Below are positions 1 through 64,000 of a DNA stretch of 64,000 bases, piece by piece. Below the pieces are notes generated by a model. The model was not told where the DNA came from. It did no database searches and worked only from the letters and a program-made list of their open reading frames with translations. This stretch comes from an uncultured Deinococcales bacterium (GTDB lineage: Bacteria > Deinococcota > Deinococci > Deinococcales > JAAFIG01). The translations under genes and the position numbers were made by a program. The stretch is taken from NCBI GenBank assembly GCA_964247135.1, contig CAXTTL010000001.1, forward strand, positions 37,887 through 101,886. The letters run 5' to 3'. How positions within the stretch are numbered: position 1 is the stretch's first letter; each line of letters opens with the position of its first letter.

Positions 1-1102
1 AAACCGCCAGCGTCGGCATAAAGCTTCACTGCGCCTTCTGTGCCAAGATACTCGAGGAACTTGCCCGCCGCGTCTTTCTTGGTGCTGGCTTTGTTCAACC
101 CGATGCCGAGGCTGTGGACATGGGTTTTATGTCCTTTGGCTCCGGCTGGCATTGGCGCAAGGGCAACCTTGTCAAACACCAGCGGTGATTTTTCCTTGTC
201 CGAAAGCTCGTTGAAGGCGGCGCTCCATTGAAGCATCACCGCCACCTGACCGGTGCGGAAGGCTTCGTTCGCCTCGGCGTACTCGTAATTGGTTGCGCCT
301 GGTGGCACGGCTTTGTTCTGAGCAATCGTGGTGTAAACCGCCAGCCCTTTACGCGCCGCGTTGGAATTGATGGTCGGTTTGCCTTGGGCGTTAAACAAAT
401 CGCCACCATAACTGACCAGGGTGCTTTGCCAGATCATGATGTTAAAGAGCAAATTTTTCATCTGCAATGCCGCGCCGTAAGTGGTTGGCGAATCTGGATT
501 GAGCGATTTGGTGAAAAACAATGACACGGCAATAAAATCGTCCCAAGTCCAGTTCTCTGGGTCTTTGGGTTTCATGGTCTTGCCAAGGATGTTTTTTGAA
601 ATCTCGCCGTAACGTTTTTGCCAAGCCGCATCGGTCAAGAGTTTCTGCGTCAAGTCCTTGCGATAGTAGGTAAAATGATTGCTGACATCGGTCGGCACAC
701 CGTACTGTTTGCCGCCAAAATTTAAGGAGCTGACCGCCGAGGGCAAGAATCCCGCAATCGCGGTTTTGTTCAAATAACCGTCAACCGGTGCAAGATAGGG
801 CGCGTAGCGACCCAGCGTGTAGGTCGTGATCAAGCCCAGATCAAACTCGCTCGAGCCTGCCGCCAAATCCGTCTCTTCTTTCTCAAAATAACCTTGCCTC
901 GAAAAGAGAATCTGTTTGACACTGACCCCGTCTTTTGTGCCCGCGCCCTTGTTGTACCCATCCAGGACTTTCTGCATGGCTTCACTTTCAGGACCGGGCT
1001 AGACAATAAGGTGACCTCGGTTGGGCTTTGTGCCCTCGAGAAGCCAATGGCAAGCATGAGACCAATGGCGACAGATACGCCTGCAACAAGCTGTTTCCTC
1101 AT
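1..1102 (-). pseudogene. Sugar-type ABC extracellular solute-binding protein (family 1); 3' end off-window; apparent 1-nt frameshift between signal peptide and mature domain
   Basis: The minus-strand frame is open from ~998 to the window edge and reads like a family-1 SBP (PGPESEAMQKVLDGYNKGAG...GKQYGVPTDVSNHFTYYRKD...VMLQWSAAFNEL...GIGLNKASTKKDAAGKFLEYLG). A signal-peptide N-terminus (MRKQLVAGVSVAIGLMLAIGFSRAQSPTEVTLLS) with a GGAGGAG RBS starts at 1102 but lies in another frame. A TAG (plus-strand cta 999-1001) closes the mature-domain frame just upstream of PGPESEA. Confidence 0.55.
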
Positions 1103-1442
1103 CTTTACTCCTCCTTGTCCAGACCGGTCTAACCGGATTGCTGGTGTCAGAAATTGCATCGCGCACAAGGGAATGATCCCCAATGCCAGAGGGTTGCTTG
1201 GTTTGGAAAGTTCAATGGCTGTGACGTGTCAAAAAGTCAGTCGAATAAAGACACTGCGGCAAGAAGTTGACTATCTAACACATATTAACATGTTTTAACA
1301 CGAAGAGCGCAATGCTGACCATTGAGCTGGGATTTTGTCATGACTTGAATCCAACAAATTCCAGTGCCTCCCCACATGACTCGAGAAACGCAATACACTC
1401 AAATCCGCAACATCAATAAAAGTCGGCAACCATCGCAAGCCA

Positions 1443-2516
1443 TCAGCTTGGCTCGAGCGCAACATATTCGGTATCGTACTTGAAGTATGCAGGTCCAACC
1501 AACTCGAGTCCGGCTGGACTGCGCCACTGTGGGTCGCAAGGCATTCCAATGACCGCCACGCGAAAACCGTAACGCAAGACTTCGGTGGTGATCGGTTCGC
1601 CCGTGTCAAGGTCGAGCATGGCGATCAGATCGGGGGTGCTGGCAACCGCTTGACCGCCCTGTTCGGCGAGCAAGAATTCGTTTTGAAAAAAAACTTTCAG
1701 GCTTTGACCCGCATTCGCATCAAACCCCATCAAGCTGGCTTCACCTCGAGCAAAACCGCCCTCGGTGCGGCGCAAGACATCGCCGACCTTGCCATGAAAC
1801 AAACGTGTGCCGTGCGTCACCTCGAGCACCGCCTGAACGGGATCGTGGCGTTTGGCTCGAGCCTCAAAAATCGCTTGACCGATGCGTTCGATCAAACTGA
1901 GCGTGCCGTGAATCGTGGCGCGTTTGACCTGAGCGCCAGTCATTGGATAGAGCACCACGGTGGCGCCGCCGCCCATGTCCACCACCACCGAACGGGCAAA
2001 ACGTTCTGTCCATTTGTTGTCAATGGTGTTGACCACCAGACTGTTGCCTTTTTCGTCTGCCATGACCATCGGGCTGGCTTGAATGCCGTGCAATGTGGGT
2101 AAAACCATTTGAAGTTCTGGGAAAGCGCGTCCCATCGCGTCGCAATCCACCAAGGGCAAACCCAGAATCGAGGCGACACTGAACGGAATTGTGGAGTTGA
2201 GTCCACCCGCCTCAATGCACATCACGGCTCGAGCGGACTTGCCAAGGTACGCCTCGAGCGCCCTGAACGCCAAGATCGGCTCGTCGCCTTTGGGCAGTTT
2301 TTCGACGATCACCGTCGGTGCGCCCATCATGGCAACGGGCACGACCAGATCATCATCCTCGAGTTCGCTGACTTCAATCAGTTTGACCGCCCCATGACGC
2401 TCGAGGTTGCTTTGCGCCCAGACCTTGCCGACATAAGGATCGCCGCCGCCGCCCGTGCCGAGAACCGCGCCACCCAAAGCGATGGCTTCCATGTGATAGG
2501 CTTGAATCAAGCGCAT
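1443..2516 (-). CDS. DUF917 family protein (hydantoinase-associated)
   Basis: Track ORF 1443..2552. I moved the start to ATG 2516 (MRLIQAYHMEAIALGG...), which has a GAGGGGGA RBS and sits 1 nt after the upstream stop. The motifs GTGGGGDPY, CIEAGGLNS and DCDAMGRAFPE match my memory of DUF917, which typically partners hydantoinase-like genes. Not searched. Confidence 0.7.
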   Translation of the reverse strand: MRLIQAYHMEAIALGGAVLGTGGGGDPYVGKVWAQSNLERHGAVKLIEVSELEDDDLVVPVAMMGAPTVIVEKLPKGDEPILAFRALEAYLGKSARAVMCIEAGGLNSTIPFSVASILGLPLVDCDAMGRAFPELQMVLPTLHGIQASPMVMADEKGNSLVVNTIDNKWTERFARSVVVDMGGGATVVLYPMTGAQVKRATIHGTLSLIERIGQAIFEARAKRHDPVQAVLEVTHGTRLFHGKVGDVLRRTEGGFARGEASLMGFDANAGQSLKVFFQNEFLLAEQGGQAVASTPDLIAMLDLDTGEPITTEVLRYGFRVAVIGMPCDPQWRSPAGLELVGPAYFKYDTEYVALEPS

Positions 2517-2517
2517 T

Positions 2518-4056
2518 TCAAATCCCCCTCTTGAGGCTCTCGAGGTCGCCAACGACCTTGACGCGAATGCGGGTGGCGTTGCCGGGCAGGTAACTCAAGG
2601 GCACGTCTTCGATCTCGACGACCTCGAGCGAATCAGGTTTTGCCCCCGCAGCGACCGCCCGTTTCTTGGCTTCAATGGTGGCTTCCTCAAGCGCCGCCTC
2701 GCGGCTGATCTGCTCGAACAAATAGACTTTCTCGAGTTCGCCACTGACTTGTGCAATGGCAGCCCCAACCGCGTTGGCAGCCGCAAAATGATTTGGGCGG
2801 ATGGTCTCGAGGTCGCCCACTTTGCCGCGCACCAGTACCACGCCACCACCGACCAAAATCACTGGAATTGGGACGGCGGTCAAACGCACGCGGTCTACGG
2901 CGGCAAGAATTTTTGTTTGGATGGCGCTAACGGTGGCTTCGACCATGCTCGGCTCGAGCGTTGAAACCTTGCTCGAGTCGCCAATCTGCGCCAGTCCTGC
3001 CGCCACCGCAATGTCGGTGGCAGTCAGGGTTTGACCGCCGAACACCAAGGCTTGTTGCTCGAGTTGATAACCGACACTTTGCGGTCCGATTTCTGTGCCT
3101 TTGATAAGCGAGCCGCCCCCCAAACCGATGCTGTAAACATCGGGCATTCTGAAATTCGTGCGAACCCCGCCAACCTCGACCGCGACACCCGCCTGACGTG
3201 GGAAGCCTTGCACCAAAGCGCCAACGTCGGTGGTTGTGCCGCCAATGTCCACCACCACCGCTTCTTTGAGTTTGGATAAAAACGCCGCGCCGCGCATCGA
3301 GTTGGTTGGTCCGCTGGCAACCGTCAAAATCGGAAAGTTCTCGGCTCGAGCCGCAGGCATCAATGTGCCGTCGTTTTGGGTCAGAAAGAACGGGGCATCA
3401 ATGCCAGCTTGCTCGAGTGCATCGGCAAAAGCCTGCGCGATTTTCTTGCCCAAAGGTTGCAGCGCCGCATTCAAGATCGTGGCGTTTTCACGCTCGAGAA
3501 ACCCCACACGCCCGATAGTGTGTGACAAGGTGATTTTGGCATTGGAAACATGCTCGGCAATGATCTTGCCCGCTTGTTCCTCGAGGTCGTAATTGATGGG
3601 CGAGAATACCGAGGTGATCGCCACGCTGCTCAAACCCCTGGCGTTGATCTCCTGGGCGATGCTCGAGATTTCGTTTGGGTCAAAAATCGAAATTGGGCGA
3701 CCATCGAACTCGTTGCCGCCTTTGGCAAAAAACATGTGCTCGCCAATGCAAGCCTTTAAATCTTCAGACCAGGCGGTCATCGGCGGAATCGCCAAAGTCG
3801 CAGGTGCGCCAAGACGAATGATGGCGACCTGAGCCAGCTCGCGGCGTTGCACGATGGCATTGGTAAAATGCGTCGTGCCGATCATCACGGCATCCACGGC
3901 AGGCTTTGCGCCCTCGAACAAACTTCGCAGCGCCTCGAGCACCCCCGAGGTCACGTCCTGGGTGGTGGGGGTTTTGATGGTGCGGATGACATCAAAACCA
4001 TCCAGCAGCGCGGCATCGGTGTTGGTTCCGCCAACGTCTATCCCGACTCGAATCAT
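2518..4056 (-). CDS. Hydantoinase/oxoprolinase-family protein (HyuA-like, ASKHA fold), short form
   Basis: 512-aa ORF. The N-terminus MIRVGIDVGGTNTDAALL and a second phosphate loop VVVDIGGTTTDVG are typical of hydantoinase A/oxoprolinase-type ATPases. It is adjacent to and coupled with the DUF917 gene. Confidence 0.8.
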   Translation of the reverse strand: MIRVGIDVGGTNTDAALLDGFDVIRTIKTPTTQDVTSGVLEALRSLFEGAKPAVDAVMIGTTHFTNAIVQRRELAQVAIIRLGAPATLAIPPMTAWSEDLKACIGEHMFFAKGGNEFDGRPISIFDPNEISSIAQEINARGLSSVAITSVFSPINYDLEEQAGKIIAEHVSNAKITLSHTIGRVGFLERENATILNAALQPLGKKIAQAFADALEQAGIDAPFFLTQNDGTLMPAARAENFPILTVASGPTNSMRGAAFLSKLKEAVVVDIGGTTTDVGALVQGFPRQAGVAVEVGGVRTNFRMPDVYSIGLGGGSLIKGTEIGPQSVGYQLEQQALVFGGQTLTATDIAVAAGLAQIGDSSKVSTLEPSMVEATVSAIQTKILAAVDRVRLTAVPIPVILVGGGVVLVRGKVGDLETIRPNHFAAANAVGAAIAQVSGELEKVYLFEQISREAALEEATIEAKKRAVAAGAKPDSLEVVEIEDVPLSYLPGNATRIRVKVVGDLESLKRGI

Positions 4057-4217
4057 GATGCTCCCTTCTGGGGTGAGGCACAGATTAAATGAGGCTCGAG
4101 CTTATCAAACAGCAAAATCAAATCCGTTTGAGACCAATTCAAAACCATTGACAGATCAAATTTTCTTCACTATTGTTAACAAAATTAGATGGCAATAACA
4201 AGACCCCAGAGGCGAAC

Positions 4218-4754
4218 ATGGATGTCGGAAAAGCGATTCGAGCCAGGCGCAGACAGCTCGATTTAACCTTGGCTCAACTCTCGACGCGCTCTGGCTTGTC
4301 CTCGGCGTTCCTGTCTCAAGTCGAACGCAACTTGGCGGGGCTTTCGGTGACATCGCTCAAACAAATCGCCCAAGGCTTGGAAGTCAGCATGAGTTACTTT
4401 CTGGCAATCGAAGAAGCCGACGAACCCGTGCATTCGATTCACGCGCCACACTTTTTTTCGATTAATGGCTCAAACCTGCGTTACGCAAGGCTTGGTTCGA
4501 CCACCAACGACCGCGAACTCGAGCCGCTGTTCGTGGTCTTGCCACCCAAATATGCTTCCGAAGCCTTTCACCATGCGGGCGAAGAATTTGTGTTTGTGAT
4601 CAAAGGTCAGATTACCGTGCAGGTCGGCAAGAAAAAACACCATCTCAAAGCTGGCGACACCGTGCATTACAAATCTGGCATTCGTCATTTGTGGCGCAAC
4701 GACAGCAACGAAGAGGTTCAGGTTTTAACGGTCAACACCCCGCCATTGTTTTAA
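4218..4754 (+). CDS. XRE-family HTH transcriptional regulator with C-terminal cupin domain
   Basis: The HTH is LTLAQLSTRSGLSSAFLSQVERN and the cupin is GEEFVFVIKGQITVQVGKKKHHLKAGDTVHYKSGIRHLWRN. I preferred the ATG at 4218 (MDVGKAIRARR) over the track start 4173. The gene is divergent from the HyuA-like/DUF917 operon. Confidence 0.85.
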   Translation: MDVGKAIRARRRQLDLTLAQLSTRSGLSSAFLSQVERNLAGLSVTSLKQIAQGLEVSMSYFLAIEEADEPVHSIHAPHFFSINGSNLRYARLGSTTNDRELEPLFVVLPPKYASEAFHHAGEEFVFVIKGQITVQVGKKKHHLKAGDTVHYKSGIRHLWRNDSNEEVQVLTVNTPPLF

Positions 4755-4766
4755 ACCCCAGGAGGT

Positions 4767-5156
4767 TTGAATGACACAACACTTGGTGAAACCGTGAAAG
4801 TCTTCCCACTCGAGTACCCCGAACGCCCACTGCAAGTCCTCGATCAACTCGAGCTGCCCGCCGAAGCCAGCGCTTCGTTAAGAATGGGCACCGCCAAAGT
4901 TCAAAAAGGCGATTGGATACCCCCAGCGGGATACTCGAGCCACGAGCAACACGAGGTTTCGGTGCTGTTAAAAGGACAACTCGAGATTGAGGTGGGCGGG
5001 CAAACCACCGCGCTCAAACACGGCGAGGTCGTGATGATTCCCGCCCTTGAAGCCCACCGTACCTACGCACTCGAGGATTCAGAACTGATCTGGTTCTGGT
5101 TTGGAAATGCCACAACAAGCGCCCCTGGCGCGAGCGGTAAAGGAGGAGCGGTATGA
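4767..5156 (+). CDS. Cupin domain protein (start uncertain)
   Basis: 129-aa ORF with a two-motif cupin pattern (HEQHEVSVLLKGQLEIEVGG ... GEVVMIPALEAHRTYAL). The track start is a TTG only 1-2 nt after AGGAGG, so the real start may be the internal GTG (~4794). Its stop overlaps the start of the next gene (ATGA). Confidence 0.55.
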   Translation: MNDTTLGETVKVFPLEYPERPLQVLDQLELPAEASASLRMGTAKVQKGDWIPPAGYSSHEQHEVSVLLKGQLEIEVGGQTTALKHGEVVMIPALEAHRTYALEDSELIWFWFGNATTSAPGASGKGGAV

Positions 5157-6766
5157 AGAAAGAACTGGTGGTTCTCGGGCTGTGCATGGTGGCGGCAGTC
5201 GGTATGGCGTTGACGCAATCTCTTGGACAAGGACAGCGCATCCTGCGGCTTGACAATGCCGCACCCGCCGAACTCGATCCGCACATTGGCAATGATTACT
5301 CGGCATCGGTGCTGGCGTACAACGTTTACGATACACTGGTGATGCCAGACCCAGACAACGGGGTGAAACCATCCGTTGCCACCAAATGGACCGTTTCCAA
5401 CGGCGGCAAACGTTTTACCTTCACCTTGCGTCCGAACGTTAAATTTCACGATGGCAGCACACTCGAGGCAAGCGATGTGGTTTTCAGTTACGAGCGCACC
5501 AAAGCCGTGGATCAGGGGTTTTCTTACCTCTTCCAAGGCTGGGTGACTGGCGTCAAAGCCGTCGGCAAAACGGTGGTGCAATTTGACCTTTCAGGCACGT
5601 ATGCACCCTTCCTCTCGACCTTGGTGCGCCTGCCCATCGTCAACAAAGACCTGGTGTTAAAGAACAAAAAAGACGGCAAGTTCGGCGCGAACGGCGATTA
5701 CGGACAAGCCTTCCTCTCGGGCAACGACGCGGGTTCGGGCGCATACCGCGTGACCCAACACAACCCGCAAACCCTGACGGTACTCGAGAAATTCAAAGAT
5801 TACTTCCTGGGCTTTAATCCCAAAGCCCCAGATGTCGTGCGCCAACTGTACAGCGTCGAATCTGCCACGATGCGCACCCTGATGGCACGCAAAGAACACG
5901 AAATCTCGAGCCAATGGCATCCGCAAGAAGTCCTCAAAGCCCTGGCAACTCAACCAGGCATCAGCCTGATTACCGAAGGCAGCGGCGGGTCGCTCATGTT
6001 TAAACTCAACACCCAACGCGCCCCAACCGACGACGTGAACTTCCGCAAAGCGATGGCGCTCGCCTTTGATTACAGCGAACTGGTTTCCGCATTAAAAGTC
6101 ACCGATAAAATCTCGGCAGGTGTTGCCGCTCGAGGTCCTATCGCCGCGAGCTTGCCAGGGTTTGATAAAGCTTTGGTCGCGCCAAAACGCAACTTGGATG
6201 CCGCCAAAGCCGCCCTCGCCAAATCCAAGTACGCCAACCAACTCGACAAAGCCGTGGTGGACATGGTTTGGGTCGCCGAAGCGCCGTTTGAAGAAAAAAT
6301 GGCGCTGTTGATGCAACAAAACCTGGGCGAGATTGGCATCAAAGTCAACCTCACCAAACTCCCCTGGGCAACACTCACCGAACGCTTCGTCAAAGCCGAC
6401 CAAACACCCAACACCTACCCGCTCTTCACCGGGCTTTCCTACCCAGACCCAGACGGACTCTTGTACGTGATGTACTCGAGCAAAGCCGCAGGCACCTTCT
6501 GGAGTTCGAGTTGGGTCAAAGATGCCGAGATCGACAAAGCCCTCGATGATGCCCGCCGGCTCAGCGACGTGAGCAAACGCATGGACTTGTACAAAAAAGT
6601 TCAAGAACGCCTGGTTGGAATGCAATCGGATATTTACGCCTACGACAACTTGGCGGTGTTCGCCAAACAAGATTACGTCAAAGTCCCGACGCTCGAGAAT
6701 GAAGGGCAGAGCGTGTCCACGATTGGGGCGAACTGGTTGTTCAGGTTGATTGAAGTCAACAACTGA
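5153..6766 (+). CDS. ABC transporter substrate-binding protein, family 5 (peptide/nickel/opine type)
   Basis: 537 aa with a signal peptide (MKKELVVLGLCMVAAVGMALTQS) and an AAGGAGGAG RBS. The family-5 SBP-like sequence reads LDPHIGNDYSASVLAYNVYDTLV ... FHDGSTLEASDVVFSYER. It is followed by Dpp-type permease and ATPase genes. Confidence 0.9.
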   Translation: MKKELVVLGLCMVAAVGMALTQSLGQGQRILRLDNAAPAELDPHIGNDYSASVLAYNVYDTLVMPDPDNGVKPSVATKWTVSNGGKRFTFTLRPNVKFHDGSTLEASDVVFSYERTKAVDQGFSYLFQGWVTGVKAVGKTVVQFDLSGTYAPFLSTLVRLPIVNKDLVLKNKKDGKFGANGDYGQAFLSGNDAGSGAYRVTQHNPQTLTVLEKFKDYFLGFNPKAPDVVRQLYSVESATMRTLMARKEHEISSQWHPQEVLKALATQPGISLITEGSGGSLMFKLNTQRAPTDDVNFRKAMALAFDYSELVSALKVTDKISAGVAARGPIAASLPGFDKALVAPKRNLDAAKAALAKSKYANQLDKAVVDMVWVAEAPFEEKMALLMQQNLGEIGIKVNLTKLPWATLTERFVKADQTPNTYPLFTGLSYPDPDGLLYVMYSSKAAGTFWSSSWVKDAEIDKALDDARRLSDVSKRMDLYKKVQERLVGMQSDIYAYDNLAVFAKQDYVKVPTLENEGQSVSTIGANWLFRLIEVNN

Positions 6767-6812
6767 TTGAAATGGGGTGGCTCGAGGGATTGGTTTCTCG
6801 AGCCACCTTTTG

Positions 6813-6876
6813 GGGGGCGGTGCGGTTATTGGTGGTGGGATTGTTGGCGGTGCGCTCGAGAGCGCACCCTACGGGG
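6813..6876. repeat. Left arm of RAYT unit (G/T-rich tract + REP hairpin GGTGCGCTCGAGAGCGCACC + CCTACGGGG tail)
   Basis: Read directly from the sequence. The 9-bp inverted repeat GGTGCGCTC/GAGCGCACC is centred at ~6859. The same hairpin recurs at 7743-7762, 9848-9867, 10094-10113, 13296-13315 and 13484-13503. Confidence 0.85.
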
Positions 6877-7116
6877 TGGGCGGGGCATGTGAATGGTTTT
6901 AATGTGGTTCATTCTGAATTAATAAATTGATCCCCAAAAAATACGCATACGACTCGAGATTCATGTATTCCTCGAGATTACGTCCGAGAGATTACAAAAT
7001 CACAGTTGAAGGTTTTGCTCGACTTGTAAATTTATGGATTTTCAAATTGATAAAAAAATCTATTTCGTTTCGTTCGCATTCATTCACAACGTATTACACA
7101 CATCGACCAGTCACCT

Positions 7117-7656
7117 TCATCCCACAAATTTCTCTTCAACCCTCAAACCCTCGCGCCAATCTTCTGGGTATACCCCTTGCGAAACACACCGATGAAACGT
7201 ACTCCACTCCCAATCCCTGACCTTCGAGACCAACCCATGCTTGACCGGGTTGTAATGAACGTAATCCATGCAGCGTTCAAAATTGGCATCATCCCGAACT
7301 TGATGCTCCCAAAACCGCCTCTGCCAAATGCTCGTTTCGCGTCGCGCCACCCGAGACGCGCTCAACCTCGAGTCGTTCCTGATTTCTGGCAGGGCTTTGC
7401 TGCACAATTGCTTGATCATGTTCCAACGCAAGCTGAAATTGGTGTCATCTTCGGGCAGTGTCCAAATGGTGTGCAGGTGGTCGGGCAGCAACACCCAAGC
7501 ATCAATCGTGAACGGATGATGGCTTCGGGTGCGCGTCACCGCCTCGCGCAGCGCTGCCCGAAATGCAGGCTCGAGCAAAATGGGTTGCCGTTGATGCGTG
7601 ACCACCGTGAAAAAAAACGTGCCGCCAGGGGCATTGGCGCGGCGATAATTCGGCAT
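7117..7656 (-). CDS. rayT: REP-associated tyrosine transposase (RAYT; Y1 HUH transposase, IS200/IS605 superfamily)
   Basis: The N-terminus [23 protein letters not shown] is RAYT-typical. The HUH motif is [10 protein letters not shown] and the catalytic Tyr block is [13 protein letters not shown] preferred the start at 7656 over the track start 7707. REP hairpins flank the gene in inverted orientation. Confidence 0.85.
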
Positions 7657-7733
7657 GGCTCGAGTATAAGATTTTGGGATGTTCGTGCATGTGATATATC
7701 CGCACACCGATTTCCCGCAATTTTATCCCGATC

Positions 7734-7798
7734 CCCCGTAGGGTGCGCTCTCGAGCGCACCGCCAACAATCCCACCACCAATAACCACACCGCCCCCC
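7734..7798. repeat. Right arm of RAYT unit (inverted copy of 6813-6876)
   Basis: The sequence is CCCCGTAGGGTGCGCTCTCGAGCGCACCGCCAACAATCCCACCACCAATAACCACACCGCCCCCC. It is the reverse complement of the left arm except for one position (A vs G in ...AATAACC[A/G]CACC...). Confidence 0.85.
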
Positions 7799-7892
7799 AT
7801 CTCGAGCACACCCCCAAAACATCCAATTTCCACATGTTCCCACGCTTTCAAGACCGTCAATCACCCGCATCCCCCATTCAGGTACACCCCTG

Positions 7893-8924
7893 ATGCTCAC
7901 CTTCCTGACCTACATCGCCCGTCGCCTGTTCTCCTCCATTGTCGTGCTCATCGGCGTTTCAATCCTGGTTTTCGTGATCGCTCGAGTCATCCCTGGCGAC
8001 CCCGCCCGCATCGCCCTTGGTCCAATGGCATCACAAGAATCCATCAAGAATTTGCGCTTCGAGTTGTACCTGGATCGCCCTTTGCCTTTGCAGTACCTCG
8101 AGTTTGTGCGGCGTTTACTCAAGGGTGATCTTGGCACGAGTTTGTACACGCGGCGCGCGGTCACGGCAGACCTCGAGCAGTTTTTCCCAGCCACCCTCGA
8201 GTTGGTACTGGCGAGTGGTTTGTTGATGGTGGTGTTTGGTTTGCCTTTGGGGGTGCTGGCGGCGCGGTATCGCAATCGCTTGCCCGACAACGTGGCTCGA
8301 GTCTTTGCGATTCTTGGGGTGGTCACCCCCAATTTTGTCTGGGCAATTTTTTTGATCTTGATGTTTGCCTATTGGGTGGCGATTCTGCCCGTGGCTGGGC
8401 AACAATCGGATACGTTTTTGCTGCCGAAGAAAATCACAGGTTTTTTGATGCTTGATTCGATTTTGACGGGGCAATGGGCAATGTTCTGGGATGCGCTGAG
8501 GCATTTGATCTTGCCTGCGGCGGCGCTGGCGTTTGCGGGTTTGGGGCAGACCGCACGCCTGACTCGAGCGAACATGCTCGATTCTTACGGCAAGCCTTAC
8601 ATCGAGATGGCTCGAGCTTTTGGCATCAGTGAACTCGAGATTGCCACCAAGTACGCGCTGCGTCCCGCACTCATTCCGACGCTGACCATTTTAGGGCTTG
8701 ATTTTGCCGCGATGCTTGGCGGGGCGTTTTTGGTCGAGGCGGTCTTCAACTGGCCCGGCATGGCGCGTTACGCCGTGCAAGCGATTTTGCACAAAGACCT
8801 GAACGCGATTGTCGGCACGACCCTGGTGATCGCGGTGTTCTTTTTACTGGTCAACATCGTGGTGGATTTGATCGTTGGTTACGTCAACCCTCGGATTCGT
8901 TTTCACGAGGAGGCTCGAGGATGA
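7893..8924 (+). CDS. ABC transporter permease (DppB/OppB-like)
   Basis: 343 aa and multi-TM. The N-terminus MLTFLTYIARRLFSSIVVLIGVSILVFVIARVIPGDP is typical of DppB-type permeases. Its stop overlaps the next permease start (8921). Confidence 0.9.
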   Translation: MLTFLTYIARRLFSSIVVLIGVSILVFVIARVIPGDPARIALGPMASQESIKNLRFELYLDRPLPLQYLEFVRRLLKGDLGTSLYTRRAVTADLEQFFPATLELVLASGLLMVVFGLPLGVLAARYRNRLPDNVARVFAILGVVTPNFVWAIFLILMFAYWVAILPVAGQQSDTFLLPKKITGFLMLDSILTGQWAMFWDALRHLILPAAALAFAGLGQTARLTRANMLDSYGKPYIEMARAFGISELEIATKYALRPALIPTLTILGLDFAAMLGGAFLVEAVFNWPGMARYAVQAILHKDLNAIVGTTLVIAVFFLLVNIVVDLIVGYVNPRIRFHEEARG

Positions 8925-9781
8925 CACTTTCTCCTGCCAGAATCTTTCGCTCGAGGTCTTGGTATCGCTTTTCACAAAACCCGCTGTCAGTGATCGGTTT
9001 GGGCATTGTGGTGTTGGTGGTGCTGCTGGCGATTCTTGCGCCGATCATCACGCCCTACCCGAAGCACGCGGGGCAGTTTGTGAATTTCAGTGCGGGCACT
9101 GCCGCACCGACATGGCAGTATTTGTTTGGCACGGACACCATTGGGCGTGATGTTTTGACGCGCATCATTTTTGGCTTGCGGGTCTCGCTCGCGCTTGGCG
9201 TGGTGGTCTTGGCATTGGCTGTGCCCATTGGTGTGATTCTGGGTTTGATGGCGGGTTATTTTGGGCGGCACGTCGAACTGGTCATCATGCGAATCACCGA
9301 TGTTTTTCTGGCATTGCCACCTTTGGTGCTGGCGTTGGCGGTCTTGGGGTTTCTGGAGCCAAATTTGTTTAACGCCATGATGGCGGTGACCGTGATGTGG
9401 TGGCCATGGTACACGCGATTGGTCTACAACCTCTCCCGTTCAATCCGCACCGAGGGTTTTGTCACCGCCAGCGAGGTGATGGGCGCCTCGAGATTCCATA
9501 TTTTGTTCCGCGAGATTCTGCCGAATTGCCTGCCCTCGATCTTGACCAAAATGACGCTCGACATGGGCTTTGTGATTCTGATTGGCGCGAGTTTGTCGTT
9601 TCTGGGCTTGGGTGTCCAACCGCCCACCCCAGACCTCGGTTCGATGGTCGCCGACGGCGCAAAATACCTGCCCGATGCCTGGTGGATTTCGGTCTTTCCT
9701 GGACTGGCGGTCTTGTTCTGCGTGCTCGGTTTTAATTTGCTCGGTGATGGCTTGCGCGATCTTTTGGACGTGGAGGTATGA
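8921..9781 (+). CDS. ABC transporter permease (DppC/OppC-like)
   Basis: 286 aa. The sequence reads LFGTDTIGRDVLTRIIFGLRVSL ... LPNCLPSILTKMTLDMGFVILIGASLSFLGLGVQPPTPDLG, with an EAA-type loop region. Confidence 0.9.
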   Translation: MTLSPARIFRSRSWYRFSQNPLSVIGLGIVVLVVLLAILAPIITPYPKHAGQFVNFSAGTAAPTWQYLFGTDTIGRDVLTRIIFGLRVSLALGVVVLALAVPIGVILGLMAGYFGRHVELVIMRITDVFLALPPLVLALAVLGFLEPNLFNAMMAVTVMWWPWYTRLVYNLSRSIRTEGFVTASEVMGASRFHILFREILPNCLPSILTKMTLDMGFVILIGASLSFLGLGVQPPTPDLGSMVADGAKYLPDAWWISVFPGLAVLFCVLGFNLLGDGLRDLLDVEV

Positions 9782-9835
9782 ACCACGATTTTGCCGTGTT
9801 GTGGGTTGTACAGTGCAATGTATGGCGAACCGTTC

Positions 9836-10122
9836 GGTGCGCTGTAGGGTGCGCTCAAGAGCGCACCGCATTGACACCCCATCCCTCGAGATTAAAACCC
9901 GCAACCCATGATTTTGTTATTACCAAAATTAACGTTTATATCATTCGTTTCTCGAGATTGAAAAACATTGCTGGTGGTTTTTTTGTTGCCAAAATGAATG
10001 TTTGCACAATGTGTTTCTCGAGATTCAAAAACATTTTTTGTGGTTTTTTTGATGGGTTGGGGTGGTGCGCTCGGGGTTGGTGGGTTTGTGGGCGGTGCGC
10101 TCGAGAGCGCACCCTACGGGTG
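9836..10122. mobile_element. REPIN/MITE-like non-autonomous element A (two inverted REP hairpins enclosing ~2.5 AT-rich tandem modules)
   Basis: The terminal hairpins are 9848-9867 (GGTGCGCTCAAGAGCGCACC) and 10094-10113 (GGTGCGCTCGAGAGCGCACC), in opposite orientation. The right arm carries a G/T-rich tract like the RAYT arms. Internal tandem modules at 9916-9984 and 9985-10050 are ~66-69 bp and ~75-80% identical by eye, each with TTTCTCGAGATT[G/C]AAAAACATT. The element lies between permease 2 and ATPase 1. Confidence 0.75.
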
Positions 10123-10130
10123 AATTATTT

Positions 10131-11105
10131 ATGACAACGCCTCTCTTAAAAATCACCGATCTCCATTTGCGATTTAAACTCTTCGAGGGGGTTTCGCACG
10201 TGCTGGCGGGGGTCAACCTCGAGGTGCATCGCGGGGAACGGGTTGCGATTGTGGGCGAGTCGGGTTGCGGGAAATCTGTGACGTTGCGTTTGATTTTGGG
10301 TTTGTTGCGCGGCAAGAACATCATGGTTTCGGGCACAATCGAATTTGATGACCTCGAGATCAATGCTGCCAGCGATCAGAAATTGCGTGAGATTCGTGGG
10401 CGGCGCATTGGTACGATTTTTCAAGACCCAATGGCTTCGCTCAATCCAACCTTTACGATTCTCGATCAGATGGGTGCGGTGATCCGACGTGGAGAGCCGA
10501 AAATTTCTCGAGTTGCTTTGCTCGAGAAAGCAAAGCACGCGCTTTCTCAGGTGGCGATCAATGATCCTTTGCGAGTGCTCGAGGCGTATCCGTTTCAACT
10601 TTCGGGCGGCTTAAATCAGCGCGTCTTGATTGCGATGGCGCTGCTCAACGAACCCGAGTTGGTACTGGCGGACGAACCAGGCACGGCGCTCGATGTCACG
10701 GTGCAAGAGCAAACCTTGCGTTTGATGCGAGAATTGACGCAGAACCTGAATTCGGCGGTGCTCTTGATTACCCACAACCTCGGCGTGGTGCGCGAGTTTG
10801 CGGATCGGGTCTATGTGATGTACGCCGGCAGCGTGGTCGAGGAAGCCAGAACCACTGAACTCTTCGCCAATCCCAAGCATCCGTACACGCGGGCGTTGCT
10901 CGAGAGTGTGCCGAAATTGACGGGCACCAATTTGCCGCAGGGGATCGATGGTTTTGTGCCCGATTACACCAAGCCTCCTTTGGGTTGTCGCTTTCATCCG
11001 CGTTGCGCTCAGGCGACCCAAGCCTGCCAGACCTTGCCGCCTTTGCTCGAGGTGGCGCAAGGTCACAAGGTTGCCTGTGTGCTTTACGAGGGGGCGGCTG
11101 CATGA
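10131..11105 (+). CDS. ABC transporter ATP-binding protein (DppD/OppD-like)
   Basis: Walker A is GESGCGKS, the signature is LSGGLNQRV, Walker B is LVLADEPGTALD, and the oligopeptide-type C-terminal region is HPYTRALLESVP. The start is at ATG 10131 (MTTPLLKITDL). The longer track ORF from 10062 reads through the REP hairpin. Confidence 0.9.
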   Translation: MTTPLLKITDLHLRFKLFEGVSHVLAGVNLEVHRGERVAIVGESGCGKSVTLRLILGLLRGKNIMVSGTIEFDDLEINAASDQKLREIRGRRIGTIFQDPMASLNPTFTILDQMGAVIRRGEPKISRVALLEKAKHALSQVAINDPLRVLEAYPFQLSGGLNQRVLIAMALLNEPELVLADEPGTALDVTVQEQTLRLMRELTQNLNSAVLLITHNLGVVREFADRVYVMYAGSVVEEARTTELFANPKHPYTRALLESVPKLTGTNLPQGIDGFVPDYTKPPLGCRFHPRCAQATQACQTLPPLLEVAQGHKVACVLYEGAAA

Positions 11106-12082
11106 CCGAGCCGTTGTTGCGTGCCACCAACCTCGCCAAGCATTACAAGACCCGTGCCAGCACCGTTAGGGCGCTTGATGGGGTCAACCTCGAGGTGTTT
11201 GAAGGTGAAACCCTGGCGGTGGTCGGCGAATCGGGTTCGGGCAAGACCACGCTGGCAAACCTGATCTTGGGCATCGAAGCGCCAAGCATGGGTGAACTGG
11301 TGTTCCGTGGCACGGCGTTGACCGCCAAACGCACGCTCGAGTTGAGGCGACGCATTCAGTACGTGCAACAAAATCCGATGACCACGCTCAACCCACGCCG
11401 CACGGTGTTTCAGAGCATCAGTCTGGCACTCGAGACGCATAAGTTGCGACCCCGTGCCGAGCGGCGTGCTCGGGTGGCAGAGTTGCTCGAGGTGGTGGGC
11501 ATGAGTGTCGAGAACCTGGATCGGTTTCCGAATGCGCTCTCGGGTGGGCAGCGTCAACGCGTGGCAATTGCTCGAGCGCTGGCGGCAGAACCGCAATTGT
11601 TGGTGCTCGACGAGCCGACCTCGGCGCTGGATGTCAGCGTGCAAGCCAAAGTGTTGACCCTGTTGGTCGAACTGCAAGCAAAATTTAAGCTCACCTACTT
11701 GTTCATCACGCACGATCTGGGTGTGGTTCGCAATGTGGCAAACCGTGTGGCGGTGATGTATCGCGGCAAAAACGTCGAGCTTGGACCCACGCCCGAATTG
11801 TTCCGCGACCCTGAACATCCGTACACCCGCATGTTGATCTCCTCGATTCCGGTGGTCAGCCTCGAGGAAGAACAACTGAAACCTGTCTGGGCGTGGGATC
11901 GCAACCTGGTGCTCTCGAGCGAAATGACCTCGAGTGGCTGCGGTTTTGCGCCGCGTTGCCCGTATGCCGAAGATGCTTGCCGCACTCAAATACCAGCACT
12001 CTCGAGCGTTCGCAGCGATCATCTGGCGGCGTGTCACATGGTCTCGGGCGTGATGAAGCAAAAAATGAATCAAGGAGGCTAG
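11102..12082 (+). CDS. ABC transporter ATP-binding protein (DppF/OppF-like)
   Basis: Walker A is GESGSGKT, the signature is LSGGQRQRV and Walker B is LLVLDEPTSALD; the C-terminal region reads HPYTRMLISSIP. ATG 11102 overlaps the upstream stop (ATGA). The track start 10985 lies inside the upstream gene. Confidence 0.9.
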   Translation: MTEPLLRATNLAKHYKTRASTVRALDGVNLEVFEGETLAVVGESGSGKTTLANLILGIEAPSMGELVFRGTALTAKRTLELRRRIQYVQQNPMTTLNPRRTVFQSISLALETHKLRPRAERRARVAELLEVVGMSVENLDRFPNALSGGQRQRVAIARALAAEPQLLVLDEPTSALDVSVQAKVLTLLVELQAKFKLTYLFITHDLGVVRNVANRVAVMYRGKNVELGPTPELFRDPEHPYTRMLISSIPVVSLEEEQLKPVWAWDRNLVLSSEMTSSGCGFAPRCPYAEDACRTQIPALSSVRSDHLAACHMVSGVMKQKMNQGG

Positions 12083-12083
12083 G

Positions 12084-13253
12084 ATGCTCAAAGCAAAACT
12101 CGGTGAGGTTCAAGCGTATTTGCGCGAGGCAAAGCTTGACGGTTGGTTGCTGTTCGATTTTCGGGGCATGAACCCCTTCGTCAAACGTGTTCTGAGTCTC
12201 GAGGGCAAGGGCTTGTTGACGCGGCGTTGGTTTGTCTGGATTCCCGCACAGGGCGACCCGAGCGTCACAGTTCACGCCATCGAGCACGGTTCTTTTCCCG
12301 AAACCGGTTTTGCCACCTCGAGTTACTCGAGTCGCAGCGACCTGAGCGAAAAATTGCGAGAAACGCTTGGCAATGCCAAACGCATCGTCATGGAATACTC
12401 GCCGCAAAACAACAACCCGTATGTTTCCAAGGTGGATGCTGGCACAGTCGAACTCGTGCGTGGCTTGGGTGTTGAAGTTTTCAGTTCTGGCGACATCCTG
12501 CAATTGTTTTTGGCATGGAGCGACACGCAACTCGAGAACCACAGAAAAGCCTCTCAAGCCCTCACCGAAACCAAAGATGCGGCGCTCGGTTTGATCCGCG
12601 AACATGCCTCGAGCCAAAAACCGCTAACCGAATACGAGTTGCAATCGTTCATGTGCCGTCAGATGGAACAACGCGGCATGATTTACGACCACGCGCCAAT
12701 CGTCTGCTTTGGACGAACCTCCAACGACCCGCATTACACCCCGTCTGAAACGCATTCCAACCCGCTCGAGCCTGGGGCAATTTTGATGGATTTGTTCTGT
12801 CAAACCTCCAAAAACGATCCCTTTGCAGACATCACCTGGATGGCGCACCTTGGCACACCCTCTGCCGAATTCATGCGTGCGTTTGATCGCGTCACCGCCT
12901 CTCGAGATGCAGGTGTGAATTTTCTGCGTTCAAGGCTCGAGGCGGGCAATGACGTTCAAGGCTTTGAAGTCGATCAGGTTGTGCGTCAAGTTTTGATTGA
13001 CGCAGGTTACGAAAAATATTTGTTGCACCGCACCGGTCACAGCCTCGGCTGCACTGCCGTGCATGGCGATGTCGCGCATTTTGACGGCATCGAAACCCTC
13101 GACGAACGCCGTGTTTTGCCGCGCCTTGGCTTCACCATCGAACCAGGCGTCTACCTGCCCGAATTTGGTGTGCGCAGCGAAATCAATGTGTACAGCCTCG
13201 AGCGTGGTCTCGAGATCACCACCGCCATTCAACACGCATTGGACGTGATTTGA
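12084..13253 (+). CDS. M24 family metallopeptidase (Xaa-Pro aminopeptidase/creatinase-like)
   Basis: 389 aa. Pita-bread fold metal-ligand context is present: DITWMAHLG, HRTGHSLG, EPGVYLPEFGVRSEINV. The gene starts 1 nt after the ATPase stop. Confidence 0.8.
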   Translation: MLKAKLGEVQAYLREAKLDGWLLFDFRGMNPFVKRVLSLEGKGLLTRRWFVWIPAQGDPSVTVHAIEHGSFPETGFATSSYSSRSDLSEKLRETLGNAKRIVMEYSPQNNNPYVSKVDAGTVELVRGLGVEVFSSGDILQLFLAWSDTQLENHRKASQALTETKDAALGLIREHASSQKPLTEYELQSFMCRQMEQRGMIYDHAPIVCFGRTSNDPHYTPSETHSNPLEPGAILMDLFCQTSKNDPFADITWMAHLGTPSAEFMRAFDRVTASRDAGVNFLRSRLEAGNDVQGFEVDQVVRQVLIDAGYEKYLLHRTGHSLGCTAVHGDVAHFDGIETLDERRVLPRLGFTIEPGVYLPEFGVRSEINVYSLERGLEITTAIQHALDVI

Positions 13254-13287
13254 TGTTTCAAACCACCCCCGCGATGTTCCAAACAAC

Positions 13288-13507
13288 ACCCGTAGGGTGC
13301 GCTCTCGAGCGCACCGCCCACAAACCCACCCATCTCGAGCGCACCCCCACACCCCCCAACCCCAACAAAAAAATCACACAAAATGCTTTTGAACCTCGAG
13401 AAACGAATGATGTAAATGTTGTGTTTGGCAACAAAAAAATCATGGGCAATGCTTTTGAACCTCGAGCAATGTGATGCCAATGTGGTGCGCTCAAGAGCGC
13501 ACCCTAC
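13288..13507. mobile_element. REPIN/MITE-like non-autonomous element B (inverted copy of the element A family)
   Basis: The terminal hairpins are 13296-13315 (GGTGCGCTCTCGAGCGCACC) and 13484-13503 (GGTGCGCTCAAGAGCGCACC). The C-rich arm is CCGCCCACAAACCCACCC...CCCCCCAACCCC. Internal modules read AAAAAAATCA..AATGCTTTTGAACCTCGAG (x2). The sequence aligns to the reverse complement of element A. The element lies between the M24 peptidase and hyuA. Confidence 0.75.
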
Positions 13508-13562
13508 TACAATTTTTTGCAATTAAAATTTCGCATCAATTTAATACCATCAGGAGGAATCC

Positions 13563-15665
13563 ATGCCGCAATCACCCCGAATTCGCGCCGCCACCGACGT
13601 CGGTGGAACCTTCACCGACTTGGTGTATTTCCGCACCGACCCCAAAACCGGTCGGCAAGAAATCGTCACCGCCAAGTCCGACACCACCCCGCCCGATTTT
13701 GAACGCGGTGTGATGAACGTGATCCACAAAGCCAATCTGCCAATGGAAGAAATCGCGTTTCTCGCGCACGGCACAACCGTTGTCATCAACGCCTTGACCG
13801 AACGCAAAGGCGTCAAAACCGCTTTGATTACCACGAGCGGTTTTCGGGATTCGATTGAAATTGCTCGAGGCAACCGCCCCGATTTTTTCAATTTGTTTTA
13901 CCAGAAACCCGAGCCTTTTGTGCCGCGTTTTTTGCGTCAAGAAGTGCCTGGGCGCATGTCGCCGCAAGGTTTGGAGCGCGAGGCACTTGACTTGTCGGGT
14001 TTGCCTGCCATCTTGAAGGCGTTCAAAAAAGAGGGTGTTCAAGCGGTGGCAATTTGCCTGCTGCATTCTTACGCCAACCCTGCCCACGAGCAAGCCGTGC
14101 TCGAGCGGGTGCATGAGTTGTGGGCGGATGTGGCGGTGGTCGCGTCGCATCAGATCACCCGCGAGTGGCGCGAGTACGAGCGCACCAATACCACAGTGCT
14201 TTCGGCGTATGTGCAACCGATTGCCGAGCGTTACCTCTCGAGGTTGCAGGCGGGCGCGGAGGCTGAGGGTTTTGCTGGGCAGATGTACATCATGCAGTCC
14301 AATTGCGGGGTGGATTCGCTCGAGCATACGCGTGAAATTCCAATCACGATGGTTGAGTCTGGTCCTGCCAGTGGGGTTTGGGGCGCGGCGGAGCTTGGAC
14401 GTTTGTTGAACGAACCAAACGTCTTGGCGCTGGACATTGGTGGTACGACCGCGAAGTGTTCCTTGATCGAAAATGGTCGGGTGCGGGTACAGACCGATTA
14501 CTGGATTGAACGCACGCATCAGTCGGCGGGTTATCCGATTCAAGTGCCTGTGCTCGACATCGTGGAGATCGGGCAGGGCGGTGGCAGCATCGCCTGGGTG
14601 GACGAGTTTGCCAAGTTGCACGTCGGTCCCAAATCGGCAGGGGCGCAACCAGGTCCTGCCGCCTATGGGCGCGGCGGCACAAATGCCACGACCACCGACG
14701 CAAACCTGGCGCTCGGGCGCATCAACCAGCATTATTTTTGCGGTGGCGAAATCAAAGCCGACATGAAAGCCGTGGGCAGTTCGCTGGATGCCGTCGCCAA
14801 GCAATTGAAGGTTTCTCGGCTCGAGGCGGCTCGAGGGATTGTGCGCTTGGCAAACCACAACATGGTCAATGCTTTAAAACTTGTCTCGGTCAACCGTGGT
14901 CACGACCCCAGGGATTTTACGTTGGTCGCCTTCGGTGGTGGCGGCGCGATGCACGCGGTGGCACTCGCGCAAGAACTGGGCATCAAAAAGGTCGTGATTC
15001 CTCGAGCCGCCGATGTGTTTAGCGCTTGGGGCATGATGATGAGCGACTTGCGGCGCGATTTTTTCATCACCAAACTCGCCAGCTTAAAAGCCGAAAATGC
15101 CGCCGCGCTCGAGGCACTGGTGCGCGAGACCAGCGACAATGCGCTGGCACAATTCAAGCTCGAGGGCATCAAAGCCAGTCAGGTCAGTTTTATTCGTTAT
15201 GCCAAGCTTCGTTACGAAAATCAGGAACATACCGTCGAAATTGCGCTGCCCGATGCGAAAATCAGTGCCAAAACGATTCCTGCAATCATCGAAGATTTTC
15301 ATGCCTCGTATGAGCGCGAGTACACCTATCGCCTGAACGCTCCCGTCGAATTCGTGGGCTTGCATCTGGTGGCTTCTGCCGAGGTGGGCAAGCTCGAGCC
15401 GATTACGTTGCCGTGCAGCAAACGCAAACTCGAAGCGGCGCATAAAGGGACGCGCCAGGTGGATTACGCGCTCGAGGGCGTTCACATTGCCGATATTTAC
15501 GATGGCGATCTGCTCGAGCCTGGCATGAAATTTGTTGGACCTGCGATCATTGAAACCAGCGGCACGACGATGGTGATTCATCCTGGCAATCAGGTGCGGA
15601 TGGATGACTATGGTCATGTTCACATCACGGTCACGGCGGCAGTGACCAAAGGAGGTCGCAAATGA
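13563..15665 (+). CDS. hyuA: Hydantoinase/oxoprolinase A subunit (N-methylhydantoinase A / acetone carboxylase beta-like)
   Basis: 700 aa with an AGGAGGAAT RBS. The sequence contains RIRAATDVGGTFTDLV and ALDIGGTTAKCS and has a long C-terminal domain. It is directly followed by and overlaps hyuB. Confidence 0.85.
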   Translation: MPQSPRIRAATDVGGTFTDLVYFRTDPKTGRQEIVTAKSDTTPPDFERGVMNVIHKANLPMEEIAFLAHGTTVVINALTERKGVKTALITTSGFRDSIEIARGNRPDFFNLFYQKPEPFVPRFLRQEVPGRMSPQGLEREALDLSGLPAILKAFKKEGVQAVAICLLHSYANPAHEQAVLERVHELWADVAVVASHQITREWREYERTNTTVLSAYVQPIAERYLSRLQAGAEAEGFAGQMYIMQSNCGVDSLEHTREIPITMVESGPASGVWGAAELGRLLNEPNVLALDIGGTTAKCSLIENGRVRVQTDYWIERTHQSAGYPIQVPVLDIVEIGQGGGSIAWVDEFAKLHVGPKSAGAQPGPAAYGRGGTNATTTDANLALGRINQHYFCGGEIKADMKAVGSSLDAVAKQLKVSRLEAARGIVRLANHNMVNALKLVSVNRGHDPRDFTLVAFGGGGAMHAVALAQELGIKKVVIPRAADVFSAWGMMMSDLRRDFFITKLASLKAENAAALEALVRETSDNALAQFKLEGIKASQVSFIRYAKLRYENQEHTVEIALPDAKISAKTIPAIIEDFHASYEREYTYRLNAPVEFVGLHLVASAEVGKLEPITLPCSKRKLEAAHKGTRQVDYALEGVHIADIYDGDLLEPGMKFVGPAIIETSGTTMVIHPGNQVRMDDYGHVHITVTAAVTKGGRK

Positions 15666-17341
15666 AAGCCAAAACCAAAAAAACCAGCACTTCAAAATTT
15701 GACCCGATCACGCTCGAGATCATTCAAAATTCCTTGCAAGCCATCAGCGACGAGATGTTCGCCGCGATGCGAAAAACCGCCATGAGCGCGATCATTTACG
15801 AGGTGCTCGACATGGGCACGGGCATCACGGACTTTGAGGGCAACCTGGCGGCATCGGGCGCGGGTATTCCAGCCTTTGTGGGTGTGCTCGACAAAGCCGT
15901 GCAAAAAATTCTCGAGCTGAACCCTCGAGCCGACATTCACCCAGGGGATGTGTTCATCACCAACGACCCGTACTTTGGTGGGGTCACGCACCTGAATGAC
16001 GGGGTGTTGGCGATGCCAGTTTTTGTTGGCAACCAGATCATTGCCTGGACGGCGAACATCGCGCACTGGCCCGATGTCGGCGGTCTGGTGGCGGGTTCGA
16101 TGTCCAACGATGCCAAAGAGATTTTTCAGGAAGGTTTGCGCTTGCCCGCCATCAAACTGATTGACCGTGGAGTGCCGATCAAAAGCGTCATGGAGATCAT
16201 CAAAACCAACAGCCGACTGCCAGACTTTTTGCAGGGCGACCTCTGGGCGGGCATCGCGGCGGTGCGGGTGGGCAACAAGCGCTTGCTCGAGTTGGTCGAA
16301 AAATACGGGCAGGATACCTTCGTGGCGGGCATGAAGCACTTTATGGATTACGGCGAGGCGATCTCGAGAAAGGCGCTCAAGTCATTGCCCAAAGGCACGT
16401 TTACACTTTCTGAAGAGCAGGACAGCGGTGTGGTGTACAGCGCCACCATCACGATCACTGACAGCGAATTTAAGGTAGATTTGCGTAACAACCCAGACCA
16501 GGACGCGGGACCAAACAACTCCTGCCGTGACGGGGCGATGATCGCCGCACAGATGATCTTTAAAAACCTGACCGACCCGCACGGGGTGGCGAACGGTGGC
16601 ACGTTCCGCCCGCTCAACCTCATCACGCGTAAGGGCAGTGTGTTTGATGCCAACCCACCAGCCGCATTTGCCATTTATTACGAGGTCGAGGTGCGCCTGT
16701 ACGACCTGCTCTGGCGTTGCCTCGCGCCGCACATGGAAGGTCGCTTGCCTGCGGGTAACTTCTCCTCGATTTTGGGCACGATTGTTTACGGCAAACACCC
16801 CGACACCGGACGCTTTTTCACCATCATCGAACCACAAATCGGTGGCTGGGGCGGCTCGAGCATACGTGATGGCAACAGCGGCATTTTCTGCGGTTTTCAT
16901 GGCGAAACCTACAACTGTCCCGTCGAAATTGCCGAAACGCGGTACGGCTTGTATGTCGATCAACTCAGCCTCAACCTCGAGCCTGGTGGCGAGGGTCAAT
17001 TCCGTGGCGGCAAAGGCATTGTGCTCGATTACCGTGTGCGTTCGGACAACACCTTTTTAACGGCTTCGTACACCAGAAACATTCACAAACCCTGGGCGCT
17101 GGACGGTGGGCGTGAGGGTTCACCGAATTACATCGAGATCATCCGAAGTGACGGCAGGCGCGAGAAGCACGCCGTCTTGACGGGCTTGTTGCTCAACAAA
17201 GACGATGTGATTCGGGTGATTACCGCCAACGGTGCGGGTTTTGGCGATCCGAAAAAACGCAGCCCCGAGGCGGTGTTCGAGGACATCAAAAACGGTTTGA
17301 TTACCCCGAAACGTGCCAAGGAGGTTTACGGTCAAGGCTGA
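15662..17341 (+). CDS. hyuB: Hydantoinase B/oxoprolinase family protein
   Basis: 559 aa. The sequences DPITLEIIQNSLQAISDEMFAAMRKTAMSAIIYEVLD and ITNDPYFGGVTHLND are typical of HyuB. Its start overlaps the hyuA stop (ATGA). Confidence 0.85.
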   Translation: MKAKTKKTSTSKFDPITLEIIQNSLQAISDEMFAAMRKTAMSAIIYEVLDMGTGITDFEGNLAASGAGIPAFVGVLDKAVQKILELNPRADIHPGDVFITNDPYFGGVTHLNDGVLAMPVFVGNQIIAWTANIAHWPDVGGLVAGSMSNDAKEIFQEGLRLPAIKLIDRGVPIKSVMEIIKTNSRLPDFLQGDLWAGIAAVRVGNKRLLELVEKYGQDTFVAGMKHFMDYGEAISRKALKSLPKGTFTLSEEQDSGVVYSATITITDSEFKVDLRNNPDQDAGPNNSCRDGAMIAAQMIFKNLTDPHGVANGGTFRPLNLITRKGSVFDANPPAAFAIYYEVEVRLYDLLWRCLAPHMEGRLPAGNFSSILGTIVYGKHPDTGRFFTIIEPQIGGWGGSSIRDGNSGIFCGFHGETYNCPVEIAETRYGLYVDQLSLNLEPGGEGQFRGGKGIVLDYRVRSDNTFLTASYTRNIHKPWALDGGREGSPNYIEIIRSDGRREKHAVLTGLLLNKDDVIRVITANGAGFGDPKKRSPEAVFEDIKNGLITPKRAKEVYGQG

Positions 17342-17492
17342 GGCTCGAGCATACAATCCCAACACCTCGAGACACCGTTGTACGTTTCGTGTTTTGAATT
17401 TGCCAGCAGCCGCCAATCCATTTCGCCAAAAAGCACCCTCGCCACTCGAGTTTTGCGTGGGTGCGGCTGGTTTTTTCTCGAACTGACTTGAT

Positions 17493-18353
17493 TTAAGACG
17501 TGAACAACGGAGCCATTTCACGTTGCTCGAGCAAATTTTGCATGAGCGCATCGCTGGGGCGCACTGCCATTTGGTTTGCCGCTTCGAGTACCTTGGGCAT
17601 GATCTTCAGGTCACCAGCCGTGCAAATGAAGACATCGGCTCGAGCCAGCGCCCAGTGAACCGCCAGGTTGATGTCGGCTTGATCCTCGAGCGGTTCATAC
17701 CAGGTGGCGCTGGTTTGTGGTCGTTCATTCCAGGGTCGGCGCGTGATTGTCTTGATCGTTTGCACCGCGACCTGGCGCTGCTGACAGACGAGCATCAATT
17801 CCTCGAAGTCACGGGCGTACTGCGGGTTTTGCATCAGCACATGGCTGTAAGGCAAGAGCACCGAATCAAACTCAAATTGCTCGAGCGCCCGTCGGTGCTG
17901 TGCCGCAACCGTTAAACCGTGACCCGTCACGCCAATAAAGCGCACCAATCCCTCGGCTCGAGCCTCGATCAATGCCTCGAGCGCACCGCCTGGTCCCATT
18001 GCGGTTTCCCACTCTTGCGGATCAACCAGGTTGTGCAACTGAATCGAATCGAGGTGATCGGTGCGCAGGCGCTCGAGTGAACGGTGAATGCTGTCCTTTG
18101 CCGCTTGATACGTGCGATCACCAGTTTTGCTCGCCAGAAAGAAATCCTGGCGGTGGGCGGGCATCCACGGACCAATGCGAAGTTCGGACTCGCCGTAACT
18201 GGCGGCGGTATCAAGATGGTTCACGCTGTACTCAAAAAGCTGCTCAAAGGCACGGTCGGCTTGGGCTTGCGAGACCGCGCTCAGACCCGCCGCACCGAAG
18301 ATGGCGCGACTGCTGTGGTGACCTGTGCGACCAAAGGGAATCTTGGGGATCAT
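17493..18353 (-). CDS. Aldo/keto reductase
   Basis: 286 aa. AKR-like blocks are present: [29 protein letters not shown] and IGVTGH. Confidence 0.75.
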
Positions 18354-18368
18354 GACCCGACCTCGCTT

Positions 18369-20534
18369 TCAAGTTGAGGGCTTTTCAGAATTGGCTCGAG
18401 ATTCGAGCCACCGGATGACACTATACCCAATCAGGACTTGGGTTCTGACACCAAGGTCAAAGCGCCCGCCGTAAACCGTTTCGTCTGGCATCTCGGTGAT
18501 GACGGTGATCGTGCCGCATTCTTCGGGTTGTCCTGGCAAACCTCGAGCCGAGGATCGTGCCTCGCGCTCCCAAAACTGAAACGGCAGTCCATCGATCAGC
18601 TCGAAAGGGTCTTTGAGCACGTGCGGGGCGCGTTGACGCAGTGCCTCGCGTGTCCGCTCAAAGATTTCAGCGTCCGAGGCGAGGTCAGCCGCAATGACTG
18701 CCGCGAGTTCTCGAGCCAAGGTTTTTTGGCTGGCATCGTGAACCACAATCACCATCGCGCCCATCGGCAGCGCCCAGAGTTCAAAACCTCGAGGGGCATA
18801 ACCGGTATAGGGGCGGGTCCATTCGTGGGCTGGGTAGCCGTGAAGGTTGAGATGCACGTGTGGACGGGTTTGAGCCAGCACCAACCCGAGTGCCGCGCCC
18901 TCATGCTGCTGGCTGGCTTCCACGTCCACGCCAAGCGCGGTGTAGCGGGCTGGGTGGTGCATGTGCTCGGGGTGAAGCTGTCTGAGCGCACGGTAAAGCC
19001 GCAGACCGTCAGGGTTTTTGAGCGGCACACCGACCAGATTGATCGACTTGTTCGACAACCAACCCTCGAGCAACTCGAGCGCTGCTTTTGGACCCGTGGG
19101 TTCGTTCGCGTGTTGCCCAGCGGTCAAGAGGAGCGTCGGAAGTTGTGGGTCAAGGCGAGTACCGATCATCGGAATGGGGCGACCCTCGAGGCTGTAACCG
19201 AGAACCTGAATCAAAGCATCTGGAACTTGACCGAGGCGCTGGATTTCTTGCCAGATGTCTCGTGCCGAGAGCGGACCGTTGGGCAGTGAAGCTTTGGGTT
19301 TAAAACCATCAATCAAGCTCTTGAAATGTTGTTGCGGGTTTTGGGTCAGCCTGCTCGAGTCGCTGGCATGGATTCCAGCGCTCTGTATAATCTGCTCCGC
19401 AGGCACAAGTTTTACCGTTCCTTGAGCGCTTTTGACGCCAAGTGAACCCTCTCCAAGCAAGGTCAGGGTGACTCGAGCCTGCCCATCTTGACCGAGGTGT
19501 TCGCTGAAGATGGGTACGATTTTGCCGACCTTTAAACCCCGTCCGCCAGCCGGTGCGCCAACGTGACGCTGGAACGCCTCGAGGCTGCTGAAATAAACCT
19601 CTTCAGCGAGCGCCTCGAGCATTGAGACACGTTCGGGTTCGATGCTCAGCGCAAGATCGGGTTCGGAGAGCTTGCCCGTGACGGTCAAACACTGAAAAAA
19701 CGGTCCCGTTTTGGGGCTGAGCGCCAAAATTTGCGGCAACACCTCGCGTTCGTACCAAGTCCAGAAGCGTTCGCCATCGGTTGGAATTTGACGCGTCCAG
19801 TGTTTGGAGTCGCTGCGCACCTCGAGCCAACCCGTGGGTGAAAGCACCGTCTCATTTTCCAGTGTTCGTGTCGATTGAGGGGCGAGACAAGTGCCGTCCC
19901 ACAGTTGACTGTCTCCCGCAAAGGCGGTGGCTTGATAGCACACTTGGGTGCTTTGGGTGGCGATCATCTCGAGGCTGATTCCGTTTCGTTCACACAGGCT
20001 CGAGGCTGGATACAATTCCTGTAGAAAACGTCCCGCCGAGGCGTTGGGGACAACTGGATACTGCACATGCAAGCGATCCGCTCCAAGTTGGCGCAATCTT
20101 GGCAGCACCTCCTCGAGCAACCAGAACAGCGCGGGTTTGTAGCTGCTGCGAATTGTCACTCGAGCCTGTACCCCTTTGCGCCGCAAGCGTGCTTGGGCTT
20201 CAAGCGCGAACTGTCGTCGGACTTCGGGCGGCTCGGAGAGGTAACCGAGCACCTGCACTGACTTTGCTGCGCCCAAACGGATGTCACCCAGTGCCTTCAG
20301 CCAAACCTTGCCCTCCCAAGGAAAAGTGGCGCTCCAGACATGACGTGTACCTCGAGCGGTGTTGCGGATGTTCAAGCCCGTCATCTTTCGTGCCGCATGG
20401 GGTGGAAACGGCATCAGCAGTTCGACGCTCGAGGCATCGGCAATTGCCATGACCGCCGCCAAGCGGTCCCAGGGGTTTTCGGCATTTGGCAGCGCTTGAC
20501 TCGAGCCGTCTTGTTGCGTGTCCTTAGCTTGCAT
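18369..20534 (-). CDS. M14-like zinc carboxypeptidase domain protein with ~480-aa N-terminal region of unknown function
   Basis: The C-terminal third contains HxxE (LLLTAGQHANEPTG), NPDG and a distal His (HVHLNLHGYPAHEW), as in M14/AstE-AspA-type zinc hydrolases. I recognised nothing in the N-terminal part. I preferred the start MQAKDTQQ at 20534 over track start 20672. It is the last gene of an SBP-permease-permease operon. Confidence 0.6.
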   Translation of the reverse strand: MQAKDTQQDGSSQALPNAENPWDRLAAVMAIADASSVELLMPFPPHAARKMTGLNIRNTARGTRHVWSATFPWEGKVWLKALGDIRLGAAKSVQVLGYLSEPPEVRRQFALEAQARLRRKGVQARVTIRSSYKPALFWLLEEVLPRLRQLGADRLHVQYPVVPNASAGRFLQELYPASSLCERNGISLEMIATQSTQVCYQATAFAGDSQLWDGTCLAPQSTRTLENETVLSPTGWLEVRSDSKHWTRQIPTDGERFWTWYEREVLPQILALSPKTGPFFQCLTVTGKLSEPDLALSIEPERVSMLEALAEEVYFSSLEAFQRHVGAPAGGRGLKVGKIVPIFSEHLGQDGQARVTLTLLGEGSLGVKSAQGTVKLVPAEQIIQSAGIHASDSSRLTQNPQQHFKSLIDGFKPKASLPNGPLSARDIWQEIQRLGQVPDALIQVLGYSLEGRPIPMIGTRLDPQLPTLLLTAGQHANEPTGPKAALELLEGWLSNKSINLVGVPLKNPDGLRLYRALRQLHPEHMHHPARYTALGVDVEASQQHEGAALGLVLAQTRPHVHLNLHGYPAHEWTRPYTGYAPRGFELWALPMGAMVIVVHDASQKTLARELAAVIAADLASDAEIFERTREALRQRAPHVLKDPFELIDGLPFQFWEREARSSARGLPGQPEECGTITVITEMPDETVYGGRFDLGVRTQVLIGYSVIRWLESRANSEKPST

Positions 20535-21408
20535 TGCTGCGCCCTCGATCCAGCGGATCAAGGCGATCCCGCAGCCAGTCTCCGAGCAAGTTGAAACCGA
20601 GCACCGTGACCGTGATCGCCAGCCCTGGAAAGGTGGCAACCCACCAGGCGGTCTGCATGTAATTGCGTCCATCGGCGAGCATGCCGCCCCATGAGGGAAT
20701 CAGTGGGTCAATCCCAAGTCCCAAAAAAGTCAGACCAGACTCGAGCAGGATGTTGTTGGCAACGTTGAGCGTGGCAAGCACAATCACGGGTCCGATCAGG
20801 TTGGGCAGCAAATGGCGCAAGATGATGCGGGCATCGGAGGCACCGAGCGCTCGAGTGCCTTGCACCGCGTCGCCTTCGCGCAAGGTTAGCACCTGTGAGC
20901 GCACCATTCGGGCATACTGCACCCACTGGGTGAGCGCCATGACAAAGATCAACTTCCACAAGCCTGGTCCAATCACGGCGATCACGGTGATTGCCAACAG
21001 AATAAATGGAAATGAAAGTTGCACGTCCGCGATTCGCATCAGCACCATGTCGAGCAAGCCACGGTAAAATCCCGCCAGCAAGCCAATCCCGACCCCGACG
21101 ATCAAAGAGAGGGCAACCGAGACAAAACCAACGGTCAGTGAAATTCGCCCACCGTGGGGAATTCGGGTCAGGATGTCACGCCCGATGGCATCGGTCCCAA
21201 ACAGATGCCCCTCCAAACTGGGTGGCTTGAGGCGATTGGCAAGGTTCATGCTTTCCGAACCGAGCGGTGCAAAAACCGGAGCGAGCAATGCCGAAAACAC
21301 CGAGACGCCCAGCAGCACCAGACCGAGCACCAGGTCAAAATTCAAAGTGCGTTTGACTCGAGGAAGTGGTTGTGATGCGCTCATGTTGAACACCTCATTG
21401 CGCTTCAT
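20524..21408 (-). CDS. ABC transporter permease (DppC-like)
   Basis: 294 aa. The sequence contains LFGTDAIGRDILTRIPHGGRISL and NILLESGLTFLGLGIDPLIPSWG. Its start overlaps the upstream permease stop. Confidence 0.9.
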   Translation of the reverse strand: MKRNEVFNMSASQPLPRVKRTLNFDLVLGLVLLGVSVFSALLAPVFAPLGSESMNLANRLKPPSLEGHLFGTDAIGRDILTRIPHGGRISLTVGFVSVALSLIVGVGIGLLAGFYRGLLDMVLMRIADVQLSFPFILLAITVIAVIGPGLWKLIFVMALTQWVQYARMVRSQVLTLREGDAVQGTRALGASDARIILRHLLPNLIGPVIVLATLNVANNILLESGLTFLGLGIDPLIPSWGGMLADGRNYMQTAWWVATFPGLAITVTVLGFNLLGDWLRDRLDPLDRGRSNAS

Positions 21409-22328
21409 GTGACACTGATGCGCGGGTCAATCAAGCCGTAAGACAGGTCGATCACCAGGTTGACCACCACCACCACCAATGCCAGCACCGCCACCGTGCC
21501 CTGCAAGACGGGATAATCGCGTTGGCTGATGGCGTTCAGCGCCAGCGATCCCAGACCGGGCCAAGCAAACACCTGCTCGATGATGACCACACCGCCGATC
21601 AAGCCGCCAAACTGCAAACCAATAAACGTGACCGCCGGAATCGCCGCGTTGCGAAGCGCGTGCTTGTAGAGCACCACCCGCTCGAGCAAGCCTTTGGAAC
21701 GTGCCACGGTGATGAACTGACTCGAGAGCACCTCGAGCAAGGCGGCACGCAACAACCTGACGTTGGTGGCGGTCAGGATCAGTCCCAAGGTCACGGCGGG
21801 CATGATTATTGAGCGCCAACCCTCAAAGCCAGAAGGCGGCAACCAGCGCAGGTTGACTCCAAAGATCAAGATCAGCATGATGGCAAGCCAAAAGTTCGGG
21901 AACGAAAGCCCAATCAGTGAAAGCAAACGCACCAGGCGATCAACCCAGCGTCCTTTGCGAACCGCAGAACTGATCGCCAGCGGCACTGAAACCACAATCG
22001 AGAAGAGCAGGCTCGAGGCGGCAAGAATCAGTGTTCCTGGAACTTTTTCGTTGATCAACTCGCTGACCGGCTGGTCGTTGCGAAAACTCTTGCCGAGGTT
22101 GCCGGTCAACAAGCCACCGACAAACTCGAGGTACTGCACCAAAAAAGGACGATCCACGCCGAGGGCTTTGCGAATCCGCTCGAGGTCGGTCTTGTTGGGG
22201 GCGCTCGCGCCCTGGAAAAGGGCTACCACCGGATCGCCCGAGAGTCGAACGGCAAACGCCACCAGCAGCGTGACCACCAGCATCACAAAGACCGCTTGTC
22301 CGAGTCGGAAGACTGTGTAACGCAGCAC
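21405..22328 (-). CDS. ABC transporter permease (DppB-like)
   Basis: The track ORF runs to 22355 (TTG). I preferred the GTG at 22328, which gives MLRYTVFRLGQAVFVMLVV and has a GAGGGGG RBS. The EAA-type region reads FITVARSKGLLERVVLYKHALRNA. Confidence 0.85.
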   Translation of the reverse strand: MLRYTVFRLGQAVFVMLVVTLLVAFAVRLSGDPVVALFQGASAPNKTDLERIRKALGVDRPFLVQYLEFVGGLLTGNLGKSFRNDQPVSELINEKVPGTLILAASSLLFSIVVSVPLAISSAVRKGRWVDRLVRLLSLIGLSFPNFWLAIMLILIFGVNLRWLPPSGFEGWRSIIMPAVTLGLILTATNVRLLRAALLEVLSSQFITVARSKGLLERVVLYKHALRNAAIPAVTFIGLQFGGLIGGVVIIEQVFAWPGLGSLALNAISQRDYPVLQGTVAVLALVVVVVNLVIDLSYGLIDPRISVT

Positions 22329-22363
22329 GAAACCCCCTCGAGCAGGATTTTTCAAATAACAAA

Positions 22364-23887
22364 TTATTTAACGGCAACACTCAGCAGACGGTTGCGGTCA
22401 TCGGGTGGCACGACCCAACCCGAGACGCGTTTGTTCATGCCCCACAGGTTGACCCCTTGATAAAGCGGCATCTCGATGGCGACGTCTTGCAGGTAACGGG
22501 CGAGTTCCTGCATCGATTTTTGACGGGCTTTTTGATTGTAGGTGCCGCGCTCCTGCTCGAGCAGCGACTCGACTTTGGGGTCAGAAAACACGGGGTTCCA
22601 GTACTCGCCTTTGTGATAGAGCAGGTAAGCGGTGTTATCAAAATCGAGCGTCCAACCGCCCCAGCCAAAGTTGTACATGTGACCAGTCTTGTTTTTGGGG
22701 ATGATGTCACTGAAATAGGTGTTCTGCTCGAAGGTCTTGAGCGAAACTTTCAGTCCGATTGCTTGCAGGTATCCAGCAATGCCCTGGGCAACCTCGCGGA
22801 ACTGCACGTCGCTGTCGGCAAAGTCAATTTCAAGCTCGGTTCCGGCGGGTACTTTGGCATCGCTAAGCAGCGCCTTTGCTTTTTCTGGATCGTAAGGCAG
22901 CGGTTTGAGTTTGGGGTCAAAACCCCAAGAAATTTCGCCCTGGAAGCTGGCAATCGGTTTGCCATAGCCCTGCAAAATGGTCTTGATGATCGTGTCGCGG
23001 TCAACCGCGTAGATCATTGCCTTGCGAACCCGAACGTCATCCATTGGCTTCAAGGAGGTGTTAAAGCGCAACTCGGTGACGGTGGTGGTTCCAACGGGGA
23101 CAAGTTGCGCGTCATTGATTCCCTTAACGACGCTCGCCAAACTGACTGGCACGCCCTGAACGATGTCCACGCGCCCAGCTTGGAGTTCCGCCACGCGGGT
23201 GGCAGCCTCGGGAATAAAACGGTAGGTCACGGTCTTGACCTTTGGAGCACCCTTCCAGTATCCAGGGAATGCCTCGAGCGTCAAATGATCGTCTTTGACA
23301 TATTCGGTCGGGCGAAATGGACCGGTGCCGACGGGCAGGTTGTTGAATTTTTCGTCGCCAACCTCAGCATAATATTGGGGTGCAATGATCTTGGCGCCGT
23401 AACCGGCGAGCTTGGTGATGATCACCGGATCGGGGCGATCCATGATGAAATCCACCAAGTATTTGTTGATGATTTTGACCTCTTTGATTGCCGTATAATT
23501 GGCTTGCTGTGGACCTTTGGCACCTTCGGGTCCGAGCAGTCGGTCAAAGGTAAATTTGACCGCGCTGGCATCAAAGTCCTCGCCGTTTTGGAATTTCACG
23601 CCTTTGCGCAAGCCAAAACGGATTACCGAATTGTTTTTCAAAAACGTCCAGCGCTCAGCCAGACCTGGTTTGATTTTCAGGTCTGGTCCACGGTCCACCA
23701 GTCCGTCAAAAATGTTTGAGCCGACCATGCCCCACGAGAGCAGGAAGGTGTCAATCGGGTCCCATGAGTGTGGGTCTTGGGTTTGCGCGATCACGAGCTT
23801 GCCTGTCGGTCCTGGACCTTGACTCAATGCCACGCCCAAACCGAGCGTGACAGCCAACACGGAAAACAACTTGATACGAAATGTCAT
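22364..23887 (-). CDS. ABC transporter substrate-binding protein, family 5
   Basis: The start is at 23887 (MTFRIKLFSVLAVTLGLGVALSQG signal peptide, GGGGAGG RBS). Family-5 SBP blocks are present (WDPIDTFLLSWGMVGSNIFDGLV, FQNGEDFDASAVKFTFDR). Confidence 0.9.
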   Translation of the reverse strand: MTFRIKLFSVLAVTLGLGVALSQGPGPTGKLVIAQTQDPHSWDPIDTFLLSWGMVGSNIFDGLVDRGPDLKIKPGLAERWTFLKNNSVIRFGLRKGVKFQNGEDFDASAVKFTFDRLLGPEGAKGPQQANYTAIKEVKIINKYLVDFIMDRPDPVIITKLAGYGAKIIAPQYYAEVGDEKFNNLPVGTGPFRPTEYVKDDHLTLEAFPGYWKGAPKVKTVTYRFIPEAATRVAELQAGRVDIVQGVPVSLASVVKGINDAQLVPVGTTTVTELRFNTSLKPMDDVRVRKAMIYAVDRDTIIKTILQGYGKPIASFQGEISWGFDPKLKPLPYDPEKAKALLSDAKVPAGTELEIDFADSDVQFREVAQGIAGYLQAIGLKVSLKTFEQNTYFSDIIPKNKTGHMYNFGWGGWTLDFDNTAYLLYHKGEYWNPVFSDPKVESLLEQERGTYNQKARQKSMQELARYLQDVAIEMPLYQGVNLWGMNKRVSGWVVPPDDRNRLLSVAVK

Positions 23888-23956
23888 ATCGTGACCTCCC
23901 CATGTCAAAGCGATTGAGAGCATTGCGGACTGCCGCCTTGCGAATGCACCAAACCC

Positions 23957-24448
23957 CTATACCACGACCTCCTTTGCTGGCTCGCGCCTGAGCCACGCCT
24001 GCCAGTCCCAGGTGTTTTTCAAAATTTTGACGACCTGAATCGTTTCGCAGCTCGAGACTCCAGGAACGTCTGGCAGCGTGTGGGAGATAAAGCGGTACAA
24101 CTCGTCGATTGAGGAATGCAGGCTTTCGACCACGATGTCGGCTGGACCCATCGCCAAGCCAACAAAACGCACCGCCTCGAGGGTGGCGATTGATTTGGCG
24201 GCACCCTCGGCGGCTCGAGGCACGGTTTTGACCAGGGTGATGGCATCCACTTTGATACCAAATCCGGCAGGGTCGCCGGTCGCCAGCACTTGCAGAAAAC
24301 CGTTTTTGACCATCGCGTTGTAGCGCCGCCGAATCGTGCCTTCAGAGACACTTAGACGGCGAGCCATCTCGCGGAAAGCCATGCGACCGTCTTCTTGTAA
24401 AAGGGTCACGATTTGGTGATCGAGGGGGTCAAGGTCTGCGTAATTCAT
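23957..24448 (-). CDS. Lrp/AsnC family transcriptional regulator
   Basis: LDHQIVTLLQEDGRMAFREMARRLSVSEGTIRRRYNAMVKNG forms the HTH_AsnC-type region, and a C-terminal ligand-domain-like region follows. I preferred the start MNYADLDPLD (24448). Confidence 0.8.
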   Translation of the reverse strand: MNYADLDPLDHQIVTLLQEDGRMAFREMARRLSVSEGTIRRRYNAMVKNGFLQVLATGDPAGFGIKVDAITLVKTVPRAAEGAAKSIATLEAVRFVGLAMGPADIVVESLHSSIDELYRFISHTLPDVPGVSSCETIQVVKILKNTWDWQAWLRREPAKEVVV

Positions 24449-24752
24449 GATTGTTTTTTTGACGCATTGCGTAAGATAATTGAACAGTAGCATACAAATG
24501 CGGCGATTGACAAGCATTCATCCACGTGTTACTCTCCTTTCACTAAACGAAGTTCCACCGTTCGGTGTAGCCTCGAGTGAAGCAGTTGTCAAAACCAAAA
24601 ACCAAGCCACTGTCAGCAGATGACGAAGTTCTCGAGTATTGATCTCCCCTGGGAGAGCGTGCGCGGGAATTTAAGCGATTTTTACCAATCTTGATCGTTT
24701 TCAGTGCCAGCAGCAATCACCGTCTTCAGCGCAGTATTGGGAGGTCACACCA

Positions 24753-25622
24753 ATGCCCGTCGTGCAACTGAACGGAACAGCTATTTTTTACCTTCGCCGT
24801 GGTCATGGACTGCCCTGCCTGGTCATGCACGGTGGACTGGGTTGCGACCACACGTACATGCACCCCTGGATGGATGCGCTGGGCGACACCTTCGAGCTGA
24901 TCTATTTTGACCACCGAGGCAACGGGCGCTCGGGTCGCCCAACCCTCGAGACGCTCAACTTTGAACAATTTGCCGCCGATGCGGACGCGCTCCGTGCCCA
25001 TCTGGGGTTTGAGCAGGTTGCTGTGCTGGGCAGTTCTTACGGCGGTTTTATTGCCCAAGAATACGCCATCCGCTATCCAAACCGTGTGTCTCACGCTTTT
25101 TTGATGGACACCGCGCCGGTTTTTGATTATGCCAATGAGGTCAAAATGCACGCCACCCGCAAAGGCGCAACGCCAGAGATGCTCGAGATTTTGGATTCAC
25201 TCGAACCAAAGTCAGATGAAGACTTTGCCAAGATGATGGATAAGCTGGGACCGTTGTACTACTACAACTTTGACCCTGAGCTGGCGGCTCGAGCGATGGG
25301 TGCGACGATTTACTGCGCGTCTGCCGCCAAACGCGGTTTTGAGCTGCTCAAGGGTTGGGACACGCGTTCACGCTTGGCGCAAATTTCCGCGCCGACGCTG
25401 GTGCTGGTTGGGCGCGACGATTACATCACCCCGCCGAACAAATCAGCCGATATCCAGGCAAGGATTCCAGGCGCGGAACTGAAAATTTTCGAGCGCTCGG
25501 GTCACATGCCCCACCTCGAGGAACCCGAAGCGTTTTTTGCCACCATCCGCGATTTTGTTCGGCGGACAAAGACGGCAAATCAGCAGCAAAATACCCGAGG
25601 AGGTGAGCCAACCAGAGCGTGA
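24753..25622 (+). CDS. Alpha/beta hydrolase (proline iminopeptidase-like)
   Basis: 289 aa. The sequence has HGGLGCDH, the nucleophile elbow GSSYGG and a C-terminal SGHMPHLEEPE. The RBS is GGGAGG. It is the first gene of the third family-5 ABC locus. Confidence 0.8.
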   Translation: MPVVQLNGTAIFYLRRGHGLPCLVMHGGLGCDHTYMHPWMDALGDTFELIYFDHRGNGRSGRPTLETLNFEQFAADADALRAHLGFEQVAVLGSSYGGFIAQEYAIRYPNRVSHAFLMDTAPVFDYANEVKMHATRKGATPEMLEILDSLEPKSDEDFAKMMDKLGPLYYYNFDPELAARAMGATIYCASAAKRGFELLKGWDTRSRLAQISAPTLVLVGRDDYITPPNKSADIQARIPGAELKIFERSGHMPHLEEPEAFFATIRDFVRRTKTANQQQNTRGGEPTRA

Positions 25623-25665
25623 CGTTGACGGCAACGAACGGATTGTTTCTTAAAGGGGGTCAGTG

Positions 25666-27183
25666 ATGAAAACGATGGCAAAGTGGTTTGGTTGGGGTAT
25701 TGCACTGGGCACATTGGCGCTCGGCATGGTCTTGGCACAGACCAAGGGCGGCAGCTTGACCGTGGCGCAACAGGCGGATGTGGTCGGACTTGACCCGCAC
25801 ACGGTCTCGGCATACTCGAGCGCGGTGGTGGATGAGCAGATTTACGATTCGCTCCTGGCGATCACCCCCAAAGGCGATGTCACGGCGTCGATTGCCCAGA
25901 AGTGGGCGGTGTCCAAAGACGGGTTGAAATACACCTTCAACCTTCGCAAGAACGTCAAATTCAGTGACGGGAAACCCCTGACCTCCAAAGATGTCGTCTA
26001 CTCGCTCATGCGCGTCATCGACCCAAAGACTGCCAGCCCGCGCGAGAACGATCTGGGCAAGGTCAAGTCCATCACGGCACCCGATACGTACACCGTTGTC
26101 ATCAGCCTCGAGCAAACCTTTGCGCCGTTTTTAACCAAAATCGGCGGCACCCTGATGGGGATCATGCCCGATGGTTACGCCGAAAAGAACGACCCGAACA
26201 AAGTCCCGCTCGGCTCTGGTCCGTTCATGTTTGTCAGTTGGACGCCAGACGACAACGTGACCCTCAAACGCAACCCCTATTACTGGGAGGCGGGCAAGCC
26301 CTACCTCGATACCTTGATCTTCAAACCGCTCAAAGACGACACGGCACGCATCACCAACGTCGAGACGGGCAATGTTGATTTGATCATGAGCGTCCCACAA
26401 AACGAGGTTGACCGCCTCGAGACTTCAAGCACCGTAAAGCTCTCGGGTGGACCTGGCACCTGGTACGACTACCTTGGACTGAATCAATCAAAAGCGCCGT
26501 TCAACAACATCAAGGTTCGCCAAGCCTTGTCTTATGCGGTCAACCGCGATCAGATTGTCAAAACCGCCATTTTTGGCAAGGGCACGGTCATCAACTGCGG
26601 TCCGATCCCACCCAAGAGCTGGGCGTTTGCCTCCTGCAAAGAACAGATCACCAACCTCGAGAAAGCCAAAAAACTGCTCGCCGAGGCGGGCTTGGCTGGC
26701 GGTTTCAAAATGACCATCAAGGTTGGCGCAGATTACAAGTCGCAGGTCAACATCGCCCAGGTCATTCAAGCCCAACTCAAACCGCTCAAGATTGACATCA
26801 CGGTCGCCCCGATGGAGTGGGGTGCATTCCTGGATGATGTCGTGACCAAAGGAAATTTTGATGCCGTGATCCTGGGTTGGATTGGCGCGGTTGACCCAGA
26901 TGACTTTTTGTATTATCAGTTCCGCACGGGTGAAAAATTCAATTTCTACAAGTTCTCGGACAAAGAGGTCGACAGCCTGCTCGACCAGGCACGCACCTCG
27001 GTGGATCGCGGCACAAGGCAAGTGCTTTACCGCAAGGTGCAACGCCTGCTCGCCGAGAAAGCCGCCTATGTTTTCTTGCACATCAACGAGCAATACGAGG
27101 CGTTCGGACCCCAGGTGCAAGGCTATGTTCACTATGCAACCGGTTCGATGGAATCTTTGAAGGATGTCTGGCTAAAGAACTGA
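25666..27183 (+). CDS. ABC transporter substrate-binding protein, family 5
   Basis: The signal peptide is MKTMAKWFGWGIALGTLALGMVLAQ and the RBS is AAGGGGG. Family-5 blocks are present (GLDPHTVSAYSSAVVDEQIYDSLL, FSDGKPLTSKDVVYSL). GTG 25663 is an alternative start. Confidence 0.9.
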   Translation: MKTMAKWFGWGIALGTLALGMVLAQTKGGSLTVAQQADVVGLDPHTVSAYSSAVVDEQIYDSLLAITPKGDVTASIAQKWAVSKDGLKYTFNLRKNVKFSDGKPLTSKDVVYSLMRVIDPKTASPRENDLGKVKSITAPDTYTVVISLEQTFAPFLTKIGGTLMGIMPDGYAEKNDPNKVPLGSGPFMFVSWTPDDNVTLKRNPYYWEAGKPYLDTLIFKPLKDDTARITNVETGNVDLIMSVPQNEVDRLETSSTVKLSGGPGTWYDYLGLNQSKAPFNNIKVRQALSYAVNRDQIVKTAIFGKGTVINCGPIPPKSWAFASCKEQITNLEKAKKLLAEAGLAGGFKMTIKVGADYKSQVNIAQVIQAQLKPLKIDITVAPMEWGAFLDDVVTKGNFDAVILGWIGAVDPDDFLYYQFRTGEKFNFYKFSDKEVDSLLDQARTSVDRGTRQVLYRKVQRLLAEKAAYVFLHINEQYEAFGPQVQGYVHYATGSMESLKDVWLKN

Positions 27184-27223
27184 ACAATCCATAACACTCG
27201 AGCACGATGAAGAAAGACCTGAC

Positions 27224-28168
27224 ATGCTGATCTACACCTTCAAGCGCCTGCTCGCGGTGGTTCCCATCTTGTTGGGAATCACCGCCGTGTCATACATCCT
27301 CACCCGCACCATCCCTGGCGATCTGGTGGCGGTGATGCTCGGCACCAACACCGACCCCGAAATCGCGGCACAACTGCGTCACAAGCTCAACCTCGACCGA
27401 CCGATCCTCGAGGGTTATGTGGTCTGGTTGGGTCAGTTGCTGCGCGGCAACCTCGGCGAGTCCTTGCGCTCGGGCAGACCCATCGCCGAGGACATGGGCA
27501 CCCGCTACGGGCGAACGGCGCAACTGACCCTTGCCGCCATGACATTGGCACTAATGCTTGCGATTCCGCTCGGGATTCTGGCGGCGCTGCGCCGAAACCG
27601 AACAGTTGACCAAACCATCTCGAGCATCGCGCTGTTGGGCGTTTCCACCCCCGATTTCTGGCTGGCGTTTTTGCTGATTCTGATCTTCGCCGTCTGGTTG
27701 CGCTGGCTGCCACCCGCCGGCTATGCCATGCCGCTCGAGAAACCCTGGTTGTTTTTAAGGTTACTGCTGCTGCCCGCCCTGACGCTTGGCTTTCAAGTGA
27801 CGGGCATCCTGACGCGCTTCACCCGTTCAGCCATGCTCGAGGTGCTCTCGCAAGATTTTATTCGCACGGCACGCAGCAAAGGGGTGGGGCAACGCGCCGT
27901 GATGTACAAGCACGCCTTGCGCAATGCGCTCGTGCCAATCACCACCGTGATCGGTCTGAACATTGGTTTTTTGCTGGGCGGCACGGTGATCGTCGAAACC
28001 ATTTTTGGCTGGCCCGGCGTCGGCAGCCTGGCGGTCACCGCCATCAACCAGCGCGATTATCCGGTGGTGCAAGCCACCGTGATGCTGTTTGCGTTTACTT
28101 TTGTGATCGTGAATTTAATCGTGGATGTGCTGTACGGCGTGATTGACCCAAGGATTCGCTATGGATGA
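27224..28168 (+). CDS. ABC transporter permease (DppB-like)
   Basis: 314 aa. The sequence contains MLIYTFKRLLAVVPILLGITAVSYILTRTIPGD and FIRTARSKGVGQRAVMYKHALRNA. Confidence 0.9.
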   Translation: MLIYTFKRLLAVVPILLGITAVSYILTRTIPGDLVAVMLGTNTDPEIAAQLRHKLNLDRPILEGYVVWLGQLLRGNLGESLRSGRPIAEDMGTRYGRTAQLTLAAMTLALMLAIPLGILAALRRNRTVDQTISSIALLGVSTPDFWLAFLLILIFAVWLRWLPPAGYAMPLEKPWLFLRLLLLPALTLGFQVTGILTRFTRSAMLEVLSQDFIRTARSKGVGQRAVMYKHALRNALVPITTVIGLNIGFLLGGTVIVETIFGWPGVGSLAVTAINQRDYPVVQATVMLFAFTFVIVNLIVDVLYGVIDPRIRYG

Positions 28169-29084
28169 ACCCGCAACCTCAAACCCAGTCTCAACCAATC
28201 GCGGCTTGGCGCTGACCTCCACCTCTTCAAAACCAGACTCCAGCCCAAGCAGCCCCTCGAGCAAACGACCACGGCTGCTGCGACAACGCTCGTTTTTGCT
28301 GGGCATCTTGCTGATCGGCGCGATGGCGCTCTGTGCCGTTCTTGCGCCCTGGATTTCGCCACACGATCCGGTCGAGCAGAACTTTGACAGCACCTTGCAA
28401 GCGCCAAGCGTGCAATTCCTGCTTGGCACGGACATGTTCGGACGCGATCAACTCTCGCGGATCATCTTTGGTGCGAGAATCTCGTTCATGGTCGGCTTGA
28501 TCTCGGTGGGCATCGCCCTCCTGGCGGGCGGCTTGCTTGGCTTGCTCGCCGCCTACGCTCGAGGTTGGCTGGATAACCTGATCATGCGCGTGATGGACGT
28601 GCTGCTGGCGTTTCCGTTCTTGTTGTTGACCATTGCGATCATGGCTTCATTTGGCACCAACCTGGTCAATGCCATGATCGCCATCGGCATCGTTTACACC
28701 CCCAGTTTTGCCCGCATCACCCGCGCCGCAACCTTGGGCGTGATGGAGCAAGGTTTTATTGAGGCGAGCCAGGCGCTAGGCTCGAGTCCCATACGGGTGA
28801 TGCTGCGACACGTGCTGCCCAACATCACCGGACCGCTGATCGTCCAGACCACGCTCTCGCTGGCTTTTGCGATTCTTGCCGAGGCGGCACTCTCGTTTTT
28901 GGGTTTGGGCACGCAACCACCCACGCCGTCCTGGGGTTTGATGCTCAACGAGGGACGCAGTTTCTTCAACACCGCCCCGTGGTTGGCAATTTTCCCTGGG
29001 GTGGCGATCACCTTGGCGGTGCTGGGCTTCAACCTGCTCGGCGATGGTCTGCGCGATGCCCTCGACCCACGATTGCGCGATTAA
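28161..29084 (+). CDS. ABC transporter permease (DppC-like)
   Basis: ATG 28161 overlaps the upstream gene end. The sequence contains LLGTDMFGRDQLSRIIFGARISF and AEAALSFLGLGTQPPTPSWG. A low-complexity Ser/Pro N-terminal tail precedes TM1. Confidence 0.85.
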   Translation: MDEPATSNPVSTNRGLALTSTSSKPDSSPSSPSSKRPRLLRQRSFLLGILLIGAMALCAVLAPWISPHDPVEQNFDSTLQAPSVQFLLGTDMFGRDQLSRIIFGARISFMVGLISVGIALLAGGLLGLLAAYARGWLDNLIMRVMDVLLAFPFLLLTIAIMASFGTNLVNAMIAIGIVYTPSFARITRAATLGVMEQGFIEASQALGSSPIRVMLRHVLPNITGPLIVQTTLSLAFAILAEAALSFLGLGTQPPTPSWGLMLNEGRSFFNTAPWLAIFPGVAITLAVLGFNLLGDGLRDALDPRLRD

Positions 29085-29128
29085 ATCAGACTCGAGCGCC
29101 GTCACTCAACCCAAATCAAGGAGAAGCC

Positions 29129-30610
29129 ATGTGCGCCAAAAAAACCGCAACCCCAACCAAATTCTCGGTGCTCGAGGCAACTTTTGATGATCTGCAAAAC
29201 GCGATGGCATCGGGTCAAATCAGCTCAAAGCAACTCACCCAAATCTACCTCGAGCGCATTGAGGCGTATGACCGAAGCGGTCTAAAGTTAAACAGCGTGA
29301 TCGAAACCAACCCAGACGCCTTAAAAATCGCCGAGGCGCTCGACCTCGAGCGTCGCAGTCAAGGTTCACGCGGTCCACTTCATGGCGTGCCAATGCTGCT
29401 CAAGGACAACCTTGACACCCATGACAGAATGCACACCAGCGCAGGCTCCCTGGCGATGGCAAAATCCATCGCGCCCCTAGACTCGACCGTCGCCGCACGG
29501 CTGCGGGCGGCTGGCGTAGTGCTGCTGGGCAAAGCCAACATGACCGAATGGGCGAACTTCATGACCGTCGGCATGAGCAACGGTTACAGTTCACGTGGCG
29601 GTCAGGGCATCAACCCCTACAAACCAGGCTTGGACACGGGCGGCTCGAGTTCGGGTTCGGGCATTGCCACCGCCGCCAACCTCTGCGCAGCAGCCATCGG
29701 CACGGAGACCTCGGGTTCGATTCTCAGTCCGGCGAATCAAAACAGTTTGGTGGGCATCAAACCAACGGTTGGGCTGGTCTCGAGGGCTGGGGTGATTCCC
29801 GTCTCGAGCACCCAGGACACCCCTGGACCAATGACCCGAACGGTGCGCGACGCGGCGATGTTGCTCTCCGCGATTGCCGCCAAAGACCGACGCGACCCAG
29901 CCACACGGAGCGCCAAACCTGCCCAAGATTACACTGCCTTTCTTGACCCGAACGGCTTGAAAGGGGCACGGATTGGTGTACCTCGAGCGGTCTACTGGGA
30001 GATGCTCTCGCCCGAGCAGGCACAGATTGTTGAAGATGCGTTACAACGCATTCGAGGTTGCGGCGCAACCATCGTTGACCCTGCCGAAATTCAGACTGCG
30101 CAGGAATTGACAGGCTTCAACTTCGAGGTGTTGTTGTATGATTTCAAGCGCGATATCAACCGCTATTTCAAAACGCTCGGTTCAAACGCGCCGATCAAAA
30201 ACCTCAAAGAATTGATCGCCTACAACGAGCAACGCCCCGAAAAGATGCTGCGATACGGGCAGTTGATCCTTCAAGCCGCCCAGTCCACCGGCGGCAAGCT
30301 CGAGGAAGCCATCTATGCCTATCGCCGCGCCGAGGATTTGCGGCTCTCGCAACGTTTGGGGATTGATGCGACCATCAAAAAACATCGCCTTGATGCTTTG
30401 CTGTTTCCAATCTACTCGGGTTATGGCATCGCGGCGCGACCTGGTTATCCAAGCATCATTGTTCCGGCGGGCTACACCGCCGATAACACGCCCGTGGGTG
30501 TGACCTTCACCGCCAGGGCTTGGCAAGAACCCATGCTGATTCGCTTTGCTTATGCCTTTGAGCAAGCCAGTCAGGCACGCCGTCCACCAGACCTCACGCC
30601 AGCTCTTTGA
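29129..30610 (+). CDS. Amidase (amidase-signature family)
   Basis: The start is MCAKKTATP at 29129 (AAGGAGAAG RBS); the track start 28979 lies inside the permease. The amidase signature stretch reads GLDTGGSSSGSGIATAANLCAAAIGTETSGSILSPA. Confidence 0.85.
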   Translation: MCAKKTATPTKFSVLEATFDDLQNAMASGQISSKQLTQIYLERIEAYDRSGLKLNSVIETNPDALKIAEALDLERRSQGSRGPLHGVPMLLKDNLDTHDRMHTSAGSLAMAKSIAPLDSTVAARLRAAGVVLLGKANMTEWANFMTVGMSNGYSSRGGQGINPYKPGLDTGGSSSGSGIATAANLCAAAIGTETSGSILSPANQNSLVGIKPTVGLVSRAGVIPVSSTQDTPGPMTRTVRDAAMLLSAIAAKDRRDPATRSAKPAQDYTAFLDPNGLKGARIGVPRAVYWEMLSPEQAQIVEDALQRIRGCGATIVDPAEIQTAQELTGFNFEVLLYDFKRDINRYFKTLGSNAPIKNLKELIAYNEQRPEKMLRYGQLILQAAQSTGGKLEEAIYAYRRAEDLRLSQRLGIDATIKKHRLDALLFPIYSGYGIAARPGYPSIIVPAGYTADNTPVGVTFTARAWQEPMLIRFAYAFEQASQARRPPDLTPAL

Positions 30611-30779
30611 AAACCAAATTGCTCAGCATGACTCAACCCAAGAGATAAAAAATTCAGCGAGAAAATTCTCAATCCGTGGCAACCAACCCGAGCTGCATTC
30701 GATGACGTGATTCTGGAGGCTGTTCAAGCCCCAATGTTGCTCGAGTGCTTGCAGGTCAAAATCCTTTTGCCTCAAACTG

Positions 30780-31244
30780 TTATGGCTCGAGATACCCGCT
30801 CGAGAGTGTCAAGCTTCGTTGGTGCTGGGCTGCCTGTTCAAGGATGCTTTGTTGTTGGTCGCGTTTGGCACGGTAAAAACCTAAACCTGTTTCAATTTGC
30901 TTGGCTTTTGAATCACTTGCCAAGCCAAACGTCAAACAACCAAATAAATTCTCCAAGGCTCGAGCACGTTTGTCTTTGGCGTTTTTGTATCTGACACGAC
31001 GCTCGATCACTTCAGTCGTTACCATCTCGAGCAACTGCGCATCGGTTTTGATCGCCAGATCAAACTTTGGCACGCCCACACCGTGCATCGAAACCCAGAC
31101 ATCCATTGGAATTTGTACCATTACCGATTGCCGACTGACCTCAAATTCGGCGTGGTCAAGCTCGAGATAGACGTTGGCATCGTCAAATGCCTCGAGGTAA
31201 AAGTGAAAGTGATTGCCGTGGCTGAGGGTGGCTTTGGTACTCAT
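30780..31244 (-). CDS. Hypothetical protein
   Basis: This ORF shows coding-like periodicity but I recognised no family (MSTKATLSHGNHFHFYLEAFDDANVYLELDHAEFEV...). The start is uncertain (31244 vs 31361). It is divergent from the Uma2-domain gene. Confidence 0.4.
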   Translation of the reverse strand: MSTKATLSHGNHFHFYLEAFDDANVYLELDHAEFEVSRQSVMVQIPMDVWVSMHGVGVPKFDLAIKTDAQLLEMVTTEVIERRVRYKNAKDKRARALENLFGCLTFGLASDSKAKQIETGLGFYRAKRDQQQSILEQAAQHQRSLTLSSGYLEP

Positions 31245-31360
31245 CAGCTCGAGCTTACAAATTTGTGCACGATGTTGCGTTTGCCATACGGCGTACAACG
31301 GGTACGCAAAATGGTGGATGCCAACAAACCACGAGGTATCATTGTGGTTGGGTAAAATCA

Positions 31361-32380
31361 ATGCAGGATTTAGAACGCAAAATCGAATTGCTTGGTGGCT
31401 CGGTGGTCATTGGTCGCCATCCCAATGGTGCTATCGGTATGTTGCAACTGTTGTTGCAAAGCTGGAATCTCAAGCAGATCCTCGAGCTTGCCGATCAAAC
31501 CCAGTGGCAGTTGGCATTGAAGCAACTCGGTGTCCCAGAAGACCAGACCCAACTTGAGGCATGGAGGAAACAACAACCAATCCCAGCCTCGAGCAGTTTT
31601 GACTTGTTTGAGAGCCAAGCCAGCGATTGGTGGTTGCATCATCAGGTGCTGCAAAAATTGCGGTTTGGCTTGCTCGAGCTTGAAGGTACTGGATTGATCG
31701 AATCGTTTGGTTTTGGCTTTGTGATGCGCTGTGGAAACGATATTTTGATGCCCGATATTTATGTTGGAAAACTTGACCCAAGTCGTGTTCATGAATACCA
31801 TTACAACGGACCCGCCGAACTGATTGTTGAAGTCCTCAAAAGCGATACTCGAGATTATGATGGCAGCGTTCAACTTGCCATGTACCAGAAGCATCAAGCC
31901 GCTGAAATTTGGTTGATAGACCCAACCCAGCAGCAGGTTGAGGTATTCTGCCCTCAAGGAAATGGTTCGTACCAAAAACGGGTTGAAACTCGAGTTTTGG
32001 AATCCAGTGTGCTGCCGCTGCGTTTAAATGTTGCTGCCTTGTTTGAAATTGAGAACAACAATCCGTTTGAGAACAACCTCAAGTTGCAGGCTCGAGCGCG
32101 TCGTCATGAGCAGAATCCTGAATTGGGTTGGACTTGGCTCAAAGACTTGCCGATTACACCAGAACCGCAACAAGTCAGTTTGGATGCGTTTATGACGTTC
32201 GTGCCGGAAGTGAAATTCGAGGGTTCAAACGCCAGGCTCGAAGTGGGCGGGGGTGGCTGGAAGACCACCAGGGACTTGTTGCAATTGCTGATGTATCATC
32301 TTGGTTTGAAACGAACTTTATCGCTTCTTCCCATGCCAGACTGGGTTGCTGTGCTGGCAACCCGTCGCTCGAGGGACTGA
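31361..32380 (+). CDS. Uma2 (DUF820) family putative endonuclease with N- and C-terminal extensions
   Basis: The central block LMPDIYVGK...YNGPAELIVEVLKSDTRDYDGSVQLAMYQKHQAAEIWLIDPTQQQVEVF matches the PD-(D/E)xK Uma2 pattern (PD...EVxS...D...K..Y...EYWLVD). About 95 aa of N-terminal and ~120 aa of C-terminal sequence are unassigned. Confidence 0.65.
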   Translation: MQDLERKIELLGGSVVIGRHPNGAIGMLQLLLQSWNLKQILELADQTQWQLALKQLGVPEDQTQLEAWRKQQPIPASSSFDLFESQASDWWLHHQVLQKLRFGLLELEGTGLIESFGFGFVMRCGNDILMPDIYVGKLDPSRVHEYHYNGPAELIVEVLKSDTRDYDGSVQLAMYQKHQAAEIWLIDPTQQQVEVFCPQGNGSYQKRVETRVLESSVLPLRLNVAALFEIENNNPFENNLKLQARARRHEQNPELGWTWLKDLPITPEPQQVSLDAFMTFVPEVKFEGSNARLEVGGGGWKTTRDLLQLLMYHLGLKRTLSLLPMPDWVAVLATRRSRD

Positions 32381-32532
32381 ATTCCGTGTGCTATTCGTGT
32401 GCTATGGCTCAAGACATGTCAGTTAAAAGGTGTACAGCTCACTTACTTTGATTTTAAGGAATGTATCGTTTTGAATAGCTATTTCTTGAATTGAATAGGA
32501 CTGACTTACCCTGATGTTTCTCTCTAAAAACC

Positions 32533-32579
32533 TGCTTTTAATCAGTGGGTCGCTGGTTCGAATCCAGCACGGGCCACCA
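32533..32579 (+). pseudogene. Orphan 3' half of tRNA-Lys(UUU): anticodon loop to CCA
   Basis: CTGCTTTTAATCAGTGGGTCGCTGGTTCGAATCCAGCACGGGCCACCA aligns with the 3' half of bacterial tRNA-Lys (...GACTTTTAATCAATTGGTCGCAGGTTCGAATCCTGCACGACCCACCA in E. coli, from memory). The T-arm is GCTGG-TTCGAAT-CCAGC. No complementary 5' acceptor strand (GGCCCGT) or D-arm exists in the preceding 100 nt. Confidence 0.7.
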
Positions 32580-32593
32580 CAAGAGGTATGTGA

Positions 32594-32628
32594 GAGACGC
32601 GGATTTAAAGTCCGCGTCTCTTCGTTTT
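32594..32628 (+). terminator. Rho-independent terminator downstream of the tRNA fragment
   Basis: A perfect 10-bp stem (GAGACGCGGA-TTTAAAG-TCCGCGTCTC) is followed by TTCGTTTT. Confidence 0.8.
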
Positions 32629-32763
32629 ACGCCCTGAAACCCCAAGCTGCGGCTACCCTGACGCTACCAGCAATCTAAAGGTCTGAATAAAATACATCTC
32701 TCGAGAAATTGGCACGGTGCTTTTGCTTGAGAAAACCTCAGATTGCAGTCCTCTTTTGGACGG

Positions 32764-33054
32764 TCAGGTTATTGGCTCGTTCTTCACACCCGCCACCAGT
32801 TCCTCCAACTCGAGTCTCAACGCTTGAGCAATCATGAACAGCGTCCCAATTCGCGGTTCAACTTTCGCGTTCTCAATCAATCCCACATGAGCACGTTGAA
32901 TCCCCACCAAATCCGCAAAATCGTCCTGATTGATGCCTCGAGCCTTACGGAACGTGCGAATGCGTTCTCCAAGCGCTACCCTGAGCGGGAGTGTGAAGTC
33001 ATTGCACTTGTGATCGCTTTTGCACTGCATACGATGCCGTGTTTTTTGCAGCAC
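32764..33054 (-). CDS. XRE-family (Cro/CI-type) HTH transcriptional regulator
   Basis: LGERIRTFRKARGINQDDFADLVGIQRAHVGLIENAKVEPRIGTLFMIAQALRLELEELV is a classic HTH_3 pattern. The start is uncertain (33054 or 33030). Confidence 0.8.
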   Translation of the reverse strand: MLQKTRHRMQCKSDHKCNDFTLPLRVALGERIRTFRKARGINQDDFADLVGIQRAHVGLIENAKVEPRIGTLFMIAQALRLELEELVAGVKNEPIT

Positions 33055-33338
33055 AATCGAAGTTCATCCTCGAGTTTAGCCCTCGGGTGCCGATCTTCTG
33101 GCGGATGTGTTTTACCGAAAGTTTCCCGCCCCTCCCGATTCCAATCCCCGTGCCGATGCCAATGGTTCATGCCGCTTCGAGGGTCGATACGCAGTGGTTG
33201 AGCGTGCCTGAAGGCTATCCGATTCCTGAGTTGAAAGGCGCGCCACGATTCTAAACGTGAAATAAGCAAACAAAGGCTGGGCTGCTAGCGTGATTCAGGC
33301 AAATGCAGTCCAGCCATGACATCGTTTTTTAATCGCAA

Positions 33339-33752
33339 TTATGGTGCAACCATTTCAACCATGTCTTCTCGAGTATCGGTGATGACCAATGGGCAAACAT
33401 GGCACGCATCCGCACCAGATTGTGAAAACCATCGGCAATCACTGCGAATCGAACAGTTTGGCAAGGTATCGATCATCGGCAAGACCATTTGCGTTTCACT
33501 CGCCATTTCGAGCACATGGTCAATCACACCACAACGCGATCCAGTCCATTGATGACATGCACCCTGAGCACATGGGCTGCTGAACCGAAAGCGCTGCTCG
33601 GGACGACGACCTTGCCTGGCACGATCCACAAAATCTTGGTCTATCACCAACCGATCCTCGAGAAACCCCACGCTTCCATCCTCAAGCACCACACCCAACA
33701 AGATTGCTCCTGGGGTGCTGGTGCTGCTTGGGCAGAGGGGCTTGCCGTCCAT
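33339..33752 (-). CDS. Hypothetical Cys/His-rich protein (137 aa)
   Basis: The ORF has eight Cys, including SSPCAQGACHQW, RCGVIDH, PNCSIRSDC and ADACHVCP. Its start codon overlaps the stop of the upstream 84-aa ORF (TAATG). I recognised no family. Confidence 0.5.
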   Translation of the reverse strand: MDGKPLCPSSTSTPGAILLGVVLEDGSVGFLEDRLVIDQDFVDRARQGRRPEQRFRFSSPCAQGACHQWTGSRCGVIDHVLEMASETQMVLPMIDTLPNCSIRSDCRWFSQSGADACHVCPLVITDTREDMVEMVAP

Positions 33753-34006
33753 TAGCCGCGTGGTCCTGGTCCAACATGAAGCTGTGGGACGGTAAACCGT
33801 GTGCCAAGCTTATCAAGCCAGATGCCCAACCATTCTTTTGGAAAGGCGGGTCTGATTTCGTGGTTCAAATCCAGGTGGGCGATTTCACTTAAAACCATTT
33901 TTTGAATCCCTGCTGCGATACGCTTTTTCGCGTCGGCGTGCAATTCCACGCCCTCGAATTTGACGATGAACTCGGTGCCAGTCAGATCAACTTTTGCCTC
34001 TGTCAT
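33752..34006 (-). CDS. Hypothetical small protein (84 aa)
   Basis: The sequence is MTEAKVDLTGTEFIVKFEGVELHADAKKRIAAGIQKMVLSEIAHLDLN.... It is translationally coupled to the 137-aa ORF and divergent from the giant secreted-protein gene. I recognised no family. Confidence 0.45.
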   Translation of the reverse strand: MTEAKVDLTGTEFIVKFEGVELHADAKKRIAAGIQKMVLSEIAHLDLNHEIRPAFPKEWLGIWLDKLGTRFTVPQLHVGPGPRG

Positions 34007-34524
34007 GATTCACCTCGTGCTCCATCCGGATTGGAGAATGCCTACTGTACACCCACGAAGAAATATTGCTGCTAAATACGCAATTCTACCCGTTATGAAC
34101 GCCAGATTTCGTTCCAAATATTTGAATCTGGTGCATGAAAGTATGCCATATCACTTTTTTTGGCAACACTCGCCATCAGTGGAATCACCGATTCGATTAC
34201 CATTGTTACCATTGTCTTCCAACTTCGCAGGCGCTGAACCGTTTCACTCAATACCAATACAAGCCGAGCGGCATTCTCACTGACCTCGATCACGGCACTG
34301 AACGGACAGCAAATACCGAGAACACCACCCCTGCTTAGGCACTCAAGGAAAGTGATTTATGCAAGGAGTCTGAGGTTGGCATTATTTTTAAATCTACCGG
34401 ATTTTCTTGTTCCCAACACAAAAACAGTCAATTTTGAGCCTCAGATTTAAATTGGGTGTAATGTGAAACTATATCTTTTAGAAGTATTGCATTTTTGGTT
34501 TTAAGGACCTCAAGATTCGCCAGG

Positions 34525-34547
34525 GTCACAGTATAGCTCACTGTGAC
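34525..34547. promoter_or_regulatory. Perfect 8-bp inverted repeat (GTCACAGT-N7-ACTGTGAC) in the leader of the giant gene
   Basis: Read directly from the sequence, 36 nt upstream of ATG 34583. It is either an operator-like site or a 5'-UTR hairpin. A possible sigma70-like promoter (TTGAGC-N17-TGTAAT) lies at 34434-34462. Confidence 0.3.
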
Positions 34548-34582
34548 GATTGGACCAATTCCCAACCCTAAAGGAGGGTGAT

Positions 34583-37500
34583 ATGAGGCTGAAATTCACT
34601 CAGGTTTTGGTGGCGTTCGCAATCTTGGCGGCACTTGTGTTCGTGCCCAAACCTGGACGTGCACAACCTGGGGCACAAGAACCCGTCTACGCACGAGGTT
34701 ACGTCTTTGCCCAGGTGCGTGACCGATTTGAAAAAGCCATCCAGGTGGCGCTGCCCCACGCGGTGGTTTTTTTGGCAAACCCCCAAGACCTCGCCAAACC
34801 GCTCGCCTCGAGCATCACGGATTTAAGCGGTCACTTTCAACTTCGCGCCGATGACCCTGGCGTTTACATGCTGTGCGTCAAAGCCGAAGGTTTTGCAGAC
34901 AATTGTGTCCGAAAAGAATTTCGAGTCTCGAGCGACCTGGGGCATGTCCTGATTCAACCCGTTCAAAGCGATAAAACCGCCGCGATTTACGGTTCGATCA
35001 GCTTGAGGCGGGGCAGGCTGGCACGTGGTTTTGAACCGTTCATGAACGTCAATGCGTTTACCACCATTGAGATGCAGAGCAACCAGGGCAGCTACAAGGG
35101 TTTTGTCAACAACCACGGCGAGTACATTGTGCCCAACATCCCCAACGCCGAAAAATTTAAATTTCGTGCCAGCATCGAAAACGAAAACCTCGAGCGCGAA
35201 ATTTTCATGGGTACACTGATTCCCAACCTTGGCTACAAGTTCGATTTTCGTTTTTCCAATTCTGCGCCCACAACCCGTCTGGTCAGCGCCAGCCTGAACA
35301 ACAAGCTCGTTCAACAGGTCGCCCCAGGCAACACCATCACCTTAACCGCCGTCAGCGATGACAGTGACGCCGATTCGCTCGAGTATCGCTGGTTGCTGCC
35401 CGAAGGTGGGGGCACGGTTGGACCGAACACCACGCCAGAATTAAGCTGGAAAGTGCCCTCGCGCAATGGCTTGTTTACGGTCGTGTCTTTGGTGGGCGAC
35501 CGGCGCGGTGGCTACACCCGCAGCACGATCACGGTTCGTGCCACCAACGGCGGCGTGCCGTTCAACGGTACGGTGGTTGATGCCAACGGCAAACCCGTGG
35601 CTGGCGCTCAGGTGGACGTGAACGGGCGTTTGACCAACAGCGACCTTTCAGGTCATGTCGAACTCGAGGTCCCTGTCGGTGACAAGTACGTGCTCAACAT
35701 CCGCCAGCCTGGGGTGAGCGCACCAGGTCAGGCGGCATTTGGCACGGCTTCGTTTGTTTACACCAGCTCGGTGGTCGGCGAGCGCTGGGTCTTGCGGCGC
35801 TCTGCGGTGACCACTTTTGACCCGACCAAAGCCATCACCTTTCAACACAAACGCGATGAAAAAGACTGTGCCGCCGCCCGTTCACGCTCGAGCCAGATCG
35901 ATTGGAAACAATATTCTCAACCAGGCTTGTTTGAATGGCAAGACGGTCGTGGCAACCCGCAATCCTTGAGCGAGGCAGCCTTCAAAGACCCCAAAGCGGC
36001 ACGCCAGATCATGCGTTTGCTCGCCAAATCCAACCCTGTGGTGGCTCGGGTCTTTGCCCAAGCCGCCAAGGTCGAGGGGCAGTTTGAAACCAGCCCAGTG
36101 CCGTGTCGCAATGGCATCAAGGTCGAGATTCCCGCCAACGCCCTCGAGAATCCCAAAACCAAAAAAGCCCCCACAGGTCCAGTGCAAATTGGGCTTTCGA
36201 CGATTGATCTCAATTCGCCAACCCAAATGCCTGGCGATTACAGCGCCCTGGATGGCAACGGCAAACTTGCTGGCATGGCAAGCTTTGGCGCGGGCAGCAT
36301 TGATGTTGGCGCGGGCAATCAGCGTTTTAACCTCAAACCAGGCATGACCGCCAAAGTCACGATTCCGGTGGATGGCACGCAACTGACCCCTGGCGCGACC
36401 TTGCCCACCAAAATTCCGTTCTTGTACTACAACGAACAAACGGGAGTCTGGAAACAGGAGGGCGAGGCTGTGCTGACCGGTTCGGGCGCAAACGCCGCGT
36501 ATGTCGCCAAAGCCAAACACTTTTCAACCATGAACGCCGATATCTTAAAAACAGGCGAATCCTGCGTTGCCGTCGAGGTTGATCCAGCCGCAGGGTTCAG
36601 TTTCCCACTGAATGTCGAAGTCAACCTCCAACCCTCGGTCGTGAACCCAACCGCCGTTCAAGTCCGAACCCTGACCATCAACTCGAGCGGCGAGCACAGC
36701 GTGATTTACAACCTGCCCAACAAACAAGACATTGCCCTGACCCCGATCATTCCTGGCGTGCTGCCAGATGGCTCGAGCGGCAATGTGCCCGCCGGAATTT
36801 TTGTGGTGAATACTGGCGGACCACAAACCTCGCCCAGCGCACCGCCGACGCCAAATGCCGATGGCACGTATTACAAAGAAGTGGGTGGCAACCCTGTCGG
36901 ACCGTGTGGCTCGAGGGTCACATTGAAAAAATTAAACGGGGCGCAACTTGACCCGCAATACGAATTCTTGCAGGGTTTGTATTTTGAGTCGAGCAACATT
37001 ACTGAATTTGCGGTCAGTGACCCGAGCATCTCGAGCGCGATTGAGGCGGGCAGCGACGATTACTATGCGCAATCTGATCCTCGTCAGCAACGCTTGACCC
37101 TGGCGCAATTTCAAGCGTTCAATCGCTTTGGTCAAGCACAAAACCCAGCAACGGGCGAGGTCGAATTCTCGGCGGTCTATGCCAACAGCGGCGATTTGGG
37201 TTTTGGACGTGAAATGCACTGCCGACGCAACGTGGCAAACGACAGCACCATCGCCACCCCAAAGTTTGATTACGCCTGTTACGTGACCAATTACGGTCAA
37301 CCGCCACTGTTCCGCGACGACCAAACGGACGCCGACGAAGCCGCCAAAGGTCCTGTTGCGGGTCATGCCGATGCCACGGTCACCATGGAATACTCGAGGG
37401 TCGAAAATGCCCCTGGCGATCCAATCGAATTTCCTGATAACGAACGCACCGTCAAGTTTTACGCCTACAACACCCTCACCGGCGTGCGGGTCAAAAAAGC

Positions 37501-38542
37501 TGACCTTGACGGTCATGGCGAACGTCCGATTCCGCAACTGTGCGTGATCTGTCACGGCGGTAAAAGTTCGGATACCGCCGCCGACCCGCTCGACCCAAGC
37601 GGTCCGAAAAAAGGCGCGTACACCGCCCGCAGCGACATGTTCAACAAGAACTCAAAGTTCTTACCGTTTGACCTGCACTACTACAAATTTCCAGCCACCA
37701 AACCCAAAGCAACCCAGCAAAACGACTTCAGAAACCTCAACCTCGAGATCGTGAAGCAGGTGGCGAACGACATTGCACCCAGCAGCCCCATCGGTGAATT
37801 GATTGATGCTTGGTATCCAGGCGGCGCGGGCGACCAACAGGAAGCCAAAGTGATTGCCGGCTGGGACACGGGCGGGGCGGGCAACCCCAACCATCAGGAC
37901 AACCAAATGTACCGCGATGTGTTCGCTCGAGCCTGCCGCACCTGTCATGTGGCGCAGCCTTACAGCGCCCCAAATTACGTGACCGTGGCACAATTCAAAG
38001 CCGACATCGGTAAAATCCAGAGCCGTATTTGCCGTGAAAAAGTCATGCCCCATGCCCAACGCACCAACGATATTTTCTGGAGCAGCCTGAACCCCAACAT
38101 GCCAGGATTCTTGGAAATTTTCGGTCAAGGAACGGGCACTTGGTCAACCGCCCCAAATGACCAGTGCGGCTTGTTCTTCCAACCTGGCAGCGATCCAAAA
38201 TCGTTCTTTGAAAGCCAGATTTACCCAATCCTGACCAAGAACTGCCAGTCGTGTCACGGTTCCGTCGGGCTGGCTCAATTTGCCGTGACCACCCCAGCCG
38301 CAACCTACAACGCGCTGCTCAACACCCCAACCAATGCTGGAGGCTCGAGCCGTTACATCGTGCCCAACAACCTTGGCTCGAGCGTCCTGTACCAGCGCAT
38401 CACAACAGGCGCGGTCGGTGTGCGAATGCCAAAATTTGGGGCTGACCTGACGACCACCGACACCGATGTACCGCCAGACGGAAAATTGGATGCCAATGAA
38501 GTGAAAGACTGGATCACCACCTTTAACGCCACTGGACCGTAA
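34583..38542 (+). CDS. Giant secreted protein: CarboxypepD_reg-like and Ig-like repeats, C-terminal region with three CxxCH motifs (PSCyt1-like cytochrome c domain)
   Basis: The start is ATG 34583 (AAAGGAGGG RBS) with signal peptide MRLKFTQVLVAFAILAALVFVPKPGRAQ. The CarboxypepD_reg-like segments are GYVFAQVRD...SITDLSGHFQL...GVYMLCVKAEGF and FNGTVVDANGKPVAGAQVDVNGRLTNSDLSGHVELEVPVGDKYVL. The CxxCH motifs are CVICH (37541-37555), CRTCH (37934-37948) and CQSCH (38243-38257). The last lies in a PSCyt1-like context (ILTKNCQSCHGS...SSVLYQRIT...RMPKFG). Confidence 0.7.
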   Translation: MRLKFTQVLVAFAILAALVFVPKPGRAQPGAQEPVYARGYVFAQVRDRFEKAIQVALPHAVVFLANPQDLAKPLASSITDLSGHFQLRADDPGVYMLCVKAEGFADNCVRKEFRVSSDLGHVLIQPVQSDKTAAIYGSISLRRGRLARGFEPFMNVNAFTTIEMQSNQGSYKGFVNNHGEYIVPNIPNAEKFKFRASIENENLEREIFMGTLIPNLGYKFDFRFSNSAPTTRLVSASLNNKLVQQVAPGNTITLTAVSDDSDADSLEYRWLLPEGGGTVGPNTTPELSWKVPSRNGLFTVVSLVGDRRGGYTRSTITVRATNGGVPFNGTVVDANGKPVAGAQVDVNGRLTNSDLSGHVELEVPVGDKYVLNIRQPGVSAPGQAAFGTASFVYTSSVVGERWVLRRSAVTTFDPTKAITFQHKRDEKDCAAARSRSSQIDWKQYSQPGLFEWQDGRGNPQSLSEAAFKDPKAARQIMRLLAKSNPVVARVFAQAAKVEGQFETSPVPCRNGIKVEIPANALENPKTKKAPTGPVQIGLSTIDLNSPTQMPGDYSALDGNGKLAGMASFGAGSIDVGAGNQRFNLKPGMTAKVTIPVDGTQLTPGATLPTKIPFLYYNEQTGVWKQEGEAVLTGSGANAAYVAKAKHFSTMNADILKTGESCVAVEVDPAAGFSFPLNVEVNLQPSVVNPTAVQVRTLTINSSGEHSVIYNLPNKQDIALTPIIPGVLPDGSSGNVPAGIFVVNTGGPQTSPSAPPTPNADGTYYKEVGGNPVGPCGSRVTLKKLNGAQLDPQYEFLQGLYFESSNITEFAVSDPSISSAIEAGSDDYYAQSDPRQQRLTLAQFQAFNRFGQAQNPATGEVEFSAVYANSGDLGFGREMHCRRNVANDSTIATPKFDYACYVTNYGQPPLFRDDQTDADEAAKGPVAGHADATVTMEYSRVENAPGDPIEFPDNERTVKFYAYNTLTGVRVKKADLDGHGERPIPQLCVICHGGKSSDTAADPLDPSGPKKGAYTARSDMFNKNSKFLPFDLHYYKFPATKPKATQQNDFRNLNLEIVKQVANDIAPSSPIGELIDAWYPGGAGDQQEAKVIAGWDTGGAGNPNHQDNQMYRDVFARACRTCHVAQPYSAPNYVTVAQFKADIGKIQSRICREKVMPHAQRTNDIFWSSLNPNMPGFLEIFGQGTGTWSTAPNDQCGLFFQPGSDPKSFFESQIYPILTKNCQSCHGSVGLAQFAVTTPAATYNALLNTPTNAGGSSRYIVPNNLGSSVLYQRITTGAVGVRMPKFGADLTTTDTDVPPDGKLDANEVKDWITTFNATGP

Positions 38543-38607
38543 AGTTTTTCACCAGCACATCACCGAGACGTTCAGCATGGAATTAGACACTGCTCGAGTT
38601 CGGGTAG

Positions 38608-38624
38608 GGTGCGCCATGCGCACC
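38608..38624. repeat. REP-variant hairpin (GGTGCGC-CAT-GCGCACC) with CGGGTAG prefix
   Basis: It lies 66 nt after the stop of the giant gene. The stem is the same as in the RAYT-associated REPs but the loop is shorter. Confidence 0.55.
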
Positions 38625-38854
38625 ATCCAATACGCGCAATTGGAGCGCTACGAATTTTTCAAGCTTGGAATGTTTTGGTTCATTGGTCGAGGTCAACATA
38701 CTTTTTAGGGTTCTCGGTTGAACTGAGTTGAAACCAACAAGATCAGGCACGGTCGCTCGAGGGTTTGATAGCCCTCGAGCGGATGGAGTACGGCTTTTCT
38801 CTCAAGCAAATCTCAAAGCTCGAGCAACATATTTCTCGAGCATCAGGAGAACAT

Positions 38855-41818
38855 ATGCGAAAAATGCGTCCCGTTTTGAAGTTGATGGTTTTGGTTGTTC
38901 TGGCTGGAGTGCTTACCCTGGCAGATCAAACGGTTCGAGCCGATTTTAACCATGTGACCGACACCAGCAATTTTCTTGCCTTGCCCGTTGCCAGCCTTGA
39001 TGGCATTTTTCCTCAACCTTGGGCGTGTGGTGGCGCAGCGCCAAGCCCGCAGAGTGTGGTGCAACTGCACGCCAACTGGCACTGCGCGAATCCAAATCAT
39101 GTTGGACCCAATTGGGGCAATCGCTTTTTTGGTTTTCACAAGCAGTTCTTGCTGGCGTATGACCGTTACCTTGCCAGTGTTGGCGAAAGCTTCATTCAAA
39201 CCTGGGAGGCTGCGCCAGGCGCATTGATTCCGCCACCGCACCAGGGTCGTCCGGCAAATACGGCTTGCCCAACCTGTCTGGCGTTGCCCAGCCAGTTCAG
39301 GTTGCCCGCCGCCGGAGGCACGCTCGATGCGTTCACGTCTTTGACCGCCATTGGCGATGCCGTCATCAATTGGCACGACACCAACCACGGTCGAATCGCC
39401 AATTCTTTTGCCGCCGCGACCGACATGGGTTCTCCCTCGACCTCACCTCGAGACCCCGTGTTTTACCGCTATCATCATATTTTTGATGATATTCAAGACG
39501 CTTGGCGCACCCATCAAGCCAACGATATTGCGATTGTTTTTGACCGTTCTGGCAGCATGAACCTGCCTGCGGTTGGTGGCGGCACACGCTTGCAAGCCGC
39601 CAAAGATGCCTCCGCCCTGTTTGCCGATTTGCTCGAGGATGGCAGTGCGCACAAGTTGGGGATGGTTTCGTTTTCGACCACTGCCAGCGCCGTGCCAGAC
39701 ATGCCTTTAACCGCTGTCGCCAGCGCCAGCTCGAGCATGACCAGCGCACTGGCTTTGATTGCGGCTGGAGGTTCAACCAGCATCGGTGATGGTCTGACCA
39801 AAGGGCAAGCCTTGGTGGCTTCGGGTGCGAATCCGCGCAAAGCCATCTTGTTGCTGACCGACGGCATGGAAAACACCGCACCGCTGATTTCAAGCGCCGC
39901 GCCTGGACTGGGCGACACGCATGTTTGTTCGGTTGGGCTTGGAACGCCCGGAACTTTGGACGGCGAAAAACTGCAACAACTCAGCGAACGCCAAGGTGGA
40001 ATTTACATCAGTGGACCGAGTGCGCTCGAGTTAAAAAAGTTTTTTGTCTTTTGCTTCGCCGATATTTTCGATACCTTTGTTGGCGCCGACCCAATCCAGA
40101 CGCTGCCAGCCAACCAAATTGCCTCCAAGCCACTGATCCACGGGGCGCTCGACGATCAAAAACTGGTGTTTGTTTTGTCCTGGACACACCCACTGCCAAA
40201 CGGTGCGCTGCGCTTGGCAATCACCCGACCAGATGGCACAAGCCTGTCCCTGAATGATCCAAACGTTGAAAGCACCTTCGGTCCAACCTGGCACATTGTG
40301 CGCATCAAGAATGTCTCGAGTGCAGACCGTGACGGGCGCTGGTTGGCTCGAGCCATAAGACCACATCGCGGTTTTATCAACGGTTTTGTTTCCTATCCTT
40401 TTCAGGATGACGTTGCGGGGATCAACCTGATCCGTTCGCAACTGGCTCGTCTTTGCCCCGAGGGTTGCAGGCGCGTGTTGTACTTTGAAGACCCGCACGG
40501 TCACGAAACCTTTGAAGAGCACCTGAGCATTTACGATGCTGCCATCTTCACTGAGGCTGGACGCAGCATCGGCACGGTTGAGGTTGAAAACGACCCCAAA
40601 GCCTTTGCCGAAAAACTGGCGCAAGGTGGGCAAGATTACGACCTGATCGTCTCGAGCGTCAGTCATGAAAACAAAGACCAGCCTTTTGATGCGCCGCTGG
40701 CAAAATTGTTGTGCTTTGCCCAGGGACCAAAATTTATTGTGGCGGACAACCGAGAAACCGCTGGCGCCCAAGCGATCTTGCGTTGCGCGGGGGCAATTCG
40801 AGCGGGCAAGACCAACCTCAAAACCCTGAACTTGGACGGGCAATTGGCGGCTGGAAAATTGCTGTTCCGCACCCCAATGAACATGCCAGGAATGTCCGCC
40901 GACAGTTACGAATTAAAACCAAGTCTTGAGACCAACATCGTTCAGGGCGTCAGCGAACTTGGTGGTGCGTTGATCGTGGCACGTCCGAGCAGCGACATCA
41001 AACCCCAAGACGAACCCTACTTCATGACCTCGTTGACCCGCGCCACAGCTCGAGTTTTACCCTTTGCCTACCGCAGCAATTATTACACCGGCGAATCCCT
41101 GCATCCGACCTTTCACATTCCCGTGTCGTACTGGTCGGCTGCTGGTTACGATTCGATCAAAGCCAGCGTGCGGGTCACACGACCAACTTTGAGCTTGAAT
41201 GCGTTGGTGGCAAAGAACGGCGCGAAAGAACCACAAAACCTTCAGGGCGATACTTTAAGTCCACGCCAAGCCACGATTGCCAGGCTTGATCCAAACGGCA
41301 CTGGAAAACTGATTCCCACCGAAACCAAACGCTTTGCCCTGAACGACGATGCCACCAATGGCGATGGCACCGCCAACGACCATTACTGGGAGGTCGCCCT
41401 GCCAGCCAATTTGACCCAGTTTGACGGGCAGTACGTTTTTCACGCGGTCTTTGAATTGTGCCGTGCCAAAGCTTGCGTCACTCGAGAGGCGGAACAAACC
41501 GTCAACGTCCAGACCAAAGTTTCGCCCAGCAAAACCAAAGTCAGCCTCGAGAAACTCATTGTTGCAGGCAATGCCCGCAACTTTACACGGGTGCTTGTAA
41601 CCCCAGTGGACAATGCGGGCAGTCCACTGGGACCAGGGCTGCTGGATCGTTTGATTCTGACCCCTCAGGGCGATGCCAAACTCGAGCGCAGCGGCGATGT
41701 TGACGGTCGCGGGACGTATGAAATTGTGGTCAGTTGGACGAATACCAACGGCGCACCAAAACTGGTCATTGCACAATTTGGACGACCCAAAGAAACCATT
41801 GTGCTGACACTCAAATAA
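38855..41818 (+). CDS. Secreted type-3 copper (tyrosinase-like) + von Willebrand factor A fusion protein with ~630-aa unassigned C-terminal region
   Basis: The start is ATG 38855 (CAGGAGAA RBS) with signal peptide MRKMRPVLKLMVLVVLAGVLTLADQTVRA. The CuA-like block is LHANWHCANPNHVGPNWGNRFFGFHKQFLLAYDRYL. The CuB-like block is WHDTNHGRI...SPRDPVFYRYHHIFDDIQDAW (~39050-39500). The vWA domain has the MIDAS motif DRSGSM plus LLLTDGMEN (~39520-40080). Confidence 0.7.
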   Translation: MRKMRPVLKLMVLVVLAGVLTLADQTVRADFNHVTDTSNFLALPVASLDGIFPQPWACGGAAPSPQSVVQLHANWHCANPNHVGPNWGNRFFGFHKQFLLAYDRYLASVGESFIQTWEAAPGALIPPPHQGRPANTACPTCLALPSQFRLPAAGGTLDAFTSLTAIGDAVINWHDTNHGRIANSFAAATDMGSPSTSPRDPVFYRYHHIFDDIQDAWRTHQANDIAIVFDRSGSMNLPAVGGGTRLQAAKDASALFADLLEDGSAHKLGMVSFSTTASAVPDMPLTAVASASSSMTSALALIAAGGSTSIGDGLTKGQALVASGANPRKAILLLTDGMENTAPLISSAAPGLGDTHVCSVGLGTPGTLDGEKLQQLSERQGGIYISGPSALELKKFFVFCFADIFDTFVGADPIQTLPANQIASKPLIHGALDDQKLVFVLSWTHPLPNGALRLAITRPDGTSLSLNDPNVESTFGPTWHIVRIKNVSSADRDGRWLARAIRPHRGFINGFVSYPFQDDVAGINLIRSQLARLCPEGCRRVLYFEDPHGHETFEEHLSIYDAAIFTEAGRSIGTVEVENDPKAFAEKLAQGGQDYDLIVSSVSHENKDQPFDAPLAKLLCFAQGPKFIVADNRETAGAQAILRCAGAIRAGKTNLKTLNLDGQLAAGKLLFRTPMNMPGMSADSYELKPSLETNIVQGVSELGGALIVARPSSDIKPQDEPYFMTSLTRATARVLPFAYRSNYYTGESLHPTFHIPVSYWSAAGYDSIKASVRVTRPTLSLNALVAKNGAKEPQNLQGDTLSPRQATIARLDPNGTGKLIPTETKRFALNDDATNGDGTANDHYWEVALPANLTQFDGQYVFHAVFELCRAKACVTREAEQTVNVQTKVSPSKTKVSLEKLIVAGNARNFTRVLVTPVDNAGSPLGPGLLDRLILTPQGDAKLERSGDVDGRGTYEIVVSWTNTNGAPKLVIAQFGRPKETIVLTLK

Positions 41819-41829
41819 GCGCAACATCG

Positions 41830-42180
41830 TTAGCCACCAGCTCCACTGCCTTGTTGAAGAGCAGGATGCACAATCCCCTGACAATGCCGCGTTTCATCCT
41901 CGAGGTGGAGAAACACCAATCCCCTGGCGATTTCTGGATGCTGCCGAACCGCCAACACAACCTTGAAATGCCAACGTGCCATAAGTGTAGCTAAAAACGT
42001 GTCTCGAGCACTGCGCCAGACCACTGGCATCCGAAACTTACTTTACAAGAGTTCTTCACCATATGAGTTGTTCTCGAGCATCAGCCCAAATTCCACAGCG
42101 ATGGACTGGTGGGTTGTGCTCGAGAAACTGACCAATCACCGAGACAGTGAAGCCATTTTAAACAAAAAACAACTTCATCC
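41830..42180 (-). pseudogene. Relic fragment of an error-prone DNA polymerase III alpha (DnaE2-like) gene, OB-fold region
   Basis: The 66-aa ORF contains VVLAVRQHPEIARGLVFLHLEDETRHCQGIVHPAL, which resembles the DnaE2 block ...RQRPxTAxGVxFLxLEDETGxxNV.... An upstream out-of-frame piece (GFTVSVIGQFLEHNPPVHRCGIWADAREQL) ends in a stop. Only ~350 bp remain, squeezed between two unrelated genes. Confidence 0.4.
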
Positions 42181-42181
42181 T

Positions 42182-43258
42182 TCAATCAAATTCAACCATC
42201 ACCTTCATCGAGGTTTTCTTTTCCTTGTCCGCAAACTCGAGCGCCTGATGCGCCTGCTCCAAGCCAAAACGGTGCGTAATCATGGCGTCCAGATTCACGC
42301 GGTTTTGCGCCACCAACTCGAGCGCGGCGGGGTAACAATTGGCGTAACGAAACTGTCCGCGAATGTCCACCTCTCGAGACGCAGCAGCAACAATATCGAG
42401 CGACACGAGTGGGTCGGCGGGCAAGCCGACCAGAATCGCCACCCCACCAGATCGTGTGGCTTCAATCGACATACGGCAGGTGGGCAGCGAACCAGCCGTT
42501 TCAAAGGCGGCATCCACACCTGCACTCGAGCCTATCAAACCCGTTAAGGGCGAGGTGATGGCGCGAATTTGCTCGAGCACATTTGGGTCGCGTCCGTTGA
42601 TGGTGTGCGTCGCCCCCAGTTGTTTTGCCAAATCCAACCGAAACGGCTCGAGGTCAACCGCAATGATGGTGGTCGCGCCTGCGGCTTTGGCGGCTTGCAA
42701 GGTGGTGCAACCGATGGGTCCCGCGCCAAACACTGCCACACTTGCGCCCATGCCGATTTGGGCGCGTTGTACCGCCCAGACGCCCACAGCCAGAGGCTCG
42801 AGAAGCGCGGCGGCATCGAGGCTCATGCTGTCAGGAATTTTGAAGGCGAAGTCAGATGGCCACGCGACGTATTCGGCAAATGCGCCGTCCACGGGTGGGG
42901 TTGCCATGAAGGTGATGTCTGGGCAGAGGTTGTAGCGCCCACGTTTGCAGTGGTAACACCTTCGGCACGGATACCCTGGCTCGAGACTGACCCGATCACC
43001 GACTTTTAAATGCGTGACCTCGCTTCCGACGGCGGCAACCACACCCGCCGATTCGTGTCCGAGCACAATGGGTTTTTCGACCACATAACGCCCAATGTGC
43101 CCGTCGGTAAAATAATGCACATCGCTGCCGCACACCCCAACGCGCTGGATTTTCACCAACACGTCCTGGGCTTTGGGTGTTGGCACGCTCCAAGTCTCAA
43201 GGCGAACATCACGAATGCCGTGCATCACGGCGACGCGCATGGTTTGGGGAATTACCAC
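42182..43258 (-). CDS. Zinc-dependent alcohol/polyol dehydrogenase (MDR family; sorbitol/idonate dehydrogenase-like)
   Basis: 358 aa. The sequence has [15 protein letters not shown], the structural-Zn Cys cluster [15 protein letters not shown] and the Rossmann motif GAGPIG. Confidence 0.85.
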
Positions 43259-44007
43259 GAGGTGTAACCCCCATCAACGATCACGTCGCTGCCCGTCATA
43301 AAACTCGAGGCAGGGCTGGCAAGGAACACCGCAACAGCAGCAACTTCAGCAGGTTCGCCCAAACGCCCCATCGGAGTGCTCGAGAGCCAGATGTCACGCC
43401 ATACGGGGTTTTCCAGCGCTGCTTTGGTCATGGCTGTACCGATGTAACCAGGGCTGATGCTGTTGACACGCACACCACGCGGCGACCATTCGCCAGCCAA
43501 GGATTTGGTTAAGTGAATCACGCCAGCTTTGGCAGCGTTGTATGCCGATTGTGGTTGTGGTCGGTTGGAAATGCTACCCGACATCGAACCAATATTGACA
43601 ATGCTGCCCGATCCACGCGTCAGCATGTGCTTGCCGACCTCACGGCAGCAGTAAAACACGCCGTCCAAATCCACACTTATGACCAAACGCCATTCGTCAT
43701 CGGTCACATCTTCGGACGGTGTGTTGCGGCAAATGCCCGCGTTATTGACAATGCAGTCAATCCTACCGTGTTTTTTGATGACCTCTGCCACCATGCTTTT
43801 CACGCTGCTCGAGTTGGTCACATCAGTTGCTATAAAATCTCCCTCGAGCTTGTGGGCTGCGGCTTCGCCAGTGCTTGCGTTGGCTTCGGCAATCACCAGA
43901 TACGCACCGGAAGCTTTCATGGCTTGAGCGATTTCAAAGCCGATGCCTTGACCGCCGCCAGTGACGATCACGATTTGATTCTCGAGGTTGAAATTGGGTT
44001 TGCTCAT
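43252..44007 (-). CDS. SDR family oxidoreductase
   Basis: 251 aa with TGGGQGIG (TGxxxGxG), NNAG and YNAAKAG (YxxxK). Confidence 0.85.
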   Translation of the reverse strand: MSKPNFNLENQIVIVTGGGQGIGFEIAQAMKASGAYLVIAEANASTGEAAAHKLEGDFIATDVTNSSSVKSMVAEVIKKHGRIDCIVNNAGICRNTPSEDVTDDEWRLVISVDLDGVFYCCREVGKHMLTRGSGSIVNIGSMSGSISNRPQPQSAYNAAKAGVIHLTKSLAGEWSPRGVRVNSISPGYIGTAMTKAALENPVWRDIWLSSTPMGRLGEPAEVAAVAVFLASPASSFMTGSDVIVDGGYTSW

Positions 44008-44067
44008 GTTGTGACTCCTTTTGAGGTTGGGATTGAATTTTTGTTTTCGTTGTGTGGGTTTCTTGCG

Positions 44068-44093
44068 TAGGGGCGCATGGCTGTGCGCCCCTA
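44068..44093. repeat. GC-rich 10-bp-stem hairpin (TAGGGGCGCA-TGGCTG-TGCGCCCCTA), REP-like variant
   Basis: It lies between the upstream MDR dehydrogenase and the SDR gene. It shares the GTAGGG[G/T]GCGC core with the REP family but has a different stem register. Confidence 0.45.
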
Positions 44094-44207
44094 ACAGAAC
44101 GTTAATTTTTTAAAATATGGTTCGAGCTTTTGGTTTACCGTGGTTCAATTCGCATCCCTCGAGTTTTCAATTCGTACATTGTATATTTTAATTTTTAAAT
44201 CGTTCAC

Positions 44208-45230
44208 TTACGGAACAATCAAGACTTTTTGTGAACCGTTCATGCCAGGATGATCTTTGTACTCGAGCGCGAGTTTGAGTTGTTCAATCGGCAAACGGTG
44301 CGTGATGAGGGGTTTGACTTGCACCCGCCCTGATTGCAGCCACTCAAGCGCAATGGGGGTTGTGCCAAGCAGTGAAAAACTGCCCAGAATGGTCAGGTCA
44401 CGCCTGAACACCTCGTAAGGACTGATTTCAACCCTGGCATCGTCGGGGGCGACACCGTAATACAAGATTTTGCCACCAGGGGTGGCGTATTGAATCATCT
44501 GCGAAATCACGGCGGGCGCGCCTGTGGCTTCGGTAACAACGTCAAAACCGTAAGGCTCGAGGTCAAACAGTTGGGTTTTTAAGTCTTTGCCAGGCTCGAG
44601 CGCCAGTTTTGCGCCGAGTTGCATGGCGAGGGCGCGGCGCTCCAAGTTGGGTTCGACCACGGTGATTTCGGAGACGCCAGACACCAGCAAGGCTTGCATC
44701 AGCAACAAACCGATGGGTCCAGTGCCAAACAACAATGCTTTGCTGGCGGGTTCGGGTTGCAGGCGTTTGATGCCCCAAGCAATGCAGCCCAAGGGTTCAG
44801 CAAAGGCGGCAACCTCGAGGTCGAGGTTTCCAACGGGGTAGACATTACCCTCGGGGGCGATCACGTATTCCGCAAAACCGCCCGCCCTGGTGACCCCGAG
44901 CGCCTGATAGTTTTCGCAGTGGTGACGCATTCCTCGGCGACAATGGTGACACGCGCCGCAAGAGATCACGGGATCGAGGGCGACCCGATCACCCTCTTTG
45001 AGGTAACGCACGCCAGCGCCCACCTGATCGACCACGCCAGCAATTTCATGCCCTGGAACGAGCGGAAAGACCGCGCCAAAATGACCGCCGTAGAGGTGCA
45101 AATCCGTGCCGCAGACGCCGGTCACGGCAATCCGAATCCGAACCTCGCCAGAAGCAACTTCGGGTGCGGGAATGTCTCGGGTCTCGAGGTGGTATTTTTC
45201 GGTGATCACGGCGGCACGCATTGTTGGCAT
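44208..45230 (-). CDS. Zinc-dependent alcohol dehydrogenase (MDR family; threonine/sorbitol dehydrogenase-like)
   Basis: 340 aa with GVCGTDLHLYGG, GHEIAG, CGACHHCRRGMRHHC and GTGPIG. Its start overlaps the permease stop by 1 nt (TAATG). Confidence 0.85.
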   Translation of the reverse strand: MPTMRAAVITEKYHLETRDIPAPEVASGEVRIRIAVTGVCGTDLHLYGGHFGAVFPLVPGHEIAGVVDQVGAGVRYLKEGDRVALDPVISCGACHHCRRGMRHHCENYQALGVTRAGGFAEYVIAPEGNVYPVGNLDLEVAAFAEPLGCIAWGIKRLQPEPASKALLFGTGPIGLLLMQALLVSGVSEITVVEPNLERRALAMQLGAKLALEPGKDLKTQLFDLEPYGFDVVTEATGAPAVISQMIQYATPGGKILYYGVAPDDARVEISPYEVFRRDLTILGSFSLLGTTPIALEWLQSGRVQVKPLITHRLPIEQLKLALEYKDHPGMNGSQKVLIVP

Positions 45231-46090
45231 TATTTCACTGCTCCCATGGTGAGACCTTGAATCAATTGACGTTGCGCCGACCAGCCGAACGCCATCACGG
45301 GCAGAATCACCAGGGTCGCGGCGGCTGAAAGCTGCGCCCAGAACAGACCCTCAGAGGTTTTGAAGGCGCTGATGTAGACCGAGAGCGGCGCGGCATCGAC
45401 GTTGGTCAGGTTGAGGGCAAAAAAGGCTTCATTCCAGGCAAAGATCAGGCACAGCAGCGCGGTGGAGGCGATACCAGGCACCGCGAGCGGCATGGCGATG
45501 TTGATAAATTCTTGCCACAAACTTGCGCCGTCCACTTTGGCAGCCTCGAGAATTTCGCTGGGGATTTCGGAGATGTAGCTGTGCATCATCCAGATCACCA
45601 GGGGCATGTTCATGGTGGTGTACATCAGCGTTAAACCCCAAACGGTGTCGAGCAAATGCAGGTCTTTAAAAATCAGGTACAACGGTACAATCACACCGAC
45701 GGGCGGCATCATTTTGGTCGAGACAAACCAGAGCAGCGTGCCGCGACTGCGTTTGGTCGGGTAAAAAACCATCGAAAACGCGGCGGGCAAACCGAGCAAA
45801 AACGACAGCAGCGTTGAGCCAAAAGCCACCAGCAAAGAATTCAGCAACGCGTGTCCGTACTTGGCGAAAGCTCGAGTAAAATTATCAAAAATTGGTTGAA
45901 ACAAAATGATTGGCGGCGTGGTGAAAGCTTGGTCTTCGGTCTTAAAGGCGCTCATGATCATCCATAAAATCGGGAAGAAAAACGCCAGGGCGATCAACCA
46001 TGCCAGCAAAGCCAGTGAAACATTTTGGAAGCTGCGCCACGGGTGGCTCGGGTTTTTCTGAGGACGTGATCGTCTCGCTGCGGTCATCAT
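45230..46090 (-). CDS. Carbohydrate ABC transporter permease (MalG-like)
   Basis: 286 aa and multi-TM. The EAA-type loop reads EILEAAKVDGASLWQEFINIAMPLAVPG. Confidence 0.9.
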   Translation of the reverse strand: MMTAARRSRPQKNPSHPWRSFQNVSLALLAWLIALAFFFPILWMIMSAFKTEDQAFTTPPIILFQPIFDNFTRAFAKYGHALLNSLLVAFGSTLLSFLLGLPAAFSMVFYPTKRSRGTLLWFVSTKMMPPVGVIVPLYLIFKDLHLLDTVWGLTLMYTTMNMPLVIWMMHSYISEIPSEILEAAKVDGASLWQEFINIAMPLAVPGIASTALLCLIFAWNEAFFALNLTNVDAAPLSVYISAFKTSEGLFWAQLSAAATLVILPVMAFGWSAQRQLIQGLTMGAVK

Positions 46091-47007
46091 TTCACTTCCT
46101 TCACGTTGACGTTGCGGTTGACCAGGCGCAAGAACAGCGCGGTCACGATGTTTGCCAGAATCACGGCGAACACTCCCGCCGCCGATGCCATGCCGATGCT
46201 GTACTCACCGAAGGCTTTTTGAAAAATAAAATACGGCAGGTTGGTCGTGGCGGTGCCAGGACCGCCGCTGGTGGCAATGTAAATCTCGCCGTAAATTTGC
46301 AGAATAAAAATTGCCTCGAGAAGCACCACGACCTCAAACGCCCGTGTCCAGTGCGGCAGCACGATGTACCAAAATTCTTGAAAACTGTTGACACCGTCCA
46401 GCCTTGCCGCCTCGAGTTGATCGACGGGCAGCGATTGCAAACTGGTCAGCAAAATCAGCATCGCAAACGGCGTCCATTCCCAGGTGACCATCATGATGAT
46501 CGAAAGCATGGGGTACTGTGCCAACCAGTCGATGGCTTCAACACCAAAGGCTCGAGACACCACGCCGAACAAGCCGAACACTGGGTTTAACAGCGAGTTT
46601 TTCCAGATTAGAGCGGTCACGACGGGCATGATAAAAAATGGTCCGATGAACAAGGTTCTGGCGAGGTTGCGACCAAAAAATTTGCGATTGAACAGCAACG
46701 CCAGCAACGCCCCAAACACCACGGTCAAGAAAATCACGCTCAAGACCAGCACGAGGGTATTGACCAACACTGGCACGGACAATGGGTCGGTGAACAGCGT
46801 CAAATAATTCTCGAGTCCGATAAACGGACGTTTGAACGGATCGACCAGGCTATACCTGAACAGGCTGTAATAAATCGTCATGATAAACGGCACTTGGGTC
46901 GTTAAAATCAAGTACCCCAAAGCTGGCAGCAAGAGCAGCAGCGCGGGCAATCTCGAGGTGCGCCCAGATGATTGCTTGGTTTTGATGGTGCTGGGTTGGG
47001 CTGTCAT
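46087..47007 (-). CDS. Carbohydrate ABC transporter permease (MalF-like)
   Basis: 306 aa. The EAA-type loop reads QLEAARLDGVNSFQEFWYIVLPHWTRA. Confidence 0.9.
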   Translation of the reverse strand: MTAQPSTIKTKQSSGRTSRLPALLLLLPALGYLILTTQVPFIMTIYYSLFRYSLVDPFKRPFIGLENYLTLFTDPLSVPVLVNTLVLVLSVIFLTVVFGALLALLFNRKFFGRNLARTLFIGPFFIMPVVTALIWKNSLLNPVFGLFGVVSRAFGVEAIDWLAQYPMLSIIMMVTWEWTPFAMLILLTSLQSLPVDQLEAARLDGVNSFQEFWYIVLPHWTRAFEVVVLLEAIFILQIYGEIYIATSGGPGTATTNLPYFIFQKAFGEYSIGMASAAGVFAVILANIVTALFLRLVNRNVNVKEVK

Positions 47008-47111
47008 GGTTGACCTCGGAATTCAGTGTGAATCTTGTTTTGTCAGGCAATAAAAACCAATACTCGAGCCTTAAACAAAGCCGTCTCGAGCCATTACAAA
47101 TTTTTTTGTTA

Positions 47112-47188
47112 GGGCAGGTGAAACCGTTTCAACCTGCCCAAAAAGAAAGGCTCGAGTGACCCAGAGGAGGGTTATGGGGTCACTCGAG
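47112..47188 (-). promoter_or_regulatory. Two intercistronic stem-loops between the sugar SBP and permease genes
   Basis: The first is GGGCAGGT-N12-ACCTGCCC (47112-47139). The second is a perfect 12-bp inverted repeat, CTCGAGTGACCC-N14-GGGTCACTCGAG (47151-47188). Neither is followed by a U-tract on either strand, so they are more likely mRNA-stability or processing structures than terminators. Confidence 0.4.
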
Positions 47189-47196
47189 CAAGAGGC

Positions 47197-48561
47197 TTAC
47201 TTCTTGTAACCGCCCTCTTTGGCGACTTTGGTGGCGGCGGCTTGTCCAAGCTTGAGCGCTTGGCTCACGCTGTATTGCCCTGCGAGTGCGCCTGCGACGT
47301 ACTGTCCGACTTGTGTCCCTAAAGCTTGGAATTCTGGAATGCCGACGAATTGCACGCCGACGTAAGGCACTGGGTCTTTGGTGGCGTTCGTTGGGTCGGC
47401 GCGGTTGATCGAATCCAGCGTGATGCCTGCAAAATCACCGGCGGCTTTTTGGTATTCTGGATTGGCGTAGGTGCTCTTGCGGGTTCCTGGTGGGACGCTC
47501 GCCCATGTGCCGTTGGTCTTGGCGACCAGGGCAATGTATTCCTTGCTGGTTGCCCAGGTCACGAATTTAAACGCGGCGTCGGCAACTTTGCTCGACTTTG
47601 GAATGGCGAGCGACCATGACCAGAGCCAGTTGCTGCCCTTTGGCGTGCCAGGACCGGTTGGAGCGTTGGCAAAGCCGACGGTGTCCACGATCTTGGATTG
47701 CTTGGGGTCTTTCAAGAAGCCTGCGGCGACGGTGGCGTCAATCCACATGCCGCACTTGTTTTGGCTCATGTAGGTCAGGTTTTCGGTGAAACCGTTGCCG
47801 GTCGAACCTGGGGCGCCGTACTTCTTTTGGAGGTTGACGTAAAAGGTTAAAGCCGCTTTCCAAGCTGGCGTATCGATGGTGGCGTTCCATTGTGGGTCAA
47901 ACCAGCGTCCGCCGAAGGTGTTGACCATCGTCGAAAAGACCGCCATGTTCTCGCCCCAGCCCGGAAGTCCGCGCAGGCAGATGCCGTAAAAACCATTTTG
48001 TGGTTTGTGCAGCTTGGCGGCAAAGCCCGCGATTTGGTTCCAGGTTGGTTTGACGGGCATGGTCAGCTTGTTGGCGGCAAAGGCAGCCTTGTTGTAAAAC
48101 GTCATGCTCGATTCGGCGTAGAACGGCAGGGCGTAGAGGGCTTTGTTGTACGACAGACCGAGTTTGACTGGCGTCAGAAGATCGTTCACGTCATAGCTGG
48201 CTTTGATGTCGGCGTTCTTGGTGAACAAGTCATCCATCGAGTTGAGCCAGCCGTTTTTTGCCCAGATTGGCACCTCGTAGGTGCCGATGGTGGCAACGTC
48301 GTAGCTGCCCGCACCCGTGGCAATGTCGGTCGTGACTTTTTGGCGCAATTCGTTCTCTGGCAGCACATTCCACTTGAGTTTGATGTCCGGGTAGGCGGCT
48401 TCAAACGTTGAGGTCAAGCTTTCCATCGTTTTCATGTCTGAGTTGTTGACTGTGGCGATGGTAACCGTCACGGGTCCTTGTGCAATCGCGCCGGTTGCGA
48501 TGGCGGCAACAACTGCGCTTGTTGCCAAGCCTGCACCAATAATCCAAGTTTTTGATTTCAT
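47197..48561 (-). CDS. Carbohydrate ABC transporter substrate-binding protein (family 1)
   Basis: 454 aa with signal peptide MKSKTWIIGAGLATSAVVAAIATGAIAQG. SBP_bac_1-like blocks are present (DVATIGTYEVPIWAKNGWL, ALPFYAESSMTFYNK). It is the first gene of the SBP-permease-permease-dehydrogenase operon. Confidence 0.9.
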   Translation of the reverse strand: MKSKTWIIGAGLATSAVVAAIATGAIAQGPVTVTIATVNNSDMKTMESLTSTFEAAYPDIKLKWNVLPENELRQKVTTDIATGAGSYDVATIGTYEVPIWAKNGWLNSMDDLFTKNADIKASYDVNDLLTPVKLGLSYNKALYALPFYAESSMTFYNKAAFAANKLTMPVKPTWNQIAGFAAKLHKPQNGFYGICLRGLPGWGENMAVFSTMVNTFGGRWFDPQWNATIDTPAWKAALTFYVNLQKKYGAPGSTGNGFTENLTYMSQNKCGMWIDATVAAGFLKDPKQSKIVDTVGFANAPTGPGTPKGSNWLWSWSLAIPKSSKVADAAFKFVTWATSKEYIALVAKTNGTWASVPPGTRKSTYANPEYQKAAGDFAGITLDSINRADPTNATKDPVPYVGVQFVGIPEFQALGTQVGQYVAGALAGQYSVSQALKLGQAAATKVAKEGGYKK

Positions 48562-48670
48562 CTGATCTCCTATAAGATTGCTTGAAAGGACTTTTGTTAC
48601 CGATTTGAGACTTCTTTTGTGATGCTGGTGATTTCACCCCCTCGAGAAACCTAGCCCTAAAATCTTTAAA

Positions 48671-48684
48671 TGGTCACGTGTCCA
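48671..48684. promoter_or_regulatory. Candidate LacI-family operator O1 (TGGTCACGTGTCCA)
   Basis: This is one of three copies of AAATGGTCACGTG[T/A]CCA in the divergent SBP/lacI intergenic region. It is a 14-bp palindrome of the TG...CG...CA type typical of LacI-family operators. Confidence 0.55.
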
Positions 48685-48763
48685 TTTTCGTCGTGAGCGA
48701 GAATACAGTAAAAATTGGGTTTCTCAAGCCATGCAAAATGCACGAATTCAAGAATCTTCTAAA

Positions 48764-48777
48764 TGGTCACGTGTCCA
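48764..48777. promoter_or_regulatory. Candidate LacI-family operator O2 (TGGTCACGTGTCCA)
   Basis: The 14-mer is identical to O1 and lies 93 bp downstream. Confidence 0.55.
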
Positions 48778-48826
48778 GAACTTTACATGATCGGACTTAC
48801 ATTTGTAAAGCCCCTTGTGGTTAAAA

Positions 48827-48840
48827 TGGTCACGTGACCA
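48827..48840. promoter_or_regulatory. Candidate LacI-family operator O3 (perfect palindrome TGGTCACGTGACCA) overlapping the lacI-family start codon
   Basis: This is a perfect 14-bp palindrome. Its central GTG (48834-48836) is the predicted start codon of the regulator gene. Confidence 0.55.
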
Positions 48841-49853
48841 ATATTCACGATGTTGCCAAAAGGGCTGGAGTCTCGGCGACAACTGCAAAACGTGCCATCC
48901 ACGAGCCGCAACTCCTGACCAAAGCGACGCTCGAGCGGGTCACCCGTGCCATCACCGACCTGAATTACGAACCCGACCGCACGGCGGGGGCACTCAGGCG
49001 CGGTCACAGCCACACCATCGGCTTGATGGTCGGCAACATTATCGAACCGTTTTTCGCACAGCTTACCCGCACGGTTGCCAAAGCCGTTCATGCCAGAGGT
49101 TACGCCCTGATTGTCGCCGACAACGAATACGACTCCAACCTCGAGCTTGAAAACCTGCGCATGTTTCATGGACACCGCGTCAGCGGCTTGATCGTGCGTT
49201 CCGCTTTCGGTTCGGGTAACCTCGAGTATTTGAAGCGCCTGCACGAGCAGGGGACGTATATCCTCGAGATTGATCACTTTTTGGCGGGCAGCCCGTTTGG
49301 GCATGTGCTTTTGGAGAATGCCGAGTGCGTCGATATGGGCGTGCGTTATCTGCACAATTTGGGTCACAAGCGCATTGCCGCGTTGACCGTGTTCGACGCC
49401 GAAAAGCTACAAGACGAACGTGGCAAGGCTTTTCCTAATGTCATGAAATCCCTCGGTTTGCGCCTGCCCAAAGCCTATCAGCACGGCGCGACCTTGAGCG
49501 AGGAGGGCGCATACAACTTGACACTCGAGTTGCTGCGTCTTTCAGAGCCGCCCACCGCCATTTTTTCGATGACGGGTAACGAAGCCGCCGGTGCGTTTCG
49601 TGCCATCAGGGAACTGAAATTGCGAATTCCTGAGGACGTTTCGTTTTTGACCTTCGACGATTACTCTTGGACCAGTCTGGTCGATCCGCCGCTCGACGTG
49701 ATTATTCAACCCATCGAGGACATGGGTCTTGCCGCCGCCAAAATTGTGATTGATGCAATTCAAAGCCGAGATTTGAAAACAGTGGTGCGCAAACGATTCC
49801 CAGGCACTTTAATTCGGCGCGGCAGTTGTGCGCCACCAAAAAAGAAAAAGTAA
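48834..49853 (+). CDS. LacI family transcriptional regulator
   Basis: The GTG start gives MTNIHDVAKRAGVSATTAKRAIH (LacI-type HTH), followed by a periplasmic-binding-protein-like sugar-binding domain. Confidence 0.9.
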   Translation: MTNIHDVAKRAGVSATTAKRAIHEPQLLTKATLERVTRAITDLNYEPDRTAGALRRGHSHTIGLMVGNIIEPFFAQLTRTVAKAVHARGYALIVADNEYDSNLELENLRMFHGHRVSGLIVRSAFGSGNLEYLKRLHEQGTYILEIDHFLAGSPFGHVLLENAECVDMGVRYLHNLGHKRIAALTVFDAEKLQDERGKAFPNVMKSLGLRLPKAYQHGATLSEEGAYNLTLELLRLSEPPTAIFSMTGNEAAGAFRAIRELKLRIPEDVSFLTFDDYSWTSLVDPPLDVIIQPIEDMGLAAAKIVIDAIQSRDLKTVVRKRFPGTLIRRGSCAPPKKKK

Positions 49854-49900
49854 TTCAATTTTTAAATGATTTATTCTATAAAATATTCTCGAGGTGAACG

Positions 49901-51322
49901 ATGCTGCTTGGTTTGGATTTAGGAACGGGTTCACTCAAAGCAATCTTACTGGACGAAAACGCTCAAATTGTCGCTGAGGCAACTCGAGCTTACAACGTTC
50001 ATGCGCCGCAAGCGGGTTGGGCGGAATCCAACCCGAACGATTGGTGGACTGCCGCAACGAACGCCACCCTCGAGCTTGGTCACGGGGATGAAATTACAGC
50101 CATTGGTTTTTCGGGTCAGATGCACGGCGTGGTGTTATCTGATGCCAGCGGTCAAGCTTTACGCAACGCGATTTTATGGGCAGATACGCGATCAAACCTC
50201 GAGCTTGAACAATATAGAAATCTCGAGCCTCAAACCTTGCAACGCCTGGCGAATCCGCTGGTGACAGGCATGGCGGGCGCAAGTTTACTGTGGCTCAAAA
50301 AACATGAACCTAAAATTCTCGAATCGGCGCATTGGGCGTTTCAACCCAAAGACTGGCTGCGGTTTCAACTGACCAAACAAGCTTTTAGTGAACCTTCAGA
50401 TGCCAGTGGCACACTGCTCTATGACCTCGAGCGCGATGATTGGGCTTTTGATGTTATCGAAAAACTCGAGCTTCCACAGACTTTGTTTGCGCCATTAAAA
50501 GGCTCGAGTGACATTGCGGGGACACTCTCGGGCAAAGCGGCAAGTCAACTTGGTTTGAGGGCTGGAATTCCTGTGGCGGCTGGCGGAGGCGACACGCCGA
50601 TGGCGATGTTTGGCAGCGGCATTCTCAAACCTGGAATGGTGCAACTTTCAATCGGTTCGGGGGCGCAAATCGTTGCCCCTCGAGATGCCGCGATCATCGA
50701 CACCAGTTTACGCACACACTTGTACCGGGCTGTGACCCCGCACGGTTGGTACGCGATGGCTGCCATGCAAAACGCTGGACTGGCGCTCGAGTGGGTGCGA
50801 TCCATGCTCGGTTTGGATTGGGAAACCGCGTACCTGGAGGCATTCGCCCTCGAGCATACAAATGGTTTGCGTTTTTTACCGTACCTGATGGGCGAACGCA
50901 CACCGCACCTCAATCCGAATGCCAGGGGCGCGTGGGTGGGTTTGGCGCTCTCGCATACCAGGGGACATTTGATGCGTGCCGCCTTTGAAGGCGTGGCATT
51001 TGCAATTCGTGATGGGTTTGAGGCGCTGCTCGAGACTGGAATCCAAGCCCCAAGTTTGCGGCTGGCGGGCGGTGGAACACGGGTTCAACTCTGGCGGCAA
51101 TTGCTTGCCGACATTTTGCAACGTTCGTTATATACCAGCGAAATCTCGAGTGCTTCCGCCAGAGGTGCGGCACTGATCGCAGGTGTGGCGAGCGGCGTAT
51201 TCTCGAGTTGTGAAGATACTTTGCGTTTTGCGCCGACACCGCAATTGATCGCAGAACCGAACGGAAATCTCGAGGAAGCCTATGGACGGTTTAAAGGCTT
51301 GTACTCGAGTTGCAATACTTAA
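49901..51322 (+). CDS. xylB: FGGY family carbohydrate kinase (xylulokinase-like)
   Basis: 473 aa. MLLGLDLGTGSLKAILLDENAQIVAEATRAYNVHAPQAGWAESNPNDWW matches the XylB N-terminal pattern. The C-terminal FGGY block is also present (LRLAGGGTRVQLWRQLLADI). Confidence 0.75.
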   Translation: MLLGLDLGTGSLKAILLDENAQIVAEATRAYNVHAPQAGWAESNPNDWWTAATNATLELGHGDEITAIGFSGQMHGVVLSDASGQALRNAILWADTRSNLELEQYRNLEPQTLQRLANPLVTGMAGASLLWLKKHEPKILESAHWAFQPKDWLRFQLTKQAFSEPSDASGTLLYDLERDDWAFDVIEKLELPQTLFAPLKGSSDIAGTLSGKAASQLGLRAGIPVAAGGGDTPMAMFGSGILKPGMVQLSIGSGAQIVAPRDAAIIDTSLRTHLYRAVTPHGWYAMAAMQNAGLALEWVRSMLGLDWETAYLEAFALEHTNGLRFLPYLMGERTPHLNPNARGAWVGLALSHTRGHLMRAAFEGVAFAIRDGFEALLETGIQAPSLRLAGGGTRVQLWRQLLADILQRSLYTSEISSASARGAALIAGVASGVFSSCEDTLRFAPTPQLIAEPNGNLEEAYGRFKGLYSSCNT

Positions 51323-51675
51323 ACATCAAGCGTTTTTGCACCAAACACAAACCAGGCTTTGCTGATTTTGTCAGCCTCAACTTCGTACATTGCCACCATC
51401 TCGAGCGTCCCCGTGCCTTCGGGAAACGTGCGTGTGACGAGTTCATAGTCGATTACCAGATTGCCAGACACGATGCGGTTCAGTAACTTTGCATGAAGGT
51501 TTGGTTCTTGAAGCCGCACGATCTGGCGTTCACGCAATTCTAGAGCGTTCGCTGCCAGCAGGGTCGCAGGATGCTCAAAAACTTGCACGTTTTCGGCATA
51601 AGTTGCCATCAGCGCGTTAATGTCTTTGGCATTGTAGGCATCGAGTTGTTGTTGCACCAGCATTTCAGGTGTCAT
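51319..51675 (-). CDS. NTF2-like / SnoaL-like domain protein
   Basis: 118 aa. QQQLDAYNAKDINALMATYAENVQVFE is a typical SnoaL/NTF2-like N-terminus. The gene is convergent with xylB and overlaps it by 4 nt. Confidence 0.6.
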   Translation of the reverse strand: MTPEMLVQQQLDAYNAKDINALMATYAENVQVFEHPATLLAANALELRERQIVRLQEPNLHAKLLNRIVSGNLVIDYELVTRTFPEGTGTLEMVAMYEVEADKISKAWFVFGAKTLDV

Positions 51676-51714
51676 ATCCCCAGTCTACAAGCTCGAGTGT
51701 GCCAATATAAAACC

Positions 51715-52740
51715 ATGAAAGTTGTTTTCACCTGCATCTTGATTCTGTTGAGCGTGAGCAGTTTGGCATCACCCAACAATCCAAGCCTGGCAATTGATGT
51801 GATGCTCTCGAGTTTGACCAAAACTGGACGATTTTCTGGTGCGGTCTTAATTGCTCGAGATGACAAGGTTTTGCTGCGCAAGGGTTATGGTTTTGCCAAC
51901 CGATCAAACCGCATTCCGTTCATGCCAGACACACGGCATCACGTGGCTTCGATCTCGAAAATGTTCACGGCAATGACGGTTTTAAAACTTCGAGATCAGA
52001 ACAGTTTAAAACTCGAAGCTTCAATTTGCAGCTATCTCGAGCCATGTCCAAAAATATGGCAAGCCGTCACGGTGCAAAACTTGCTGCGTCACACTTCGGG
52101 CATTCCAGATTACGAGGAGAAACTGGGTTTGTACTCAAAGGCGTACCTCGAGTTCATGACGCGAAAGGATGCAACGCGGAACATTATAAAAAACGCTCGA
52201 ACACAAAATCTCGAGTTCAAACCTGGCACACGGTTTCAATACTCAAACACGGGTTATGTGCTGCTCTCGAGCATTGTCGAAAAGGTTTCAAAAATGCCGT
52301 TCAACCAAGCCGTGCAAAAAATGGTGCTCGAGCCTGCGGGTTTAAAAAACACGGGCATGTTTGAAGCTGGTATGACGGGCATCTCGAGCGGCTACGGCAA
52401 AAACTGGAAAGCCATCCCAAAACTGGCATTGACGCCGCCAGCCGGAGACGCCGCACTGGTCAGCACTTTGGACGATTTGTACCGTTGGAGCGAATTGATG
52501 GATGCTCAAGAAGTGCGGGAAGTTTTCAAGCCTGGACTGGGCGGTTACGGTGATGGTTGGTTTATCGACACGCGTTTTGGACGCAAACGGTACATCCACA
52601 CGGGCGAATTGCCAGGGTATCGGACGGTGTTCGTGAAATACCCCGGCGAAAAACTGACGATTATTTTGTTTTCCAATCAAGACCGAAGTCCAATGGAAAT
52701 CCTCACTCGAGATATTACGGCGTTGTTGTTAAGCCATTAA
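51715..52740 (+). CDS. Serine hydrolase, beta-lactamase (class C/PBP4-like) family
   Basis: The start is ATG 51715 with signal peptide MKVVFTCILILLSVSSLASP. The SxxK motif (ASISKMFT) and the YSNTGY motif (YxN) are present. Confidence 0.8.
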   Translation: MKVVFTCILILLSVSSLASPNNPSLAIDVMLSSLTKTGRFSGAVLIARDDKVLLRKGYGFANRSNRIPFMPDTRHHVASISKMFTAMTVLKLRDQNSLKLEASICSYLEPCPKIWQAVTVQNLLRHTSGIPDYEEKLGLYSKAYLEFMTRKDATRNIIKNARTQNLEFKPGTRFQYSNTGYVLLSSIVEKVSKMPFNQAVQKMVLEPAGLKNTGMFEAGMTGISSGYGKNWKAIPKLALTPPAGDAALVSTLDDLYRWSELMDAQEVREVFKPGLGGYGDGWFIDTRFGRKRYIHTGELPGYRTVFVKYPGEKLTIILFSNQDRSPMEILTRDITALLLSH

Positions 52741-52743
52741 ATA

Positions 52744-53193
52744 TCAAACACCAAATTGCCCGAAGTGATAACTCAGGTGCTTGTACTGCAATTTCCCCCA
52801 TTCTTCGGGCGTCAAAGACCCAAAGAAAAAATGGGGGTGGTTGGTCACCCTGGCAACGCCGCCTTCGTTAAACTTTGCCAGTAAAGCACTGAGCCGCGCT
52901 TTCTCCTCGAGAAAAAGTTTTGGTTCTGTGACCCGAATTGAATTGTCGGTCGGGGTGTTGCGCGGCAATGGGCTGTCATCGAAGGCTTTGGTTTTAAAAA
53001 AATTACCAATCAAACGACCCATCAACGAACGTGGCGGTTTCGGTTCGCCCATCGCCAGCTCGAGTCCGTTTGAAACGTGCGCCATCATTTGCGCCACGTC
53101 CATTTTGCCCCATTGCCCTTTGGTTTCGGGACTCAGTTGCTCGAGACGTTGCAAAGCTTCTGCCAGGGCATTGGTTTCAAGCAGGGATTTCAT
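52744..53193 (-). CDS. DUF1569 (DinB-like) family protein
   Basis: 149 aa. The C-terminal sequence HPHFFFGSLTPEEWGKLQYKHLSYHFGQFGV matches my memory of DUF1569. Confidence 0.55.
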   Translation of the reverse strand: MKSLLETNALAEALQRLEQLSPETKGQWGKMDVAQMMAHVSNGLELAMGEPKPPRSLMGRLIGNFFKTKAFDDSPLPRNTPTDNSIRVTEPKLFLEEKARLSALLAKFNEGGVARVTNHPHFFFGSLTPEEWGKLQYKHLSYHFGQFGV

Positions 53194-53218
53194 GGTTACC
53201 GCCTTTCTCGGACTAAAT

Positions 53219-54379
53219 TTATGTTGTCACTGCCAAGCGAATTCGCTCGAGCGCTTGGGTCAAGACCTGACGGCTGGTGGCAAAATTGAGCCGCACAAAA
53301 CCCGTGTAATCCGCGCCAAAATTTGTGCCTTCGTTCAAGCCGACTCTGGCAGTCTCGAGCAAGAATTTTTGAACCTCTGGCGCCTGCGGGTAGGCGTTGA
53401 AGTCGAGCCAGGCGAGGTAGGTGGCTTCGGGCAGGATGCACTTGACTTCTGGCAGGTGCTCGGTCAGGTAAGCGCCCAAGAATTCACGGTTGGCGTGCAA
53501 ATAACTTTTGGTTTTCTCGAGCCAGGGCATTCCCAATTCAAGTCCTGCCAGCCACGCCGTTTCGGACATGATGTTGGCGTGTCCCATCAAGCCTTTGGTG
53601 ACGGCTTGAATCCGCTCGAGCAATTTGGGGTTGGTGCTGATGACCGCGCCAATGCCCAAACCTGCGGTGGTGAAGGTTTTGCAAGGTCCGGTAATGGTCA
53701 CGGTTCGCTCTGAAATATCTGGGCTGAGCGAAGCAAACGGAACATGCACCGCCCCAGGCTCGAGGATTAAATTGGCGTGGAGTTCGTCGGAGATCACGTA
53801 AAGGCGGTGCTTTAAGACAAATGCCGCCAGTTTCTCGAGTTCGGTTCTGGTGAATACCCGTCCCGTCGGATTGTGCGGATTGCAGATCATCAAGACCCGA
53901 GTGCCTGGCGTGACCAGCGCCTCGAGGTTGTCAAAATCGATGATCCACTTGTTGTCCGCAATCAGCATTTTATTCTCGAGCATCTTGCGGTTGTGGTCTT
54001 TGATCGAACTCATGAAGGGCGGGTAAATCGGGGTTTGGGTGATGATCTCGTCATTTATGCTGGAGAGTCCGAGCACGCTGGCGTACATGCCTGGCACGAC
54101 CCCAGACACCAACCAGATGTTTTCTGGTTTTAAACCCGTCCAGCCAAAGCCTGCCATGTGCGCCACAATGCCGTCTAACAGCTTTGGGTAACCCGACATG
54201 TTCTCATAGCCCACCCAATGGTCTGCCCGTGCCTTTAACGCTGCCAGAATTTCTGGTGCGGGCAAGAAGTCCATGTCGGCAACCCACAACGGCAGCACGT
54301 CGCGTTCAAAGTAATTCCATTTGATCGAATACGCGTCGTAAATGTTTTCGGCGGTCAAATCATCGTAATTCTGGCTCAT
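53219..54379 (-). CDS. PLP-dependent aminotransferase class I/II, MalY/PatB (cystathionine beta-lyase-like) family
   Basis: 386 aa. The sequence contains LWVADMDFLPAPEILAALKARADHWVGY, CNPHNPTGRVF and a fold-type I layout. Confidence 0.75.
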   Translation of the reverse strand: MSQNYDDLTAENIYDAYSIKWNYFERDVLPLWVADMDFLPAPEILAALKARADHWVGYENMSGYPKLLDGIVAHMAGFGWTGLKPENIWLVSGVVPGMYASVLGLSSINDEIITQTPIYPPFMSSIKDHNRKMLENKMLIADNKWIIDFDNLEALVTPGTRVLMICNPHNPTGRVFTRTELEKLAAFVLKHRLYVISDELHANLILEPGAVHVPFASLSPDISERTVTITGPCKTFTTAGLGIGAVISTNPKLLERIQAVTKGLMGHANIMSETAWLAGLELGMPWLEKTKSYLHANREFLGAYLTEHLPEVKCILPEATYLAWLDFNAYPQAPEVQKFLLETARVGLNEGTNFGADYTGFVRLNFATSRQVLTQALERIRLAVTT

Positions 54380-54415
54380 GACTCAAGCTTAACTCGAGAA
54401 GCCAACTTCACGCTT

Positions 54416-55300
54416 TTACACCTCGAGCATTTTTGGAACTTGTTCACGCAATCCTGGAAGCATGATCGTGTCCACGTACTCGCGGTCTTCGGCTCGAGCC
54501 GCCAAAAACGCCAAGTTGGTCAGCCATTCGGCAATCGTGAAGAACTTGCGTTTTTCCAGAAAGCCTTCTGGCAGGGGCAGCACCGTTTCGTAACCCGCCA
54601 AAAACGCAACTCGAGGATGATGCTCGAGATATCCGAAGGTGGTCGCAATATCGTAAGAGACAGGTCCAAAGCCGGAGCGCTCAAAGTCGATCATGGCAAC
54701 CTTCGCGCCCTGCCAGACCATGTTTCCTGGGTGCAAATCGGCATGAATCAAATCCCAAGGAATGTTTGGCTCGTTAAAAGCCTGCTTCGCGCTAGCCATG
54801 CTCTTTTCAAACAGCGGCATATCGGGTTGCAACCAGTCAATTTCACGTAACTCGAGCAAAGTATTCTCGAGATACTGGCTGTCGTACTGAAGGCGTTCAA
54901 ATCCTGCGGGCGGCTTGAATCCTCGAGCAACACTGTGAAAACGCGCCAGCAAGACGCCAACCGCCTCGGCTTGAATTTCGTTGATGGTCTCGAGCACCTC
55001 GCCGTCAATCCAGGAGAGCAACGAAAAACGCTGTGACTCGAGCGTTAAAATATAATTCCCAGCAGGCAAAGACACGGGGTGTTGAACCTCGAGTCCAGAT
55101 TGATGCAAATAATTCAGCAGCAGCATTTCAGACTCGAGCATGGCAAGGCTGCGCGACTCGGCGCGGTGCTGGCGCAACAAATAGCGTTGATTACTCGCAG
55201 TGGTTACCAGAACATTGGTGTTTTCGGTGTTGCCAAGCGGCACAAAACTGCTCGCGGAAATACCGTATTGCTCGAGGATGCCGCTCAGGTCAACCATCAA
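54416..55300 (-). CDS. Phosphotransferase (APH / homoserine kinase type II-like) family protein
   Basis: 294 aa. The catalytic loop is LIHADLHPGNMVW (HxDxxxxN) and the DFE motif is MIDFERSGFG. Confidence 0.75.
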   Translation of the reverse strand: MMVDLSGILEQYGISASSFVPLGNTENTNVLVTTASNQRYLLRQHRAESRSLAMLESEMLLLNYLHQSGLEVQHPVSLPAGNYILTLESQRFSLLSWIDGEVLETINEIQAEAVGVLLARFHSVARGFKPPAGFERLQYDSQYLENTLLELREIDWLQPDMPLFEKSMASAKQAFNEPNIPWDLIHADLHPGNMVWQGAKVAMIDFERSGFGPVSYDIATTFGYLEHHPRVAFLAGYETVLPLPEGFLEKRKFFTIAEWLTNLAFLAARAEDREYVDTIMLPGLREQVPKMLEV

Positions 55301-55303
55301 CGC

Positions 55304-55981
55304 TCACCGTGCCGCCCAGAGCATCCCGCGCCGCTCGATCTCTCGAGCTTCAAACACGTCAAAATCGCTGCGTACATGCCCGAGCGCACTGTAAAACACG
55401 CGCCCCAAACCCCAGCGTCGCCTCCAGACCACGGGCATGATGGTGTTTGCGATCCATTCACAGTGTTCACCGTTAAAGGTGGTCGTGGCGAGGACTTCGT
55501 TGCTCGGGTCAACGTGCATAAAATATTGCTCGGAGTGCATTACAAAATCATTTAACCCCGCCACAATCGGGTCGCTCGAGGTGATGTTGACGGTGTAATC
55601 GATGATATTGCCAGGGTGCGCCACCCATTGTCCGCCGACCATAAATTGGTATTCGGTGTTGTTGCGAAACGCGTCCGCCATGCCGCCGTGCCAACCGGCA
55701 AAACCCGTGCCCGCTTTGATGGTCTCGAGCAAGCCGCGTTCTTGCTCAGGCGTGATCGTGCTCATGGTGTAGACCTGCACGATCAAATCCTGCGCCTGCA
55801 TGAATTCAGTCTCGAGGTAGCTGTCGAGCGTGTCGGAGACCGTGACTTCAAAACCCTCCAACTCGAGGATTGGGGCGAACAGGTCAACACATTGTTTGGG
55901 TTCGTGACCCTCCCAACCGCCCCAGACGAACAACGCCCTCTTGGTTTTACCAGATTCTGTCATAAGGTCATCATAAGCCAA
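55304..55981 (-). CDS. ThuA domain-containing protein
   Basis: 225 aa. [13 protein letters not shown] and WHGGMADAF resemble the ThuA (trehalose utilisation) family. Confidence 0.6.
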
Positions 55982-55999
55982 TGTTGAGGCTCGAGAACT

Positions 56000-56575
56000 T
56001 CAGTCGTTCAGCACATTTTCGATGCGGCGATCAGGGATAAACCAGATGATCGAAACCGAGAGGTACAAACCCATCGAAATCCAGTGGTTAAAAAATGCCA
56101 TCGGAATGGCAATGATTAAAAACAGCAACGAGGTTTTGCCTTTTACATCGCTGCCGATGGCTTGCGCGAGTTTCGAGTTTGCGCCGTGAAAGTCGATCAA
56201 TGCCAGCGTCAAGATGGTGTAGGCGACGGCGCACATCAGCATCACCACACCGTAGACGGCGACTGGACGCGAGGCGAATCCAGTTTCGCCCATCCAATTC
56301 GTGACGAACGGAATCAAGGACATCCAAAACAGCAGGTGCATGTTCGCCCAAAGGATTTTGCCGTTGACTTTTTCGACGGCGTGCATGGTGTGATGATGGT
56401 TGTTCCAGTAAATACCAACAAAAATAAAGCTTATGACATAACTCAAGAACACTGGAATGAGCGGCTTGAGTGCTTCAAAATCCTCACCGTGCGGGATTTT
56501 TAACTCGAGCACCATGATGGTAATGATGATGGCAATAACGCCGTCGCTAAAGGCTTCCAGTCGTGTTTTGTTCAA
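56000..56575 (-). CDS. TMEM175/DUF1211 family membrane protein (putative K+ channel)
   Basis: The signature RLEAFSDGVIAIIITIMVLEL is followed by six TM segments. I preferred the TTG start at 56575 (MNKTRLEAFSDG). The track ORF extends to 56965 across the divergent M42 gene start, which is implausible. Confidence 0.7.
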   Translation of the reverse strand: MNKTRLEAFSDGVIAIIITIMVLELKIPHGEDFEALKPLIPVFLSYVISFIFVGIYWNNHHHTMHAVEKVNGKILWANMHLLFWMSLIPFVTNWMGETGFASRPVAVYGVVMLMCAVAYTILTLALIDFHGANSKLAQAIGSDVKGKTSLLFLIIAIPMAFFNHWISMGLYLSVSIIWFIPDRRIENVLND

Positions 56576-56708
56576 AGCCGTACCCCCAGTTGAAATGCCA
56601 TATCTTAACGCCGCCTGGCGCTGTGGATGAACGCTCAAACTGCATTCGGGTCCAATTGTCACAAGATTGTCGTGATACTCGAGGTTTGCTGGCTGCATTC
56701 GCAGTATC

Positions 56709-57764
56709 ATGAGGGCAATGAACATTCCATTGTTAAAAGTGTTGTCCGAAGTGACTGGTGTTCCTGGGCGCGAAGAGCGCGTGCGTGAGATCGTCAGGCT
56801 CGAGTTAAAAGGGCTTGTGGACGAAATCCGCGAAGATGCGCTCGGCAATTTGATTGCGCTAAAACGCGCCACCGTCAAACCCAAGAAAAACTCGAGCGCC
56901 CGCAAGGTCATGCTCTCGGCACACATGGACGAAATTGGCTTTATGGTGAAATATATTGACGACAAAGGTTTCTTGCGGGTGCAACAGCTCGGTGGTTTTG
57001 ACGCCCGAAATTTGTTCGCCCGTCAGGTGGTGGTCTGCGCCAAAGACGGTGACCTGCCGGGTATTTTGCAACCCAGCGGTCGCCCCATTCACATCTCGAG
57101 CCTTGAAGACCGCGCCAAAAACCCCGAGATCAAACAATTTTTTGTGGACACCGGTTTAAGCGCCAGTGAGGTCAAGCAAAAGGTTCGGATCGGTGATCCA
57201 GTGGGCTTGACCCAAACCTTCCGCGAGGTCGGGGCTTATGTTGCGGGCAAATGCCTCGATGATCGAATTTGGGTGTTTGTGCTGCTCGAGACTTTAAAAG
57301 CCTTGAAGGGCAAGCAACACAAGGACGACATTTACGCGGTCTTCAGCGTCCAAGAAGAAATTGGCTTGCGCGGTGCGGTGGTCGCGGCTTACGGCATCGA
57401 ACCCGACATCGGTATTGGACTGGACACCACGCTGGCGGTGGACATCCCGGGCGTCGAAAAAGATGAATCGGTGACCGTGACCGGCAACGGTGTTGGGATC
57501 AAAGTCTTTGACTCGAGCATGGTGGCAACACATTGGTTGGTCGAAGAATTTGCCGATCTTGCCGACCAGAAAAAAATAAAGTACCAACTCGAGGTATTGC
57601 CGCTCGGCGGTACGGACGCGGGTGCGATTCAACGGAGTCGTTCGGGTACGGCAAGCATCACGTTGTCCTTGCCGAGCCGTTACGTCCATACGGTGCAAGA
57701 GACGGTTCACAAAGATGATCTGGATGCGGCGTTGAAGCTGTTGACCGCATGGCTGGTTCAATAG
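56709..57764 (+). CDS. M42 family metallopeptidase (glutamyl aminopeptidase/FrvX-like)
   Basis: 351 aa with LLKVLSEVTGVPGREERVREIV, SAHMDEIGFMVKYIDDKGFLRVQQLGG and VQEEIGLRGA. The start is either 56709 or 56718. Confidence 0.8.
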   Translation: MRAMNIPLLKVLSEVTGVPGREERVREIVRLELKGLVDEIREDALGNLIALKRATVKPKKNSSARKVMLSAHMDEIGFMVKYIDDKGFLRVQQLGGFDARNLFARQVVVCAKDGDLPGILQPSGRPIHISSLEDRAKNPEIKQFFVDTGLSASEVKQKVRIGDPVGLTQTFREVGAYVAGKCLDDRIWVFVLLETLKALKGKQHKDDIYAVFSVQEEIGLRGAVVAAYGIEPDIGIGLDTTLAVDIPGVEKDESVTVTGNGVGIKVFDSSMVATHWLVEEFADLADQKKIKYQLEVLPLGGTDAGAIQRSRSGTASITLSLPSRYVHTVQETVHKDDLDAALKLLTAWLVQ

Positions 57765-57766
57765 AT

Positions 57767-58078
57767 TTAAGGCGTTAAAGCCAAAGCCAAACGGGCGTAT
57801 TCTCGCAGTAAAGTTGTGGCTGGTTGAATCGCTTGGGCTTGCTCGAGATTTTGTTCGGGAAAATTGCGCGACAGCCGTAATCTGTGCTCCAAGACTGCCT
57901 CAGTGTTTTCATTGTCAAGCCATTTGCAAACACCGCCATCTCGAGAGACACCGAGTGACACGATGTAAAGCGTTACTGGCATCGGGTCTTTCGCGTCTTC
58001 ATCGCATTTTTGGCTGCTCGAGAATCGAGTGTTACGTTCTGCACGAAACATCATCCGCTCTTGACAGGCGACACCCAA
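57767..58078 (-). CDS. Hypothetical protein (weak call)
   Basis: This is a 103-aa ORF with no recognised family. It is retained only because no better-supported gene occupies this gap. Confidence 0.25.
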   Translation of the reverse strand: MGVACQERMMFRAERNTRFSSSQKCDEDAKDPMPVTLYIVSLGVSRDGGVCKWLDNENTEAVLEHRLRLSRNFPEQNLEQAQAIQPATTLLREYARLALALTP

Positions 58079-58239
58079 TAGGTAGTATTATTTCTTCATA
58101 GATGCACTAGATATGGGAATACGCCGAGGGCATTCCAAAGTCATCTCGCGGAGATCACGATGCTCGAGAAACCGATCAAAACCGCTCGAAACATCGTCCA
58201 CAACACCTTGCGCCTTCAAAAATAATTCCCACGGTACCC

Positions 58240-58265
58240 GCGCCGTATAACGGTGCTTTTTTATT
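58240..58265 (+). terminator. Terminator-like hairpin + T-tract inside the nrdJ 5' leader (possible attenuator)
   Basis: The hairpin GCGCCGT-ATA-ACGGTGC has a 7-bp stem with one G-U pair and is followed by TTTTTTATT. It lies 66 nt upstream of ATG 58331, and there is no upstream plus-strand gene for it to terminate. Confidence 0.35.
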
Positions 58266-58330
58266 GTCGCGCCATCAACACCAAACGATTCAGACGCCAT
58301 GATCGGCGTGCCAACCACAAGGGGAGAACC

Positions 58331-61300
58331 ATGACACTATCGCTCGAACCACAAACCGCCTACCACTTCGACGACCACGCGCAATCAATGGCAAAACGCC
58401 AATACATGTTCGAGTCGGACAAAGACGTGTTCGGCATGTTCCGCCGCGTTGCCGACTGGGTGGCGGGCGGCGAAAAATCGAGCGAATTGCGCGCAAAATG
58501 GGGCGCACAATTTTACGACCTGATGGCGAGCAAGCGCTTCTGCCCAGGCGGACGCGTGCTGGCGGGCGCCGGCACACAACACGGCAATGTCTTAAACTGC
58601 TTTGTCCAGGGCGCAACCGATCACGACCCCTCGAGCTTTGAGGGCGTGATGGAGGTTGCCAAAAAACTTGCGCTGGTCACCAAAGTCGGCGGCGGCAACG
58701 GCGTGAACCTCGACGTCTATGCCCCTCGAGCCGCCAGCAGTCGCCGTGACGCAGGGGTGCGCGGTTGGGCGTACATGAGCGCCAGCCACCTCGATGTCGA
58801 AGATTTTATCAAAGGCTTGATGCGCCCACCGACCCAACCCGACGGGGCGAAACAACCGACCACCGTGCGCAACTGGACCAAAGCGATTTACGGCGTGGTC
58901 GGTCCAGCCATCTCGAGCCTGGCGCGTCAATACGGCGTGACGATTGTGCCAGAATTGCCTGAAGGCGTCGAGGTGATCCGCGACGACATGGGCGGCATCA
59001 TCGACGCCGCCAGAATTGTTGCCGAACAAGCCAAAATGAACCTCGAGCCTCGGATTGATCTGACGGGCTTGCGAGCCGAAGGCGCAGAAATCAAAGGTTC
59101 TGGCGGAAGCTCGAGCGGACCGGTGTCGTTCCTGTTCGAGATTTTTGACAACTTCCTCGAGTGGGCGAACTTGGGCGCGGAAACCTCGGGACCCGTGAAC
59201 ACTTTGCGTTACTGTTATGCACCAGTATTGCGTGTGGTACGTCAGGGTGGTTGCCTCCATCCCGACACGCTGGTTCACACCTCGAGGGGTACATTGCGCC
59301 TTCGTGAACTGGTGGGCGGCTACCAATTCGGGCATCAACAACATCAACTTCAAGTTGCCACCGACCAAGGCTGGAAAGACAGCTTGGAAGGCTTTAACAA
59401 CGGCATTGCCAACACCCTCAAAATTACTCTCGAGAATGGTTTCGAGCTTCAAGGCACACCCAACCACAAACTCAAAGTCATGCGCGAAAACGGCAAACGC
59501 GAATGGCTGCGCTTTGACGAACTCCAAGCAAACGATTTTGTCATCCAAGTGCTCGACCAACACACGGGCAGCCCTGTGCAACTCGAGCCACCCAGCGAAC
59601 AGCATTTCAATGCCACGCCGATCACCACAACCGACACCCTAACCGAAGACCTTGCATTTTTCTTGGGCTACTTCTGGGGCGATGGTTTTGTCAGCACAGG
59701 CGGACGCATTGGTTTGTGCGCCTCGCACGATAGTGTCATGATGCAACGCGCCCCAGCAATGTTTCAGGAATTGTTCGGTTTGAATGTCAGTTTGCAACAA
59801 AAACCCAACGACAAAAGCGCTGTGTTTGTCGTCAAAAGCGCGGTACTGACCAACTGGTTAAGTCAAAACGGCTTGTTGAAAACCAAAGCTGCCGACCTCG
59901 AGTTACCCCGTGCGATACGTCAAGCGCCACGTCATGTTTTGGCTGCATTCTTGCGCGGTTTGTTCGAGGCTGACGGCGGAGTGAGCGAACACTACCCATA
60001 CCTTTCGAGCGCCTCCAAGCAACTTGTGCAAGATGTTGCGGTCATGCTCGGCGGATTGGGCATTCCGACCCGCATTGCGACTTACGCCCCAAGGGAAGAC
60101 CGTTACTCTCAAAGCGAACACTACCGTTTGCGGGTCGAAACTAGCCTCGGCTTGAAGAACTTCCTCGAGCGCGTCAACTGTATTGAAGGCTCGAGGTTTG
60201 AAACATTGAGAACTTTTACACCCGATGACACTCGAGCCTCGAGTTGGGAATTGCCACACGCCTCGGCACTGCTCGAGCCTGTGTTCAACAACCTTCCAGC
60301 AGGTCGAAAAAATTATCCTTCTGAATTTACCCAGACCCGCAAAACCCTCTCGAGGTACATTCGCGGTGAGCGCTCACTGACCATGACAGGCATGGCTCGT
60401 CTTGCGCAAAATGCCCAGATTGCCGAAATGCTGCCCGAAGTCAGCTTTGATGAATACTTTGTCCCCGTCAAATCTATTGAAGTGGGCGGACGCATTTTGA
60501 CGCTCGATATCAGCGTAAACGAAAACCACACTTACCTGGCAAACGGGATGGTCAGTCACAACACGCGTCGCGGCGCTGGGATGGCAACCATCAGCATCGA
60601 TCACGCCGACGTTCTGGATTTTCTGACCGCCAAAGACCTTGACCGCGAAAGCGCTGAGGGCGACATTTCAACCTTCAACATCTCGATTCTGGCAACCGAG
60701 CGCTTCATTCAAACCCTCGAGAAAGACGGACTCTGGAACATCACACCGCTTGAGGTCAGCGCCAAATACCACATCGTTAAACTCGAGGGCGAATACAAGG
60801 GCAAGATTCCAACGCTCGAAACTCGGGTGTTGGACGGCGCGAAAGGCGTGCCATTGTACGCGGGAGGTGTTCCCGCCCGTTGGTTGTGGCGCGAGATTGC
60901 CACGCACGCCTGGAGTACGGGCGAACCAGGCTTGATTTTCAATGACCGCATCAACGAATTCAGTGCGCTGAAAAACCTTGGTGAACGTTATCAAATTAAG
61001 AGTACAAATCCTTGCGTGACTGCTGACACTTGGGTGATGACTCGTACAGGTGCGCAACAAGTTCAAAACCTTATTGGCAAGGACTTTTGTGCAGTTGTGG
61101 ACGGAGAAATCTACCAAGCCGCAGGCGGATTCTGGTTGACTGGTGTTAAACCAGTCTTAAAACTTCGCACCAAGCGGGGTTACGAATTGCGTTTGACGGG
61201 CAATCATCAACTGTTACAAGTCACAAAACAAACTCGAGACAACCAAGAAACAATGTGGACAGAAACGCAAAATTTGAAGATCGGTGACAGCATAAAACTC

Positions 61301-63706
61301 AACGATCATCGCAATTTGGCATTCTGGAGCGGACGTGGCAATCAGGCTGAAGGGTGGTTGCTTGGCAACTTGATCGGTGATGGTACGTTCTTAATAGACA
61401 AAGCCCGTCCAATGGCAGCACTGGATTACTGGGGTGATGCTCGAGTCGAGAATCTAGCTCGAGCCAAGAAAATGCTCCAACGCTTGTCCGCAACAGCAAA
61501 ACTTTGGCACAGCGAAAATGAAACCCACAATCGCAGCCGTCTGAGTAGCGAGGCACTTGCAACCCTAGCCGAAAAATACGGGGTGAAACACGGTCACAAG
61601 ACCATCACTGATGAGATCGAACAAGGCAATACCCGTTTTTATCAAGGCTTTTTGCAAGGATTGTTTGATGCCGACGGCAGTGTTCAAGGCACACAGCAAA
61701 AAGGGGTCAGTGTGCGTCTGGCACAAAGTAACCTCGAGTTGTTGCGCCGTGTGCAGCGCATGTTGTCACGTTTGGGTATTCTCTCGAGTATCTTTGAGAA
61801 CCGTCGTAATCAACACAACAAATTCATGCCAGATGGACGCGGTGGACAAAAAGAGTACACCGTACAAGCCCAGCACGAATTGATTATCACTGGCAGCAAC
61901 TTACAAGTATTCCTCGAGCGTATAGGGTTTAGCGAAACAGCCAAACAAACCACATTGACCAAGCTTCTCGAGTCTTATCAACGCCGTTTAAACCGCGAGC
62001 GTTTCGCTGACCAGGTTGTGAGTATCGAACTTGACGGCGAAGAGGCTGTATACGACGTTACAGTGGATAGCATCCATGCTTTTGATGCAAATTGTATCTT
62101 GGCTCACAATTGTGGCGAGATTCCGTTGACGGTAGGCGAACCGTGCGATTTAGGCGCAATCAACCTCGCCGCATACGTCGAAAAAGGCACATTCAACTTC
62201 AAAAAATTCCGTTCCGACGTGCGCGACTGCACCCGCTTCCTCGACGACGTGCTCGAGGTCAACAAGTTCGCCCTCGAGGACAACCGCATTGCCAGCCAGG
62301 ACTTGCGCCGTCTTGGGTTGGGCGTGATGGGACTTGCCGATGCCTTGATTTTGATGGGCTTGCGTTACGACCGCCAGGACGGGCGCGATATGATCGACCA
62401 GATCATGAGCACCATGCGCGAGGAAGCCGTGCGTGAATCCGAAAACCTGGGTCTCGAGCGTGGTGTCTATCCAGTCTTCGAGCGGTATCAAGACAAAATT
62501 CCCCACGCGCCGCGCCGCAACGTTGCGGTCTTGACGGTCGCCCCAACAGGCACGACCAGCATGTTGATGGGCGTCTCGAGCGGCATCGAACCCGTGTTTT
62601 CGCCGTTCATTTGGCGCAAGATCGGCAGCGATTACAAAGCCTTGATCGCGCCACTGTTCCAAGAGTTGCTCGAGCAATTCCCAGCACACCCGCAGTACGC
62701 CAGGGACGGACGCTGGGATTGGGATAAAGTCACCGAAGCCCTTGGCGGCAATCACGGCTCTTGCGTCGGACTGGATTTTGTACCGCAAGTGGTGCAAGAC
62801 GTGTTCGTTTGCGCCCACGACATCGCGCCGCTCGACCATGTGCGGATGCAAGGCACGGTGCAAAAAGCCTTTGACCGCGAAGGATTCGCCGCGAACAGCC
62901 TCTCGAAAACCATCAATCTGCCCAACAGTGCCACCGTCGAAGAAATCGAGGCGGCGTATCTCGAGGCGTACAAAACGGGTTGCAAAGGGATTACGGTCTA
63001 CCGCGACGGCAGCCGTCAATTTCAGGTGTTAAGCGTCAGCAAAGACGAGAAAAAAGAGGAAGTTAAAGAGACCAAGCTCGAGTTGAAACCAGAATTGACC
63101 GAATCGAGCGACAACCACACCTGGCAAGCCTCGCCCAAATTTCAACCAGGCAAACCAATTCTCGAGCGACCAACGCGGTTGACGGGCGTGACCGACATGG
63201 TGAAACTGACCGACTTGGGCGCGGGGTCAAAACGCACGTTCTTGATTACCACCAACACGCTCGAGGGCAAACCGATGGAAGTCGTGGTCGTCTCGGGACG
63301 TGCAGGAGACGAGGCGAACGCGGACTCCGAAGCTTTGGGGCGCGTGGTTAGCATTGCGCTGCAATACGGTGTGCCAGCCGAAGCGATTCAGAAGACTTTG
63401 CGCGGCATCAACGGCGGGTTGTACGGGAGTTACAACGGGCGCTTGGTCGCCAGCAAAGCAGACCTGATTGCGGTGGCGCTCGAGAGTACCAGCAGCACGG
63501 GCGGCGTGAAGCCAGCCGAGCAACCACTCCTCTACCCGATTCTGGAAGGTGCAGCACCAGAAAACTCGAGCGACACGCCACTTTTCAGGAATGTGAAAGC
63601 GGTGGAAATGAAAGGCGAGAAATGCCCGAGTTGCTCGAGTCCGAACTTGGTGCGGGAAGAGGGATGCTTGAAATGCCAGAGTTGCGGATACAGCAAGTGC
63701 GGGTGA
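58331..63706 (+). CDS. nrdJ: Class II (adenosylcobalamin-dependent) ribonucleotide reductase NrdJ, interrupted by two inteins
   Basis: The start is ATG 58331 (AAGGGGAGA RBS). The extein blocks are AKRQYMFE...FCPGGRVLAGAG, RQGG|TRRGAGM, STNP|CGEIPL (active-site NPCGE), VAPTGTTS, a TSCPD-like region (MEVVVVSGRAGDEANADSEALGRVVSIALQYGVPAEAI) and a C-terminal Cys4 finger (CPSCSS...CLKCQSCG). The precursor is 1791 aa and the spliced product is 988 aa. Confidence 0.9.
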   Translation: MTLSLEPQTAYHFDDHAQSMAKRQYMFESDKDVFGMFRRVADWVAGGEKSSELRAKWGAQFYDLMASKRFCPGGRVLAGAGTQHGNVLNCFVQGATDHDPSSFEGVMEVAKKLALVTKVGGGNGVNLDVYAPRAASSRRDAGVRGWAYMSASHLDVEDFIKGLMRPPTQPDGAKQPTTVRNWTKAIYGVVGPAISSLARQYGVTIVPELPEGVEVIRDDMGGIIDAARIVAEQAKMNLEPRIDLTGLRAEGAEIKGSGGSSSGPVSFLFEIFDNFLEWANLGAETSGPVNTLRYCYAPVLRVVRQGGCLHPDTLVHTSRGTLRLRELVGGYQFGHQQHQLQVATDQGWKDSLEGFNNGIANTLKITLENGFELQGTPNHKLKVMRENGKREWLRFDELQANDFVIQVLDQHTGSPVQLEPPSEQHFNATPITTTDTLTEDLAFFLGYFWGDGFVSTGGRIGLCASHDSVMMQRAPAMFQELFGLNVSLQQKPNDKSAVFVVKSAVLTNWLSQNGLLKTKAADLELPRAIRQAPRHVLAAFLRGLFEADGGVSEHYPYLSSASKQLVQDVAVMLGGLGIPTRIATYAPREDRYSQSEHYRLRVETSLGLKNFLERVNCIEGSRFETLRTFTPDDTRASSWELPHASALLEPVFNNLPAGRKNYPSEFTQTRKTLSRYIRGERSLTMTGMARLAQNAQIAEMLPEVSFDEYFVPVKSIEVGGRILTLDISVNENHTYLANGMVSHNTRRGAGMATISIDHADVLDFLTAKDLDRESAEGDISTFNISILATERFIQTLEKDGLWNITPLEVSAKYHIVKLEGEYKGKIPTLETRVLDGAKGVPLYAGGVPARWLWREIATHAWSTGEPGLIFNDRINEFSALKNLGERYQIKSTNPCVTADTWVMTRTGAQQVQNLIGKDFCAVVDGEIYQAAGGFWLTGVKPVLKLRTKRGYELRLTGNHQLLQVTKQTRDNQETMWTETQNLKIGDSIKLNDHRNLAFWSGRGNQAEGWLLGNLIGDGTFLIDKARPMAALDYWGDARVENLARAKKMLQRLSATAKLWHSENETHNRSRLSSEALATLAEKYGVKHGHKTITDEIEQGNTRFYQGFLQGLFDADGSVQGTQQKGVSVRLAQSNLELLRRVQRMLSRLGILSSIFENRRNQHNKFMPDGRGGQKEYTVQAQHELIITGSNLQVFLERIGFSETAKQTTLTKLLESYQRRLNRERFADQVVSIELDGEEAVYDVTVDSIHAFDANCILAHNCGEIPLTVGEPCDLGAINLAAYVEKGTFNFKKFRSDVRDCTRFLDDVLEVNKFALEDNRIASQDLRRLGLGVMGLADALILMGLRYDRQDGRDMIDQIMSTMREEAVRESENLGLERGVYPVFERYQDKIPHAPRRNVAVLTVAPTGTTSMLMGVSSGIEPVFSPFIWRKIGSDYKALIAPLFQELLEQFPAHPQYARDGRWDWDKVTEALGGNHGSCVGLDFVPQVVQDVFVCAHDIAPLDHVRMQGTVQKAFDREGFAANSLSKTINLPNSATVEEIEAAYLEAYKTGCKGITVYRDGSRQFQVLSVSKDEKKEEVKETKLELKPELTESSDNHTWQASPKFQPGKPILERPTRLTGVTDMVKLTDLGAGSKRTFLITTNTLEGKPMEVVVVSGRAGDEANADSEALGRVVSIALQYGVPAEAIQKTLRGINGGLYGSYNGRLVASKADLIAVALESTSSTGGVKPAEQPLLYPILEGAAPENSSDTPLFRNVKAVEMKGEKCPSCSSPNLVREEGCLKCQSCGYSKCG
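59252..60562 (+). mobile_element. NrdJ intein 1 (437 aa, LAGLIDADG homing-endonuclease type), inserted in the GG/TRRGA motif
   Basis: Block A is CLHPDTLVHT. Block B is ELQGTPNHKLKV. The LAGLIDADG motifs are LAFFLGYFWGDGFV and LAAFLRGLFEADGGV. Blocks F/G are ILTLDISVNENHTYLANGMVSHN, followed by Thr at +1. Confidence 0.85.
61013..62110 (+). mobile_element. NrdJ intein 2 (366 aa, LAGLIDADG type), inserted immediately before the catalytic Cys of NPCGE
   Basis: Block A is CVTADTWVMT. Block B is ELRLTGNHQLLQV. The LAGLIDADG motifs are WLLGNLIGDGTF and FLQGLFDADGSV. Blocks F/G are AVYDVTVDSIHAFDANCILAHN, followed by Cys at +1 (CGEIPL). Confidence 0.85.
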
Positions 63707-63740
63707 AATGAACATGCCCGCTCGAGTATCCCGATAATTT

Positions 63741-64000
63741 ATGGCAAAAGACTTTTTCAGTGAAGCCGTCAAAAACGCTCTTCGCAAAGATGGTTGGGAA
63801 ATCACCAACGACCCACTCGCGCTCGAGTACGGCGATGCAGCATTTGAAATTGATCTTGGCGCAGAACGAATCGTCGGCGCAGAACGAAGTGGTAAACGAA
63901 TTGCCGTAGAAATCAAAACCTTTATTCGCAAATCTGCATCACACGAATTCAGTGGATCGCTGGGTCAATACCTCAGTTACCGTCACGCATTGACGCAAAT
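63741..64000 (+). CDS. xisH: XisH family protein (5' partial view; runs off window)
   Basis: MAKDFFSEAVKNALRKDGWEITNDPLALEYGDAAFEIDLGAERIVGAERSGKRIAVEIKTFIRKSASHEF matches the XisH pattern as I remember it (MAKDxFHxxVKxALxKDGWxITxDPL...DLGAE...AVEVKSF). The frame is open to the window end. Confidence 0.7.
   Translation, partial: MAKDFFSEAVKNALRKDGWEITNDPLALEYGDAAFEIDLGAERIVGAERSGKRIAVEIKTFIRKSASHEFSGSLGQYLSYRHALTQ

Follow-up and report, generated by a model that had tools for sequence, protein, structure and literature searches.

The hexamer CTCGAG is hyper-abundant in the window, the whole 64,000 bp stretch of DNA analysed here, which comes from an uncultivated member of the Deinococcota, kin of Deinococcus and Meiothermus. 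It is present in 385 copies (6.0/kb) at a mean spacing of 166 bp, is enriched irrespective of sequence context, is both conserved and turned over between relatives, has altered proteins and is restricted to one clade. The explanation that we consider best, and which we hold with about as much confidence as doubt, is that CTCGAG is a highly iterated palindrome (HIP)-type motif of this clade, kept by a directional process acting at the level of DNA and probably linked to an orphan methyltransferase.

Abundance of CTCGAG

The motif is dispersed across positions 1..64000 without strand, with 6-19 copies in each 2-kb bin and no bin empty. A sequence-only reading of the window had counted 20 sites in positions 1-3063, which is exact, with those at 51, 850 and 1035 correctly placed, and its extrapolation to several hundred sites agrees with the 385 now counted. 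CTCGAG is the top-ranked hexamer, the other leading hexamers all overlap it, and the commonest unrelated hexamer reaches 81 copies, 4.8 times fewer. The observed copy number divided by the expected one (O/E) was 21.2, 33, 14 and 3.4 under Markov models of order 0, 1, 2 and 3, respectively, and 1.23 at order 4, the maximal order. The maximal-order value, which the earlier reading had proposed as the test, is nominally near 1 but uninformative because CTCGAG itself supplies about 85% of its pentamer sub-words (385 of 457 CTCGA and 385 of 453 TCGAG, together with 385 of 659 TCGA); such a test is ill-suited to a word from which most copies of its sub-words come. When all NTCGAN words were tabulated, the C...G cell held 385 copies and every other cell 0-35, giving a flank odds ratio of 10.5 (P = 6e-37).

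Over the five bases on either side (-5 to -1 and +1 to +5) the composition is close to background, with a mild preference for G at -1 (37% of sites) and C at +1 (42%) and no palindromic extension in the flanks of the window sites, such that the repeated unit is the bare hexamer, as had been supposed. Restriction-type palindromes were said to be usually avoided, and for the other palindromes of the window this is strikingly so, nearly every palindromic hexamer being depleted (median O/E 0.11), which rules out a general enrichment of palindromes. CTCGAG is identical to the recognition sequence of XhoI/PaeR7I-type restriction-modification systems, but such targets are avoided in host genomes whereas here the site is 21-fold enriched against that median of 0.11, and its identification as a restriction-modification target was rejected.

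Coding Frames, Non-coding DNA and Repeats

The density of sites is 5.8/kb in confident genes compared with 7.1/kb in DNA without an ORF. Within confident genes, 176 sites lie in the frame CTC-GAG, 58 in nCT-CGA-G and 72 in nnC-TCG-AGn, while shuffling of synonymous codons predicts 30, 2.8 and 6.2, respectively, so that the observed counts are 6-21 times above expectation. CTCGAG occupies 82, 51 and 51% of the peptides at which it is synonymously accessible in the three frames. The occurrence in all three frames and between genes that had been claimed from inspection therefore holds, and when the sites are stratified by phase and by coding status, as had been suggested, the excess is found in every phase and in non-ORF DNA.

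Between genes, a cluster of five sites at 6781..6976 (starting at 6781, 6797, 6855, 6953 and 6971), reported beforehand for 6780-6975, was recovered in full; two of its sites make up the stem of a hairpin that resembles a terminator and follows a substrate-binding protein (SBP) gene, and one falls within a REP-like hairpin, GGGTGCGCTCTCGAGCGCACC, at 6846..6868 on the minus strand. The REP hairpins had been described as carrying CTCGAG, and this sequence is indeed present in several copies, further ones starting at about 7742 (+), 10094 (-) and 13296 (+), with CTCAAG variants at about 9848 and 13484. The REP-like 21-mer of the clade was not found in a scan of metagenome contigs. Sites are scarcer in SBP genes, five of which together have 2.0 sites/kb compared with 6.5/kb elsewhere, and an ABC substrate-binding protein gene at 47197..48561 on the minus strand has zero CTCGAG and lies inside the largest gap between sites (1458 bp).

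Effect on Proteins

Leu-Glu is the most over-represented dipeptide, with 214 occurrences against 95 expected (2.25-fold), and 82% of its occurrences are encoded CTCGAG; the O/E of Ser-Ser is 1.76. The shaping of protein sequence that had been suspected from an excess of Leu-Glu is seen in these counts and in the hydB replacements described below, which create sites. The recommended comparison of codon pairs gave a Leu-Glu codon-pair ratio of 6.3 for the window, while 71 control loci had a median of 1.44 and a maximum of 2.5. In nrdJ, encoding a class II ribonucleotide reductase (58253..63706, plus strand, 37 sites), CTCGAG encodes 21 of the 26 Leu-Glu dipeptides, among them every example named in the earlier reading. 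Both of its inteins contain sites, as had been noticed. Intein 1 (59252..60562, plus strand; aa 334-770, CLHPDT...VSHN, boundaries taken from the translation) has 10 sites (7.6/kb), and intein 2, of the LAGLIDADG type (61013..62110, plus strand; aa 921-1286, CVTADT...LAHN), has seven (6.4/kb).

These data bear on the simplest alternative, that codon usage, the dipeptide make-up of proteins or a family of dispersed repeats produces the abundance of CTCGAG incidentally. CTC-GAG is mildly favoured in many bacteria, as the control median shows, high-GC genomes reach an order-0 O/E of 5-8 and a REP-like element does bear the motif. The synonymous shuffles, the non-coding density and the codon-pair controls nevertheless rule out codon or dipeptide usage, and the motif holds in relatives at 45-57% GC, while a REP/MITE family is ruled out since the sites are without extended shared flanks and only about 4 of the 385 belong to the REP-like element. 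We regard a by-product origin as almost certainly wrong.

Conservation and Turnover

A block at 7908..17352 (plus strand) is syntenic with a contig of a Deinococcales MAG (L001) at about 79% nucleotide identity. Within it 39 of 58 aligned CTCGAG sites (67%) are kept in L001 compared with 27.8% for other hexamers (P = 5e-10). Codons are more often conserved inside sites than outside (CTC 79 and 47%, GAG 76 and 43%, CGA 75 and 29%, TCG 83 and 57%, respectively), and third codon positions are identical in 82% of cases inside sites compared with 57% outside (P = 3e-8). An eight-taxon comparison of hydB (15662..17341, plus strand, seven sites) revealed conserved sites together with gains through amino-acid replacement (VSL to ISR, A-x-x to GSS and DE to LE); gains arose by multi-nucleotide and by non-synonymous change, and loss by a single transition. 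Site gains often require two to four substitutions, transversions among them. In DNA bearing mobile elements the motif is scarce, with no CTCGAG in a 2.7 kb stretch of L003 that contains an IS and few sites near the L001 integrase.

The prediction that a directed process maintains the site is borne out in part, sites and their synonymous positions being far more conserved than controls, while the methyltransferase-linked or repair and conversion mechanism attached to that prediction is suggested by analogy. One such mechanism is very short patch (VSP)-type repair, in which a cytosine methyltransferase and a Vsr-like endonuclease would turn T:G mismatches in near-cognate sequences into CTCGAG. 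VSP repair is known to enrich oligonucleotides modestly, as Dcm/Vsr does CCWGG in E. coli, although its effect is about 1.5-fold rather than 20-fold. Cytosine (m5C/m4C) methyltransferases for CTCGAG exist elsewhere, in Halorubrum (PMC8112702) and Methylocystis (PMC4752239, S4 Table), but those documented in Deinococcota are m6A enzymes. The Vsr-like route that had been put forward is disfavoured because the transition neighbours of CTCGAG, which it would consume, are not depleted (O/E of 1.07 for CTTGAG, 1.66 for CTCAAG, 1.81 for TTCGAG and 1.28 for CTCGAA), and the multi-substitution gains with transversions likewise argue against it, making this route very improbable.

Distribution in the Deinococcota

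The trait is common to five independent assemblies of one uncultivated clade (the window, L001, L081, L082 and L003), all with an order-2 O/E of 13-14 and a codon-pair ratio of 6-9; the clade MAGs include those holding JANOWZ010000748.1 and CAVTAE010000008.1. Enrichment persists across the clade at 45-57% GC. The palindromes that are avoided vary by sub-lineage (GGCC/CCGG or TTAA) while CTCGAG enrichment is constant, and a link to GGCC avoidance was rejected since that avoidance is confined to a sub-lineage.

Outside the clade, enrichment was absent in L085/L086, D. radiodurans MP1 and a T. thermophilus plasmid, and weak or intermediate on plasmids of A. silvanus and Oceanithermus. Contigs of Meiothermus, for which methyltransferase carriage is known at the level of the genus only, gave codon-pair ratios of 2.6-2.9 (control maximum 2.5) and flank odds ratios of 1.3-1.6. 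The counts of CTCGAG in D. radiodurans MP1 and L085/L086 are low, as expected under restriction pressure.

Spacing of Sites

CTCGAG sites are spaced more evenly than random. Only 29 gaps are shorter than 30 bp compared with 62 +/- 7 in simulations, and the repulsion extends below about 60 bp. One account of this is that the sites form a binding array for an abundant dimeric protein (a nucleoid-associated, segregation or condensation factor), with dense, even sites being selected without any role for methylation. A symmetric hexamer suits a dimer, and the uniform density in all 2-kb bins, the repulsion at the scale of a protein footprint and the conservation of sites beyond that of codons would be in keeping with such an array. 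However, no candidate protein is known, and nucleoid proteins have degenerate preferences that would not force 82% of the codon pairs of one dipeptide. Moreover, a drive is easier to envisage because, were the density to hold over a 3-Mb genome, there would be roughly 20,000 sites and selection on each of them would be very weak. We consider a protein-binding array to be distinctly unlikely.

Even spacing is also shared with the uptake signal sequences (USS) of Pasteurellaceae and DNA uptake sequences (DUS) of Neisseriaceae, which are likewise found genome-wide and in all frames, alter peptides, are conserved in relatives and are rarer in foreign DNA. Accordingly, competence machinery that prefers CTCGAG-bearing DNA, methylated or not, might spread site-bearing alleles through recombination. 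The phylum is naturally transformable, HIP1 raises transformation in a way that depends on methylation (10.1101/2024.09.10.611283) and a role of HIP1 as an uptake sequence has been put forward (10.64898/2026.06.24.733823). By form CTCGAG does not belong with the USS/DUS, since it is palindromic, 6 bp long, present at 6/kb and free of any conserved extension, while the known uptake sequences are asymmetric 9-12-mers recognised by competence proteins and are often arranged at terminators as inverted pairs. An uptake drive should also saturate far below 6 sites/kb because at that density every fragment holds several sites. USS and DUS reach about 1/kb, DNA uptake by Thermus reportedly shows no sequence preference and we know of no uptake specificity in the Deinococcota. 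An uptake-like drive is therefore judged unlikely.

Comparison With Known Motifs

Closer parallels are offered by the cyanobacterial HIPs, namely HIP1 (GCGATCGC) and the alternates GGCGCC, GCsGC, rCCGGy, GGGATCCC and TCGATCGA (Elhai, 2015, PMC4390886; Xu et al., 2018, PMC5861425). In common with these, CTCGAG is a short palindrome enriched tens of fold in coding and non-coding DNA, in all frames and with variable flanks; it is clade-restricted and conserved between genomes beyond codon conservation, which is the test of Xu et al. (2018), and the phylum at large has known orphan methyltransferases that recognise it. For HIPs a quasi-periodic arrangement over long range has also been described (Xu et al., 2018); over the 64 kb of the window the measurable pattern of CTCGAG is the shortage of closely placed pairs. 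The analogy with HIPs drawn by the earlier reading is thus supported by over-representation, by dispersal in all frames and by conservation, and literature searches found no earlier description of CTCGAG as a HIP, in line with what had been believed. It is not HIP1 proper, which goes with GATC and CGATCG methyltransferases in cyanobacterial genomes, since CGATCG has 0 copies in the window and the host belongs to the Deinococcota rather than the Cyanobacteria. The sequence differs (67% GC), its density of about 6000/Mb exceeds that of HIP1 (300-2700/Mb) and of most alternate HIPs (1000-2000/Mb), and its effect on the proteome is overt, as in the 2.25-fold excess of Leu-Glu. The modification is also likely to differ, being by analogy N6-adenine methylation in place of the cytosine methylation of cyanobacterial HIPs, in which case the G-meC mismatch-repair ratchet of Elhai could not apply as written.

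The second parallel lies with the orphan methyltransferases of Blow et al. (2016, PMC4752239). Active Type II m6A methyltransferases for CTCGAG, with no restriction partner listed, were reported in three cultivated Deinococcota (S4 Table), namely M.Mru1279II (Mrub_2385), M.Mch9957IV and M.Mhy14884I (Marky_0034), the hosts being Meiothermus ruber, M. chliarophilus and Marinithermus hydrothermalis. In Nocardia, an orphan CTCGAG methyltransferase goes with clusters of CTCGAG at dnaA (Blow et al., 2016). The hexamer is identical, the phylum is shared with the former and these enzymes are a precedent for an epigenetic use of CTCGAG unrelated to defence; what was described there was methylation and local origin-proximal clusters, in contrast to the genome-wide hyper-abundance considered here.

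Probable Methyltransferase Link and Proposed Mechanism

When about 57 ORFs of the window and 10 at related loci were scanned against Pfam, no DNA methyltransferase was found in the 64-kb window or the related-locus flanks, and no Vsr-like or restriction gene in the window. All matches in a homology search with the TCGA-specific M.TaqI, the query sequence being checked against the PDB, were TaqI orthologues of Thermus, Anaerolineae and Armatimonadota. The link to a methyltransferase hence draws on relatives and on analogy with cyanobacteria, in which every alternate HIP co-occurs with a cognate methyltransferase (PMC4390886), and on these grounds the motif is probably linked to an orphan N6-adenine methyltransferase. 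Possession of the enzyme alone may not be sufficient for hyper-abundance, because sampled genera with methyltransferase-bearing species show a marginal signal, as judged from the Meiothermus samples, carriers by genus only.

Under the HIP-type explanation that we favour, a process acting on DNA would recognise the duplex hexamer, favouring site gain and opposing loss in any sequence context, so that most synonymous openings would be filled in three frames and amino acids replaced where proteins tolerate it. The likely agent would be a lineage-conserved orphan methyltransferase making CTCG(m6A)AG, and the methylated site may densely label self DNA or the parental strand for recognition by the machinery of repair, recombination or DNA uptake. 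To our knowledge the Deinococcota are without MutH, and we know of no reader of hemimethylated CTCGAG. Accumulation could proceed through biased repair or conversion, as in the ratchet model of Elhai for HIPs, through selection for dense marks or through both, and would saturate locally, a proposal that would account for the repulsion between neighbouring sites. The sequence data would fit either selection on sites or biased conversion. The mismatch-repair model of Elhai predicts saturation at about 1/kb, well below the 6/kb seen here.

A bolder version, which we entertain only tentatively and with more doubt than belief, is that the clade has independently evolved a HIP system, in which an orphan adenine methyltransferase and its reader would write CTCGAG by biased repair or recombination to about one site per 166 bp. 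If so, the pressure would be able to fix four-nucleotide synonymous switches and double the frequency of a dipeptide in the proteome, and HIPs would be a convergent cross-phylum consequence of orphan methylation, not a cyanobacterial peculiarity.

Significance

For three decades HIP1 has lacked an explanation, and work on it has stayed within cyanobacteria. CTCGAG in this clade looks like an independent parallel to it, and as such offers a natural replicate, different in phylum, in sequence, in its higher density and probably in methylation chemistry (m6A), for what HIPs share, be it orphan methylation, natural competence or repair bias. It is a challenge for models that depend on cytosine methylation, the G-meC mismatch-repair ratchet among them. 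For the clade itself CTCGAG provides a sharp compositional signature, of use in binning and in dating foreign DNA, and donor DNA bearing the motif, methylated or not, might affect transformation. More broadly, the case shows how strongly pressure at the level of DNA can prevail over the choice of codons and even over the sequence of proteins.

Abundance of CTCGAG

The hexamer CTCGAG occurs 385 times in the window, once per 166 bp at 54.3% GC, in keeping with a sequence-only reading which had counted 20 sites in 1-3063, an exact figure (sites at 51, 850 and 1035 included), and had extrapolated to several hundred. It is the top-ranked hexamer, most of the runners-up being its own 1-2-base shifts (TCGAGC, GCTCGA and others), with the highest count for an unrelated hexamer being 81. 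The observed/expected ratio (O/E) is 21 on base composition, 33 under an order-1 Markov model, 14 at order 2 and 3.4 at order 3. At order 4, the maximal-order check proposed by the earlier reading, O/E falls to 1.23, near 1, yet this statistic is unfit since most of the sub-words sit inside the hexamer (385 of 659 TCGA, 385 of 457 CTCGA and 385 of 453 TCGAG) such that the expectation is made from CTCGAG itself. The suitable test, a table of NTCGAN, places 385 occurrences in the C...G cell and 0-35 in each of the remaining 15 cells, with a flank odds ratio of 10.5 (P = 6e-37), while TCGA not part of CTCGAG is at expectation (O/E 1.1).

The repeated unit is the bare hexamer, as already read from varied flanks with a mild gCTCGAGc preference: the five positions on each side are near background composition, the sole, mild biases being towards G at -1 (37% of sites) and C at +1 (42%), and palindromic extension of at least 1 bp past the hexamer is seen at 81 sites against 97 expected by chance. 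A small REP-like hairpin, GGGTGCGCTCTCGAGCGCACC, bears CTCGAG at ~6849, 7742, 10094 and 13296, matching the sites noted earlier in REP hairpin loops, with copies at 9848 and 13484 carrying CTCAAG in its place. This intergenic family, (C)GTAGGGTGCGCTCTCGAGCGCACCGCC, lies in both orientations at ~6846-6868, 7739-7765, 9845-9870, 10091-10113, 13293-13318 and 13484-13503, and its 21-nt core had no match in a scan of JGI metagenome contigs. With near-background flanks and just ~4 of the 385 sites in the hairpin, repeat elements are excluded or disfavoured as the cause.

Other palindromes are depleted, in agreement with the remark that restriction-type palindromes are usually avoided. The 64 palindromic hexamers have a median O/E of 0.11 against 0.81 for non-palindromes (41 below 0.2, 18 absent), and GGCC (7 against 347 expected), CTAG (12 against 246) and CCGG (O/E 0.22) are avoided 4-mers. 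Avoidance of GGCC/CCGG is confined to the window and L081 (an ENA metagenome contig) and that of TTAA to L001 (a Deinococcales MAG contig) and L082 (a second ENA contig), which implies that restriction systems are replaced quickly from one sub-lineage to another. CTCGAG enrichment is common to all four, and is therefore older than, and independent of, present restriction pressures.

Reading frames and codon usage

The 38 confident genes carry CTCGAG at 5.8/kb, short doubtful ORFs at 7.0/kb and DNA without an ORF at 7.1/kb. Shuffles keeping each protein and its codon usage gave 29.9 +/- 4.8 sites in frame CTC-GAG against 176 observed, 2.8 +/- 1.8 in nCT-CGA-G against 58, and 6.2 +/- 2.4 in nnC-TCG-AGn against 72. 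When Leu-Glu pairs were compared with independent codon usage, as the earlier reading had advised, 176 of 214 (82%) were encoded CTCGAG, even though CTC accounts for just 25% of Leu codons and GAG for 50% of Glu codons in general; TTG and CTG, 58% of Leu codons overall, precede Glu in 15 of 214 cases. Among tripeptides able to encode the site synonymously, 51% of [SPTA]-R-[VADEG] and 51% of x-S-[SR] do so. The CTC-GAG codon-pair ratio is 6.3, against a median of 1.44 and a maximum of 2.47 in 71 unrelated control loci. Codon usage is thus excluded or disfavoured as the cause by the density without ORFs, the three frames far above their shuffles and a pair ratio beyond the control maximum. The excess, claimed beforehand for coding and non-coding DNA and all three frames, is not limited to a codon-explained Leu-Glu phase.

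Conservation and spacing

L001 is syntenic with window 7908-17352 at ~79% nucleotide identity. There, 39 of 58 aligned window sites (67%) are also CTCGAG, whereas hexamers other than CTCGAG are conserved at 27.8% (P = 5e-10). Another 19 sites are window-only and 17 are L001-only; at these, the sequence lacking the site usually differs from CTCGAG by 2-3 substitutions. Using the codon control applied to HIP1, the cyanobacterial prototype of the highly iterated palindromes (HIPs; Xu et al. 2018, PMC5861425), conservation inside versus outside sites was 79 vs 47% for CTC, 76 vs 43% for GAG, 75 vs 29% for CGA and 83 vs 57% for TCG (pooled P = 6e-7), while third codon positions were 82% identical inside and 57% outside (P = 3e-8), bearing out the view that the site is maintained.

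Every 2-kb bin holds 6-19 sites, with a gap coefficient of variation of 0.94. Gaps of <12 bp number 5 against 24.6 +/- 4.7 simulated, those of <30 bp 29 against 61.7 +/- 6.6 and those of <60 bp 84 against 115 +/- 7.6. Under a null of uniform placement that ignores coding constraints, no simulation out of 5000 gave values this low. CTCGAG sites therefore repel at short range.

Effect on proteins

CTCGAG pressure has reshaped proteins, as first proposed from a Leu-Glu excess. No dipeptide is more over-represented than Leu-Glu, with 214 occurrences where 95 are expected (2.25x); Ser-Ser comes next (1.76x), which is anticipated from the TCG-AGY frame. In a codon alignment of hydB (15662..17341, + strand) from eight taxa, outgroups included, clade-shared sites arose through amino-acid changes, as judged against the outgroups: VSL to ISR, A-[Y/S/H]-x to GSS, DE to LE and YTR to YSR. 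At column 641, L081 shows a four-nucleotide switch from CAGCCG to CTCGAG in which Asn-Ser-Arg is retained, with AGC replaced by TCG for Ser and CGx by AGx for Arg; this route requires non-synonymous intermediates or one multi-base event. At one position two sub-lineages bear CTCGAG 2 nt apart in different frames, and both apparent losses come from one transition each (TTCGAG in the window, CTCGAA in L082).

Five ABC substrate-binding-protein genes (3-998, 5153-6766, 22364-23923, 25663-27183 and 47197-48561) are three-fold depleted, at 2.0 sites/kb compared with 6.5/kb outside them (P = 3e-8), and 47197-48561 has no site. They encode few Leu-Glu, but nearly all are still CTCGAG, and synonymous openings are therefore filled everywhere, with amino-acid-changing gains dependent on constraint. 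The scarcity may reflect expression or constraint, as in the negative correlation between HIP1 and expression reported for cyanobacteria. Permease genes are also low in CTCGAG.

Resident and mobile DNA

Both LAGLIDADG-type inteins of nrdJ (class II ribonucleotide reductase, 58253-63706, + strand; translation probably begins at the ATG at 58331, downstream of the GTG that opens the listed ORF) carry sites, as had been noticed, with 10 in ~aa 334-770 and 7 in ~aa 921-1286. This is the genomic density. The inteins must be long-term residents. In L085 and L086, ENA contigs syntenic around NrdJ, the gene is without the two inteins and is split by apparent frameshifts. A 2.7-kb stretch with an IS4/5 transposase in L003 (a Trueperaceae MAG) has no CTCGAG (P = 0.009) and density falls near a phage-type integrase in L001, which fits gradual accumulation in resident DNA.

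In a Uma2-family (DUF820) putative endonuclease gene (31265-32380; GC3 0.51) just 2 of 7 Leu-Glu are CTCGAG, which suggests more recent arrival than its neighbours; Uma2 genes are probably expanded in HIP1-bearing cyanobacteria too. The second-largest site-free gap (33657-34807, 1150 bp) lies in a stretch (32.7-34.5 kb) of lower GC and short ORFs without a Pfam match, possibly foreign or non-coding DNA.

Distribution in the Deinococcota

Best matches of the window proteins are to Deinococcota, with HydB 88% identical to that of a Deinococcales MAG and 76% to those of a Trueperaceae MAG and a Meiothermus MAG each, and the N-terminal NrdJ extein ~70% identical to Meiothermus, 60-77% to Deinococcus and 63% to Thermus. 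The full trait (rank-1 hexamer, order-2 O/E 13-14, 39-60% of TCGA inside the site) is found in the window, L001, L081, L082 and L003, the last at only 45% GC; the codon-pair ratio is 6-9 in the four with enough Leu-Glu to score (L082 excluded). Meiothermus loci are intermediate (order-2 O/E 3.6-5.1, codon-pair ratio 2.6-2.9), plasmids of A. silvanus and Oceanithermus intermediate or weak (1.3 and 2.7 sites/kb; order-2 O/E 3.1 and 2.6, respectively), and the T. thermophilus megaplasmid lacks the trait (0.67 sites/kb). The extreme form is thus limited to one uncultivated clade. D. radiodurans MP1 (positions 1-50000), L085 and L086 have very few sites (0.14-0.16/kb; order-2 O/E 0.5-0.7; flank odds ratio 0.1-0.3), a scarcity which looks like XhoI-type restriction and puts the same hexamer at opposite extremes in one phylum.

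Window ~4173-17341 and the T. thermophilus megaplasmid pTHTHE1601 (9632-23260) share the gene order XRE/cupin regulator, peptide ABC transporter, Xaa-Pro peptidase, hydA, hydB, which Meiothermus contigs keep as well. This region may therefore sit on a megaplasmid-like replicon.

Methylation and possible mechanism

Taken together, the sequence patterns demand a process that recognises double-stranded CTCGAG in any context, makes gains more frequent or losses rarer by an order of magnitude, and saturates locally. Very-short-patch repair (Dcm/Vsr type) is disfavoured, the transition neighbours of CTCGAG being at O/E 1.07-1.81 with no depletion. Active Type II m6A CTCGAG methyltransferases with no restriction partner listed are known from Meiothermus ruber (M.Mru1279II, 99.5% of sites methylated), M. 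chliarophilus (M.Mch9957IV) and Marinithermus hydrothermalis (M.Mhy14884I, Eco57I/TaqI-type), with none in the same table for M. silvanus (Blow et al. 2016 Table S4, PMC4752239), and in Nocardia an orphan CTCGAG methyltransferase is accompanied by motif clusters adjoining dnaA (PMC4752239). No methyltransferase gene was found in the 64-kb window or the flanks of related loci.

In cyanobacteria every alternate HIP is matched by a cognate methyltransferase, and a methyl-directed repair ratchet has been proposed (Elhai 2015, PMC4390886). Methylated HIP1 is reported to increase natural transformation >100-fold (2024 preprint, 10.1101/2024.09.10.611283) and HIP1 has been put forward as an uptake signal (2026 preprint, 10.64898/2026.06.24.733823). 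The favoured reading, given about even probability, links a HIP-type system to an orphan methyltransferase; an uptake-sequence-like drive behind the abundance of CTCGAG is considered unlikely, and an array of protein-binding sites distinctly improbable. The methyltransferase would mark CTCG(m6A)AG, a link drawn from the literature on relatives, and sites would accumulate by biased repair or recombination, by selection for dense marks, or by both.

CTCGAG and Deinococcota are not mentioned in the HIP papers covered (PMC4390886, PMC5861425, 10.1101/2024.09.10.611283, 10.64898/2026.06.24.733823), and full-text searches of the available library returned nothing relevant on CTCGAG as a palindrome, as an over-represented word or in Thermus/Meiothermus, consistent with the earlier reading, which was aware of no description of CTCGAG as a HIP. 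Within this searchable literature the case stands as a form of the HIP phenomenon not described before, in a new phylum and with a new word, ~2-6 times as dense as most HIPs of cyanobacteria and with methylation probably on adenine rather than cytosine.

Follow-up and report, generated by a model that had tools for sequence, protein, structure and literature searches.

Most REPs carry a 5' GTAG head, which TnpAREP binds base-specifically and requires for cleavage (PMC3479197, PMC8266576, PMC3733652). The enzyme binds and cleaves single-stranded REP DNA in a Mn2+-dependent manner, at CT near the REP, and the combination seen here, GTAG plus a perfect short palindrome, agrees with the REPs characterised in vitro in these papers (PMC3479197, PMC8266576). 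The REPtron of E. coli K-12 (tnpAREP/yafM with flanking BIMEs; RAYT Group 2) is the first point of comparison for the unit described here. The two are alike in that the proteins are homologous over their full length, with the HUH and Tyr motifs aligned, and in that the gene is bracketed by inverted REPs with a 5' GTAG head. They differ in the REPs themselves: those of E. coli have imperfect stems with a bulge that is required for binding (PMC3479197, PMC8266576), whereas the REP stem here is a perfect 8-9-bp palindrome, free of the conserved mismatches or bulge on which recognition of the REP depends in Group 2. They also differ in the flanks, which are BIME arrays in E. coli and a single 66-nt extended REP in each arm here.

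The unit lies at 6811-7799 of a 64-kb stretch of DNA, referred to as a whole as the window. It occupies the gap between the SBP gene and the first permease gene of a Dpp/Opp-type operon, which consists of SBP_bac_5, two BPD_transp_1 permeases and two ABC_tran+oligo_HPY ATPases (Pfam). The SBP stop (6766) and the first permease start (7893) are where the first-pass annotation had placed them. The reading that we consider highly probable is that the unit is a REPtron, in which a RAYT (REP-associated tyrosine transposase) that has been domesticated and passed on vertically is accompanied by the REPs cognate to it. The features of the locus are as follows:

5153-6766, + strand: SBP gene (SBP_bac_5), the upstream neighbour; Pfam 218 bits, orthologues 72-96% identical in relatives
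6775-6811, + strand: 15-bp hairpin followed by TTTT, directly past the SBP stop; RNA fold
6811-6876, - strand: left (RAYT-distal) 66-nt arm, an extended REP; GTAG at 6872-6869, hairpin at 6868-6849, then a C/A-rich tract
6877-7116, no strand: AT-rich non-coding spacer of 240 bp, from the left arm to the RAYT stop; GC 0.37 against 0.54 for the window
7117-7656, - strand: RAYT gene (TnpAREP-type HUH/Y1 transposase), 179 aa; NF047646, 4ER8, dN/dS
7657-7733, - strand: RAYT upstream region; -10-like TATACT at 7668-7663, 6 nt from the ATG, without a Shine-Dalgarno sequence
7734-7799, + strand: right (RAYT-proximal) 66-nt arm, an extended REP; GTAG at 7738-7741, hairpin at 7742-7761, then a C/A-rich tract
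7893-8924 and 8921-9781, + strand: permease genes 1 and 2 (BPD_transp_1; Pfam), downstream of the unit

Translation of the ORF at 7117-7656 from its own ATG gives 179 residues in which the HUH motif (H60-L-H62) and the catalytic tyrosine (Y132), both noticed earlier, are intact. This ORF is a RAYT. Against NF047646 (REP_Tyr_transpos, an NCBIfam equivalog), a RAYT-specific profile with a cut-off of 80 bits, it scores 196.9 bits and covers profile positions 1-146 of 146. The profile search had been set beforehand as the test on which the assignment could fall. Among solved structures the sole match is the E. coli TnpAREP-REP complex (PDB 4ER8; E = 5e-41, 44% identity), which aligns end to end over residues 1-167. 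H60-L-H62 falls on the E. coli H-M-H, and D131-Y132 falls on D114-Y115 in a DY..NPV context; an insertion of 16-17 residues at about 88-104 is absent in E. coli TnpAREP. Family membership and the catalytic motifs are demonstrated by these alignments, and the sequence makes it probable that the protein is catalytically active.

Against Pfam Y1_Tnp the protein scores 21.8 bits, slightly under the gathering threshold of 23, a formal miss that counts against the REPtron reading. A score below this threshold is expected of RAYTs, unlike true IS200 transposases; the IS200 TnpA that lies beside the RAYT of a related locus, L001, scores 148.9 bits against the same profile. With IS200/IS605 TnpA_IS200 the RAYT has in common the HUH/Y1 fold and chemistry and the recognition of a sub-terminal hairpin via a 5' tetranucleotide guide. 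The hairpins are inverted here, whereas those of IS200/IS605 are direct, and multiple gene copies were not found in the 64-kb window, where the next tblastn match to the RAYT has E = 0.16. An identity as a classic IS200 element was rejected on the Y1_Tnp score, the inverted hairpins and the one copy in the window. The exact 179-aa sequence was not found on record, and searches of plasmid and phage collections gave no match. The nearest RAYT proteins are metagenomic; among named homologues, most of them from Betaproteobacteria, identity does not exceed about 62%.

Upstream of the RAYT gene, the sequence TA(C/T)ACTCGAG(C/A)C-ATG is kept in 6/7 related RAYT loci, and its -10-like hexamer TA(C/T)ACT would serve as a promoter. 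The hexamer stands 6 nt before the ATG and no Shine-Dalgarno sequence accompanies it, which suggests that the RAYT mRNA is leaderless. Leaderless mRNAs are abundant in Deinococcus, and the suggestion draws on this.

The arms of the unit were recovered in a repeat search as an inverted pair of 66 nt that are 98% complementary with 1 mismatch, in agreement with the roughly 65 nt and single mismatch first reported. The right arm sits between the divergent starts of the RAYT and permease genes. Read on its proper strand, each arm consists of 5'-GTAG-G-GTGCGCTC-NN-GAGCGCAC-C followed by a C/A-rich tract of about 40 nt; the REP sequence of this RAYT system may also be written GTAGGGTGCGCTCNNGAGCGCACC. 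The hairpin GGTGCGCTCNNGAGCGCACC occurs in 6 copies in the window against 0.00 expected (100 shuffles), and as single-stranded DNA it folds into an 8-bp stem closed by a 4-nt loop (-10.1 kcal/mol, z ~ -3.4). GTAG flanks the hairpin on one side only in 6/6 canonical window copies and in 41/43 copies when related loci are included, the two exceptions being degenerate copies. The CCTACGGGG tail described by the first-pass annotation is therefore present as a sequence and is misread as a tail: it is the other-strand view of the 5' GTAG head of the REP.

In an alignment of the arms, the ends of the two further elements A and B described below and the REPs of relatives, the core GGCGGTGCGCTC..GAGCGCACCCTAC does not vary, and the G/T-rich tract beside it keeps its character. 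By their sequence, then, the arms are extended REPs of one family and not unrelated TIRs. Both window arms and four REP cores are sequence-perfect but for the single arm mismatch, and the arms of the unit are only about 85-95% identical to those of A and B. We infer that the near-identity of the two arms reflects arm-to-arm gene conversion or recent REP turnover, rather than recent insertion of the whole unit. The 98% arm identity has no direct explanation and counts against the REPtron reading.

The window contains 7 REPs, against about 0-1 expected. Beyond the arms, canonical hairpins lie at 9848, 10094, 13296 and 13484 and form two composite doublets, and a search with the head motif added a short variant:

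9844-10117, no strand: composite REP doublet A, in the gap between permease 2 and ATPase 1; GTAG heads outward, AT-rich interior
13292-13507, no strand: composite REP doublet B, in the gap between the M24 peptidase and hydantoinase genes; GTAG heads outward, AT-rich interior
38604-38624, + strand: solitary short REP variant, GTAG-GGTGCGC-CAT-GCGCACC, that is, GTAGGGTGCGC-CAT-GCGCACC

The count of five further REPs given at first thus stands as a total, with the qualification that only four are canonical and the fifth is the short variant, which resembles the REP flanking a 61%-identical RAYT (L103). The doublets are 216-274 bp long and have an interior built from a tandem unit of about 66 nt (66-69 nt in A); aligned in opposite orientation, A and B are 77-81% identical. 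Doublet A is orthologous in the window and in the relatives L107 and L004, with one extra internal unit in the window copy. Doublet B is missing from the matching 55-nt spacer of the closest relative, L107, which could reflect mobility or deletion in the fairly recent past; we infer rather than observe which of the REP copies are currently mobile. Including the unit itself, REPs are found in each of three successive gaps between the genes of a co-directional cluster about 12 kb long. Rfam gave no match at E <= 1 in 6500-10300, and a search of the full window at gathering scores was likewise negative. The architecture and the repetition of the REPs are directly demonstrated by these copies.

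An incidental feature of the same 64 kb, and the most unusual observation made there, is the abundance of CTCGAG, with 385 occurrences, about 25x expectation. A number of other 6-bp palindromes hardly occur in the window. The over-representation of CTCGAG is present in all close relatives, and we found no report of such hyper-abundance in the literature.

The pairing of this REP family with this RAYT was examined across related loci. An identical REP stands on both sides of the RAYT in relatives at least 69% identical (L001, L002, L003, L104, L106), and this includes RAYTs in other contexts (L104/L105, 69%; L106, 80%). At L103, where the RAYT is 61% identical, the flanking REP is diverged and shorter, and the hairpin is absent from 80/80 metagenomic RAYT loci at 50-60% identity. 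The 24-nt REP has at least 16 copies on 13 contigs of a fragmentary related MAG (JANOWZ01), and a scan of a genome collection found it as single copies in a few unrelated MAGs (Anaerolineae, Chloroflexia, Massilia). Because the identical REP flanks RAYTs that are at least 69% identical, we regard the RAYT as cognate to this REP family. The earlier proposals that it is the resident RAYT of the family and that the hairpin is repeated elsewhere, with four further canonical copies in the window besides those in the MAG, are both upheld.

Three relatives on metagenomic contigs, L003, L001 and L002 (RAYT 91%, 80% and 77% identical), carry the RAYT antisense at the orthologous SBP/permease junction. 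Divergence from the window at synonymous sites in the RAYT and in the first permease gene (perm1) was:

L003: RAYT dS 0.61, perm1 dS 0.81
L001: RAYT dS 1.04, perm1 dS 1.31
L002: RAYT dS 1.00, perm1 dS 1.29

Against four relatives dN/dS is 0.09-0.14 for the RAYT (dS 0.6-1.4; 0.10-0.14 for the three comparisons above) and 0.08-0.16 for perm1; it is 0.08-0.10 for the SBP gene. Because the dS values run parallel and dN/dS is low, the RAYT has co-diverged with its neighbours under purifying selection, a pattern described in the literature for domesticated RAYTs.

The closest relative by SBP (96% identical) is L107/L108 (GCA_965189485.1), which has no intact RAYT. At its junction about 80 nt, directly adjoining the permease start, align in unchanged orientation to window 7170-7246, the 3' end of the RAYT; about 75% of the gene has already been deleted. 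The SBP hairpin and a 150-aa ORF at 26% GC are also present there, along with what looks from its sequence like a decayed left arm. In the 'Deinococcales bacterium' MAG JANOWZ01 (SBP 87-89%) the junction reads REP, 124-aa ORF, REP, SDR gene. At the junctions of L109 (a 'Meiothermus sp.' MAG, SBP 72%) and of L110/L111 (SBP 76%) no RAYT or REP was found, and other ORFs are present. Conserved position, purifying selection and loss in a sister lineage are thereby demonstrated, and the comparison indicates that the RAYT probably entered the SBP/permease spacer before the split from L001, L002 and L003 and was later deleted or replaced in some sister lineages. The first-pass description of a gene inserted in the operon is therefore right as to location and wrong if recency is meant: the gene is long-resident, with the junction occupied in relatives whose RAYTs are 77-91% identical and a remnant left in L107.

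The arrangement of the unit itself varies among relatives. A compact form with outward GTAG heads, GTAG-REP, 30-45 nt, TACACTCGAGCC-ATG ... stop, REP-CTAC, is found in L001, L002, L103, L104 and L106. The heads of the window and L003 units point inward (the upstream REP is inverted), and extra sequence is present on both sides, including the 37% GC spacer of 240 bp in the window. Over 166 nt this spacer matches L003 2907-3069, downstream of the L003 RAYT, at 69% identity, and it looks like the remnant of an older foreign insert common to both. The RAYTs of L103, L104 and L106 (61-80% identical) lie in other genomic contexts with a like internal layout; the REPtron therefore either once moved as a unit or exists as paralogues. 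This, like the inward heads of the window and L003 against the outward ones of five relatives, counts against the REPtron reading.

An antisense gene within an operon raises the matter of how the genes downstream are expressed. Directly past the SBP stop, RNA folding of 6767-6885 gave 15 stacked pairs (z = -5.25), and a hairpin of differing sequence occupies the same place in L001, L002, L012 and L107. The hairpin at 6775-6811 looks like a terminator or 3'-end stabiliser; it was not called by a consensus terminator scan because its T-run is only 4 long. A sigma-70 promoter scan of 6600-8000 found no site, including between the RAYT and the permease, and therefore no internal permease promoter can be proposed. 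Only 2-5 nt separate the REP head from the permease start codon in L001 and L002. Every lineage that has the RAYT keeps intact permease and ATPase genes on which purifying selection acts, and therefore the RAYT arrangement is compatible with their function. Their expression presumably depends on read-through or on an internal promoter of unrecognised type. REPs between E. coli malE and malF reportedly stabilise the upstream mRNA (Higgins/Newbury). Stabilisation of upstream mRNA by REPs is also mentioned, at second hand, in a passage of PMC4942690. By analogy, an attractive model is that read-through may be combined with a stabilising effect of the REPs on the 3' end of the SBP message.

How the REPtron might work can be proposed from E. 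coli and S. maltophilia TnpAREP. The RAYT would bind the folded single-stranded REP (5' GTAG plus an 8-9-bp perfect hairpin) and would cleave near it through Tyr132. Such cleavage, on the same analogy, would disperse REP doublets such as A and B, and the RAYT would not copy its own gene. A further suggestion, which we regard as unlikely, is that the REP-bounded SBP/permease spacer is a recurrent gene-capture slot, in which RAYT breaks and strand transfers at REPs exchange cargo. This would explain why five lineages have mutually unrelated AT-rich inserts beside REPs at this junction:

L001: IS200 tnpA
JANOWZ01: 124-aa ORF
L107: 150-aa ORF, 26% GC
L003: small ORFs
Window: 240-bp remnant

If the suggestion were true, REP pairs would be an integron-like recombination site and not only selfish repeats.

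Several other readings of the locus were weighed against the REPtron. The unit at 6811-7799 could be an autonomous, recently inserted IS-like element with 66-nt TIRs (a 'TIRtron' or IS) that transposed whole. Its near-perfect 66-nt terminal inverted repeats are what such an element would have, RAYT-like genes with long TIRs have been described by Di Nocera et al., and the REP, putative promoter, gene and REP are laid out alike in the unrelated contexts of L103, L104 and L106. This reading is nevertheless quite improbable, since an orthologous gene with dS matching that of its neighbours lies at the junction in three relatives, and a RAYT remnant with an apparently decayed left arm lies there in the closest one. 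Moreover, the arm ends have no target-site duplication or direct repeats, there is no second copy in the window and no plasmid or phage match, and the arms belong to the REP family rather than being unrelated TIRs. The narrower case of a fresh insertion with a target-site duplication was rejected, as the arm ends are without direct repeats and the position is conserved in relatives.

The hairpins might instead be primarily RNA elements of the operon (terminators or 3' stabilisers) that set SBP:permease:ATPase ratios, with the link to the RAYT secondary. The REPs at three successive junctions of the co-directional 12-kb cluster fit this, as do the permease 2/ATPase doublet kept in position in the window, L107, L004, L001 and L002, the strong non-REP hairpin after the SBP gene in every relative and the mRNA stabilisation ascribed to REPs at malE-malF. 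Against it, the GTAG-REP is scattered over many unrelated contigs of JANOWZ01 and flanks RAYTs in other contexts, and element B is dispensable in L107; regulation of this kind would be a possible added role and not an alternative identity, and as the latter we hold it to be very improbable. That the RAYT is an inactive relic heading for loss and the window REPs are fossils is exceedingly improbable. Such decay would account for the three-quarters of the gene missing in the closest relative, the different ORF at the JANOWZ01 junction and the identity of just 77-81% between elements A and B. It is at odds with an intact ORF that preserves HUH and Tyr, with a RAYT dN/dS of 0.09-0.14 over dS 0.6-1.4, with the conserved -10-like element at the start codon, with the sequence-perfect arms and four REP cores and with the presence/absence polymorphism of element B.

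The REPtron reading leaves current understanding unchanged, and the automatic annotation of NCBI PGAP would already name the RAYT correctly. Its interest lies elsewhere: (i) REPIN-RAYT biology, mostly known from Proteobacteria, is extended to an uncultured lineage labelled 'Deinococcales'; (ii) a single operon junction offers a natural series in which the RAYT is intact, rearranged, truncated or replaced, and in which persistence and loss can be studied; and (iii) the REPtron is placed where classical intercistronic REPs tune ABC operons, a convenient setting for testing an effect on SBP:permease stoichiometry.

In the form of its REP the unit resembles the REPtrons of Group 3 (the Pseudomonas/Stenotrophomonas type) in Stenotrophomonas maltophilia K279a and Marinomonas sp. 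MWYL1, where the REP is likewise a perfect short palindrome directly after GTAG (PMC8266576). REPSm of S. maltophilia has an 8-bp stem and a 3-nt loop (PMC8266576), against an 8-bp stem and a 4-nt loop here. The catalytic tyrosine is near position 130 in both (Y130 in TnpASm, Y132 here), and the likeness to Group 3 is one of REP style and Tyr position. The named Group 3 hosts are Proteobacteria, whereas the present host belongs to an uncultured lineage of Deinococcota type. A single RAYT (here, within the 64-kb window) in a conserved extragenic space with low dN/dS, inverted REP doublets and loss of the RAYT in some lineages are features shared with the REPIN-RAYT systems of Pseudomonas and Neisseria (Bertels and Rainey). 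The doublets of the window differ from theirs in being long composites (216-274 bp) whose AT-rich interior contains a tandem repeat; tight REP doublets with spacers of about 15 nt occur in the relatives L002, L008 and L022. Finally, in the E. coli malEFG and Salmonella hisJQMP operons, the gap that separates the gene for the binding protein from the first permease gene is likewise precisely the site of REP hairpins. Those spacers contain only REPs, whereas the spacer described here also holds an antisense RAYT gene.

At the junction between the SBP gene and the first permease gene of the ABC operon, where the window carries its RAYT, relatives hold other inserts:

L001 3261-3828, metagenomic contig with a RAYT 80% identical: IS200-type TnpA gene, 170 aa, Pfam Y1_Tnp at 148.9 bits
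L012 347-789 with L004 1-689, contigs of the 'Deinococcales bacterium' MAG JANOWZ01: 124-aa ORF, 43% GC, with a REP on either side
L107 5645-6097, also L108 4428-4880, closest relative by SBP: 150-aa ORF, 26% GC

The TnpA gene of L001 is AT-rich (43% GC vs 63% for the contig) and directly adjoins the RAYT, squeezed between two REPs. Because the gap to the hairpins is only 10-22 nt, these REPs may serve as ends or target for the TnpA gene. Next after the 124-aa ORF at the junction in MAG JANOWZ01 comes an SDR gene, which extends into the permease gene; L012 and L004, which overlap inside the SDR gene, carry no RAYT at this position, and a Pfam search with the ORF gave no match. The 150-aa ORF of L107 and L108 also has no match in Pfam; its N-terminus is signal-peptide-like and its neighbour is the RAYT remnant. 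Within element A, the composite REP doublet between permease 2 and ATPase 1, a 66-69-nt AT-rich unit (TTTCTCGAGATT(G/C)AAAAACATT...) is tandemly duplicated (window 9909-10054), and the orthologue of element A in L107 has a single 66-69-nt unit.

Directly 5' of the RAYT ATG lies TA(C/T)ACTCGAG(C/A)C, which is kept among RAYTs of 61-91% identity in differing genomic contexts:

window 7657-7668, minus strand: motif at the RAYT start
L001 2683-2694: same motif
L002 2123-2134: same motif
L003 2304-2315: same motif
L103 2974-2985: same motif
L106 474-485: same motif

The motif supplies a -10-like hexamer 6 nt from the start codon and a Shine-Dalgarno sequence is absent, which suggests that the RAYT transcript is leaderless.

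The CTCGAG palindrome (XhoI site) occurs 385 times in the 64 kb against ~16 expected, or 6 per kb (whole window, 1-64000). Its spacing across the window is even, 58% of all TCGA tetramers fall within it, and in coding DNA it occupies all three frames (34/9/11), the favoured one being CTC-GAG, which encodes Leu-Glu. Other 6-bp palindromes, each also expected ~16 times, are nearly missing from the whole window: CTGCAG, GAGCTC and CTTAAG have 0 occurrences, and CCCGGG, GTCGAC and TTCGAA have 1 each. Such depletion beside the CTCGAG excess points to strong avoidance, with restriction-modification systems as the driving force.

CTCGAG is also present at the tips of REP hairpins:

window 6855-6860: REP tip with CTCGAG
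window 7749-7754: REP tip with CTCGAG
window 10100-10105: REP tip with CTCGAG
window 13303-13308: REP tip with CTCGAG

These four of the six canonical REPs have an altered loop dinucleotide compared with the TT/AA of nearly all relatives. Since it is the loop change that creates CTCGAG, the enriching process seems to reach REPs too. The exact 24-nt REP (GTAGGGTGCGCTC-NN-GAGCGCACC), with a loop of mostly GT/AC, is also found 1-2 times per contig in L005, L007, L015, L019 and L021. These are MAG contigs that were placed in Anaerolineae, Chloroflexia, Massilia or an unclassified bacterium. The CTCGAG excess is absent from these contigs, and no RAYT was found within the stretches examined. Convergence, horizontal transfer or mis-binning may be the source of these copies.

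Beyond the window, the CTCGAG excess extends to L001-L003, L103, L106-L108 and the MAG contigs L004, L006, L008-L014, L016-L018, L020 and L022. Every close relative has 4.5-7.8 sites per kb. A 'Meiothermus sp.' MAG has ~3 per kb and L110 (SBP 76% identical) has ~1 per kb, and unrelated MAG contigs with no more than the REP in common (Anaerolineae, Chloroflexia, Massilia, one uncultured bacterium) have ~0-0.4 per kb. CTCGAG sites recur at matching positions of orthologues 2-3 times more frequently than nucleotide identity predicts. No earlier description of this hyper-abundance was found in the literature searched; the pattern of over-abundance in the window and its relatives resembles that of cyanobacterial HIP1 (GCGATCGC).

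Follow-up and report, generated by a model that had tools for sequence, protein, structure and literature searches.

The window, i.e. the whole 64-kb stretch of DNA analysed here, encodes an Opp/Dpp-type ABC transporter, in which an OppC-type permease gene (permease 2, 8921-9781) is followed by an Opp/Dpp-type ATPase gene (ATPase 1, 10131-11105). The two genes are separated by a 350-nt gap, and a repeat element (element A) sits exactly where the earlier note had placed it, after the stop of permease 2 (9781) and before the ATG of ATPase 1 (10131). Element A contains two copies of the 20-nt REP palindrome GGTGCGCTCNNGAGCGCACC (9848-9867 and 10094-10113), embedded in 26-nt inverted arms that were delimited by a repeat search at 9844-9869 and 10092-10117 and are 92% complementary. 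The REPs have the form GTAG plus GGTGCGCTC-NN-GAGCGCACC, a GTAG-tagged GC-rich hairpin, and their tails are directed outward, with GTAG to the left of the first REP and CTAC to the right of the second. This opposed arrangement is the reverse of that around the nearby RAYT gene, where the tails of the flanking REPs point inward, and was described correctly in the earlier note; it is no anomaly, since GTAG-outward head-to-head (HH) dimers are the predominant type of REP dimer (Di Nocera et al. 2013, PMC3733652). The parts of element A and the related features of the window are listed in Table 1.

Table 1. Parts of element A, the open reading frame that spans it, and related repeat-bearing features of the window.
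Feature	Position	Strand	Description
RAYT unit	6811..7799	.	66-nt inverted long arms (6811-6876 / 7734-7799), 98.5%, tails inward
Bridge ORF, 118 codons	9778..10134	+	Spans the whole 353-nt insert
Insert leader, 62 nt	9782..9843	+	Homologous to L020 only; absent from copy C
Left 'short' REP	9844..9869	+	GTAG tail and hairpin with 9-bp stem, AA loop
Left inner C-rich arm	9870..9884	+	CACCCCATCCC (9875-9885) complementary to GGGTTGGGGTG (10054-10064)
AT-rich interior, 34% GC	9885..10053	+	Three CTCGAGATT-initiated modules, period 66
G-rich arm	10054..10093	+	Contains half-REP GGTGCGCTCG (10064-10073), placed 30 nt before the full REP
Right REP (GA loop) and tail CTACGGGTG	10094..10122	+	Forms the 'long arm' together with the G-rich arm
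Element C	13287..13507	-	Homologue of A in reverse orientation, two modules; flanked by the genes for M24 peptidase and hydantoinase A

The leader that precedes the left REP ends in a half-REP, GGTGCGCT (9836-9843). Inside the REPs, CACCCCATCCC and GGGTTGGGGTG constitute an inverted pair with a 91% match, which is paired in the MFE structure. The 226-nt spacer between the REPs is made up of direct tandem repeats. CTCGAGATT recurs in it at 9885, 9951 and 10017, a 66-nt spacing that delimits the modules m0 (9885-9950), m1 (9951-10016) and the truncated m2 (10017-10053). TRF identified a period of 66 with 2.1 copies and 79% matches (9912-10051), and the repeat search paired 9909-9974 with 9975-10040 at 76%. 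The earlier description of ~2.5 tandem modules of 66-69 bp is therefore retained as to the tandem organization, at about 2.1 to 2.5 copies, and corrected to a period of 66 in both analyses. The two ends of the element are asymmetric, one consisting of a short REP and the other of a long arm with a half-REP. The G-runs of the long arm (10054-56, 10059-62, 10073-76, 10082-84 and 10090-92) lie exactly where they had been reported, and the same type of G-rich arm is present on both sides of the RAYT gene and at the left end of element C. Long arms of this kind look like tandem partial REP duplications, i.e. stuttered half-REPs, and not like a conserved G-quadruplex (G4) design, and the interior of element A is the product of expansion by tandem duplication of the 66-nt unit at the apex.

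Exact matches to GGTGCGCTCNNGAGCGCACC occur at six positions of the window (6849, 7742, 9848, 10094, 13296 and 13484; 0 expected), all of them within 6.8-13.5 kb and no further than 7 kb from the RAYT gene. This gene (7117-7656, minus strand) is located 2.5 kb upstream of element A and exceeds the NF047646 cut-off of 80 bits with a score of 197; its homologues bear the name REP-associated tyrosine transposase. It is flanked by the REPs at 6849 and 7742, and the orientation of the tails was determined in a census of all REPs. Each long arm of the RAYT unit is composed of a degenerate half-REP, a G/T-rich linker, a full REP and CTACGGGG, and the unit includes a 239-nt AT-rich segment (6874-7112) that is absent in the relatives L017 and L021. 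Similarity between element A and these arms extends beyond the 20-nt hairpin: the right end of the element (10078-10120) matches both RAYT flanks (6833-6875 and 7777-7735) at 95% over 43 nt in BLAST, and its right REP with tail (10094-10122) is identical to that of element C at 29/29 positions; the left end is a short REP alone. The recurrence of CTCGAGATT in the interior of the RAYT unit, to which the earlier note had drawn attention, is real (6953 and 6971). Counting both strands, the window contains this 9-mer 20 times, and its sharing is weak evidence of kinship because CTCGAG is in excess throughout the window (385 occurrences compared with a naive expectation of ~18, ~21-fold over-represented). 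On the basis of the shared REPs and arms, element A is very probably a head-to-head (GTAG-outward) REP dimer of the REPIN type that belongs to the REP family of this RAYT.

Element C can be aligned with the reverse complement of element A from GTAG to CTACGGGTG, over 118 nt at 85.6% and a further 65 nt at 83%. Among all DNA fetched, A-type interiors are present only in elements A and C of the window and in the orthologue of A in the relative L020, so the module-bearing element is known at two loci. The module pattern TTCTCGAGRTTNAAAARCATT yielded eight single chance matches in genome contigs, which belong to unrelated taxa and none of which is accompanied by a REP; in metagenome contigs, a 34-nt module pattern had 0 matches and the GTAG+REP pattern retrieved two unrelated single REPs. 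We infer that the REP dimer has spread by RAYT-dependent transposition or by REP-mediated recombination or gene conversion, and the dimer could have passed from A to C either by RAYT-mediated transposition or by gene conversion that used the flanking REPs. The antisense strand of element C keeps the open frame, which is consistent with copying from an A-like source without proving it.

Syntenic contigs of relatives were reached by protein look-ups, and the DNA identity to the window is ~86-91% for L017, L020 and L021; one further contig, L015 (M24 72%), is not syntenic. At the permease 2 / ATPase 1 junction (A-site), L017 and L021 are empty and the two genes overlap as gaggtATGAc. Compared with this empty site, the window carries 353 extra nt with ATGA at both ends. 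L020 contains an orthologue of element A that is 84.6% identical, has one module fewer (a 69-nt gap) and carries both REP loops reverse-complemented. Its junction segments are the same as those of the window (33/33 positions for ATGA and the first 29 leader nt, and 12/12 at the other junction), and the remainder of the leader matches at 21/30 positions. L009 and L010 possess a compact HH dimer, whose spacer measures 13 nt, together with other hairpins, and L022 (in part also L011 and L014) has 289 nt of unrelated repeats with no RAYT-type REP. At the M24 / hydantoinase A junction (C-site), L020 and L017 have no insert and L014 has a single REP; L016 and L021 carry HH dimers with other tandem-array interiors, built of 24-nt units starting with the REP 5' half or of 16-nt C-rich units. 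The repeat character assigned to element A in the earlier note is thus borne out by further copies (element C and the L020 orthologue) and by the empty sites in L017 and L021. Since A-site and C-site states differ among the relatives, the REP dimers of this lineage behave as gain/loss-polymorphic cassettes, and their interiors turn over fast by tandem duplication.

The insert in the window is spanned by an open reading frame (bridge ORF). Its ATG overlaps the TGA of permease 2 (ATGA, 9778-9781) and corresponds to the ancestral ATPase initiation site, with GGAGGT upstream, and its TGA overlaps the ATG of ATPase 1 (ATGA, 10131-10134). A stop/start overlap is thus present at each junction of the insert, as it is, again in the form of ATGA, at the ancestral junction of L017 and L021. 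The start of ATPase 1 in the window has no clear Shine-Dalgarno sequence. The bridge frame contains 0 stops, and the other frames contain 7 and 3 (sense) and 3, 3 and 5 (antisense), which makes it the only open frame of six. In 5000 dinucleotide shuffles, it was open in 1.0% (P(open) 0.010). Both the split ATGA overlap and the spanning ORF had been missed in the earlier note.

The same frame is open in the inserts of the relatives. The L020 insert has 95 open codons with the TGA on the ATPase ATG (P(open) 0.040), the unrelated 289-nt insert of L022 has 98 open codons from ATGA to ATGA (P(open) 0.041), and the different insert of L009 has 99 open codons, with the stop 1 nt before a GTG start that is preceded by a GGAGGG Shine-Dalgarno sequence (P(open) 0.074). 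In the partial contigs L010 and L011, the coupling frame is open up to the contig ends. The four complete A-site inserts, which represent three independent lineages, therefore have open coupling frames in 4/4 cases and closed other frames in 20/20. Multiplied over the three independent lineages, the shuffle probabilities amount to ~3e-5 to 1e-4. The open-frame hypothesis was framed after the data had been seen and rests on three independent lineages. As a control, the three long REP-dimer inserts of the C-site, which precede a gene equipped with its own AGGAGG, contain stops in all three sense frames. A partial counter-example is found in L014 (incomplete contig), whose insert is of the same lineage as that of L022: a TAA interrupts the frame 68 codons ahead of the ATPase start, which has a reasonable Shine-Dalgarno sequence, AAGGTG.

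The 44 substitutions between the window and L020 are distributed evenly over the codon positions (14/16/14), and the bridge peptide is therefore without amino-acid constraint; both junction segments are nevertheless invariant. Random placement of 44 substitutions leaves the frame open in 15% of cases, and the retention of the frame between the window and L020 (P 0.15) is accordingly not significant alone. The bridge peptide had no match in NCBIfam. A real small protein gene was considered and rejected, as the three lineages have peptides unrelated to one another and the substitutions are even over codon positions. Likewise rejected was an N-terminal extension of the ATPase from GTG 10062, as called in L020, because the N-termini of the empty-site relatives align from the ATG. 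Element A is largely an ordinary bacterial repeat, the unusual part of which is that the insert is stop-free. From this pattern of open and closed frames, we slightly favor the view that selection keeps the insert translatable, either for translational coupling or to avoid Rho polarity.

We infer from the reading frames that the bridge ORF is translated and coupled to ATPase 1, and propose the following sequence of events. The REP dimer lies where permease 2 and ATPase 1 of the Opp/Dpp-type ABC transporter ancestrally overlapped as ATGA (stop/start), and would be kept stop-free and in phase. Ribosomes would start at the retained ancestral ATPase initiation site (GGAGGT-ATGA) and read the repeat as a disposable, sequence-unconstrained bridge peptide of 118 codons, thereby melting the REP hairpins as well as the long-range helix predicted to form between the REPs. 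On reaching the ATGA of the real ATPase start they would terminate, which would preserve termination-reinitiation coupling, and their passage might shield ~350 nt of intra-operon RNA from Rho. Coupling requires a very short distance between stop and start, and Rho loads on untranslated RNA (PMC12548453). Taken as a whole, the explanation that combines the REP-dimer identity, the RAYT family and the bridge ORF is assigned a probability of roughly 0.6.

Element A shares several features with REPINs and HH dimers (Bertels & Rainey 2011, PMC3116915; PMC3733652; Nunvar et al. 2010, PMC2817692), including two inverted GTAG-tagged REPs, a single RAYT gene flanked by the same REP, orthologous sites that are polymorphic for the presence of the element and outer parts that are predicted to pair as a hairpin. 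It differs from them in the distance between its REPs, which at 226 nt exceeds the typical 20-110 nt (71 or 110 nt in PMC3116915; 20-100 nt in PMC3733652), and in its interior of direct tandem 66-nt AT-rich modules in place of a hairpin-forming spacer. Furthermore, its ends are asymmetric, its family looks low-copy and clustered, with six REPs counted in 64 kb at ≤7 kb from the RAYT gene, and it occupies a stop/start overlap and has an ORF running across it. Like the BIMEs of E. coli, including the IHF-binding RIP/RIB elements, element A is an intercistronic mosaic of inverted REPs and non-REP internal motifs in a transporter operon; unlike in BIMEs, its internal motifs are unrelated to theirs and the IHF consensus WATCAANNNNTTR is absent from 9700-10200 (0 matches; 3 in the whole window).

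Translated palindromic repeats are known from the RPEs of Rickettsia, the intragenic REPs of Opitutus terrae and Thauera, and REP clusters encoding 43-82 aa (PMC3733652). As in these cases, REP-type sequence is kept open in element A and would be read by ribosomes, but the known examples lie in-frame inside a gene, whereas the bridge ORF is a separate frame that links two cistrons via ATGA overlaps. A MITE with a minisatellite in Porphyromonas gingivalis (PMC4596501) resembles element A in being a non-autonomous inverted-repeat element with a tandem interior of variable copy number, but is IS-derived with terminal inverted repeats, in contrast to the RAYT-associated REP dimer described here. 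Translational coupling at NTGA overlaps has been described for subunits of heteromeric complexes (reviewed in PMC12548453, which cites Huber et al. 2023). Permease 2 and ATPase 1 ancestrally met in a -4 ATGA overlap of this type, and ATGA is kept at both ends of the insert, but here the relay would pass through a 118-codon ORF made of repeats.

Element A might instead be a neutral or selfish REP dimer, with ATPase 1 initiating independently and the open frame being a coincidence or an insertion leftover. In the MFE fold, the ATPase 1 start codon and the AU-rich 9 nt upstream are unpaired, and independent initiation of ATPase 1 is therefore possible; the in-frame stop in L014, the unconstrained bridge peptide and the 15% chance of an open frame under random substitution also fit this reading. 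We nevertheless consider it rather unlikely, as the inserts of three independent lineages are open exactly in the coupling frame with all 20 other frames closed, the product of the shuffle probabilities is low, and the C-site dimers are closed in all sense frames. A role as functional RNA, in which the REP hairpins or a long REP-REP helix protect the upstream mRNA or set the permease:ATPase ratio, was also weighed. The REPs in the malEFG operon of E. coli are the model for such a role in mRNA protection or expression ratio. Element A is predicted to fold strongly, with -146 kcal/mol and z -7.4 for the plus strand and z -9.1 for the minus strand. Pairing in the MFE fold is limited to the outermost ~55 nt of each side, and the REP hairpins, being palindromic, would form whichever way the element is oriented; it is established that REPs can stabilise mRNA (cited in PMC3733652). 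The intra-operon RNA structure suggested in the earlier note thus agrees with the predicted z-score, but the reversed orientation of element C in the same operon speaks against a strand-specific role of the RNA or of a G4. At gathering thresholds no Rfam family matches anywhere in the window, nor does the region itself match one at E<=1; the content of the A-site is wholly different between close relatives and absent in two, and a ribosome on the bridge ORF would melt the structure. A functional RNA is unlikely; it would be compatible with the bridge ORF.

The remaining alternatives concern individual parts of the element. The AT-rich modules might supply the ATPase genes with an internal promoter, a role entertained in the earlier note that could draw on the AT-rich interior (34% GC) and one weak promoter-like match, TTGTTA-19-TATCAT at 9914. 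Such a promoter is highly improbable, given that a sigma-70-like consensus scan of 9500-10500 on both strands found 0 promoter-like sites, that the empty-site relatives need no such promoter and that element C is inverted. The sole terminator-like match in element A is a weak 5-bp stem at 10110-10122. The earlier note had also considered element A a non-autonomous derivative of the RAYT unit, of which the link between a REPIN-like repeat and the local RAYT holds. The derivation itself, in which the RAYT unit would have given rise to a MITE by losing its internal part, could account for the REP and 43-nt arm common to element A and the RAYT flanks but is hardly credible and was rejected: the REPs are oriented opposite to those of the RAYT unit, the long arm is present at one end only, and BLAST detected no homology between the modules of element A and the interior of the RAYT unit. 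For a G4 regulatory element in the right arm, four runs of at least three G with loops <=7 nt or a G4Hunter score >=1.5 were taken as the criterion. G4Hunter scores over 10051-10098 have a mean of 1.57 and a peak of 1.80, and are -1.9 to -2.5 in element C and 1.55 / -1.52 in the RAYT flanks; element A has no canonical G4 with loops <=7 nt and one with a 10-nt loop. A moderate G4 potential characterizes the arms throughout the family, and a regulatory role is very unlikely, as the G-rich strand is sense in A and antisense in C and the arms resemble tandem partial REP duplications.

REP and REPIN elements are usually treated as extragenic hairpins. To our knowledge, their tolerance inside tightly coupled operons has rarely been asked about. 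The locus constitutes a natural experiment, in which one ATGA junction is empty in two relatives and carries three unrelated inserts in three lineages, each open and in phase, and inserts of the same family at the uncoupled junction (C-site) preserve no such open, correctly phased frame. We tentatively extend the bridge-ORF reading to a general rule, for which we would give somewhat less than even odds: repeats in NTGA-coupled junctions would survive only as bridge ORFs, with selection acting on the absence of stops and on phase alone. With the same reservation, a REPIN (118 codons in the present case) or any other repeat would be turned into a throw-away peptide that passes ribosomes on from permease 2 to ATPase 1, at the same time acting as a Rho shield. 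If true, the rule would explain the tolerance of REPs and MITEs inside operons for heteromeric complexes. Should translation be confirmed, 'intergenic' repeats would prove to be under selection purely for translatability, and annotators would gain a criterion for relay ORFs. Tandem repeats inside a MITE (PMC4596501) and translated intragenic REPs (PMC3733652) are known precedents, and the bridge-ORF pattern is the new part; our literature search brought up no account of an ORF that consists of repeats and passes coupling on from one cistron to another. In addition, the locus documents rapid turnover of REP-dimer interiors by tandem duplication, half-REP stuttering and loop flips, which bears on REPIN evolution.

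Outside the 6.8-13.5 kb region, the 64-kb window holds no REP-like sequence apart from an isolated 15-nt half-REP match, so that the family of GTAG-tagged REP hairpins appears to be low-copy and clustered around its REP-associated tyrosine transposase (RAYT) gene. In one relative (L020), the place of the RAYT gene is taken by a segment of ~30% GC that contains a 150-aa ORF, and just a 3' remnant of the gene is kept, yet element A, the inverted REP pair between permease 2 and ATPase 1, is still present; the REP dimer thus persists there without a local RAYT. In L009, a second Y1_Tnp (IS200-like) gene directly adjoins the RAYT gene. The AT-rich segment beside the RAYT gene of the window is missing from L017 and L021, where the REP is immediately next to the RAYT 3' end, and its sole homology is with L011, in an AT-rich stretch of greater length that contains small ORFs.

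Coordinates of repeat and RAYT-associated features in the window and in contigs of relatives (L009-L022, contig:position)
Feature	Window	Relatives	Remarks
Terminator-like hairpin	6775-6806		3' of solute-binding protein gene; two CTCGAG sites
AT-rich segment	6874-7112		239 nt, 37% GC; left REP to RAYT stop codon
Segment replacing RAYT gene		L020:5580-6160	
Second Y1_Tnp gene		L009:3283-3795	
REP loop dinucleotides of element A	9857-9858, 10103-10104	L020:8209-8210, 8386-8387	
REP-side tandem arrays	10060-10103	L016:2085-2241; L021:13849-13925; L017:5195-5234, 5830-5899	
Other hairpin repeats		L009:456-713; L010:60-160; L022:2790-2940; L014:80-125	permease/ATPase junction
Tandem duplication	13254-13295		~20 nt; just upstream of element C
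Isolated half-REP match	17976-17990		

On their non-tail side, REPs are accompanied by tandem arrays of 16-30-nt units, which open with the 5' half of the REP (e.g. gtggtgcgttacgaatttgacgtt or gtgcggtgggtttac). It looks as though spacer and half-hairpin had been re-copied again and again beside REPs, which would explain the G-rich arms. Furthermore, in both REPs of element A, the loop dinucleotide of the window is the reverse complement of that in the orthologous REP of L020 (AA against TT and GA against TC), despite the same orientation of the stems and interior in both. Such hairpin loop 'flips' suggest that template switching or conversion, mediated by the stems, takes place in vivo.

The permease/ATPase junction of relatives also holds other hairpin repeat families, including GAGAACACCGTCC...GGACGGTGTTCTC and CCCTCTCC...GGAGAGGG. 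This junction is also where three metagenome contigs (L010, L011 and L014) end, as expected if assemblies break at repeats. At the site of element C, the reverse-oriented homologue of A between the M24 peptidase and hydantoinase A genes, the upstream duplication (units gatgtttcaaac.. and gatgttccaaac..) is common to L014 and L016 and absent from L020 and L017. The empty site of L017 reads cccGTAGcgcc, which could be a footprint of REP excision.

The palindrome CTCGAG is the top-ranking hexamer of the window, with 385 copies in 64 kb (18 by naive expectation) distributed evenly along positions 1-64000; within genes, the frame CTC-GAG is preferred (32/55). Its density is 3.4-7 per kb in all relatives (L009-L022) compared to 0.1-0.5 per kb in unrelated loci, and CTCGAG sites are conserved between species at 75-85%, whereas all hexamers reach 46-53%. 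The remaining palindromes are almost missing (GAGCTC 0, CTGCAG 0, CCCGGG 1, TTCGAA 1, GTCGAC 1). This hyper-abundance in the window and its relatives resembles that of cyanobacterial HIP1; among the papers searched, none connected highly iterated palindromes with CTCGAG. CTCGAG also builds the terminator-like hairpin of the window, which consists of GGTGGCTCGAG...CTCGAGCCACC followed by TTTTGGGG and is also kept in L017 and L020.

Follow-up and report, generated by a model that had tools for sequence, protein, structure and literature searches.

The intergenic element B (13292-13507) of an uncultured Deinococcales-like lineage is, judged from its sequence, a REP doublet that resembles a REPIN and carries an unusually long, repeat-filled spacer. 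It very probably belongs to the family of a REP-associated tyrosine transposase (RAYT) encoded nearby, and the short direct repeat at its edge is most likely a later, local tandem duplication and no insertion scar. We describe the element within the whole stretch of DNA that was analysed, 64 kb long and called the window below, and compare it with the corresponding loci of relatives, which are designated by L numbers.

Element B consists of two inverted GTAG-type REP hairpins at its ends and, between them, a spacer of 168 nt made up of a C-rich arm and two tandem modules of 66 bp (Table 1). It is located between two genes of the same strand, with which it is probably co-transcribed, and starts 38 nt past the stop codon of the M24 peptidase gene. 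The preliminary description let the element begin at 13288, which adds the four letters ACCC in front of the GTAG; the GTAG feet themselves are at 13292 on the forward strand and at 13507 on the reverse strand, the latter being the end given before. The C-rich arm recurs in element A, where it is G-rich on the forward strand, and in both flanks of the RAYT gene.

Table 1. Coordinates of element B, its neighbours and related features in the window
Feature	Position	Strand	Description
Left RAYT-flanking unit	6811..6876	+	G-rich arm and REP; inverted partner of 7734-7799, 66 nt, 98% complementary
RAYT gene	7117..7656	-	179 aa; motifs DHLH, WE, YVHYNP
Right RAYT-flanking unit	7734..7799	+	REP and C-rich arm
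Element A	9844..10117	-	B-type composite in opposite orientation, three modules
M24 peptidase gene	12084..13253	+	Upstream neighbour of B
Duplication copy 1	13252..13272	+	GATGTTTCAAACCACCCCCGC; kept as copy 1 in L001, L002, L031, L033
Duplication copy 2	13273..13293	+	GATGTTCCAAACAACACCCGT; finishes with the CACCC foot plus GT from the GTAG
Left REP of B	13292..13315	+	GTAG, then hairpin GGTGCGCTC-TC-GAGCGCACC; CTCGAG in loop region
C-rich arm of B	13316..13362	+	Holds half-REP CTCGAGCGCACCC at 13334-13346
Module 1 of B	13363..13428	+	66 bp, CAACAAAAAAATCA..AATGCTTTTGAACCTCGAG..
Module 2 of B	13429..13483	+	55 nt, truncated by right REP
Right REP of B	13484..13507	-	Inverted, GTAGGGTGCGCTCTTGAGCGCACC on the minus strand
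Hydantoinase/oxoprolinase A gene	13563..15665	+	Downstream neighbour of B; AGGAGG 6 nt before ATG

The hairpin GGTGCGCTCNNGAGCGCACC is found six times in the window, against 0.00 times expected from shuffled sequences, and all six copies are intergenic and lie between 6849 and 13503. Its stem is a perfect 9 bp (GGTGCGCTC / GAGCGCACC), and the whole is a GC-rich palindrome within the 20-40 nt that define a REP. Each copy has a 5' GTAG at its foot (GTAGGGTGCGCTC..GAGCGCACC at 13292 on the forward and 13507 on the reverse strand, and also at 6872, 7738, 9844, and 10117), and in A, in B, and in the RAYT unit alike the feet of the two ends face outward. REP variants retain the pairing through changes on both sides of the stem, for example GGCGCGCTC..GAGCGCGCC in L012. 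The same REP is found at 15 loci in the Deinococcales MAG JANOWZ01, all exact matches, and at two in JAYURE01; there the REPs mostly form compact doublets of about 60 bp with a spacer of 12-13 nt. A shortened variant was also seen at 38604 in the window, outside the gene cluster. Inspection by eye of the A/T-rich part of the modules gave no convincing match to an IHF-type site such as that of E. coli BIME-1.

The gene at 7117-7656 encodes a predicted RAYT, a Y1/HUH enzyme acting on single-stranded DNA. It scores 197.4 bits against the NCBIfam model NF047646 (cut-off 80) and aligns over residues 1-168 with E. coli TnpArep in the PDB (4ER8, E = 5e-41), HLH being opposite HMH and YVHYNP opposite YIYINP in the HUH motif and tyrosine regions; the score against Pfam Y1_Tnp, 21.8 bits, is slightly under the cut-off of 23. 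The gene is located 5.6 kb upstream of B, antisense, between inverted REP arms of 66 nt. In L028, L029, and L030, syntenic orthologues (91, 80, and 77% identity) occupy the same antisense place, with the SBP_bac_5 gene on one side and the permease gene on the other, and are likewise flanked by REPs. The nearest RAYTs from named organisms are betaproteobacterial (about 60% identity). Known RAYTs are single-copy, vertically inherited, and REP-flanked (PMC5581495; PMC6006769). The E. coli enzyme TnpA_REP, the only one for which REP binding and cleavage in single-stranded DNA have been shown, requires the 5' GTAG and cleaves CT dinucleotides on both sides of the hairpin (PMC3479197). The matches to NF047646 and 4ER8 support the conclusion that A, B, and the arms around 7117-7656 form one REP family with its cognate RAYT.

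The gene cluster at 5153-17341 has only three intergenic gaps: 6767-7892, with the RAYT and its arms, 9782-10130, with A, and 13254-13562, with B. The preliminary description saw three members of one family in three gaps of a single operon of about 12 kb. REP material is indeed present in all three, but a single operon is doubtful, as a terminator-like hairpin followed by TTTT comes after the binding-protein gene (6776-6811) and the RAYT gene is antisense. REP doublets are also found in the A gap of L009, L029, and L030 and in the B gap of L007/L009, L031, and L002. A metagenome scan queried with the M24 protein brought up nothing but distant loci, of 33-61% identity. Because the position of the RAYT is kept in L028-L030 and doublets occur in the same gaps of relatives, a long residence of REP/RAYT material in these gaps has support from these comparisons. 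This shared occupancy holds at the level of the gap and not of the nucleotide: the REP at site A begins 14, 62, or 98 nt past the stop codon depending on the relative, and independent insertions into the same gaps in different relatives are therefore possible. Of the two causes suggested in the preliminary description, preferential insertion into operon spacers and retention for a regulatory structure, each is compatible with these data.

B had been described as an inverted and shorter copy of A with one module fewer, and this was borne out. A repeat search paired 9844-9988 with 13363-13507 (145 nt, 78% complementary) and 10054-10122 with 13287-13355 (69 nt, 91% complementary), and in a MAFFT alignment B and the reverse complement of A aligned from hairpin to hairpin, thus also outside the hairpins. 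The sole large gap, of about 60 nt, corresponds to one 66-bp module absent from B (two modules against three). A has a spacer of 226 nt and ends 13 nt short of 10131, where the first ATPase gene probably has its ATG. When the interiors of A, of B, and of the relatives' elements were compared by BLAST with all the loci analysed, the 66-bp modules were found in A and B only, and no relation to the 24-bp arrays of L031 and L002 emerged. The composite is thus known from two copies, A and B, that are 78-91% alike.

As the same composite stands inverted at site A, it would have been copied between the two gaps, either by RAYT-mediated mobilisation or by gene conversion with the REPs serving as homology. 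The modules of A and B differ by about 22%; recent direct copying between A and B is therefore not established, and both may derive from other copies of the composite elsewhere in the genome. One alternative is that the likeness reflects ongoing gene conversion between resident doublets 3.2 kb apart, with no transposition of the composite as a unit. We regard this as possible, if somewhat less than an even prospect: doublets are already present at both gaps in relatives, the REP and arm reach 91-95% identity as against 78% for the modules, and the 98% complementarity of the RAYT flanks over 66 nt suggests homogenisation, but the opposite orientation of A and B makes simple conversion harder, though possible, and the tract boundaries give it no support.

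Another reading concerns the transcript. B might be retained mainly as functional RNA, its stem-loop between the two cistrons either protecting the mRNA upstream or attenuating the read-through that reaches hyuA/hyuB; as an adjunct to this, the 21-bp duplication at its edge would have been favoured for shifting the hairpin from 17 to 38 nt from the stop codon. Translation is depressed when a REP follows a stop codon by no more than about 15 nt, and in E. coli REPs stabilise the upstream mRNA, as in malE-malF. Like the malE-malF stem-loops, the REP hairpins described here separate genes in an ABC-transport cluster, shortly past the stop codons, and their predicted RNA stems are very stable; unlike there, close relatives have no such element or one with a different interior. 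The B gap is predicted to fold at -84.1 kcal/mol (z = -5.2), its terminal REPs pairing in both the minimum-energy and the centroid structure, and the A gap at -146.4 kcal/mol (z = -8.2), again with the terminal REPs paired together. By analogy, such a long REP-REP stem, standing between the genes for the peptidase and the hydantoinase, would most plausibly serve as a barrier to 3' exonucleases or attenuate weakly.

This very stable predicted stem speaks for a functional RNA, as do the doublets in the same two gaps of relatives whose flanking genes are 22-25% divergent at the nucleotide level and the T-run found behind the right REP both in the window and in L031. The TTTTTT, however, begins 5 nt past the stem of the right REP, and not immediately after it as the U-tract of an intrinsic terminator does. 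A terminator scan of 6600-13700 found none of canonical form in B and a total of 11, against 10.7 from shuffles, and a promoter scan likewise gave nothing over the shuffle expectation. A search of 6500-14000 against Rfam 15 matched no family, the lone sub-threshold hit being P10 (20.6 bits against a gathering threshold of 37), outside B. In addition, the interior is unconserved among close relatives. Any function of B is dispensable, because the gap of L032 is 48 nt without the element and that of L001 has a REP singlet only. We therefore think it unlikely that B is retained mainly in this way, although such a role is compatible with, and not exclusive of, the explanation of B as a REP doublet.

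At the edge of B, a 19-mer repeated with 16 of 19 positions matching had been reported, its first copy overlapping the stop codon of the M24 peptidase gene; both points were confirmed, the TGA being at 13251-13253. The repeat is better described as a tandem of 21 bp (GATGTTTCAAACCACCCCCGC / GATGTTCCAAACAACACCCGT) with 17 of 21 positions matching, and Tandem Repeats Finder (TRF) places it at 13252-13292 with period 21, 2.0 copies, and 85% matches. It is the only tandem with at least 16 of 19 matches at offsets 19-30 in the 64 kb, where block shuffles yield 0.1. The two copies are adjacent and both are 5' of B, and the unit extends from the M24 stop codon to the GTAG foot. As it contains the CACCC and the GT of the REP foot, the 21-bp unit spans the element junction; the same CACCC precedes GTAG in A and in B, with CCCC as its equivalent in both RAYT flanks.

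Among relatives, the pair recurs in L031, L002, and L033, which have interiors unlike that of the window, and in L001, where it is followed by a single REP hairpin only; copy 2 of the window and copy 1 of L001 (GATGTTTCAAACAACACCCGT) are identical at 20 of 21 positions. In L007 the B site holds a REP doublet and a single spacer, without the duplication, and in a tree of the M24 gene L007 falls outside the duplication-carrying clade. No copy of the 21-mer or 19-mer was recognisable in the REP-free gaps of L032 and L008. Across 53 distinct 5' flanks of REPs that were scored, a tandem abutting the REP from outside was found at this orthologous site only.

These data bear on the suggestion of the preliminary description that the repeat is a footprint of insertion, that is, a target-site duplication made by B or by the first REP. 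The duplication is statistically real, directly adjoins the element, and is seen only where a REP occupies the site, L032 and L008 having neither. Yet both copies are on one side of B with nothing inserted between them, the unit spans the junction, and the pair accompanies a REP singlet in L001 and unrelated interiors in L031 and L002 while being absent from the doublet-bearing L007. Its distribution corresponds to a single event in one clade, with nothing similar at other REP flanks among the 53. Y1/HUH transposition of the IS200/IS605 type is not known to make target duplications. A short direct repeat bordering a small repeat recalls the target-site duplications of MITEs and DDE-type insertion sequences, but here both copies are on one side, the unit overlaps the foot of the element, and only one locus is concerned; DDE-type duplications are also typically short, and 21 bp is longer. 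We therefore consider a footprint very improbable. It had further been proposed that orthologous sites without the insert be searched for both 19-mers: taken literally, the REP-free gaps contain neither, but the spirit of that comparison is answered by L001, which has nothing of the A/B-type composite past one REP hairpin and nonetheless carries both. As for a purely fortuitous origin of the A/B likeness and the edge repeat, in a genome full of CTCGAG and of low-complexity, C-rich stretches, CTCGAG does occur 385 times in the window (21 times expectation), the loop of the REP and each of the modules included, and the 21-mers are A- and C-rich, but a hairpin expected 0.00 times, A/B alignments over 145 and 69 nt, a yield of 0.1 tandems per 64 kb in composition-preserving block shuffles, and conservation of the duplication in four relatives refute it and leave it a negligible chance. 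We found nothing in the literature on CTCGAG as an iterated palindrome.

The local tandem duplication that we favour would have arisen once, with the REP already present, in the common ancestor of the window and the four relatives, each 21-bp copy having decayed independently since. Its geometry suggests slippage or mis-repair beside a strong hairpin as the likeliest cause. Cleavage by the RAYT at the duplication junction was considered and rejected, as the junction is not CT, the dinucleotide cleaved by E. coli TnpA_REP. The same process may have filled the doublets of one relative or another with tandem modules, of 9/18, 24, or 66 bp, and the canonical compact doublet would in this way have grown to the 168-nt spacer of B. 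The arrays inside the orthologous doublets are of 66 bp in the window, of 24 bp (3.5 copies) in L031, and of 9/18 bp and 24 bp in L002, and the contents of the B gap range from a singlet through compact doublets to module-filled doublets among genomes whose adjacent gene is 83-87% identical. We only tentatively propose, and would not presume, that REP doublets are nurseries of fast-turnover tandem repeats in this lineage. If so, local duplications would be actively induced by the hairpins of the REPs or by the RAYT as it nicks and rejoins the DNA, and composites of the A/B type could then be copied into further REP-occupied gaps.

Among the closest known systems is the REPIN-RAYT system of Pseudomonas fluorescens SBW25 (Bertels and Rainey, 2011, PMC3116915; PMC5581495). 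In both, a pair of inverted REPs folds into a single long hairpin, the RAYT, with these REPs on either side, is vertically inherited at a fixed locus, and intergenic elements persist in the same gaps across related species. Unlike those REPINs, the elements described here have spacers of 168 nt (B) and 226 nt (A) with tandem 66-bp modules, and the host is not a proteobacterium but of an uncultured Deinococcales-like lineage. The 5' GTAG and GC-rich hairpin are shared with the E. coli REP/BIME elements and the TnpA_REP REPtron (Ton-Hoang, 2012; Messing, 2012, PMC3479197; 4ER8), in which a RAYT homologous to the present one is also surrounded by inverted REPs, and the alternation of REP orientation with other repeated motifs in between makes both BIMEs and the present composites mosaic. 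However, neither the REP nor the internal motifs share sequence with the E. coli elements, and the stem, a perfect palindrome of 9 bp, shows no obvious bulge. Outward GTAG and a location near or overlapping stop codons are features of the GTAG-tagged REP superfamily (Di Nocera et al., 2013, PMC3733652), whose survey does not mention Deinococcus or Thermus; the family described here is thus from a lineage that it did not cover.

Although no new mechanism or function is demonstrated, these results add a REP/RAYT system, of a kind already known, from an uncultured Deinococcales-like lineage. They also provide a worked example in which an apparent target duplication beside a REP could be dated and dismissed by means of relatives, and this locus could serve for studying how REP doublets grow.

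The region between the M24 peptidase and hydantoinase A genes, 309 nt long, is occupied by element B, whose parts are listed in the table below. The preliminary description had presented B as an inverted, shorter copy of element A, which is correct, except that we place the start of the element at the GTAG at 13292. In a MAFFT alignment, B and reverse-complemented A match from terminal hairpin to terminal hairpin, with one large gap corresponding to one 66-bp module, and a repeat search paired 9844-9988 with 13363-13507 (145 nt, 78%) and 10054-10122 with 13287-13355 (69 nt, 91%). There are three modules in A, where TRF detected the 66-bp array, and two in B. There are six copies of the hairpin core GGTGCGCTCNNGAGCGCACC in the window (0.00 expected), always within 6849-13503. 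A C-rich arm beside the REP (the GTAG-footed hairpin repeat) is common to A, B and both flanks of the REP-associated tyrosine transposase (RAYT) gene. Because the interior of A and B is lineage-specific and common to both, we infer that the composite was copied between the two gaps, via mobilisation or conversion.

Coordinates of element B, its neighbours, element A and the RAYT gene
Feature	Position	Strand	Remark
RAYT ORF, 179 aa	7117-7656	-	NCBIfam NF047646 + PDB 4ER8
Element A	9844-10117		Gap A (permease to ATPase), 274 bp
M24 peptidase gene	12084-13253		Upstream neighbour of B
Tandem 21-mer pair	13252-13293		
Left REP	13292-13315		GTAGGGTGCGCTCTCGAGCGCACC
C-rich arm	13316-13362		Half-REP inside
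66-bp module 1 of B	13363-13428		
Module 2 of B	13429-13483		Truncated to 55 nt
Right REP, inverted	13484-13507	-	GTAGGGTGCGCTCTTGAGCGCACC on minus strand
Hydantoinase A gene	13563-15665		Downstream neighbour of B

Elsewhere in the window, two other intergenic hairpins have a GTAG foot: GTAGGGTGCGCCATGCGCACC (38604-38625) is a shortened form of the REP of A and B, and GTAGGGGCGCATGGCTGTGCGCCCC (44067-44091), distinct in sequence, may represent a different REP family or the stem of a terminator. For the first ATPase gene, the start called mechanically, GTG at 10062, falls within element A; the start is likely ATG 10131, as in the related locus L001, 13 nt past the REP and with no clear Shine-Dalgarno besides GGGTG.

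The assignment to a REP/RAYT family was confirmed. The RAYT matches NF047646 (REP-associated tyrosine transposase; 197 bits, cut-off 80) and the E. coli TnpArep structure 4ER8 (E = 5e-41), with HLH matched to HMH and YVHYNP to YIYINP. Its motifs DHLH, WE and YVHYNP are similar to those listed for subclass 2.2 (PMC6006769), a likeness of motifs rather than a formal classification. Inverted REP-plus-arm units of 66 nt, 98% complementary, flank the gene (6811-6876 and 7734-7799), an arrangement known as the REPtron or REPIN-RAYT (PMC5581495, PMC6006769, PMC3479197). The exact REP pattern was found at 15 loci in the Deinococcales bacterium MAG JANOWZ01, at two in JAYURE01 and as single matches in a few other MAGs. 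The closest RAYTs with an organism name are betaproteobacterial (about 60% identity), and the named homologues of the M24 peptidase (53-62% identity) come from Thermaceae, Meiothermus and Trueperaceae.

In three related loci, L028 (91% RAYT identity), L029 (80%) and L030 (77%), the RAYT gene separates the SBP_bac_5 gene from the first permease gene, in antisense orientation and flanked by REPs on either side wherever the contig extends far enough. Nucleotide identity to the window is only 74-75% for the permease genes of L029 and L030, indicating that this position is old. In L029, a true IS200/IS605-family transposase (3283-3795, minus strand of the locus; NF033573, 157 bits) directly adjoins the RAYT, near a REP-like hairpin (3806-3829); this transposase and the RAYT, both Y1 proteins, share only 21% identity.

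The other two gaps are occupied in relatives as well. Gap A holds a compact doublet in L029 and L030 and a 160-bp doublet with an unrelated interior in L009, from JANOWZ01. As the usual form in JANOWZ01, L029 and L030 is the compact doublet, which measures about 60 bp and has a spacer of 12-13 nt, A and B represent expanded versions of it. No REP was seen in gap A of L028 and L001, present as contig ends only (L028:1-148, L001:1-232). In these closest relatives reaching the gap, the sequence by the permease stop or ATPase start shows no relationship to element A and has its own direct repeat, CTTCTTGACCATAAAATGCACCT in two copies, and a GC-rich hairpin. Gap B, between M24 and hyuA, contains a doublet of about 130 bp in L007 (= L009), a doublet with 3.5 24-bp modules in L031, one with 9/18-bp C-rich repeats and 2.7 24-bp modules in L002, a REP and C-rich arm before the contig end in L033, and one REP in L001. 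The neighbour-joining M24 tree, with L008 as outgroup, is (((window, L031, (L033, L002)), (L032, L001)), L007). REP material in the same gaps of lineages 22-25% divergent in flanking genes argues for long residence and supports retention of the elements there, an occupancy shared at the level of the gap and not of the nucleotide, as the distance from stop codon to REP varies. The doublet interior turns over fast and is sometimes lost. The cluster is rearranged in JANOWZ01, where a gene resembling, by eye, a short-chain dehydrogenase (L009:1-700) stands upstream of the permease genes in place of the binding-protein gene and RAYT; gaps A and B keep their REP doublets there despite this.

The direct duplication at the edge of B, described earlier as a 19-mer (16/19 matching positions), is real. 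The pair GATGTTTCAAACCACCCCCGC / GATGTTCCAAACAACACCCGT matches at 17 of 21 positions, forms a period-21 array of 2.0 copies (TRF) and is the only tandem of such quality in the 64 kb; shuffles preserving local composition yield 0.1 per window. L031, L002, L033 and L001 have this pair in the corresponding position, and each of the copies has decayed independently; copy 1 of L001 (GATGTTTCAAACAACACCCGT) has one difference from copy 2 of the window. The ancestral 21-bp unit began at the stop codon's T and extended to the G (or GT) of the GTAG foot. It contains CACCC, also found 5' of GTAG in A, with CCCC there in the RAYT flanks.

Its interpretation as an insertion footprint was rejected. A target duplication brackets the insert, whereas both 21-mers lie on one side of B; the unit extends into the element's own foot, and the pair is independent of what comes after the first REP. 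Outside the duplication clade, L007 has the doublet without the pair, after a single 23-nt spacer, and no other tandem abuts a REP from outside among 53 distinct REP 5' flanks. Y1/HUH enzymes of the IS200/IS605-RAYT kind are not known to duplicate their target on insertion, which also argues against a footprint. E. coli TnpA_REP is known to cut at CT dinucleotides (PMC3479197), and the junction of the pair is not at one. Both 21-mer and REP are absent from the M24-hyuA gaps of L032 and L008. Among close relatives, only L032, sister to L001, lacks a REP in this gap (48 nt; L032:1300-1388); the 3' terminus of its M24 gene encodes LQTKLDVL, as in the outgroup, instead of the IQH(A/E)LDVI of the rest of the clade, although the gene taken whole clusters with L001. 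This pattern suggests that recombination replaced the end of the gene together with the gap, and points to allelic replacement, not to an empty site that was preserved. The simplest reading of the edge pair is one slippage-type duplication next to a strong hairpin, with the REP already present. Since tandem arrays of 9/18, 24 and 66 bp recur within these doublets (window, L031, L002), a common local cause is plausible.

The family was also said to occupy three gaps of one operon. REP material is indeed present in each intergenic gap of the cluster 5153-17341, three in all, and the 64 kb has no full-length REP outside these gaps. For two extra loci to lie no more than about 6 kb from the RAYT, the rough post hoc probability is (12/64)^2 = 0.035, and clustering near the RAYT is suggestive only. 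A single operon is not established, because the RAYT is antisense and a terminator-like hairpin (6776-6811) follows the binding-protein gene. This hairpin, just before the RAYT-flanking arm, comprises two CTCGAG sites (GGTGGCTCGAG..CTCGAGCCACC), then TTTT; it was not listed by the terminator scan and suggests that the binding-protein gene terminates its own transcript.

CTCGAG is itself the commonest hexamer of the window, by a twofold margin, with 385 occurrences (6.0 per kb) against 18 expected from base composition, a ratio of 21. Densities are 5.3-7.6 per kb in relatives and about 3 per kb in more distant ones (loci including L001, L009, L014, L022 and L028-L030), and almost nil in Chloroflexia and Massilia loci (0 and 0.4 per kb). 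In the eight plus-strand genes of the cluster, 36 of 39 Leu-Glu dipeptides are encoded as CTCGAG, and the other two codon phases hold 13 each; density is higher still in the cluster's non-coding gaps (12.9 per kb). This excess resembles the cyanobacterial HIP1 iterated palindrome, and we found no description of CTCGAG as such in the literature.

At the DNA level, B would be either the RAYT's passenger or its partner; E. coli TnpA_REP binds GTAG-plus-hairpin ends and requires them for cleavage (PMC3479197). B is probably co-transcribed with its two same-strand flanking genes. The terminal REPs pair with each other in the predicted fold of gap B, which reaches -84.1 kcal/mol (z = -5.2); the fold predicted for gap A reaches -146.4 kcal/mol (z = -8.2). 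A T6 run begins 5 nt beyond the stem of B, in which the terminator scan detected no canonical terminator and Rfam no family match. By analogy with what is known of REPs in E. coli, a role of B in RNA as an exonuclease barrier or weak attenuator is plausible. Any such role is evidently dispensable, given that L032 has no REP and L001 a single one. The REP/RAYT system of this bacterium is a further case of an already known kind, and of modest interest.
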